The notes under the pieces were generated by a model. That model did not search any database and was not told where the DNA came from. It saw nothing but the letters and a program-made list of their open reading frames with translations. Below, piece by piece: positions 1 through 27,991 of a stretch of 27,991 nt of DNA (its first letter is position 1; each line of letters opens with the position of its first letter). Source of the DNA: a virus (Duplodnaviria > Caudoviricetes). The position numbers and the translations under genes are program-made. The DNA is taken from positions 1 to 27,991 of IMG/VR virus record IMGVR_UViG_3300029226_000043; one strand, given 5' to 3'.

Positions 1-238
1 GCACTACTATATAGTAGTTGATGAAATAAGACCCCAATTACAATTACCCATTGATTTATTGAATTAATTACTCACTTCTGCGGATTAATTACTTACCCCT
101 GTGGATAAGTCTCGTTTTAGCACTACTATATAGTAGTTGATGAAATAAGACCCCAATTACAATTACCCATTGATTTATTGAATTAATTACTCACTTCTGC
201 GGATTTGGATAAACTTAAATCATATTACTGTCTCGTTA
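1..238. repeat. 119-bp tandem repeat, 2 units (candidate replication origin)
   Basis: 1-86 is identical to 120-205, and GTCTCGTT recurs near 109 and 230. Each unit carries the perfect palindrome ACTACTATATAGTAGT (3-18, 122-137). The block is AT-rich and directly upstream of the polymerase-like gene. Confidence 0.9.
100..108 (-). promoter_or_regulatory. Consensus DnaA box TTATCCACA
   Basis: The + strand reads TGTGGATAA. A 1-mismatch copy TTTGGATAA lies at 204-212. A single 9-mer could be chance. Confidence 0.35.
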
Positions 239-239
239 T

Positions 240-247
240 GATAAATA
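240..247 (+). promoter_or_regulatory. T4-late-like promoter motif GATAAATA
   Basis: Intergenic, 6 nt before the leader hairpin of the 373 gene. The same motif recurs at most gene boundaries. Confidence 0.7.
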
Positions 248-253
248 ACTGTA

Positions 254-331
254 GCACTTAATTAATTGCTGTTATTGGCTCTCACAATGTGTTCATAATA
301 TATTCACCAATAACAGCAATTAATTAAGTGC
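254..331 (+). promoter_or_regulatory. 25-bp perfect inverted repeat with 28-nt loop in the 5' leader of the polymerase-like gene
   Basis: GCACTTAATTAATTGCTGTTATTGG (254-278) pairs with CCAATAACAGCAATTAATTAAGTGC (307-331). Confidence 0.85.
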
Positions 332-372
332 GTAAGTCGCCTGAGAAACGACTATAAACAAGGAATTATATT

Positions 373-2076
373 ATGAACCAAATTACAGCATTCACAAATC
401 ACGCCCAACGCTTACTCATACGCGATTACCCGGAACTAACAGAAAAACATCGTACTAAAATAATAGCTAGATACATTAAAGCGGTAACGACAGAGATAAA
501 CTCGAAGTTATGCCAATTTATGTTAGACAATGATCATTACATAGTAAGCACTTATACCATAAATCAACACAGTAGAAGCACCATAAATGGTAAACAAGTC
601 TGTATGCATAAATGGTTTACAGATAACTGTCCACTAATGCAGATAGTGAATTTAGGCAGTAATATAAAGAAGCAGTACACAGAGATTAAAATGACCTACC
701 ACCTAGAGATTATGATAGATGCTATATACGCAGAGCTATTAACCAAATCAGATTTAACTGATGATGAAAGAAATGAATACGCAGCGCAATTATACACACC
801 TGAGTTTTATAGCATTATAGGAAATGATACTAATGAAGTTGCTTATACGCCAATTGACGTTGATTCGTTACACGCATATATAATTTATATTAGTAACCAA
901 ATTACACAAGTTCAGTACGCATCCAAAGGGATAAACACACTAAAACGCAGGCTTAAAGAAGCAAAGCGGATTTATAGCATTGCGCGAGTGTTTAATGGGC
1001 AACTGCCGCTGATAATTAATAACAGTGAGTTTGGTCGCAAGTACTACAGAGGGCCAAACTTACAGTCGGTGAGTAAGTCAGTACGACACGCGGCGTTAGG
1101 CAGGTGCATTGAATATGACATTGAAAACTCAGTTTATGCGTGGCGTTACACAGAGACTATGCGCATATCAACTGATGCAGGTGTAGAGATAGCACTGCCT
1201 GCGACGTTAACCTATTTAGAGCGTAAATCTGCTATTCGGGAAGAGATAGCACTACATACATTCGAAGACTCGCAGCACTCAACTGAAAGCGCAGTGAAAA
1301 TAATTAAAGAGGCATTTACAGCTATTGGGTTCGGCGCACAAGGCTCAACAAAGACAGCCGTATGGTACATTAACGGCGAAAAGAAAACGCAATCACTTAA
1401 CGCAATCATATACAGCCCAAAACATAGAAAACTATTTCTTGAGCATCCATTCGTTTTACAGTTTATAGAAGAGCAGAAAGTGATCAGTAGCATTATATTT
1501 GAGTTTCATAGCAAAGACGCCAAGCTTACAAAGATGAAGTGCCTACAAACAGAAGCAGGTAAGTTAAGCAAGCCCAAGACATTAGCATACTTCTATCAGC
1601 AACAAGAACGAGTGCTATTAGATACAGCAGTACAACAACTAGACGCAGGCAATATACTACTAACAGTACACGATGCGTTTTATATTAAAAATGCAGATGC
1701 CGAAGGAATCAAGGCTGCGAAGCACGAGCTAAAGCAGTACAACAAAGAGCTTGATTTGGGCAAAGTTACACATACAGCAAATCAAGTCACAATGCAGCCT
1801 CAGGCAGATATTGATAAAGCATCACATCTGCATCGCATCACCCAGGAAAAGCGCAACGCAAAAGAATACATTCCTGACAGTCCACTAGTTAAATTACGTA
1901 TTAAAACCGACAAGATAGTAAGCGTTGAATCAATGTTGTATGAACACGGCAAGCAAGCAGCTGATACAACTTATATAACACAGATTAAAGACCAGATACG
2001 CAAAGATGAGTCAATCAACACAACTCGTGCCGACATAACTAAAATATTAAAGGAACGCAAATCGCAACGACAGTAA
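373..2076 (+). CDS. Family-A/T7-superfamily polymerase-domain protein (TV-Pol-like putative primase-polymerase)
   Basis: Motifs in the right order: FGRKYYRGPNLQ (cf. PolA TGRLS..PNLQ), motif A YD249IENS, motif B K312EAFTAIGFG, motif C LLTVHD434AF. RBS AAGGA present. No exonuclease motifs recognised. Confidence 0.7.
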   Translation: MNQITAFTNHAQRLLIRDYPELTEKHRTKIIARYIKAVTTEINSKLCQFMLDNDHYIVSTYTINQHSRSTINGKQVCMHKWFTDNCPLMQIVNLGSNIKKQYTEIKMTYHLEIMIDAIYAELLTKSDLTDDERNEYAAQLYTPEFYSIIGNDTNEVAYTPIDVDSLHAYIIYISNQITQVQYASKGINTLKRRLKEAKRIYSIARVFNGQLPLIINNSEFGRKYYRGPNLQSVSKSVRHAALGRCIEYDIENSVYAWRYTETMRISTDAGVEIALPATLTYLERKSAIREEIALHTFEDSQHSTESAVKIIKEAFTAIGFGAQGSTKTAVWYINGEKKTQSLNAIIYSPKHRKLFLEHPFVLQFIEEQKVISSIIFEFHSKDAKLTKMKCLQTEAGKLSKPKTLAYFYQQQERVLLDTAVQQLDAGNILLTVHDAFYIKNADAEGIKAAKHELKQYNKELDLGKVTHTANQVTMQPQADIDKASHLHRITQEKRNAKEYIPDSPLVKLRIKTDKIVSVESMLYEHGKQAADTTYITQIKDQIRKDESINTTRADITKILKERKSQRQ

Positions 2077-2078
2077 AT

Positions 2079-2086
2079 GATAAATA
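2079..2086 (+). promoter_or_regulatory. T4-late-like promoter motif GATAAATA
   Basis: Immediately after the 2076 stop. It is followed only by about 80 nt of structured non-coding sequence and a terminator. Confidence 0.6.
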
Positions 2087-2091
2087 ACATA

Positions 2092-2173
2092 GTGAGACAC
2101 GTCATGTTATAACCTCTCTGTTAATTGTTTGTCTCACAGCCCAACTCGCTCCCCAGCAGTTGGGCTTTTTTTT
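2092..2173 (+). ncRNA. Candidate ~80-nt small RNA with an anti-RBS loop
   Basis: Promoter motif upstream, 8-bp stem GTGAGACA/TGTCTCAC, and a 30-nt loop whose reverse complement reads AACAATTAACAGAGAGGTTATAACATG (SD + ATG). Ends at an intrinsic terminator. Confidence 0.5.
2138..2173 (+). terminator. Rho-independent terminator
   Basis: AGCCCAACT/AGTTGGGCT stem followed by a T8 tract. Confidence 0.85.
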
Positions 2174-2212
2174 GGATAAAAATCCTCCAAAAGGTAAAAA
2201 TTAGGAAAGTTT

Positions 2213-2220
2213 GATAAATA
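2213..2220 (+). promoter_or_regulatory. T4-late-like promoter motif GATAAATA
   Basis: Located after the terminator, 24 nt before ATG 2245 and upstream of SD GAGAGG. Confidence 0.75.
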
Positions 2221-2244
2221 ACTATAACAGAGAGGAACAATAAT

Positions 2245-2694
2245 ATGAAACACGTACAAAGAAACCAAATACGCAGACGCCAGACAGATCACGGAACAAC
2301 ATACGTTATGGGCGAGCAAGTCCGCAGTGAGATGATCGCACTCACTGCTCAATTAAAAGAGCTGGTCCAAACCAATCAGCTACCGACTAAATGGAATAAG
2401 AACGATAAAGACGCACTCGAGACAATGGATCACTGGTTAGCAGATGATCGAGATTTTAGCGATAAACAAATGGTTAAATTCTTTCGAATGCTACATAAGT
2501 TCGGTTTGCCAGATAACTTCAATGGATTAGCAAAGCAACTTGATTGGGAAATTGGCCGAAATATAAATCGCAGCGAAATGTATAACATTATGCAAGAGCG
2601 CAGAGACAACGATCGGTTAGCCAAAGTTGAAGGTGATCGCAATCTCGAAGTTCGATCACTCGCAACATCAACATACAATAGCTTATTCGAATAG
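2245..2694 (+). CDS. Hypothetical protein (149 aa), C-terminus TSTYNSLFE
   Basis: Strong SD, own promoter motif, globular-looking composition. No family recognised. Confidence 0.8.
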   Translation: MKHVQRNQIRRRQTDHGTTYVMGEQVRSEMIALTAQLKELVQTNQLPTKWNKNDKDALETMDHWLADDRDFSDKQMVKFFRMLHKFGLPDNFNGLAKQLDWEIGRNINRSEMYNIMQERRDNDRLAKVEGDRNLEVRSLATSTYNSLFE

Positions 2695-2739
2695 GTCAAT
2701 TTTGCCGAAATGGTCGTCCGATACCGATTATGAGCGTAA

Positions 2740-2755
2740 TATAAATATATAAATA
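2740..2755 (+). promoter_or_regulatory. Two tandem exact T4 late consensus TATAAATA
   Basis: TATAAATA at 2740-2747 and 2748-2755, upstream of ATG 2791. Confidence 0.65.
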
Positions 2756-2790
2756 CATAACACTTAACTATAACACAAGAGAGAGATAAA

Positions 2791-3384
2791 ATGAATAAAA
2801 TATTATTAGGAATAACACTAGCTATATTATTACAGGGCTGTAGTTCAGACGATGAATCAGTCTATATTGACCCATACGAATATAGTGACCCTTTCGCATT
2901 CGATGAATTTGGTAATGATGATAAAGATGACTTTGGCATCATCTTCACACCATCAACAGGACCAAGAACAATCGAAAACATTACCCCGAATATAACCCCA
3001 GGCACAGTGCCACTAGGTGATTATGGCGAGGTGATTCTGTCATGCGGAACAATTCACACCGATCCAGTAGTTGTACAGTACACAATGAATCTACAATACG
3101 TTTGCGAAATAAATTATCGCGCAAAACAAGATATTAGATACGATGATTATGATCCAAGCATAGACGACTTTCTCGAGTACAAAGTTACAGTACACGCGTC
3201 AAGAATTAATGGTGTACTTCATAGCAACACGACTCGTATTACACTACCAAGCGGCACGTTCGCAGTAAACATAAAGCTGAGCGTAGAGGAGTTGTATAAC
3301 GGCTCATACCAATACATTTACGGGCAACAAAGCAGAAAACAATTTTCGGTAATTGGCGGAACGCTTACAGAAATACAACTTTAA
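2791..3384 (+). CDS. Putative lipoprotein (candidate superinfection exclusion)
   Basis: Signal peptide MNKILLGITLAILLQG-C with lipobox LQGC and Ser at +2. Function is inference. Confidence 0.75.
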   Translation: MNKILLGITLAILLQGCSSDDESVYIDPYEYSDPFAFDEFGNDDKDDFGIIFTPSTGPRTIENITPNITPGTVPLGDYGEVILSCGTIHTDPVVVQYTMNLQYVCEINYRAKQDIRYDDYDPSIDDFLEYKVTVHASRINGVLHSNTTRITLPSGTFAVNIKLSVEELYNGSYQYIYGQQSRKQFSVIGGTLTEIQL

Positions 3385-3417
3385 AGTAGGTCGCCCGATC
3401 CAAGATATGATCATAAG

Positions 3418-3447
3418 CTGTACGCTCAATAACAGAGGAGCGTACAG
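3418..3447 (+). promoter_or_regulatory. 10-bp hairpin occluding SD and first base of the GTG start
   Basis: CTGTACGCTC (3418-3427) pairs with GAGCGTACAG (3438-3447). SD GAGGAG is at 3435-3440. Confidence 0.6.
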
Positions 3448-3830
3448 TGCTAAACAAATTCATAAACAAAGTCCAATTATCCGTATTACATAATTACACC
3501 GAAGAATCCGAAGAGTCACAATTCTTCATTGATAAAATCCAAGAAATAACCAATTGCATTAACAAAATGCCAGTTACATACGAAACAGAAGAATTACAAG
3601 ATCCGATTGTGTACTTGCATTATTTTCATTCAGTAGGTGATGCGTACATTACAGAAAGAGATATACACCCTGAGCAGAACCAAGCCTTTGGATACATTAA
3701 TATAGGAATGGGAGGCGAGCTTGGATACATTAGTATAAAAGATTTAATACAGAACGGATTTGAACTTGATTTATACTTTACCCAAAGGAACCTCAGTACA
3801 ATAATAGGAGAACACAATGACGAAAGTTGA
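3447..3830 (+). CDS. DUF2958-like protein
   Basis: Pattern YLHYF...YITERD...AFGY...GELGYISIKDL...ELDLYF resembles DUF2958. GTG start with SD. Confidence 0.7.
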   Translation: MLNKFINKVQLSVLHNYTEESEESQFFIDKIQEITNCINKMPVTYETEELQDPIVYLHYFHSVGDAYITERDIHPEQNQAFGYINIGMGGELGYISIKDLIQNGFELDLYFTQRNLSTIIGEHNDES

Positions 3831-3978
3831 ACAAGCAACAGCTATATTAACCAAAGCCCGTAAAGCAAATAACGATATAACCCGAAAGGAAGTTATTGCT
3901 CTTATAGTTAAACGAATGAAGTGCAGCCCACAAAGAGCCGGGGGTCACTATCAAGCAGCAGCACGTATAAAAAAATAA
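3817..3978 (+). CDS. Small basic protein (53 aa), possible DNA-binding; not in ORF track
   Basis: SD AGGAG, then MTKVEQATAILTKARKANNDITRKEVIALIVKRMKCSPQRAGGHYQAAARIKK*. It fills the gap between co-oriented genes. Confidence 0.7.
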   Translation: MTKVEQATAILTKARKANNDITRKEVIALIVKRMKCSPQRAGGHYQAAARIKK

Positions 3979-4040
3979 ATAAATCCCTTTCATTTTCTTC
4001 TTTTGGACTAAACTAATATTTGAATCCACAGGGAGAACCT

Positions 4041-4442
4041 ATGACTGAATTTAATTACAGCCTTTCATTTACATTTATGGATAATGAAAAAGCCAAAGAC
4101 TTTGATGCACGCATTGTCCTCGAAGATAGTAATGATACATGGTGCTTTGGTAATGGTGTTGAAATAAGCATATTCAATGAGAATAATTATGTTGAGGATA
4201 GCATTAGATCCTTAAAATCTGTAGTCCGTACGTTACAAAATGATCCGCTAACGCATGTTACAAGTTTATCTATAACCATTAGGATACATTGCTCAGACAA
4301 GATAACTAAGCAATTTGGGCTTTTACTGCCAGCTTCAACCGCAGAAGTTGTACTAACAAAAGTGCTAACGGATATGCTCAGCATTAGGACATACCTCCCT
4401 GAACTAATAACCTTCGCGGACAAGATAAAAGAATACGATTAA
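4041..4442 (+). CDS. Hypothetical protein (133 aa)
   Basis: Start moved from TTG 4020 to ATG 4041 because SD GGGAG precedes it. AATAAATA at 3974-3981 is upstream. Confidence 0.7.
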   Translation: MTEFNYSLSFTFMDNEKAKDFDARIVLEDSNDTWCFGNGVEISIFNENNYVEDSIRSLKSVVRTLQNDPLTHVTSLSITIRIHCSDKITKQFGLLLPASTAEVVLTKVLTDMLSIRTYLPELITFADKIKEYD

Positions 4443-4467
4443 CTCTACAACACAACCGTAACCCTAC

Positions 4468-4490
4468 AAGCAGCTTTATAGCTGCTTTTT
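4468..4490 (+). terminator. Rho-independent terminator
   Basis: AAGCAGCT-TTAT-AGCTGCTT followed by Ts. Confidence 0.65.
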
Positions 4491-4527
4491 CTTTGGAGAA
4501 CGTTAAACCCTCTTTATTTAGTTTATT

Positions 4528-4539
4528 GATAAATAAATA
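4528..4539 (+). promoter_or_regulatory. T4-late-like promoter motif (overlapping GATAAATA/AATAAATA)
   Basis: After the terminator, before SD GAGG and ATG 4556. Confidence 0.7.
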
Positions 4540-4555
4540 TAACAGAGGAACAATA

Positions 4556-5044
4556 ATGAACAAAGAAGAAAAAGCAAAAGCCAACCGAAGGGAATGGTAC
4601 AACAATAACAAAGATAAGATGAAAGCCTATAGTGATAAATGGTTAAGCGATCCAGAGAACCGAGCAAAACGAACTGCTTATATGAAGGAATACGCAGAAA
4701 AGAATAAAGAGAAAAGAAAAGAGTCTAATAAAATATACGCTCAGAAGAACCGTGAAATGCTTACAAAGAAACATTATGAGTACGTACAAAAGAATATAGA
4801 GGCAGTACGAACTTATCAACGCATCTACCACCAGAAACGTAGACTCAGACTAAAAGCCGAACAAGCATATAGTGAGCTTATGACAATGATTGATGAACTA
4901 TCACCAGCATTAACACCGGTTGAGATAAACACTATTACATCAGCATTAACAGAGTACGTAGACAACAATATACATAGGAATACAGTACGACAACTAATGC
5001 GAGGCGCTAGTACTATTACAGATGCGCTAACAACGGATTTTTAA
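4556..5044 (+). CDS. Lys/Arg/Tyr-rich helical-repeat protein (162 aa)
   Basis: ATG 4556 has an SD (track start TTG 4493 does not). Repeats like YxxKNxE resemble the helical arms of phage HNH proteins, but no HNH motif is present. Confidence 0.75.
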   Translation: MNKEEKAKANRREWYNNNKDKMKAYSDKWLSDPENRAKRTAYMKEYAEKNKEKRKESNKIYAQKNREMLTKKHYEYVQKNIEAVRTYQRIYHQKRRLRLKAEQAYSELMTMIDELSPALTPVEINTITSALTEYVDNNIHRNTVRQLMRGASTITDALTTDF

Positions 5045-5056
5045 ATGGATTTTTAA

Positions 5057-5326
5057 ATGGATCACAACATAACGGATCACAACATAACGGGCGAGCTTAC
5101 GGACGAGCTTACGGACGAGCTTAATATAGCAATAGCACAATTAAAAGTAGTTGTAGACGAAAGAAAATCACTCTCCGAAAGGGTACAAAATCTACAGTCT
5201 ATGGTTGATACAATGGCGAAGAATGAAGAAGCAAATAGAGTCGTAGACAAGATACGCTGTCGTAGGAACGCATTCATAACCATTGTTACAAGCGCGGTTT
5301 TCCTGGCACTATTTGCTGTTGTATGA
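5057..5326 (+). CDS. Coiled-coil protein with C-terminal transmembrane helix
   Basis: Heptad-like middle region and hydrophobic end AFITIVTSAVFLALFAVV. The 5' end is built from 15-bp and 12-bp in-frame tandem repeats. Confidence 0.6.
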   Translation: MDHNITDHNITGELTDELTDELNIAIAQLKVVVDERKSLSERVQNLQSMVDTMAKNEEANRVVDKIRCRRNAFITIVTSAVFLALFAVV

Positions 5327-5390
5327 TCAATATTACAGATTGATAACTGTTATATAACTATTAGTGCAATGGGTAGGTGATGGATTACGA

Positions 5391-5451
5391 GATGCCAGTA
5401 CAATGGATTGTAATGAGGTGCGTTGAAGGTCGATGCCATTGTACTGGCATC
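5391..5451. repeat. 16-bp perfect inverted repeat, 29-nt spacer
   Basis: GATGCCAGTACAATGG (5391-5406) pairs with CCATTGTACTGGCATC (5436-5451). Confidence 0.85.
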
Positions 5452-5484
5452 AGAGCGGAATTGATTATTAGTCCAGGGCCGGAA

Positions 5485-5629
5485 TGGTGATGGATATGGT
5501 TATGGTGATGGTGATGGTGATGGTGACGAATCTGACACCAAATTTCAGCCTCCACCACCCGCCCAAAGATAGACTCAAAGCCCAGCACAATGGCAATCCA
5601 CCCGCAATCACCACCCGCAATCACCACCC
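5485..5629. repeat. (TGGTGA)n tract facing GCAATCACCACCC repeats
   Basis: Hexamer tract at 5485-5526. The 13-mer occurs at 5604-5616 and 5617-5629, with a partial copy at 5593-5603. Confidence 0.75.
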
Positions 5630-5917
5630 AGAGATAGACCCACTCACCTTGTCAACCATTTAGAGCATACCCGTCATAACTCGCATATAAGCAACGATCA
5701 TAACAACAAGCAGCCTACGTACAGAGACACTGTTATATAGCTGTAAGACGCTTATATATTCAATGATCAAAGACTTACAGCACTATAAGTCACCATTCAG
5801 ATCAGCCTCACCATAACCCAGCATAACTCACTGTAAGTACTGCGAATACCGTCTTGACACAATAATACTGTAATGAACTGTGCGTACACGGTGAATAACA
5901 GTGAATAACAGCCGGAT

Positions 5918-6152
5918 CCAAACTATCGCCCGGCGATCAGAGATATAACACAAGAATGGCGGTTATAGCCGGTTATTCATATAAAACCAAAGTCTGCCCG
6001 CGCAGATCAGAGATGAACGTAGGAATGGCATCACAGCCGTTCTTATAGAGAAAACCAAAGTCTGCCCGCACAGATCCGAGATATAACACAAGAATGGCGG
6101 TTATAGCCGGTTATTCATATAAAACCAAAGTCTGCCCGCACAGATCCGAGAT
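5918..6152. repeat. Array of 32-bp direct repeats separated by 36-38-nt related spacers
   Basis: AAAACCAAAGTCTGCCCGCRCAGATCMGAGAT at 5983, 6051 and 6121, with a degenerate copy at 5918-5944. Spacers 5945-5982 and 6083-6120 are identical. Confidence 0.9.
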
Positions 6153-6238
6153 GAAACACCACATAACACCGTGATTCACCGTGATTCACCGTCATATACA
6201 CGGTTAAATCTATTTAATACATTTTAATACATTGATTT

Positions 6239-6246
6239 GCTAAATA
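6239..6246 (+). promoter_or_regulatory. T4-late-like promoter motif GCTAAATA
   Basis: 26 nt before the TerS ATG, upstream of SD AGGAG. Confidence 0.7.
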
Positions 6247-6272
6247 ACTATGAATAACACAGGAGAGCGTCA

Positions 6273-6800
6273 ATGGTCACTAAAGCAGACCCAATCACTG
6301 GCAAACGTCAGAAGACCGGCGGTAGATTACCCGGCCAGAAGAACCGTCACAACCGTATAAGCAAAGAGGTAAAGGAATTGATCCTAGACCGTGAGTACTT
6401 ACGCATTGAGCAATTCCTCGATAAGAATATGACACCCCTCACTTATCTCTTCAACGTATTCAACGATACCCGTAGGCATACAGATGATCGTATTAAAGCA
6501 GCAATAGCCTCACTTCCGTACGTTCATGGTAAGAAACCCGCGCAAATGGAATTGAGTGGCCGAGATGGTAAGGATCTTAACCTCGGCAATGATAGAGCGC
6601 TACGTACGCTGGATGGGCTGCTATTCGACGCTATTAAGCAGATTGATGCGGATGATGAGTTAAGCAACGCAGAGGATAGCAACGTCTTACACGATAAGTT
6701 CGAAGCGGATAGCAGCATAACAACTGAGTACGCAGAGATTACAGAGACGGATACACAGAGAGCAGAGGCAGTACTACAGCAGGTAAAAGATAGCAAATAA
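6273..6800 (+). CDS. terS: Terminase small subunit
   Basis: KTGGRxPGxKN N-terminal motif, RIKAAIASLPYVH and ELSGRDG. Position is upstream of TerL. Confidence 0.8.
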   Translation: MVTKADPITGKRQKTGGRLPGQKNRHNRISKEVKELILDREYLRIEQFLDKNMTPLTYLFNVFNDTRRHTDDRIKAAIASLPYVHGKKPAQMELSGRDGKDLNLGNDRALRTLDGLLFDAIKQIDADDELSNAEDSNVLHDKFEADSSITTEYAEITETDTQRAEAVLQQVKDSK

Positions 6801-6803
6801 CCT

Positions 6804-6962
6804 ATGACTACAGACCATCCACATAAGTCAAAGCCACTGTCAGAGACCGAGATAGCACGGTGCGACATAGCCGAGGCCGAGCCTAGCAATCCTATAACAG
6901 TACAAGCACTCGAGGCGCATATTAATTTGATAGTTCAATGGATACAAGATGAATCAGCTTAG
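6804..6962 (+). CDS. Possible 52-aa ORF between terS and terL; not in ORF track
   Basis: ATG 3 nt after the terS stop, with a stop overlapping the terL start. No clear SD. Confidence 0.4.
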   Translation: MTTDHPHKSKPLSETEIARCDIAEAEPSNPITVQALEAHINLIVQWIQDESA

Positions 6963-8277
6963 TAAGCTAGAGGAATTACAGCTACTACCGCCGGATCAAC
7001 GCAAGACATTCCTCAGTCACCTCGACAATAACACTGCTGAAGACTTATTGTTTGACATTAAATTTAAAGGAAGGCCGAAGCAGCAATACCCAGTCGGTAA
7101 TTGGGATACGTGGATGATACTTGCGGGGCGTGGGTTCGGTAAGACATTCACTGGCAGTAATACAGTCAACAACTGGGCCTTAAATGATCCAGGTTGTACT
7201 ATCGCCATCGTTGTAGAGACAGCAAAGGATATTACACGGGTACTCATAGAGGGCAATGGAGGGATACTAAAACAGAGCAATCCAAACTTCACGCCAGTCT
7301 TCATAAGCGGGGTAAAGAACTATTTTAAATACCCGAATGGAAGCCTAGCTCTCGTATATAACGGAAGTGAGCCAGATCAATTGCGTGGCCCGGAACATCA
7401 TTATGCTTGGGTAGATGAATTAGCCAAGATGCGCTACCAGCAAGAAGTATGGGATATGCTGCTTATGGGGATGCGATTGGGTGATCATCCAAAGGTGTTA
7501 GTCACAACAACCCCAAAGCCGACAATACTAATTAAAAGTCTATACAAAGATCCTGATACAGTCGTTACAGAGGGCAGTACTTACGAAAACAGTTCGAACC
7601 TACCTGATTCATACTTGGCGCAGCTCAAGAAGAAATATGATGGTACGAGACTGGGTCAACAAGAGCTATACGCAAAGATACTTGACGACAATCCAAATGC
7701 CTTATTTAAATCGGCGGATATAGAGTTAACTCGTATTACAGCAAGCAGTAGACAACGCAAACTGTTAATTGAGAGTCTCGATAGGGTAGTCGTAGCAGTT
7801 GATCCGGCTGTAAGTGCTAACGAAAACAGTGATGAGACTGGCATTATAGTAGCAGGAAGGAAGGGTGACAATGGATACATCATAGCAGATGGGTCATTGA
7901 AGGGCACGCCGAACGAATGGGCCGCTGCTGCCGTTCACTTATACAAGCTAAACACCGCCGACAGGATAGTAGCAGAGAAGAACCAAGGGGGATTGATGGT
8001 AGAGTCAACCATCCGCACTGTAGATAAATTCCTACCCATCACCCTCATACACGCTTCCAAAGGCAAAGCATCACGAGCAGAACCCATAGCGGCCCTATAC
8101 GAGCAGCACCGTGTCCACCACGTTGGATTATTCGTTGACCTTGAGGAACAGATGGTTTCGTTCGATCCATCACTCGGCAATAAACAAAAGTCACCAGACA
8201 GACTCGACGCACTCGTATACGCATTGGCAGAGTTGTTTGAAAACGATAAGGAAGAGGCCTTCATATGGGCTATGTAA
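6949..8277 (+). CDS. terL: Terminase large subunit
   Basis: Walker A AGRGFGKT, Walker B AWVDE, TTTP coupling motif, and nuclease motifs VAVDPA and SPDRLDA. Confidence 0.97.
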   Translation: MNQLSKLEELQLLPPDQRKTFLSHLDNNTAEDLLFDIKFKGRPKQQYPVGNWDTWMILAGRGFGKTFTGSNTVNNWALNDPGCTIAIVVETAKDITRVLIEGNGGILKQSNPNFTPVFISGVKNYFKYPNGSLALVYNGSEPDQLRGPEHHYAWVDELAKMRYQQEVWDMLLMGMRLGDHPKVLVTTTPKPTILIKSLYKDPDTVVTEGSTYENSSNLPDSYLAQLKKKYDGTRLGQQELYAKILDDNPNALFKSADIELTRITASSRQRKLLIESLDRVVVAVDPAVSANENSDETGIIVAGRKGDNGYIIADGSLKGTPNEWAAAAVHLYKLNTADRIVAEKNQGGLMVESTIRTVDKFLPITLIHASKGKASRAEPIAALYEQHRVHHVGLFVDLEEQMVSFDPSLGNKQKSPDRLDALVYALAELFENDKEEAFIWAM

Positions 8278-8288
8278 GGAATCGTAGT

Positions 8289-8296
8289 CATAAATA
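8289..8296 (+). promoter_or_regulatory. T4-late-like promoter motif CATAAATA
   Basis: In the 39-nt terL-portal gap, upstream of SD AAGGA. Confidence 0.75.
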
Positions 8297-8316
8297 ACTA
8301 AAAGGAATTAACACTT

Positions 8317-9804
8317 ATGAAATTTAACCCATTCAATCTGTTTGGCGAGACTAAAGAAACTATTGACGCACCAGTCACATATTCACGCTTATTCGAGCAA
8401 ACAACCGCCGCATGGACAAGCCGCAATTATAATGGATTCGCGGTAGAGGGTTATAAGAAGAACGTCATCGCTCACAGATGTATTCGCGAAATAGCAGATA
8501 ACCTAAGTAGCATCACCTGGGTCGTCACTGACAAGAAAGGTGAGGCATATACAGAGCATCCGCTACTTACATTATTGAATCGCCCGAACCCGATGCAGGG
8601 CAAAGCTTCATTCTTTCGATCACTTCATACTTACAAACAACTTGCAGGCAATAGTTTTATATACGGCGTGGGTAATAGCAGCGGCATCCCCGGTGAGTTA
8701 TACGTACTGCCACCACAAACAATGACTATTAAACCCGGCAATCGTATGCTGCTGCCAAGTAGCTATGAATATAACCCAGGTAGCACGGTTAAGGTGTTTG
8801 ACGTTGATCAGACTACTGGAATGAGTGAAATACTTCATATAAAGACAGTCAACCCACTGGATCAGTATTACGGAATGAGCCCGCTCGAAGCAGCAGCTTA
8901 TAGCATTGACACTCACAATGAATCATCAGCCTGGAATATGAAGCTATTACAGAATGGCGGTCGCCCCAGTGGATTATTGAAGTTTAAGGATGGACTTACA
9001 CCAGAGCAGAAAACTTTGGCGCAATCAACACTAAAGGAACACTACAGTGGCAGCAATAACGCTGGAAACGCTCTCGTACTTGGTGGTGATGTTGACTTTA
9101 CAGAGATGCAACTATCCCCAAAGGATATGGATTATTTAAATGCTCGCAATACATCCGCACGTGATATAGCTATGGCATTCAGAATCCCCCCAGTACTATT
9201 GAATATTGGCAGTGATACAACATACGCAAATATGCAGGAAGCAAGACTTGCGTTATGGGAAGAAAACTTGGTGCCAGAGATTGAGTACTTGATAGATGAA
9301 TTAAATAACTGGCTCGTGCCAAAGTTCGGCGATGACATTATATTAACCTACGATAAAGACGCAATACAGGCACTCGCTTACAGACGAAAGATTACACACG
9401 AGACAGTACAGAACGCAGACTTTTTAACAATCAATGAGAAACGTGCTGTATGCGGATACAGCGAAGTAATTGGCGGTGATGAAGTACTGGTGCCACTAAA
9501 TTTAGTGCCTCTCGGTCAAGACATTGACGACGCTGAAGATGAGTTAGTTCAGGAACCTATTGATGAACCTACAGATGAAGGTGAAGATGAACCTACTGAT
9601 GAAGATAAAGGTTTAATTACAACTTATAGCGTTGGGCCAACCAAAGTAGATGATACATCGCACTCACATAAGTTCGACGGTGACTATAAGTCTGGGTCAA
9701 CACAAGATGACAGTGGTCATAGTCACACTTATGTTATTGGCGCAAATAAGACTGGCATAACGAATGGTCACAGTCATCCAATGCCAGCAATTGATTGGCT
9801 ATAA
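8317..9804 (+). CDS. HK97-family portal protein with acidic/His-rich C-terminal extension
   Basis: HPLLTLLNRPNP, LAGNSF, YGMSPL, NGGRPSG and IAMAFRIPPVLL...TYAN motifs. Confidence 0.96.
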   Translation: MKFNPFNLFGETKETIDAPVTYSRLFEQTTAAWTSRNYNGFAVEGYKKNVIAHRCIREIADNLSSITWVVTDKKGEAYTEHPLLTLLNRPNPMQGKASFFRSLHTYKQLAGNSFIYGVGNSSGIPGELYVLPPQTMTIKPGNRMLLPSSYEYNPGSTVKVFDVDQTTGMSEILHIKTVNPLDQYYGMSPLEAAAYSIDTHNESSAWNMKLLQNGGRPSGLLKFKDGLTPEQKTLAQSTLKEHYSGSNNAGNALVLGGDVDFTEMQLSPKDMDYLNARNTSARDIAMAFRIPPVLLNIGSDTTYANMQEARLALWEENLVPEIEYLIDELNNWLVPKFGDDIILTYDKDAIQALAYRRKITHETVQNADFLTINEKRAVCGYSEVIGGDEVLVPLNLVPLGQDIDDAEDELVQEPIDEPTDEGEDEPTDEDKGLITTYSVGPTKVDDTSHSHKFDGDYKSGSTQDDSGHSHTYVIGANKTGITNGHSHPMPAIDWL

Positions 9805-10523
9805 TGAATAATACTGCTAAACAGAGGTTACGATTACAGTACTTACAACGTTTAGGACGGTACGAACGTGGATTAAAGCAACGGGTAACGTCAGTCTTCA
9901 GAAAACAAGGAAGATCGCTACGGAATAGGTACTTGTTTACCGGCACTGTATTACACTCGGACCTTGACAAGTATTCGAGGGAGTTGCGAGTCTTATTGAT
10001 GAAGTACTACAACACAGTAGGCAATGCTCTCGGGCCATCAATGGTTCATGGCATAAAAGAAGAGACACCGTTTGAAAGAGAGTTGCGGATATGGTCAATC
10101 GCAAGGGCAGCTACAGTAGTAGACGGAATTGAAGATACTACTTGGCGAGCTATTCAAGCAGTTGTACTTCAATCGCAATCTGAAGGGCTCGGCGTAGTAG
10201 CTACAGCAAATGAAATACGCAAGCAGACAGATATACTGTCAACCGCACGGGCAAAGACTATCGCGCGTACTGAATTACATATAGCAGCGAACGTGGCTGG
10301 TGGAATTGTAGCTAACGGCACGGGTCTACAAATGAAAAAGACTTGGGTCTCGGCACAAGATGATAGGACACGGTCATCACATAGATCGGCAAACGGACAA
10401 ACGGTTGATATAAGCGATCCGTTCATAGTCAATGGATACAGCTTAATAAACCCTGGTGATCCGAATGGCCCTGCCTCGGAAGTTATAAATTGTAGATGCA
10501 CAGTTATATATACACCAACTTAA
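9804..10523 (+). CDS. MuF/SPP1 gp7-like minor head morphogenesis protein
   Basis: RAKTIARTE, KKTWVSAQDDRTRSSH and PGDP..ASEVINCRC. The start at the TAATG overlap is preferred over TTG 9795. Confidence 0.9.
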   Translation: MNNTAKQRLRLQYLQRLGRYERGLKQRVTSVFRKQGRSLRNRYLFTGTVLHSDLDKYSRELRVLLMKYYNTVGNALGPSMVHGIKEETPFERELRIWSIARAATVVDGIEDTTWRAIQAVVLQSQSEGLGVVATANEIRKQTDILSTARAKTIARTELHIAANVAGGIVANGTGLQMKKTWVSAQDDRTRSSHRSANGQTVDISDPFIVNGYSLINPGDPNGPASEVINCRCTVIYTPT

Positions 10524-10532
10524 GGAAATAAT

Positions 10533-11135
10533 ATGAATGAAATGGACATAAGCAGCATCTTTAGCATTAACGGGATTCCAGCAACTGGCCTGTCACCAGT
10601 TATTCGTATTACGGAGATTGATAGTGGTGTCACCACATTAACTGTTAATGACGCAGCTATGACCGAGATTGGGGATGGGTTTTACACATTTAACTTCGAC
10701 CAAGCACAAGGATATGAATCAACGAAGAATTATTTAGTTCGTGTTGATGGTGGAAATACATTAACGGATCGCTACCAAGCTCAAGAGATTAACCCTATTG
10801 AGTCAACAATCATTAATGGTGTACTTGATGAGCCATTAAATCAACATCAGACAAATGGAAGTGTTGGTGCCTCGTTAGCCGATACATTAGCAAATACAGC
10901 AGGGTTATTAATTGATGTTGCAGATGTTGATGCCATCGTTCAGTTAACACTCAAGTACAACACCAACAGAACCAAGATTGACAACAGTGCCAAGACGTTA
11001 ACAGTATACGATGATGATTGCGTCACACCATTGCGAGTGTTTGCGCTATTTGACGCAAGCAATAGCCCATCAACACAATCAATATTTGAACGCAAACCAA
11101 CAGTAGCTAGTGATGGCAAGGCGGTTTGTGGATAA
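10533..11135 (+). CDS. Hypothetical protein (200 aa), probably virion-associated
   Basis: SD AAGGA, beta-rich T/D/N composition, located within the head operon. Confidence 0.75.
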   Translation: MNEMDISSIFSINGIPATGLSPVIRITEIDSGVTTLTVNDAAMTEIGDGFYTFNFDQAQGYESTKNYLVRVDGGNTLTDRYQAQEINPIESTIINGVLDEPLNQHQTNGSVGASLADTLANTAGLLIDVADVDAIVQLTLKYNTNRTKIDNSAKTLTVYDDDCVTPLRVFALFDASNSPSTQSIFERKPTVASDGKAVCG

Positions 11136-11138
11136 CTT

Positions 11139-11378
11139 ATGAATATATTAACAAAGCCAATATCCAGCACAGAAATAACTGAGCAGTACGACAAACTTAC
11201 AGATGAACAATCACCAGTGTTTTATATAGGTGAAGCGGCGATTGGATCATTACCCAGTGCCGCAGCATGGCGCATAAAGCGAATAACAGTTAGTGGCTCA
11301 ATAGCAACAACGGTCTGGGCAGATAGCACCGAATCATTTAACAAGATTTGGGACAACAGAACTGGATACACATACTAA
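11139..11378 (+). CDS. Small hypothetical phage protein (79 aa)
   Basis: YIGEA..GS..S.AAWRIKRI...WA....F..IWDNR..Y pattern recalled from phage structural regions. Tightly packed with its neighbours. Confidence 0.75.
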   Translation: MNILTKPISSTEITEQYDKLTDEQSPVFYIGEAAIGSLPSAAAWRIKRITVSGSIATTVWADSTESFNKIWDNRTGYTY

Positions 11379-13582
11379 TGACAATAACAGTAAACGAAAG
11401 AGCTGGTCTCTATCGCATTGGGCGGTTCGTAGCAGCAACAGACACTTGGTCTACAATAGCGGTTAGCAGCGCCGGAGCAAACAACTTCGACTTTTTATCG
11501 AACGCAGCAGTCGGTGACGCAGTCGGCTTTGCCTCGCGTAATGCATACAGTATTAAATATGCAGGGATTGACTTTGATATTAGCACCGCCCTCACAGCAT
11601 CTACTATTGAAGGTGTTTGGGAATATGCGGTGTTTGACGCGACAGTAAACACCAATTACGGCATACGATGGGAGCCACTTGAGTATGTAGTTGATGACAC
11701 AAATAAATTCCAGAATACAGGCGCAAATACGGTAACTTGGCTCATCCCCCAGGACTGGCACAATTACACCAACTGGTCATCAGGTCACAATGGTAGCGGT
11801 GGGTATTATGAATGGTGTGTACGGTTCAGAGTGACGGCAGTGAGTGGAATGACAGATGGTGGCACCCATTCAGGTACTCGTGCCAAAGTTATTCGTTATG
11901 GCATTTCGGTTAAGAATCAAGACTCAACCCTCGATGATATTTACGATGGTGACCAGATCGGAACGTACGAGTTAACCAGCCGCACGGCCACCGCTGTAGA
12001 TAGTGCCGCGGTGCCGAACAGGTTTTTTATGAATGGCCGTACTGTCTCGCTATCACCCAACAGGCAAATAGCACTGGATGTTACAGCATTTACAGGATTT
12101 ACAAGCGTTACAATAGCGATAGCTGGATTGGATTTATTCGGCACCGCCCAATCAGAAAGCATTACAGTTAGCGCAGCATCATCGGTTAATTTAACGAACG
12201 ATTACAGTCAGATTTATACAACAGAAGTGACCGCAGTTACAGGCAGTGGCAGTATTGACTTTGCGTTAATACAAACGTGCTGGGGATTCATTACAAAATA
12301 TGGGGCGAATCAATTTACGTTCGACGTTAGTTTATATACATCAGGAACTGGCACATTAACAATTAAAAACAAACACGTATTATTTACAAAAAACACATCA
12401 ATACACGTTAGATCCCCAATTGAGTACGGTGAGCTATACGGTGATAAAGGAATAAATGGAAATAGCATAATATTCGAACTTGAAGATGCTGACTACATCG
12501 GCATCAGTGTTGGATATTCTGACGCTGTCTTTTGCGACACAGTATTTAAATGCCTCAACTTAAATACAGGGATTCACATTCACGGGTTTTGGGGTGGTGG
12601 AATTGGGCAGGATGTGAGACAAGTATTAGCAGGTGTTACATTACAAGGATTCAGAAATACATCATTTACAAATAAAGTAAACATCGTAGCAGATACAAAA
12701 GTCGTTGGAACCCACAATGAAGGAAATGGGTGTATTCAACTCAACAATACTTACGTCGCAAACTCTATAGGAATACGCTCATCGTACAACCGTCCAGGAG
12801 CAACACTCCATAAACTTGATTTTACAGGCATAACTGGCCCGTGCGTACAACCATGGCAGTCGGATAGAGCTGCTGGATGGATAGAGACTTATTGTGATTG
12901 TAATTGGGGAACTAAAACCGACGCACTAAAAATACAGTTCAGGAATCAGAATATGGTCAATTTGGATGCTGTAGTGTACGAAGCTTATAGTGTTATGTTA
13001 CATGCGACTGATAAGAATGGCGTTCCAGTAGCAAACGCAACCCTCACTATAACTGATGGTAATAGCAATACTGTAGGAACCTATACAAGCAATGTTGATG
13101 GATACTTCGGTGTGTATTCAGGACAACCAACTTCAGTTGTTGATGCTGATAGTATTTTTGATACGACTAAATCGTTTGCTACCGAAGAATTATGGCACGG
13201 ATTAATTCATTTTACATCCGGGGAAAATGCTGGCAATCGTCATATTATATATAAAGACCACACCGCAACAGAAATTACATTCGCACCCAGAATGGTTACA
13301 CTCGCTGACACATCATCACAATATATAATTGTACCGATTATAAATGTAAAAGAGTACGCCCATTCATCAGTTACACCAAACACATACAATTATGGTGATG
13401 TTACAGACAGCAATCCGTACACATTTACTATCACTGCAGATGGATATGAGACTCATACAGTGACTCAAGTCGTCGACTCTGCTATTGACGCAGGCGTTAA
13501 ATTGGCAAGTTCGACTGCTATTGAATTAACTACAAGCACAATCATCCATAAGATTGATGAAGATAAAGTGATTTTATTATGA
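11378..13582 (+). CDS. Large beta-rich protein (734 aa), candidate head fibre/spike
   Basis: Start at the TAATG overlap. T/S/G/V-rich, with a possible beta-helix centre and an Ig-like end (GVPVANATLTITD...ITADGYET). Function is inferred. Confidence 0.7.
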   Translation: MTITVNERAGLYRIGRFVAATDTWSTIAVSSAGANNFDFLSNAAVGDAVGFASRNAYSIKYAGIDFDISTALTASTIEGVWEYAVFDATVNTNYGIRWEPLEYVVDDTNKFQNTGANTVTWLIPQDWHNYTNWSSGHNGSGGYYEWCVRFRVTAVSGMTDGGTHSGTRAKVIRYGISVKNQDSTLDDIYDGDQIGTYELTSRTATAVDSAAVPNRFFMNGRTVSLSPNRQIALDVTAFTGFTSVTIAIAGLDLFGTAQSESITVSAASSVNLTNDYSQIYTTEVTAVTGSGSIDFALIQTCWGFITKYGANQFTFDVSLYTSGTGTLTIKNKHVLFTKNTSIHVRSPIEYGELYGDKGINGNSIIFELEDADYIGISVGYSDAVFCDTVFKCLNLNTGIHIHGFWGGGIGQDVRQVLAGVTLQGFRNTSFTNKVNIVADTKVVGTHNEGNGCIQLNNTYVANSIGIRSSYNRPGATLHKLDFTGITGPCVQPWQSDRAAGWIETYCDCNWGTKTDALKIQFRNQNMVNLDAVVYEAYSVMLHATDKNGVPVANATLTITDGNSNTVGTYTSNVDGYFGVYSGQPTSVVDADSIFDTTKSFATEELWHGLIHFTSGENAGNRHIIYKDHTATEITFAPRMVTLADTSSQYIIVPIINVKEYAHSSVTPNTYNYGDVTDSNPYTFTITADGYETHTVTQVVDSAIDAGVKLASSTAIELTTSTIIHKIDEDKVILL

Positions 13583-13908
13583 TGACATTCGGGCTAGGTG
13601 GAAACGCGACAGAAATGATCGCCAGTAAATTCGGACTCAATGGGTTGACTATTACAGCAGAGATACTGCCACCAATGGGTGGGGGCAGCGGCATTCCGTT
13701 TGCGCTGCCGTTAAATGATCCGATTCAGACTGTAAGAATAACAGTTATGTACAAAGGTAAAAGCTGGGTGCGAATATTTAAATTTAGCAGATTCGGAATA
13801 CAAGCGATTATAAGTATTCGGTCAATCTTCGCAACAGTTACAACAAAGTTTACAATTGCAGTTACAAAGATGCGCAAAGCGATAAATATTATGCGATTGA
13901 AGAGATAA
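13579..13908 (+). CDS. Hypothetical protein (109 aa)
   Basis: ATGA overlap with the previous gene. TFGLGG N-terminus, GGGSG linker and basic C-terminus. Confidence 0.65.
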   Translation: MMTFGLGGNATEMIASKFGLNGLTITAEILPPMGGGSGIPFALPLNDPIQTVRITVMYKGKSWVRIFKFSRFGIQAIISIRSIFATVTTKFTIAVTKMRKAINIMRLKR

Positions 13909-13911
13909 ATA
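13881..13911 (+). promoter_or_regulatory. Two T4-late-like promoter motifs GATAAATA
   Basis: At 13881-13888 and 13904-13911, upstream of SD AAGGA and ATG 13928. Confidence 0.7.
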
Positions 13912-13927
13912 ATTAAAAGGAATTTAT

Positions 13928-15052
13928 ATGAGTGATCTACAAATATTATTGGACGAAGAAACTACTTTGGTCTTTGAAGTTGAGGTACAAGGTGCGTCAA
14001 CTAAAAACTTAAAGTCGAGATTCATCATTGAGACAAATGAAGGAATGGATCTATCGTTCGACGGTAAATTGGATAACACCTCGCTATCCGTGAAGATGCC
14101 CATACTTGCGTTGACACTAGAGCCAAATACTTACAAGTGCCGACTAGAGATGATACTCGAAGGTGAGAAGTTCAGTACACCTCTCGAGACAACAATTGAT
14201 ACTATCCTGCCAGTTAAAACACGGGTTGGGATTAAAGGAAACAAGGTTCACCAGAAGAAACAGGTTAAGGGTACAGTGATCGTTAAGGATGACGTGACCA
14301 TAGAGGAAAGGATTCCAGCTGTTCCTGTTATAGATGAAGTAAAAGAAGTAAAAGAAGTAAAAGAAGTACTGCCAGAAACAAAAGTTAAAATCTACGATGA
14401 GAAGAATCAACTTGTAGAGATTGAAACAAAGAATCATCAGTTCGAGTTAAAGGCATTGGGCGATGATGGTACGTTTGAAGGATACGGTAGCATCTTTGGC
14501 AATGTTGACAGCTATGGTGACATAGTAGTTAAAGGCGCTTTTGAAAAGACGCTAAAAGAACGCAAGAACGTCAAGCTACTATGGCAGCACGATACACGTG
14601 AGCCAATTGGTGTATTTACAGAGATGTTTGAAGACACCACTGGGTTAGTTGTAAAAGGCCAAATTGCGATGGACGTACAGAAAGGCAAAGAGGCATACGC
14701 CCTGTTGAAGATGGGTGCCATAGATGGCCTCTCTATAGGATATAAAACTATCCGCAGCAAGATAGACAAAAAGAGCAATAGTAGATTGCTTACAGAATTA
14801 AAATTATTTGAAGTTTCAGTAGTCACCTTCCCCGCAAACGAAGTGTCGACTGTTACTGCCGTCAAGAGCGAAATGGATGCGTTAACAAGCGCAGACGAGA
14901 TTGCCGTACTTGACTTTGTTAAATCACTTCAGACAAAAGATGCGCCGATTGATACTGATCACCCATCTACTGACGCCGATAAAAATAGTGACACGCCGAT
15001 TGAAGACAATCACCTGTTACAGCAATTGATGAAGGAACTTAACGCTAAATAA
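13928..15052 (+). CDS. HK97-family prohead protease with ~165-aa N-terminal extra domain
   Basis: GTFEGYGSIFGNVDSYGD, LLWQHD, GLSIGY and LFEVSVVTFPAN motifs, all in the C-terminal half. Confidence 0.93.
   Translation: MSDLQILLDEETTLVFEVEVQGASTKNLKSRFIIETNEGMDLSFDGKLDNTSLSVKMPILALTLEPNTYKCRLEMILEGEKFSTPLETTIDTILPVKTRVGIKGNKVHQKKQVKGTVIVKDDVTIEERIPAVPVIDEVKEVKEVKEVLPETKVKIYDEKNQLVEIETKNHQFELKALGDDGTFEGYGSIFGNVDSYGDIVVKGAFEKTLKERKNVKLLWQHDTREPIGVFTEMFEDTTGLVVKGQIAMDVQKGKEAYALLKMGAIDGLSIGYKTIRSKIDKKSNSRLLTELKLFEVSVVTFPANEVSTVTAVKSEMDALTSADEIAVLDFVKSLQTKDAPIDTDHPSTDADKNSDTPIEDNHLLQQLMKELNAK
15044..15051 (+). promoter_or_regulatory. T4-late-like promoter motif GCTAAATA
   Basis: Overlaps the protease stop codon, 29 nt before the capsid ATG. 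Confidence 0.65.
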
Positions 15053-15080
15053 GCGTCACACTAAACATAAAGGAAATATT

Positions 15081-16247
15081 ATGACTGATACAAACAAAGT
15101 CCTCGAAGAGTTAAATCAACTTGTTCACGGCGAACTAAAATCTGTACGTAAAGATATGGATGAAGTTAAAGAGGGTTCAGCTCGATTTAACGAACTGTCT
15201 GTAAAACACGACACGATCATTGAAGACGTTGATGCGTTACACGCAAAGATGGATACAATGGCAACGGCAATGAATCGCCTAAGCACTTCAGAAGTTGAAG
15301 CCAAAGCAGATGAATCTGTAGCGGAATACAAAGCAGCATACGATACATACATCCGTACAGCTGATGCGAGTGAAATTAAAGCTCTATCTGTTGGCGTTGA
15401 TGCTGATGGTGGCTTTGTTGCACCAGAAGAAATGAGTGCTCGTATACTTGAAAATATATACGAAACTTCACCAGTACGTCAAATCGCAACTATACAAAAT
15501 ACAGCAAACAAAGAAGTACGCTTTATTGTTGACATTGACGAAGCTGGCGCATCTTGGGGCAGTGAAGGCGGCGTTGTTGCTGAAACAACTACACCTCAGT
15601 TGAGCGAACTGGTTATTAAATGCCACAAGCTACATGCTGAACCTCACGCTACTGAAGAGATTCTTCAAGACGCAGAAGTTAATATGGAAGCTTGGCTTAC
15701 AGCGAAAGTTGCTGATAAGTTTAGTCGCACAGAAAACTTGGCATTTGTTAAAGGCACAGGCGATGGTAACAACCAGCCAACTGGCTTCACAACTTATGCT
15801 GCTGGTACAGCTTACGGTCAGATCGAACAGATCACTTCCGGTACAATTGGCGCGTTTGACGCAGATGACTTGATTGATATGGTCGGGCAGTTGAAGACAC
15901 CGTACTTACAAGGATCAAGTTGGGCATTTAACCGCTTAACACATCGTGATATTCGCAAGCTAAAAGATAGCAACGGCGAGTACTTGTTTGATGGTCAAGA
16001 CTTAATTAACCGTACATTCCTGGGCTACAATGTAACCCTACTGGAAGATATGGATAACGTCGGAACTGGTAATTTACCAATCGCGTTCGGTGATTTTAGC
16101 AAGGCTTATACTATCGTTGATCGTGCTCAGACTAACGTATTACGTGATCCGTATACTAGCAAGGGCTTCATAAAATTTTACACTACTCGTCGAGTCGGCG
16201 GAGCAGTTACAAACTTTGAAGCAATCAAGCTTTTAACAATAGCGTAA
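15081..16247 (+). CDS. HK97-family major capsid protein
   Basis: Coiled-coil delta domain ending EIKA, DGGFVAPEE, ENLAFVKGTG...QPTG, LKDSNGEYLF, IAFGDF and LRDPY...RVGG. Confidence 0.97.
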   Translation: MTDTNKVLEELNQLVHGELKSVRKDMDEVKEGSARFNELSVKHDTIIEDVDALHAKMDTMATAMNRLSTSEVEAKADESVAEYKAAYDTYIRTADASEIKALSVGVDADGGFVAPEEMSARILENIYETSPVRQIATIQNTANKEVRFIVDIDEAGASWGSEGGVVAETTTPQLSELVIKCHKLHAEPHATEEILQDAEVNMEAWLTAKVADKFSRTENLAFVKGTGDGNNQPTGFTTYAAGTAYGQIEQITSGTIGAFDADDLIDMVGQLKTPYLQGSSWAFNRLTHRDIRKLKDSNGEYLFDGQDLINRTFLGYNVTLLEDMDNVGTGNLPIAFGDFSKAYTIVDRAQTNVLRDPYTSKGFIKFYTTRRVGGAVTNFEAIKLLTIA

Positions 16248-16266
16248 CCGTTACACAGCAGTACAG

Positions 16267-16295
16267 AAAAAGCATCCTTCGGGGTGCTTTTTTTT
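16267..16295 (+). terminator. Rho-independent terminator with C(UUCG)G tetraloop
   Basis: AAAAAGCATCC-TTCG-GGGTGCTTTTTTTT directly after the capsid gene. Confidence 0.92.
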
Positions 16296-16297
16296 GG

Positions 16298-16305
16298 GCT
16301 AAATA
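16298..16305 (+). promoter_or_regulatory. T4-late-like promoter motif GCTAAATA
   Basis: Immediately after the terminator, 4 nt before ATG 16310. Confidence 0.75.
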
Positions 16306-16309
16306 CAGT

Positions 16310-16465
16310 ATGAAGATAACCATAACTCTCAATGCCGCACCGGATTTAGTCTTTGCCGTGCCTAGTAATATTGCGAATGAACTTGTCGAAAGAGGTTTAG
16401 CAAAGATCCGCAATGATAAATATTTAACAGCCGTTGAAGGCCCAGAGGAAATAAAATGCAAATAA
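16310..16465 (+). CDS. Small capsid-linked protein (51 aa), probably leaderless; not in ORF track
   Basis: MKITITLNAAPDLVFAVPSNIANELVERGLAKIRNDKYLTAVEGPEEIKCK*. The A..LV..G.A pattern is typical of small post-capsid genes. No SD. Confidence 0.65.
   Translation: MKITITLNAAPDLVFAVPSNIANELVERGLAKIRNDKYLTAVEGPEEIKCK
16415..16422 (+). promoter_or_regulatory. T4-late-like promoter motif GATAAATA
   Basis: Inside the small ORF, 33 nt before ATG 16456. Confidence 0.5.
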
Positions 16466-17019
16466 CCAGAACTTCGGAGCCGGCAGTTGAGCCAGTTTCG
16501 TTAACAGAATTAAAAGATCACTTGCGAATAGAGACAGCAGATGATGACACTTATTTAAATCAACTTATAACGGTCGCCCGCGCAAGTTGCGAGACTTATA
16601 CATCACGATCACTCATAACACAAGAGTGGACGATGCTTATGACAAACTATCCAGCCAAACAGTACATTCCGCTCGGATACGGGCCGATCCAATCAATAAC
16701 GTCAATAACATCGTACTTGGCGGATGGCACCACAGAGGTTATGGATAACACAACGTACTATTTAACCGACACTAATATGAATGGCAAAGCGGCACTAAAT
16801 TATAACGAATCCTGGGATTCATACACTATGCGCCCAATCAATAACGTTGAGGTTGTATTTGTCGGTGGTTATGGACTTACAGGGGCAGAGGTGCCAGCAC
16901 CATTGCGTCAAGGAATCATAGCTTATGCGGCGTATATGTATGAGTGCAATGATACAGAATCCGAGATGCCGGATGTAGTTAAATCGTTATGGTCACCATA
17001 CAGAATTATAGTGTTGTAA
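16456..17019 (+). CDS. Head-tail connector (gp6/phiE125 gp8-like adaptor)
   Basis: PAVEPVSLTELKDHLRI...DDTYL...E.YT.RSLITQ and VPAPLRQGI...YE. Confidence 0.92.
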   Translation: MQITRTSEPAVEPVSLTELKDHLRIETADDDTYLNQLITVARASCETYTSRSLITQEWTMLMTNYPAKQYIPLGYGPIQSITSITSYLADGTTEVMDNTTYYLTDTNMNGKAALNYNESWDSYTMRPINNVEVVFVGGYGLTGAEVPAPLRQGIIAYAAYMYECNDTESEMPDVVKSLWSPYRIIVL

Positions 17020-17022
17020 ATT

Positions 17023-17361
17023 ATGAAAAAGTGTATTAAATCAAGAGACTTAAATAGCAGAATAACATTCGAGAATGAAGTTAAAGTTAGTGATGGCATC
17101 GGTGGCAGCACAACAAGCTGGGCACTGTATGCTAATAGATGGGCGAAAGTTGTAGCTGTTAGCGGATCACAGAAGTGGCGCGCAGATAGACTCGAAACAA
17201 ACGTTAGTCATCTCATTACAATACGTTATGACGCTGCTGTACACGACGAGATGCGAATAGTGTTTGACAGCCGAGAGTTTTCGATCATTTATATAATTAA
17301 CAAGGATGAAGGCCAGAAAAGATATATGGAGATTCATTGCGTTGAAGGCGGCGTTCAATGA
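17023..17361 (+). CDS. Head closure/stopper protein (SPP1 gp16-like)
   Basis: LNSRITF...DGIGG...W...WAKV...ITIRY...MRI pattern, in the expected position. Confidence 0.9.
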   Translation: MKKCIKSRDLNSRITFENEVKVSDGIGGSTTSWALYANRWAKVVAVSGSQKWRADRLETNVSHLITIRYDAAVHDEMRIVFDSREFSIIYIINKDEGQKRYMEIHCVEGGVQ

Positions 17362-17798
17362 GTGTAACCATAACCGGCATTAAAAAGCTCGAAAGAAAGC
17401 TAAAGAAGTTAGTTAAAGATTCAGAACAAGAATTGATCACTGCGTTAACTACGTCAGCATTGGTTGTAGAGGGTGCCGCAAAGACAAAGATTCAACGTGG
17501 CGTAGCAACTGGCCGCGTCTACACAAGAAACGGTGTCACTCATCAAGCTTCGGCGCCAGGACAACCGCCCGCAACAGATACTGGTGCGTTAGCATCATCT
17601 ATTACACATAACGTTGACAAACAGCAGATGACAGCAGAGATAGGGTCGAACCTCGTATACGCAACACACCTCGAATTTGGCACAATCAATATGCAAGCAA
17701 GGCCATTTATGACACCGGCCTATCAAGAGAGCAAGGCTAAAATAGCCAAGGAATTTAAAAAGGCGATCAACGACGCTATAAAGAAAGGAATTAAATAA
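17358..17798 (+). CDS. HK97 gp10-like neck/tail component
   Basis: SAPGQPPATDTGALASSI and YATHLEFGT..M.ARPFM.PA. Confidence 0.9.
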   Translation: MSVTITGIKKLERKLKKLVKDSEQELITALTTSALVVEGAAKTKIQRGVATGRVYTRNGVTHQASAPGQPPATDTGALASSITHNVDKQQMTAEIGSNLVYATHLEFGTINMQARPFMTPAYQESKAKIAKEFKKAINDAIKKGIK

Positions 17799-18196
17799 TG
17801 GACGCACAACTCGCAGTACAGACAGGAATATATTCAGCACTAACAGGTGACGCCCCGCTTATGGCTCTCGTAACTGGCATATACGACATAGTGCCAGAAA
17901 AACAAGTATTCCCCTTCATAACTATAGGGGAGATGACACAGGTAGATGATAGCACAGCATCAGTCAGCGGAATGGATTTAACACTTATGATTCATATTTG
18001 GGATCAGGACTTGAGTCGCTATAAATTAAAAGAGATAGCCGGTGAGATTTATCGTGTATTACACAATCAAAACTGGGCAATAGCAGGAATGAATTTAGTC
18101 AATTGCAGGTTCGAATTTAGTGACGTACTGGGTGATCCAGATGGCAGAACGCAGCACTGCTTACAACGTTTTAGGATCATAACAGATCAAGTATAG
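17798..18196 (+). CDS. Tail terminator (DUF3168-like)
   Basis: Q.GIYSAL.GD..L.ALV.GIYD.VP...FPFITIG pattern, immediately before the tail tube gene. Confidence 0.88.
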   Translation: MDAQLAVQTGIYSALTGDAPLMALVTGIYDIVPEKQVFPFITIGEMTQVDDSTASVSGMDLTLMIHIWDQDLSRYKLKEIAGEIYRVLHNQNWAIAGMNLVNCRFEFSDVLGDPDGRTQHCLQRFRIITDQV

Positions 18197-18197
18197 T

Positions 18198-18205
18198 CAT
18201 AAATA
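18198..18205 (+). promoter_or_regulatory. T4-late-like promoter motif CATAAATA
   Basis: TAGTCATAAATAAC is identical to the portal-gene site. Heads the major tail gene leader. Confidence 0.75.
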
Positions 18206-18276
18206 ACGTTACAAACTACTTAGGCAACTAAGTCACTTAGTCAGACTAAGTAAACAAATATATAAGGAAGAAAATT

Positions 18277-18690
18277 ATGGCAGCACAAAAAGGATCATTA
18301 TTCTTAGTCGGCATCGGTGATGGCGGCGGACCAGAAGCATTTACAAACATCGGTTCAGCCCGGTCAACATCAATGAGTCTCAACAACGAGACAGTTGACG
18401 TTACAGCTAAAGACAGCAGCGGATGGCGTGAGCTATTGGCAGGCGCAGGTGTTACATCTATGAGCATCTCGCTCAGTGGCGTATTTAAAGATTCGGCTGG
18501 TGAAGAAGCAGTTCGGTTAGCAGCATTTAACAGCTCTATCGACAACTGGGAACTATCTTCAGGCAATGGTGACACATTCCTCGGCGCATTCCAAATTACA
18601 TCATACGAACGTACTGGCGAATATAACGGCGAAGAAACTTTTAGTGTTTCACTCGAAAGTGCAGGCGTTGTTGTAGCTACATTAGCATAA
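18277..18690 (+). CDS. Major tail tube protein (TP901-1/GTA-like)
   Basis: MAAQKG...LNNETVDVT.KDS.GWRELLAGAGV.S.S.SGVF...GAFQITS.E..GEYNGE.TFS.SLESAG. Confidence 0.95.
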   Translation: MAAQKGSLFLVGIGDGGGPEAFTNIGSARSTSMSLNNETVDVTAKDSSGWRELLAGAGVTSMSISLSGVFKDSAGEEAVRLAAFNSSIDNWELSSGNGDTFLGAFQITSYERTGEYNGEETFSVSLESAGVVVATLA

Positions 18691-18697
18691 GTGATTT

Positions 18698-18726
18698 GAC
18701 AGCAGCGGTTATTGATCGCTGCTGTC
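18698..18726 (+). terminator. 10-bp hairpin after the major tail gene (weak terminator or mRNA stabiliser)
   Basis: GACAGCAGCG pairs with CGCTGCTGTC. The T-tract is poor. Confidence 0.5.
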
Positions 18727-18739
18727 GTTGAGAGGAATT

Positions 18740-19096
18740 ATGAATAAATTTAGGAATGAAGTACAACACGATTTAAATGATAATACGTATAAGCTACGTG
18801 GTACATTTGACGTACTTGTAAAGCTCGAAACTGAGCTTGGGATGAGCGTGCCGATGATGGTAGAGTCATTAGCAACTGTCGGGCTTACACTATCTCAGTC
18901 GGCAGCTATATTAAAATATGGGCTTATTGGCTCAGGCAGCAATAAAGAGATTGAGGTTATAAAGGAAGATATAATGGAAGGTGGCGTTACACGAGCCGCA
19001 TACGTTTGTTCCGAATTTCTGTCTTCAGTACTTTGGGGTGGCAACGCCCAGGCTAAAAAAAAGATAGCAATGAAGAAGATGAACCAAAAGGCATAA
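18740..19096 (+). CDS. Tail assembly chaperone (gpG-like)
   Basis: ATG 18740 follows SD GAGAGG. Lies between tail tube and TMP, with a YKLR.TF..L..LE.ELG pattern. Confidence 0.85.
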   Translation: MNKFRNEVQHDLNDNTYKLRGTFDVLVKLETELGMSVPMMVESLATVGLTLSQSAAILKYGLIGSGSNKEIEVIKEDIMEGGVTRAAYVCSEFLSSVLWGGNAQAKKKIAMKKMNQKA

Positions 19097-19326
19097 CCGA
19101 TTATATTCCGAACCTTATTGGATTTGCAATCGGCGTACTTCATCTACCACCAGAAGTGTTCTGGAATATGACGGTTGCGGAATGGAACCTTTCATACGAA
19201 TATATAAATCCAGACACCGAACTTAACTCAGATACAACGGATCAATTTATTCCGTTTAGCAAAGAGGAACAGGAAGTGCTTGACAATATTCAGGAAGATA
19301 TATGGCAAAGGCAATACAAGAAGTAG
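18740..19326 (+). CDS. Tail assembly chaperone gpGT-like, via -1 frameshift at 19057-19063
   Basis: Slippery A AAA AAG. The -1 frame is open to TAG 19326 and encodes IGVLHLPPEVFWNMTVAEW, a typical GT-segment motif. Confidence 0.85.
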
Positions 19327-21221
19327 TTGTTAAATTAGTCGCAGACACCAAAGGGCTAAATCAGGGGTTAACCAAAGCCACTCGGACAACTAAAAACTTC
19401 GGTAAAAAAGCTGCGAACGACATGCAGTACTTCAAGAAGAGCATCATAAGCGCAAAGGCTGCTCTCATTGGATCAGCTGGCATAGTTATAGCACTTGGAT
19501 TAGCCGCAACTAAATTCGCAGCAATGGGCGCTGCCGCAATAATGGCTGGTGATGAGATAGGTAAAATGTCCAGCAAATTGGGCATCACCGCAGAAGAACT
19601 TCAGGAATACCAGATCGTTGCAGACGCAGCAGGTGTCTCGACAGAAACATTCAATATGGCCTTCCAGAGATTTACACGCCGAGTAGGTGAAGTAAAGAAT
19701 GGTACAGGCGAACTAAAGACTACTTTCGAAGCACTTGATATTTCTGTCAGAGATGCAAACGGCAACTTCAGATCAACAACAGACTTATTCAGAGAGTTTG
19801 GCACAAAGATAGCCGACGTTGATGACGTGTCGCAACAATTAGCATTCACTATGAAAGGCATGGATAGTGAAGGTGTTGCGTTGATCAATATGTTTAAGCT
19901 CTCTATCAAGGAACAAGATGAGTTGATAGCCAAAGCGAAAGAATATGGTGCTGTCATCTCAAATGAAGTTATTGCGAGTATGGAAGAATACTCGACCGAA
20001 CTTGGATTGATAAACAAAGGTACGAAAGCACTGTCTCTTGAGACAGACGCAGCACTTGCAGGATGGACACTTAAATGGGCATCACTTAAAAATGAGGCAA
20101 TTAAATATTTTAACGTGTTAGCAGTTGGGATGGGCGCAGACAATAATATTAAAACCGCAACTCATAAACTTAAACTACTGGAAGATCAATTACAGAACCT
20201 TAAAGATAAAGCCGATGATGAATCGTGGCTGAGTAGTATGACTGGGTTTGGCGCGAGCCAGATGAAGCGTATGACCGCGTCGGTAGCAGATGCAAGACTA
20301 GAGCTAGAGTTATTACAAGCGGTTGCAGAAGAGACAGCCAATAACAAGCAAGTCGATCCAGAGGCGCCATCTGCAACTAAACCCCAACTGGATGCCACGG
20401 CAACGCTTACGTATTATGAGAAGTTGGAGCAGGCAGCAAGAGATTATACAGCCGAAGTTGAGAACGCTTGGGAAGCAACAGAGCAGGCTGATATAGCATT
20501 CCAGAATGGCACAATAACAGCAGAAGAGTACGCACGTATACAAGAAGATATTAACAAAGTATTGCTGGAAAACGTAGAGGCTACTGACGCACTTGCTGAA
20601 TCAACAACTGAAGTAGCTGCTGTAACTCGCACCGCATCACAGACAATGGCCGACAACTGGATGGATTCAACGGCACGTATGGATGATGCATTTGCAAGCG
20701 CAATGAGCAATTCAGCAGACGCACTTACAGACTTTGTAATGACAGGCAAGTTGAGCTTTGCGGATTTAGCAAACTCTATCATAGCAGACTTAATACGGAT
20801 ACAGATACGTCAACAGATAGTCGGAATGTTAGGTGCCGGGCTCGGCAACATCAGTACAGCATCACAGTTCGGAACCAATGTTGGGTCGCAGCAAACATCA
20901 ATGATACAGGCACAGAACGCAGGGTTTGCGGGTGGTGGACGAGTCCAGCCTCATAGCTTACAGATGGTCGGCGAACGCGGGCCAGAGTTATTGCGAATGG
21001 GCGCATCCGGTGGCAGTGTCGTTAACAACAGTGACGCATCGGGCAGTGGCAGTATTCCAGTTACAGTGAGTATAAAGAATGAAGGCACAGCACAAACACC
21101 ATCATCCGCAACAGCATCTATGAAACCAGATGGGTTAGTTGTAGAGGTTGTACTGAATGACTTGCGACGTGATGGTCCAATCTCACAAGGGATGAAAAAG
21201 ACATTTAGAGTGTCTCGATAA
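19302..21221 (+). CDS. Tape measure protein (639 aa)
   Basis: VVKLVADT N-terminus, Ala-rich helical body, FVMTGKLSFADLANSII and FAGGGRV...VGERGPEL. Confidence 0.95.
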   Translation: MAKAIQEVVVKLVADTKGLNQGLTKATRTTKNFGKKAANDMQYFKKSIISAKAALIGSAGIVIALGLAATKFAAMGAAAIMAGDEIGKMSSKLGITAEELQEYQIVADAAGVSTETFNMAFQRFTRRVGEVKNGTGELKTTFEALDISVRDANGNFRSTTDLFREFGTKIADVDDVSQQLAFTMKGMDSEGVALINMFKLSIKEQDELIAKAKEYGAVISNEVIASMEEYSTELGLINKGTKALSLETDAALAGWTLKWASLKNEAIKYFNVLAVGMGADNNIKTATHKLKLLEDQLQNLKDKADDESWLSSMTGFGASQMKRMTASVADARLELELLQAVAEETANNKQVDPEAPSATKPQLDATATLTYYEKLEQAARDYTAEVENAWEATEQADIAFQNGTITAEEYARIQEDINKVLLENVEATDALAESTTEVAAVTRTASQTMADNWMDSTARMDDAFASAMSNSADALTDFVMTGKLSFADLANSIIADLIRIQIRQQIVGMLGAGLGNISTASQFGTNVGSQQTSMIQAQNAGFAGGGRVQPHSLQMVGERGPELLRMGASGGSVVNNSDASGSGSIPVTVSIKNEGTAQTPSSATASMKPDGLVVEVVLNDLRRDGPISQGMKKTFRVSR

Positions 21222-21224
21222 ATA
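21217..21224 (+). promoter_or_regulatory. T4-late-like promoter motif GATAAATA
   Basis: Overlaps the TMP stop, 5 nt before ATG 21230, which has no SD. Confidence 0.7.
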
Positions 21225-21229
21225 ATATT

Positions 21230-21586
21230 ATGGCTATCACATCCTTTCAGTTCACAAAGATCCTTACAGGCGCTTATACACAAACACCAGTTGACGCAAC
21301 TCGTCGCACAGAGATGAGTGATGGTGTCGCTAAGCAAGCTACACGATTTAACAAATCATATATAAATCATAAAATGAGTTATTTAATGACTGCTGCTGAG
21401 TTTGCGTCATTTAAAACGTGGTGGACTGGGTCAAGTGGTTATGGCGCATTAGCATTTAACTTTGCGAACCCAACGACAAATACAACCGTAGATGGTCGCA
21501 TTCCAGATGGCTTATATACAGCAACACCAAACGACAGTGAATGGTTGTATTGGGTCGTGGATATTACAGTCGAGACTTTGGAATGA
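21230..21586 (+). CDS. Distal tail protein (lambda gpM-like)
   Basis: RTEMSDG.AKQ.TRF...F..WW...GA..FNF.NP pattern; first gene after TMP. Confidence 0.75.
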   Translation: MAITSFQFTKILTGAYTQTPVDATRRTEMSDGVAKQATRFNKSYINHKMSYLMTAAEFASFKTWWTGSSGYGALAFNFANPTTNTTVDGRIPDGLYTATPNDSEWLYWVVDITVETLE

Positions 21587-22209
21587 GCGTTACGACATTT
21601 ATATATGCGCTATATGATCCGCGCGACCCAGAGCAATACAGATACATCGGCAAAGCAAACGATCCTGATGATCGGCTTAAAACCGGGCACTTACGGGGAA
21701 CAAAAGCAGTAACATACAAATCGAACTGGATTAAAAAGTTATTAAGGGAAGATGCTATACCAGAAGTAATTATTGTAGCTGAAGTACTTACATGCGAATG
21801 GCAGAACGCAGAAACACATTTTATAGCTCTGTACAAAAGACTCGGGCATAAGTTAACAAACTCAACAGACGGTGGTGAAGGTGCCGGCAGTTTTATGTTA
21901 GCTGAAACAAAACGTAAGATTGGCGAAGCAAATAAAGGTAAAAAGCATTTACCACGCTCAGAAGAAACCCGAGCGAAGATGAGTGCATCTCATAAAGGCC
22001 GCAAACACACTGAAGAGGCAAAACGTAAGATTGGCGAATACAATAAAGGTAAAAAAAGGCAACCAAAAACAGAAGAAATGAAACGTAGATTAAGTAAAGC
22101 ACTTAAAGGAAAGAAAATACCAACAGTAACTTGCCCGCATTGTAGCAAGACAGGCGGCGGTGGATCAATGCAACGCTGGCACTTTGATAATTGCAAGGAG
22201 GCATTATAA
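21583..22209 (+). CDS. Free-standing GIY-YIG homing endonuclease with NUMOD3 repeats
   Basis: FIYAL.DPR...RYIGK, E..FI...LTN.TDGGEG, repeats SEETRAKMS.SHKG.KH, and terminal CPHC...RWHFDNC. Start at the ATGA overlap. Confidence 0.9.
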   Translation: MSVTTFIYALYDPRDPEQYRYIGKANDPDDRLKTGHLRGTKAVTYKSNWIKKLLREDAIPEVIIVAEVLTCEWQNAETHFIALYKRLGHKLTNSTDGGEGAGSFMLAETKRKIGEANKGKKHLPRSEETRAKMSASHKGRKHTEEAKRKIGEYNKGKKRQPKTEEMKRRLSKALKGKKIPTVTCPHCSKTGGGGSMQRWHFDNCKEAL

Positions 22210-22680
22210 ATGCCATATACAGAAAACTTTAAAGAAACAGTCAACGCAGTCAACGCAATTGAAGTGCCGCTGGCTCTATTAGAGATTAACCATCCTGGGT
22301 TAACCTCACCGGTCCGTGTTGTAAATGACAATGATGATTTAACTCATAACGGAAATTTATTCCAGGCCTTTGGGTTTGAGATTGATAAACCCAACCAACC
22401 AGAGTCCGGACAACCAGAAGCTAAAATAGTGATGGATAACGTCGGCAAAGACTTAATGGAATGGCTTGAGGTTAGTTCGGGCGGCAGTGGCGCTACAGCA
22501 ACCATAAAACAAGTACTTCGATCAACCCCGAATGTTGTTGAATACGAAATACAGATGGTACTAACAAATATAACCGCAACAACTTCAAAGATTACAGCAA
22601 GACTATCATTTCCAGATGTTTACAACAGAAACGGAATGCCAACAACTTACAATAAATCAACTGCTATCGGCCTCTTTTAG
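22210..22680 (+). CDS. Minor tail protein (DUF1833 / gpL-like)
   Basis: LLEINHP.L..PVRVVND..DL...G..F.AFGF...P...I.MDNV pattern, in the expected position. Confidence 0.85.
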   Translation: MPYTENFKETVNAVNAIEVPLALLEINHPGLTSPVRVVNDNDDLTHNGNLFQAFGFEIDKPNQPESGQPEAKIVMDNVGKDLMEWLEVSSGGSGATATIKQVLRSTPNVVEYEIQMVLTNITATTSKITARLSFPDVYNRNGMPTTYNKSTAIGLF

Positions 22681-23090
22681 TGGCGCACTGGACGGATACG
22701 TACGTAGGGCGGCCCTACATAGTTGACGAATATGATTGCGGTCATTTAGCAGAAGACGTACTTAATGAATTTAACGACGAGCAAGTTACACTGCCAAGTC
22801 GCTCATCATTTAATGTTAAATCACTCAGCAAAGACATAGCAGATCAGAAAGAAACTTATTGCGACCCCATCACTGATGCGGTAGATGGCGATATAGCGTT
22901 AATGAAGTGCAGGGGTCTTTATCACATCGGCATTTATTTTAGCATCAGTACAAAGCAATACGTATTACACAATATGAAGAACGTTGGATCGGTCGTGATC
23001 CATAACCTTAGAGATTTACCAAAATACGGAATGACGCTCGAGGGCTTATACCGGTACAGGCCGCATAACCTCAGAAGAAACACGGCGTAA
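22680..23090 (+). CDS. NlpC/P60 tail tip peptidase (gpK-like)
   Basis: YVGRPY...YDC, GDIALM, HIGIY and VLH catalytic pattern. GTG start overlaps the previous stop. Confidence 0.88.
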
Positions 23091-23280
23091 ACTTAGTGAA
23101 GCTCACAAAGGCAAGAAACACACAGAAGAAACTAAACGGAAGATCAGTGAAGCGGGCAAACGCAGAAAGCCAATAAGCGAAGAAACACGAGCCAAGATAA
23201 GTAAGGCAGGAAAAGGCAAGAACAAAGGTAAAACATGGAAACTCGTTGATGGTAAACGTGTCTGGTTGCGTCAGTCATAA
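23035..23280 (+). pseudogene. NUMOD3-repeat remnant of a homing endonuclease (no start codon, no nuclease domain)
   Basis: The frame reads ...[70 protein letters not shown]. An in-frame TGA lies at 23032-23034. Confidence 0.75.
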
Positions 23281-23283
23281 ATA
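23276..23283 (+). promoter_or_regulatory. T4-late-like promoter motif CATAAATA
   Basis: AGTCATAAATA, third copy of this 11-mer, upstream of SD AAGGA and ATG 23302. Confidence 0.75.
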
Positions 23284-23301
23284 CTTAAAAGGAATTAATT
23301 T

Positions 23302-26300
23302 ATGGCCCAAGCCTCGTTTTCACCACATCCACTACTGCCAAAGAAAGATCAACGACACGTTGAATTTGAGATTCAAACTGGCGATTCATTACAAGACGTA
23401 CTGGATAAATCCGGACTGGATATAGTCGGCGAACCTCGTATTTGGGTCAACGGGTTTGAAGAGAAGAACTTCAAACGTGTCATGGCTGTCAATGACGTAC
23501 TGAATATAAAAGCAGACGTACAAGGTGGTGATGGATCGAACCCAGTTGCGATTGTAGCAATGATTGCGCTTATATACTTTACTGGCGGGATAGGGGCTGC
23601 TGCGTTCGGGGCGGGTACATTCGGTGCGGGAGCGGTCAATATGGCAATAATGGTCGTCGGATCATTATTGATCAATAAGTTATTTCCACCAGACACCCCA
23701 TCATTTGAAGACAGCCCATCACCGACTTATTCATTAACAGGTGGGCGAAATTCAATACGTATTGACCAGCCAATTCCAATTATATGTGGCACGCATAAGT
23801 ACATTCCAGATTTGGGAGCAAGACCATACGCGACTTATGAAGGTGAAGATCAATACTTATACCAAGTATTCCACTTCGGAATGAACCCGGATATTGACAT
23901 ACTGAATTTGAAGATTGGCGAAGACGTACTTGGAAACTATCAGGATGTTACAACACCTGATATTAGTCCGGGGTCTACAGGCACACTAACGTTATTTCCG
24001 GGCAATGTTGATTCAATCGCAGGGTCAGAGATTACAGTCGCAGGCGGGTCAACAATCCGCACGTCAGCAATAGACACAACACAATTACAGCTTGATTTTG
24101 AAGCACTGTTAGTCGCATATAACTCGAAAGGTCGTGCTCGGCCAATGACGGTAGAGTTTAACATTGAATACAGAAATGTAAATGATGTTGATTGGCTTCC
24201 GTTCCAACCATCATACCAAAAGTTAGTTCGCGAGGCGTATTCAGATCAGTTTACTAGTTACCCGGCGGTTTACGCACCGTCAACCGCAGCAGTACTTACA
24301 AACAACTCTCGTAAGCCAGTTCGCAAAACGTATTCGAAACCAGTAGTACAAGGTCAGTATGAAGTACGTGTTACACGGATAACACAAGAGTCTGCAGACA
24401 CATCGGCTGCTGACGATTTAACTTGGACAGCATTGCGTTCATACCAACCAGACACGTCAGATTACACTGGCCAAAAACGAATGGGTTTGAAGATACGATC
24501 CACAGCACAATTTAACGGTGCAGTCGATCAACTATCCGCAACAGTTAGTGCTAAATGTTTAGTATTTAATGGCAGTACTTGGAGCATAGAGGCGACCAGC
24601 AATCCAGCGTGGTGGTACTTATACTTCGCAAGGGGTCGTTATGCCGCAGATGGTCGTCTCGAGTTTGGTGGTGGGTTTGCGGATAATGAAATTGACATTG
24701 AAGGAATTAAAGATTGGGCTGTATGGTGCGATGCCAAAGATCTACAATTTAACTATGTTTTTGACAGACGGATGGTTGTTGCGGATATATTAAATACTAT
24801 CGCAAGAGCGGGTCGTGGTGCCATCTCATACCATACTGGATCATTGAGTGTTATATACGATCAAGGCAGCCAACCGATTACACAAGTATTCGGAATGAGC
24901 AATATTAAAGCAGACTCATTCCAGGTCTCATACATAAGTGAAGAACTTGCGGATGAGATTATACTCGAATTTCGAAATAGAGACCTTGACTATCAGTTGG
25001 ATGAAGTGCGAGTTACAATACCGGGTGTCGCTATTCCGACCAACCCACAGAAGACAAGAATTAAAGGTGTAACAAATAAAATACAAGCAGGTAAAGAAGC
25101 AAATTTAATTGCGTCAGAACAAGTATTCCGTAGACGTAGAGTTAGCTTCGATACTGATGTTGAAGGGTTGATGGTCAATAAGGGTGACATTATAGTAGTC
25201 GGGCACGATTTAACTAACTGGGCGAAGACCGGGCGGCTATCAAATGATGGGTCGCAGTCAACAACCCAAATAACACTCGATAGAGAGTTGACGTTTGACA
25301 ATGGTTCAGGCACAGCATACTACATAGGCGTGCGTCATCCGAATGGTGACTATGAAGTAGTACAAGCTCAGTATAACGCAAATGCGTCGAATACTATAAC
25401 GCTATTACAATCACTTAGCACCAACCCGAGTAGTTATCCGAACAACGAAACACAAGATGCTATATGGCAGTTTGAACCAGATGCTACACCCGGTAAAAAG
25501 CTAAAGGTTATTGACATACAAATAGTCGGCAGTGATATGAGTGAGGTTAGCATCACAGCAGTTGATGAAGATGATGCGTATTATTTAACAGAGGATGGTT
25601 CATACGTGTATGACACCTCTGCGTTATTTAACACTGATGTAGCTCAGGCAACGAACTTGCGGTTTTATGAAAACATAAATGATTCAAGTGGGCAGGCAGT
25701 ACTTGGGTTCACATGGGATTTATCAAACAACGCAAATGGTGCGAGATTACAAATTACAAAGAATGGTGGTGACACCATTGACTATGGTGTTGTGTATGGG
25801 CTGTCGTATGAAATAGCAGTACAGGCAAAAGACACTTATACAATTAAATTATTAGCAGTGCCGATAGATCCGAAGCGTACAACATCAGTCGCGTTAGTTG
25901 ACACTTATACAGTACTAGGCATCTACCTCGACCAAGTGCTATTACCAGCAATGGAAGATGTTACAGGACTTGAATTATTTAACGGTACAAACGCAACAGA
26001 ATACACAGGTAATGTAGCCAAATTCGTATGGCGGGTAAGCAACGTTCAGTATGATGCTTGGGATATAAACACATTCGCAGATGAAGGGGCAGAAGGCGCA
26101 GACTTTAAAGACTATCAGGTACAAATACTAAATGATGATCTATCGGTTCGTCGTACAGAATATATTGTATACAACAATTATGAGTATTCAGTAGAGAAGA
26201 ATATTGAAGATGGTGGCGGAACAGCAACGCGTGACTTTACAATTGAAGTTAAGCGCCGAGGCATACAAGGTCAACTATCGTTAAATCCTGCGAAGTTAAC

Positions 26301-27804
26301 TGTTAACAATCCTGCGCCAGAAGTGCCAGGTGGCATCTCATCAGCAGCAGCTTTACAAACTATATTCATAGATTTAATTACACCATCCGATTTGGACTAT
26401 GAAGGCATAATTGTTTGGATGAGTGAGACGAGCGGTTTTACCCCTGTAGGTAAAGAACAAGGAGCAGGCAATTGTGTCTACAAAGGAAAGGCAGATAGCA
26501 TAATTATATCCGATGTTGCGTCAGGCACAACGAAGTACTTTCAGCTTGCGGCTTACGATGCATTCGGCACTGATGAATTAAATTATAGTACAGAGTTTGC
26601 AGAATCACCACTCGCCCAATTTGAATATATTGAACCACTATCCATAACAGATGTAGAGTTAGCGTCGGGGGCAGTCACAACATTAAAGATAGCGGCAGAC
26701 GCTGTTACAAACGCAAAGATCGCAACCGATGCTGTAAGCGCAGACAATATACAAGCTGCGACAATTGGGGCTACAGAAATTGCGAACAACGCAATCACTT
26801 CAACTAAAATAGCAAGCAATGCCGTTACAACCGGCAAACTATCAGCAAATTCTGTTACAGCGGCGAAGATTGTAGCGAATACGATTACGTCGAATGAGAT
26901 AGCGACAGGGGCGGTCACTGCAGATGAAATAGCAGCAAATGCTATTGTAGCAGGCAAGATAGCCGCTGATGCGATTGTAGCAGCAAACATTGTTGCGGGT
27001 TCAGTTACAGCCGTAGAGATTGCCGCGAATACGATTACATCAGTTGAAATACTTGCGAATACTATTGGTGCCAATGAGATTGAGGCACTGTCTATAAGGT
27101 CCAACGAGATTGCCGCAGGTGCGATTACATCAGATAAAGTTAGCACGGGCGCTATCGTCGCCGATAAAATCTTTGCGGGTGCGGTTACGGCGGGCAAGAT
27201 TGCCGCAGGTTCAATAACAGCAACAGATTTAAACACAACAAACGCAGTGATCACTGGAACCGCACAGATCGCGAATAGCATCGTAACAAACGCGAAGATT
27301 GCCAACGCGACAATTACAGGGGCGAAGATTGGTAGCTTGCAGATCGCTACAAATAATTTAGCAAATGGGGGTGTATCAACAGGTAAAATCGCATACCAAG
27401 CTGTCACTATTCCGAAAAATTATTATGCGGCGGCATTGCAGACTTTCACGCCGACCGTGAGTAACCAATGGTTTACTATCCTCCAGGGAAGTTTCACTTC
27501 GACGGGTGCACCAATACACATAACTGTGTCGGCATTATTGGATGGCGTGGAAAACAGTGCTGACCTATTCGGTAGTATGCGGCTAGTGAGGGCTGGGGCC
27601 GTTCTAGCAGAGTGGTCAGGATGTTTTCAGCAATTTCACTCATCAACTCCGACACATCGTACACAAGTTGCAGCATCACTCAGGGATACTATCGGGGGAC
27701 AGACATTACAGTACTACTTGCAGATTAAAAGTGCTGGAGCGATAACTTCGAGTATACAAGCACAACAAGTAAATATTCTGTTTTTGGAGGTAAAAAACTC
27801 GTGA
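23302..27804 (+). CDS. Tail tip/central fibre protein (lambda gpI-like N-terminus fused to gpJ-like), with 10-aa repeats
   Basis: Ubiquitin-like N-terminus plus Gly/Ala stretch, NSIR...PIPII.G, GQYEVRVTR, SNPAW, FN3-like segments, and a long run of AVTxxKIAxx repeats (about 26640-27410). Confidence 0.9.
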   Translation: MAQASFSPHPLLPKKDQRHVEFEIQTGDSLQDVLDKSGLDIVGEPRIWVNGFEEKNFKRVMAVNDVLNIKADVQGGDGSNPVAIVAMIALIYFTGGIGAAAFGAGTFGAGAVNMAIMVVGSLLINKLFPPDTPSFEDSPSPTYSLTGGRNSIRIDQPIPIICGTHKYIPDLGARPYATYEGEDQYLYQVFHFGMNPDIDILNLKIGEDVLGNYQDVTTPDISPGSTGTLTLFPGNVDSIAGSEITVAGGSTIRTSAIDTTQLQLDFEALLVAYNSKGRARPMTVEFNIEYRNVNDVDWLPFQPSYQKLVREAYSDQFTSYPAVYAPSTAAVLTNNSRKPVRKTYSKPVVQGQYEVRVTRITQESADTSAADDLTWTALRSYQPDTSDYTGQKRMGLKIRSTAQFNGAVDQLSATVSAKCLVFNGSTWSIEATSNPAWWYLYFARGRYAADGRLEFGGGFADNEIDIEGIKDWAVWCDAKDLQFNYVFDRRMVVADILNTIARAGRGAISYHTGSLSVIYDQGSQPITQVFGMSNIKADSFQVSYISEELADEIILEFRNRDLDYQLDEVRVTIPGVAIPTNPQKTRIKGVTNKIQAGKEANLIASEQVFRRRRVSFDTDVEGLMVNKGDIIVVGHDLTNWAKTGRLSNDGSQSTTQITLDRELTFDNGSGTAYYIGVRHPNGDYEVVQAQYNANASNTITLLQSLSTNPSSYPNNETQDAIWQFEPDATPGKKLKVIDIQIVGSDMSEVSITAVDEDDAYYLTEDGSYVYDTSALFNTDVAQATNLRFYENINDSSGQAVLGFTWDLSNNANGARLQITKNGGDTIDYGVVYGLSYEIAVQAKDTYTIKLLAVPIDPKRTTSVALVDTYTVLGIYLDQVLLPAMEDVTGLELFNGTNATEYTGNVAKFVWRVSNVQYDAWDINTFADEGAEGADFKDYQVQILNDDLSVRRTEYIVYNNYEYSVEKNIEDGGGTATRDFTIEVKRRGIQGQLSLNPAKLTVNNPAPEVPGGISSAAALQTIFIDLITPSDLDYEGIIVWMSETSGFTPVGKEQGAGNCVYKGKADSIIISDVASGTTKYFQLAAYDAFGTDELNYSTEFAESPLAQFEYIEPLSITDVELASGAVTTLKIAADAVTNAKIATDAVSADNIQAATIGATEIANNAITSTKIASNAVTTGKLSANSVTAAKIVANTITSNEIATGAVTADEIAANAIVAGKIAADAIVAANIVAGSVTAVEIAANTITSVEILANTIGANEIEALSIRSNEIAAGAITSDKVSTGAIVADKIFAGAVTAGKIAAGSITATDLNTTNAVITGTAQIANSIVTNAKIANATITGAKIGSLQIATNNLANGGVSTGKIAYQAVTIPKNYYAAALQTFTPTVSNQWFTILQGSFTSTGAPIHITVSALLDGVENSADLFGSMRLVRAGAVLAEWSGCFQQFHSSTPTHRTQVAASLRDTIGGQTLQYYLQIKSAGAITSSIQAQQVNILFLEVKNS

Positions 27805-27991
27805 GAAATACAACATACGCAATTTACAACACCACATCAGGAAGAATAATTGCGATTGCTAATGGTGATGATGAAGACGCACCGCTAGATGCAGTAGATG
27901 GCAAATCGGTCATACTGGATATAGACCCATCCACTAGCAATGTTACAGATTACATCCTTGGTGGTGAAGTTACACTAAGGCCAGCAATGGG
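27801..27991 (+). CDS. Partial ORF, possible tail fibre assembly protein; runs off the window
   Basis: SD GGAGG and GTGA overlap. MRNTTYAIYNTTSGRII...DYILGGEVTLRPAM is open to the end. Confidence 0.7.
   Translation, partial: MRNTTYAIYNTTSGRIIAIANGDDEDAPLDAVDGKSVILDIDPSTSNVTDYILGGEVTLRPAM

Follow-up and report, generated by a model that had tools for sequence, protein, structure and literature searches.

A small HK97-type siphovirus with T4-type late-promoter words: a candidate virophage-like satellite of T4-like phages

What transcribes a tailed phage that places a T4-type late-promoter word in front of its polymerase and virion genes, with no sigma factor detected among its own genes? The question is raised by IMG/VR record IMGVR_UViG_3300029226_000043 (Duplodnaviria; Caudoviricetes), positions 1 to 27,991 of which form the 27,991-nucleotide stretch analysed here (the window). 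The window covers the greater part of a 36 kb record that has terminal repeats and whose gene order closes into a circle running through the repetitive tail-fibre gene. In addition to the full siphovirus virion genes and packaging genes, this record has two integrases, a fragment of tRNA-Leu and a polymerase-like gene, POL. The HK97-type set is complete and comprises HK97 portal, S78 protease, capsid, connectors, tail tube, tape measure and J. According to the original prediction, the element builds its own virion but is expressed only when a T4-like phage supplies late transcription.

The prediction started from 18 copies of [A/C]TAAATA on the + strand, and every one of them is present where it had been placed:

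241, 2080, 2214, 2741, 2749, 3975, 4529, 4533, 6240, 8290, 13882, 13905, 15045, 16299, 16416, 18199, 21218, 23277 (+): [A/C]TAAATA sites

The - strand of the window has three copies; ATAAATA by itself occurs 15 times on the + strand and never on the - strand. Almost all sites had been said to lie upstream of a start, and 14 of the 18 are indeed found 8-50 nt 5' of a start codon, a zone that covers 5.2% of the window (binomial p 3e-15). A start codon follows within 150 nt for 17 sites, the sole exception being 2080 (next start 165 nt away). None of the eight copies of the control word TTAAATA lies upstream of a gene. Deep inside coding sequence the motif is absent, as had been noted by eye (0 copies, where synonymous shuffles predict 5.4; P 0.002), and TTAAATA does occur there (7 copies, 3.35 expected from synonymous shuffles). 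At positions -60 to -8 the motif precedes 11 of 34 genes, compared with a mean of 1.4 and a maximum of 6 in 2000 shuffles. ATAAATA ranks first among upstream 7-mers; the remaining A5T2 words have at most seven upstream copies each, and the best of them, TAAATAA, overlaps ATAAATA. Positional enrichment is therefore far above the AT-rich background. Two starts in the gene list are off by 3 nt (9801 and 11375), with no motif near either.

The likeness to T4 late promoters holds for the core and in small part for the full box. Short -10 boxes with a TAAATA core stand upstream of the genes, as in T4-type (gp55) late promoters, and the core is preceded by A or C. The strict T4 octamer TATAAATA, however, is found at two of the 18 sites only (2740 and 2748); the usual forms are GATAAATA, CATAAATA and GCTAAATA. 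Promoters of this class have no conserved -35 element; here the base profile around the motif spans positions -4 to +11 only. Transcripts of the gp55 type start about 6 nt downstream of the box. In the T4 family, late promoters are read by gp55 with gp33 and gp45, and they share with the window the TAAATA core with A or C before it, the placement ~30 nt ahead of ribosome-binding sites and the operon-by-operon arrangement, as far as these are described in the sections consulted of PMC1524935 and PMC7892883. In contrast to that family, the 36 kb record has no gp55 match, and the word is found ahead of the polymerase gene as well and, in islands, ahead of a recombinase gene.

The features of the window are as follows.

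1..205 (strand not given): two tandem ~120-bp direct repeats, the first starting 32 nt before the window; likely the replication origin
241..247 (+): GATAAATA site, 132 nt 5' of POL
254..331 (strand not given): perfect 25-bp inverted repeat in the POL leader, directly after the 241 site
373..2076 (+): POL, 567-aa family A polymerase-like protein
2080..2172 (+): GATAAATA site right after the POL stop, then a terminator-like hairpin (2152-2164); possibly a short non-coding transcript
2214..5326 (+): accessory ORFs of 149, 197, 127, 53, 133, 162 and 89 aa, with sites 2214, 2741, 2749, 3975, 4529 and 4533
5330..6239 (strand not given): non-coding stretch before the terminase genes, with three ~70-bp repeats at 5935-6155
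6240..8277 (+): GCTAAATA site 6240; terminase small (6273-6800) and large (6949-8277)
8290..13908 (+): CATAAATA site 8290; HK97-type portal (8317-9804), Mu F-like protein, four orphan ORFs (200, ~79, ~734 and 109 aa)
13882..16247 (+): two GATAAATA sites; prohead protease S78 (13928-15052) with an extra N-terminal domain; GCTAAATA site 15045; major capsid protein of HK97 fold (15081-16247)
16272..18196 (+): terminator-like hairpin; sites 16299 and 16416; head-tail adaptor, head closure, neck and tail terminator genes
18199..21221 (+): CATAAATA site 18199; tail tube, chaperones, tape measure protein
21218..23090 (+): GATAAATA site 21218, 12 nt before a minor virion gene; GIY-YIG/NUMOD3 endonuclease (21583-22209), DUF1833 minor tail gene, 136-aa ORF
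23277..27804 (+): CATAAATA site 23277; central tail fibre J (23302-27804)

Each ~120-bp repeat contains TGTGGATAA, which we take to be a DnaA-box-like word; a DnaA box precedes POL in only 3 of 77 relatives and is not conserved. Between the 2080 site and the hairpin at 2152-2164 there is no + strand ORF of 40 aa. Three sites had been described as restarting transcription after a terminator. For 2214 and 4529 this agrees with terminator-like hairpins 40-50 nt upstream (2152-2164 and 4468-4487, respectively); for 16299 a hairpin at ~16272-16287 followed by T8 is visible in the sequence but absent from the list of the hairpin scanner. Sites 3975, 13905, 15045 and 21218 overlap the final codons of the gene before, and 13882 and 16416 lie 26 and 49 nt before the end of the preceding gene. 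The motif also precedes the polymerase-like gene (241) and the accessory ORFs (2214-4533), as had been noted.

POL is the only gene common to all 20 virus records compared. It has the thumb-palm-fingers fold of a family A DNA polymerase with the motif A Asp, motif B Lys and motif C His-Asp, and residues D249, K312 and H433-D434 are invariant. POL has no Pfam or PHROG match, and its extra N-terminal domain (~140 aa) has no confident match. Its structure neighbours in the ESM Atlas include D5_N clusters from Preplasmiviricota (TM 0.41-0.49). The TV-Pol family, as presented in the part of PMC2579912 consulted, resembles POL in being a minimal family A polymerase of 400-600 aa with two acidic catalytic residues, found in mobile elements beside integrases. 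The likeness is one of size, catalytic residues and setting, and the ~140-aa domain is an addition on the side of POL. Membership in TV-Pol involves a linked or fused D5 helicase; the helicase families searched, which did not include D5 itself, gave no match in the 36 kb record or in four circular relatives. One alternative is that POL acts as a minimal single-subunit RNA polymerase (or a transcribing primase-polymerase) which reads TAAATA, so that the T4 likeness is convergence and the phages are autonomous. Single-subunit RNA polymerases of the T7 type have a specificity loop and a promoter-binding domain at the N-terminus. We regard this alternative as unlikely.

The motif is upstream-enriched in all 20 POL-bearing small phage records, which include three unrelated virion modules, and it lies ahead of POL in 45 of the 51 bacterial-genome islands and in 63 of the 68 metagenome loci. 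Judged by these comparisons, the motif tracks POL and not the capsid: the virion module is interchangeable, whereas POL and the motif are constant. That the motif accompanies POL across phages and chromosomal islands adds support to the original reading, although the feature is not confined to an HK97 siphovirus. In bacterial loci its density is highest close to POL, at 8-13 per 10 kb in three 1-kb bins, and falls to 0.5-2.7 per 10 kb at distances of 3 kb or more. In islands it stands before POL, a small recombinase and two short ORFs; the large integrase never has it, a pattern that helper-triggered excision and replication would predict. Among gp55-encoding phages, it ranks first or second as upstream word in six of seven, and the preferred word of G034, which has a gp55-like protein, agrees best with that of the window.

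These data bear on a second alternative, in which host RNA polymerase with a host sigma or activator reads -10-only promoters, or a small, unrecognised element protein gives the specificity, and a helper is unnecessary. Many of the small ORFs are orphans, and two jumbo phages, Motura and BcepSaruman, carry GTAAATA sites without a gp55 match; both observations would suit it. However, no small gene is common to the whole POL family, the peak around POL argues against a general host promoter in the bacterial loci, and the stability of islands in cultured strains of Limnohabitans and Zwartia is difficult to reconcile with excision and replication genes being read constitutively by the host. We consider this very improbable.

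A sigma gene had been reported missing from the window, and the whole 36 kb record likewise gave no gp55 or Sigma70_r2 match, with the T4 control detected. None of 24 records matched gp55 (T4 served as positive control), phrog_12791 had no match in the 36 kb record or in one further record (G003), and profile searches of the accessory ORFs at 2214..5326 gave no sigma match. Two of the four findings that would have overturned the original prediction, a lack of positional enrichment and a sigma or gp55 gene elsewhere in the genome, were thus looked for and neither was seen, which leaves the prediction supported in part. The 36 kb record has no DnaB match. No repressor switch, antiterminator, late activator, replication initiator, helicase loader or lysis cassette family was found among its 44 proteins, a scan in which three small tail-end ORFs were covered in part and divergent members could be missed. 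By gene content, the record would class neither as a lambdoid temperate phage nor, having no gp55 of its own, as a T4-like phage. That the sites are gp55-responsive but optional, serving an autonomous temperate or lytic phage as a way out or a boost once a T4-like phage has shut down host sigma70 transcription, with the islands mainly an anti-phage alarm, would agree with the lack of an integrase in 22 of 24 virion-bearing records and the HNH or endonuclease VII genes of several relatives, but has little to recommend it given that sigma70-like sites are rarer than in shuffles (39 against 55.4, window positions 1-20000) and that no regulator family for an independent programme was found.

Since a T4-type late-promoter word stands before polymerase and virion genes and no sigma was detected, the 36 kb phage is probably a satellite that needs a co-infecting T4-like phage and whose lytic genes are transcribed with the helper's gp55; promoters and gene content are the basis for this. 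We propose the following cycle. The element would wait as a prophage at tRNA-Leu, with the large integrase read by host sigma70. Host RNA polymerase would transcribe the lytic genes only after a co-infecting T4-like phage supplies gp55. At a late stage of helper infection, gp55, either with gp33/gp45 or at a basal level, would switch on POL and the virion operons together, so that the helper's late sigma would replace a repressor switch. POL would then prime and copy the circle from the repeat origin, helicase and lysis functions would come from host or helper, and progeny would be packaged in the element's own particles. Islands may load their own proteins, the MR..E proteins, into helper heads via capsid-targeting-like N-termini.

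A close parallel is offered by the virophages Mavirus, Sputnik and Guarani, which in the sections consulted of PMC6723459 likewise have their own virion (Mavirus also its own polymerase) and carry the late promoter of their helper upstream of many genes or of all, replication genes included. Here, in contrast, the host is bacterial (bacterial tRNA-Leu fragment), the virion is tailed with an HK97 fold and what is taken from the helper would be a sigma factor that acts on the RNA polymerase of the host. The element would not count as a virophage, which has a eukaryotic host, a virophage capsid and a giant-virus helper; the analogy concerns the way of working. The Streptomyces satellites MulchRoom and MiniFlayer also have their own capsid and packaging genes and a large virulent helper, one with and one without integrase; as portrayed in the main text of PMC10690885, from which the word 'promoter' is absent, they have neither replication genes nor a full tail module. 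Our element possesses POL as well as a complete tail, and transcription is therefore what it is predicted to need from the helper; by its genes it would fall outside the Mulch/Flayer satellites.

P4 late promoters respond to P2 Ogr. PICI, cf-PICI, PLE, PICMI and P4 are integrated and predicted to be helper-induced, PICMI and PLE use virulent helpers, and PICMI expresses int constitutively while its excision and replication genes are helper-activated, according to the portions consulted of PMC10803314, PMC10690885 and PMC12822802. All of these rely on helper virion parts, whereas the window encodes head and tail. With a full tail module and no AlpA or primase family match among the record's proteins, the element would not be assigned to PICI, cf-PICI or PICMI, which have AlpA and primase and no tail genes. 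The virion-less islands are similar to the five groups in lifestyle, yet they rely on POL and the TAAATA word.

More broadly, we lean slightly towards the view that these elements form a widespread, undescribed bacterial equivalent of the virophages, in which a module of polymerase and promoter has acquired at least three unrelated virion sets, exists also as virion-less islands in freshwater Burkholderiales and has put all of its lytic genes under the control of the late sigma of T4-like and jumbo phages. Experiments can address this directly, as such islands are carried by cultured strains (Limnohabitans sp. Bal53, Rim28 and 2KL-17; Zwartia hollandica LF4-65) and T4 gp55 transcription has been reconstituted in vitro. 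Known bacterial satellites take virion parts or replication functions from their helper; a complete tailed phage stealing transcription alone would extend the virophage lifestyle to bacteria. If so, metagenome catalogues would contain some small 'complete' phage genomes that are not autonomous, and the motif wiring would provide a simple sequence test for finding them. To the question of how a virulent helper activates its satellite, as posed in the part of PMC10803314 consulted, the element would give a concrete answer: the helper's essential late sigma would be the sensor.

We recovered each of the 18 + strand sites of the T4-type late-promoter word [A/C]TAAATA that the original prediction had placed in the window, at the same coordinates; the opposite strand contains three. 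Their position just upstream of genes was confirmed: 14 of the 18 lie 8–50 nt before a start codon (p = 3e-15) and 17 lie at most 150 nt from one. The motif had also been described as absent deep inside genes, and no such site exists there, versus 5.4 expected from synonymous shuffles (P = 0.002). TTAAATA does occur inside genes, as claimed, and shows the reverse pattern (seven copies deep in genes, 0/8 upstream). The proposed check for enrichment over an AT-rich background, run against shuffles, gave upstream excess as well as deep-gene depletion, with the motif at −60 to −8 in 11 of 34 window genes versus 1.4 for shuffled upstream regions. The strict T4 octamer is matched by only two of the sites. 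Over the first 20 kb, 39 sigma70-like sites were counted, below the 55.4 in shuffles.

The gene at 373–2076 (+) encodes POL, a 567-residue family A polymerase-like protein. A perfect 25-bp inverted repeat (254–331) lies in its leader, directly past the site at 241, and could control POL expression or form part of an origin. Directly 3' of the POL stop (2080–2172) come a motif and then a terminator-like hairpin, and no ORF separates the two; an RNA of ~85 nt is possible.

The window corresponds to bases 7173–35163 of G001, a 36,331-base virus record with a direct-terminal-repeat classification. The 239-nt repeat sits within a repetitive tail-fibre gene that runs on across the junction, which closes the circle in gene order, although CheckV puts completeness at 48%. 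The window encodes terminases, HK97 portal, protease, capsid, connectors, tail tube, tape measure and J. Outside it, the record contains:

tail-fibre genes
two small membrane-like ORFs
two divergent tyrosine recombinases, flanking the 3' part of tRNA-Leu(CAG)
a DUF6641-like ORF
two 120-bp repeats

The claimed lack of a sigma gene held for the whole G001 record, which gave no match to gp55 (T4 positive), to Sigma70_r2 (T4 control only weakly positive, E = 0.004) or to DnaB (T4 control positive). Repressor, primase, SSB and endolysin families were not found in the scan of 44 proteins. The motif does not precede the integrases or the DUF6641-like ORF; an extended −10-like TGTTATAAT is directed towards the large integrase. 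Before the terminase genes, three ~70-bp repeats are found in a 900-bp non-coding stretch (5330–6240), together with nested inverted repeats and low-complexity runs of GGTGAT. Four orphan ORFs lie between the Mu F-like gene and the protease (10533–13908), and the protease has an extra N-terminal domain of ~150 residues (13928–14380); three pieces of these were searched and gave no match.

An alignment search with POL yielded 34 other IMG/VR loci, 63 bacterial-genome loci and 294 metagenome stretches, 80 of which were retained. Twenty of the 35 virus records, selected as circular or near-complete, were compared whole. All 20 show upstream enrichment of the motif (p = 8e-3 to 1e-13) together with its depletion deep in genes (16 vs 83). 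POL is the sole gene common to them; the virion modules are HK97-type in G001, a podovirus-type set in G002 and another siphovirus set in G003, G005 and G007. Relative to doublet-shuffled upstream regions, the ratio was 3.5 for POL viruses and 6.0 for bacterial POL loci. Sixteen capsid-relative loci, mostly AT-rich, gave 1.5, and another set of 80 loci gave 1.4, with 79 of these too GC-rich to inform. The motif tracks POL. Searches for gp55, Sigma70_r2 and DnaB found none in 24 virus records. HNH or endonuclease VII genes and Dps-like genes are frequent in POL phages (G003, G005, G007, G013–G020); the Dps-like proteins share ~40% identity with matches in an uncultured gp55-positive record.

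Most bacterial loci are islands, found in Limnohabitans and other Burkholderiales; 15 have a tRNA-Asn within the fetched stretch, and no virion genes occur among the common gene clusters of these loci. Islands and G001 have a large integrase, a small integrase and DUF6641 in common. In islands the motif precedes POL (45/51), the small integrase (33/39) and two short ORF families (51/51), and never the large integrase (0/19), DUF6641 (0/44) or five other clusters. Metagenome loci, obtained once this pattern was fixed and partly duplicating earlier loci, have it before 63/68 POL genes versus 4/60 other long ORFs; POL relatives are not independent events. In many island POL genes a second GCTAAATA lies ~90 nt into the called ORF (e.g. 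at L077:9877); it could be an internal promoter, or translation could really begin further downstream. Single Burkholderiales MAGs hold three or four separate POL loci (L091, L099 and L107; L066, L078, L090 and L108). Three MAG records titled Bordetella parapertussis (L064, L069, L076) have Limnohabitans-like islands, and this label looks doubtful. No motif enrichment is seen in the distant POL relatives L116 and L117, from records of SAR324 and Deltaproteobacteria, which suggests that the promoter wiring is confined to one branch of the family.

The late-promoter word is described as (A/T)ATAAATA in most T4-like phages and CTAAATA in Aeh1 (PMC1524935). In the same test, TAAATA ranked first upstream in G001, other POL viruses, islands and T4 (60–160 kb). 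Of the other gp55-encoding phages, RSP15 and Vibrio phage D479 have it in second place and ACP17 has it 63rd. It also ranked first in three uncultured gp55-positive records, chosen via a TAAATA-containing pattern that guarantees one site each, versus 15–110 found. The complete 372-kb gp55-positive G034 favours GATAAATA, like the window. Motif-to-start distances agree between POL elements and gp55 phages; the wider flanks give no discrimination. In Acidovorax phage ACP17, which has gp55, the top upstream words are CTATAA and TATAAT, and the late promoter may differ.

We consider it fairly likely that POL elements depend on a helper's gp55, which by itself is described as acting at basal level (PMC7892883). 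We infer all functional steps. In the simplest account, host RNA polymerase would read TAAATA sites only with the helper's gp55. Integration would run constantly, driven by the host; excision (of islands), replication and virion synthesis would begin late in helper infection, needing no repressor, with helicase and lysis supplied by host or helper. A tyrosine integrase is missing from 22 of 24 virion-bearing records, so integrase-less members would need co-infection, like MiniFlayer. These missing integrases are one of the two strongest objections to gp55 dependence. The other is that motif–POL linkage is also expected if POL is itself an RNA polymerase reading the motif, an explanation we regard as unlikely. 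Less probable still is reading by a host or unrecognised factor. Readers of similar words can escape a gp55 profile, and two jumbo phages without a gp55 match, Motura and BcepSaruman, are a warning: they have GTAAATA sites, with CGTAAATA or AGTAAATA at 7/9 upstream TAAATA sites in the first 200 kb of each, and may use a divergent late sigma. That the gp55 response is optional seems similarly improbable.

Short island ORFs begin MRFxEI or MRIxEL, and the same pattern selects three T4 ORFs beginning MKTYQEFIAE or MKTFKEF, which we take to be internal proteins. T4 internal proteins are described as bearing a 10-residue capsid-targeting sequence (PMC9026906), which the island starts resemble. MR..E-like starts follow TAAATA in 13/184 versus 21/936 cases in the three uncultured gp55 records (p = 0.002, partly circular) and are rare among virion-bearing members (5/831); no direct homologue was found. 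The island ORFs may serve to package island proteins in helper heads, or may block head assembly. In Burkholderiales islands (L056–L111) these short basic ORFs form a divergent pair, each preceded by its own TAAATA, for example:

L063:12037–12746, divergent short ORF pair
L100:12044–12693, divergent short ORF pair

Its full tail and polymerase place the window element outside PICI, cf-PICI, PICMI and Mulch/Flayer. In Mavirus and Guarani, genes for replication and morphogenesis are described as sitting behind the helper's late promoter (PMC6723459); the window element would function alike, although it is not a virophage. Searches of main texts in the open literature found no gp55-using satellite. 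Satellite viruses and helper-activated promoters are already known kinds; the POL family is broad, and the test of the proposal is simple.
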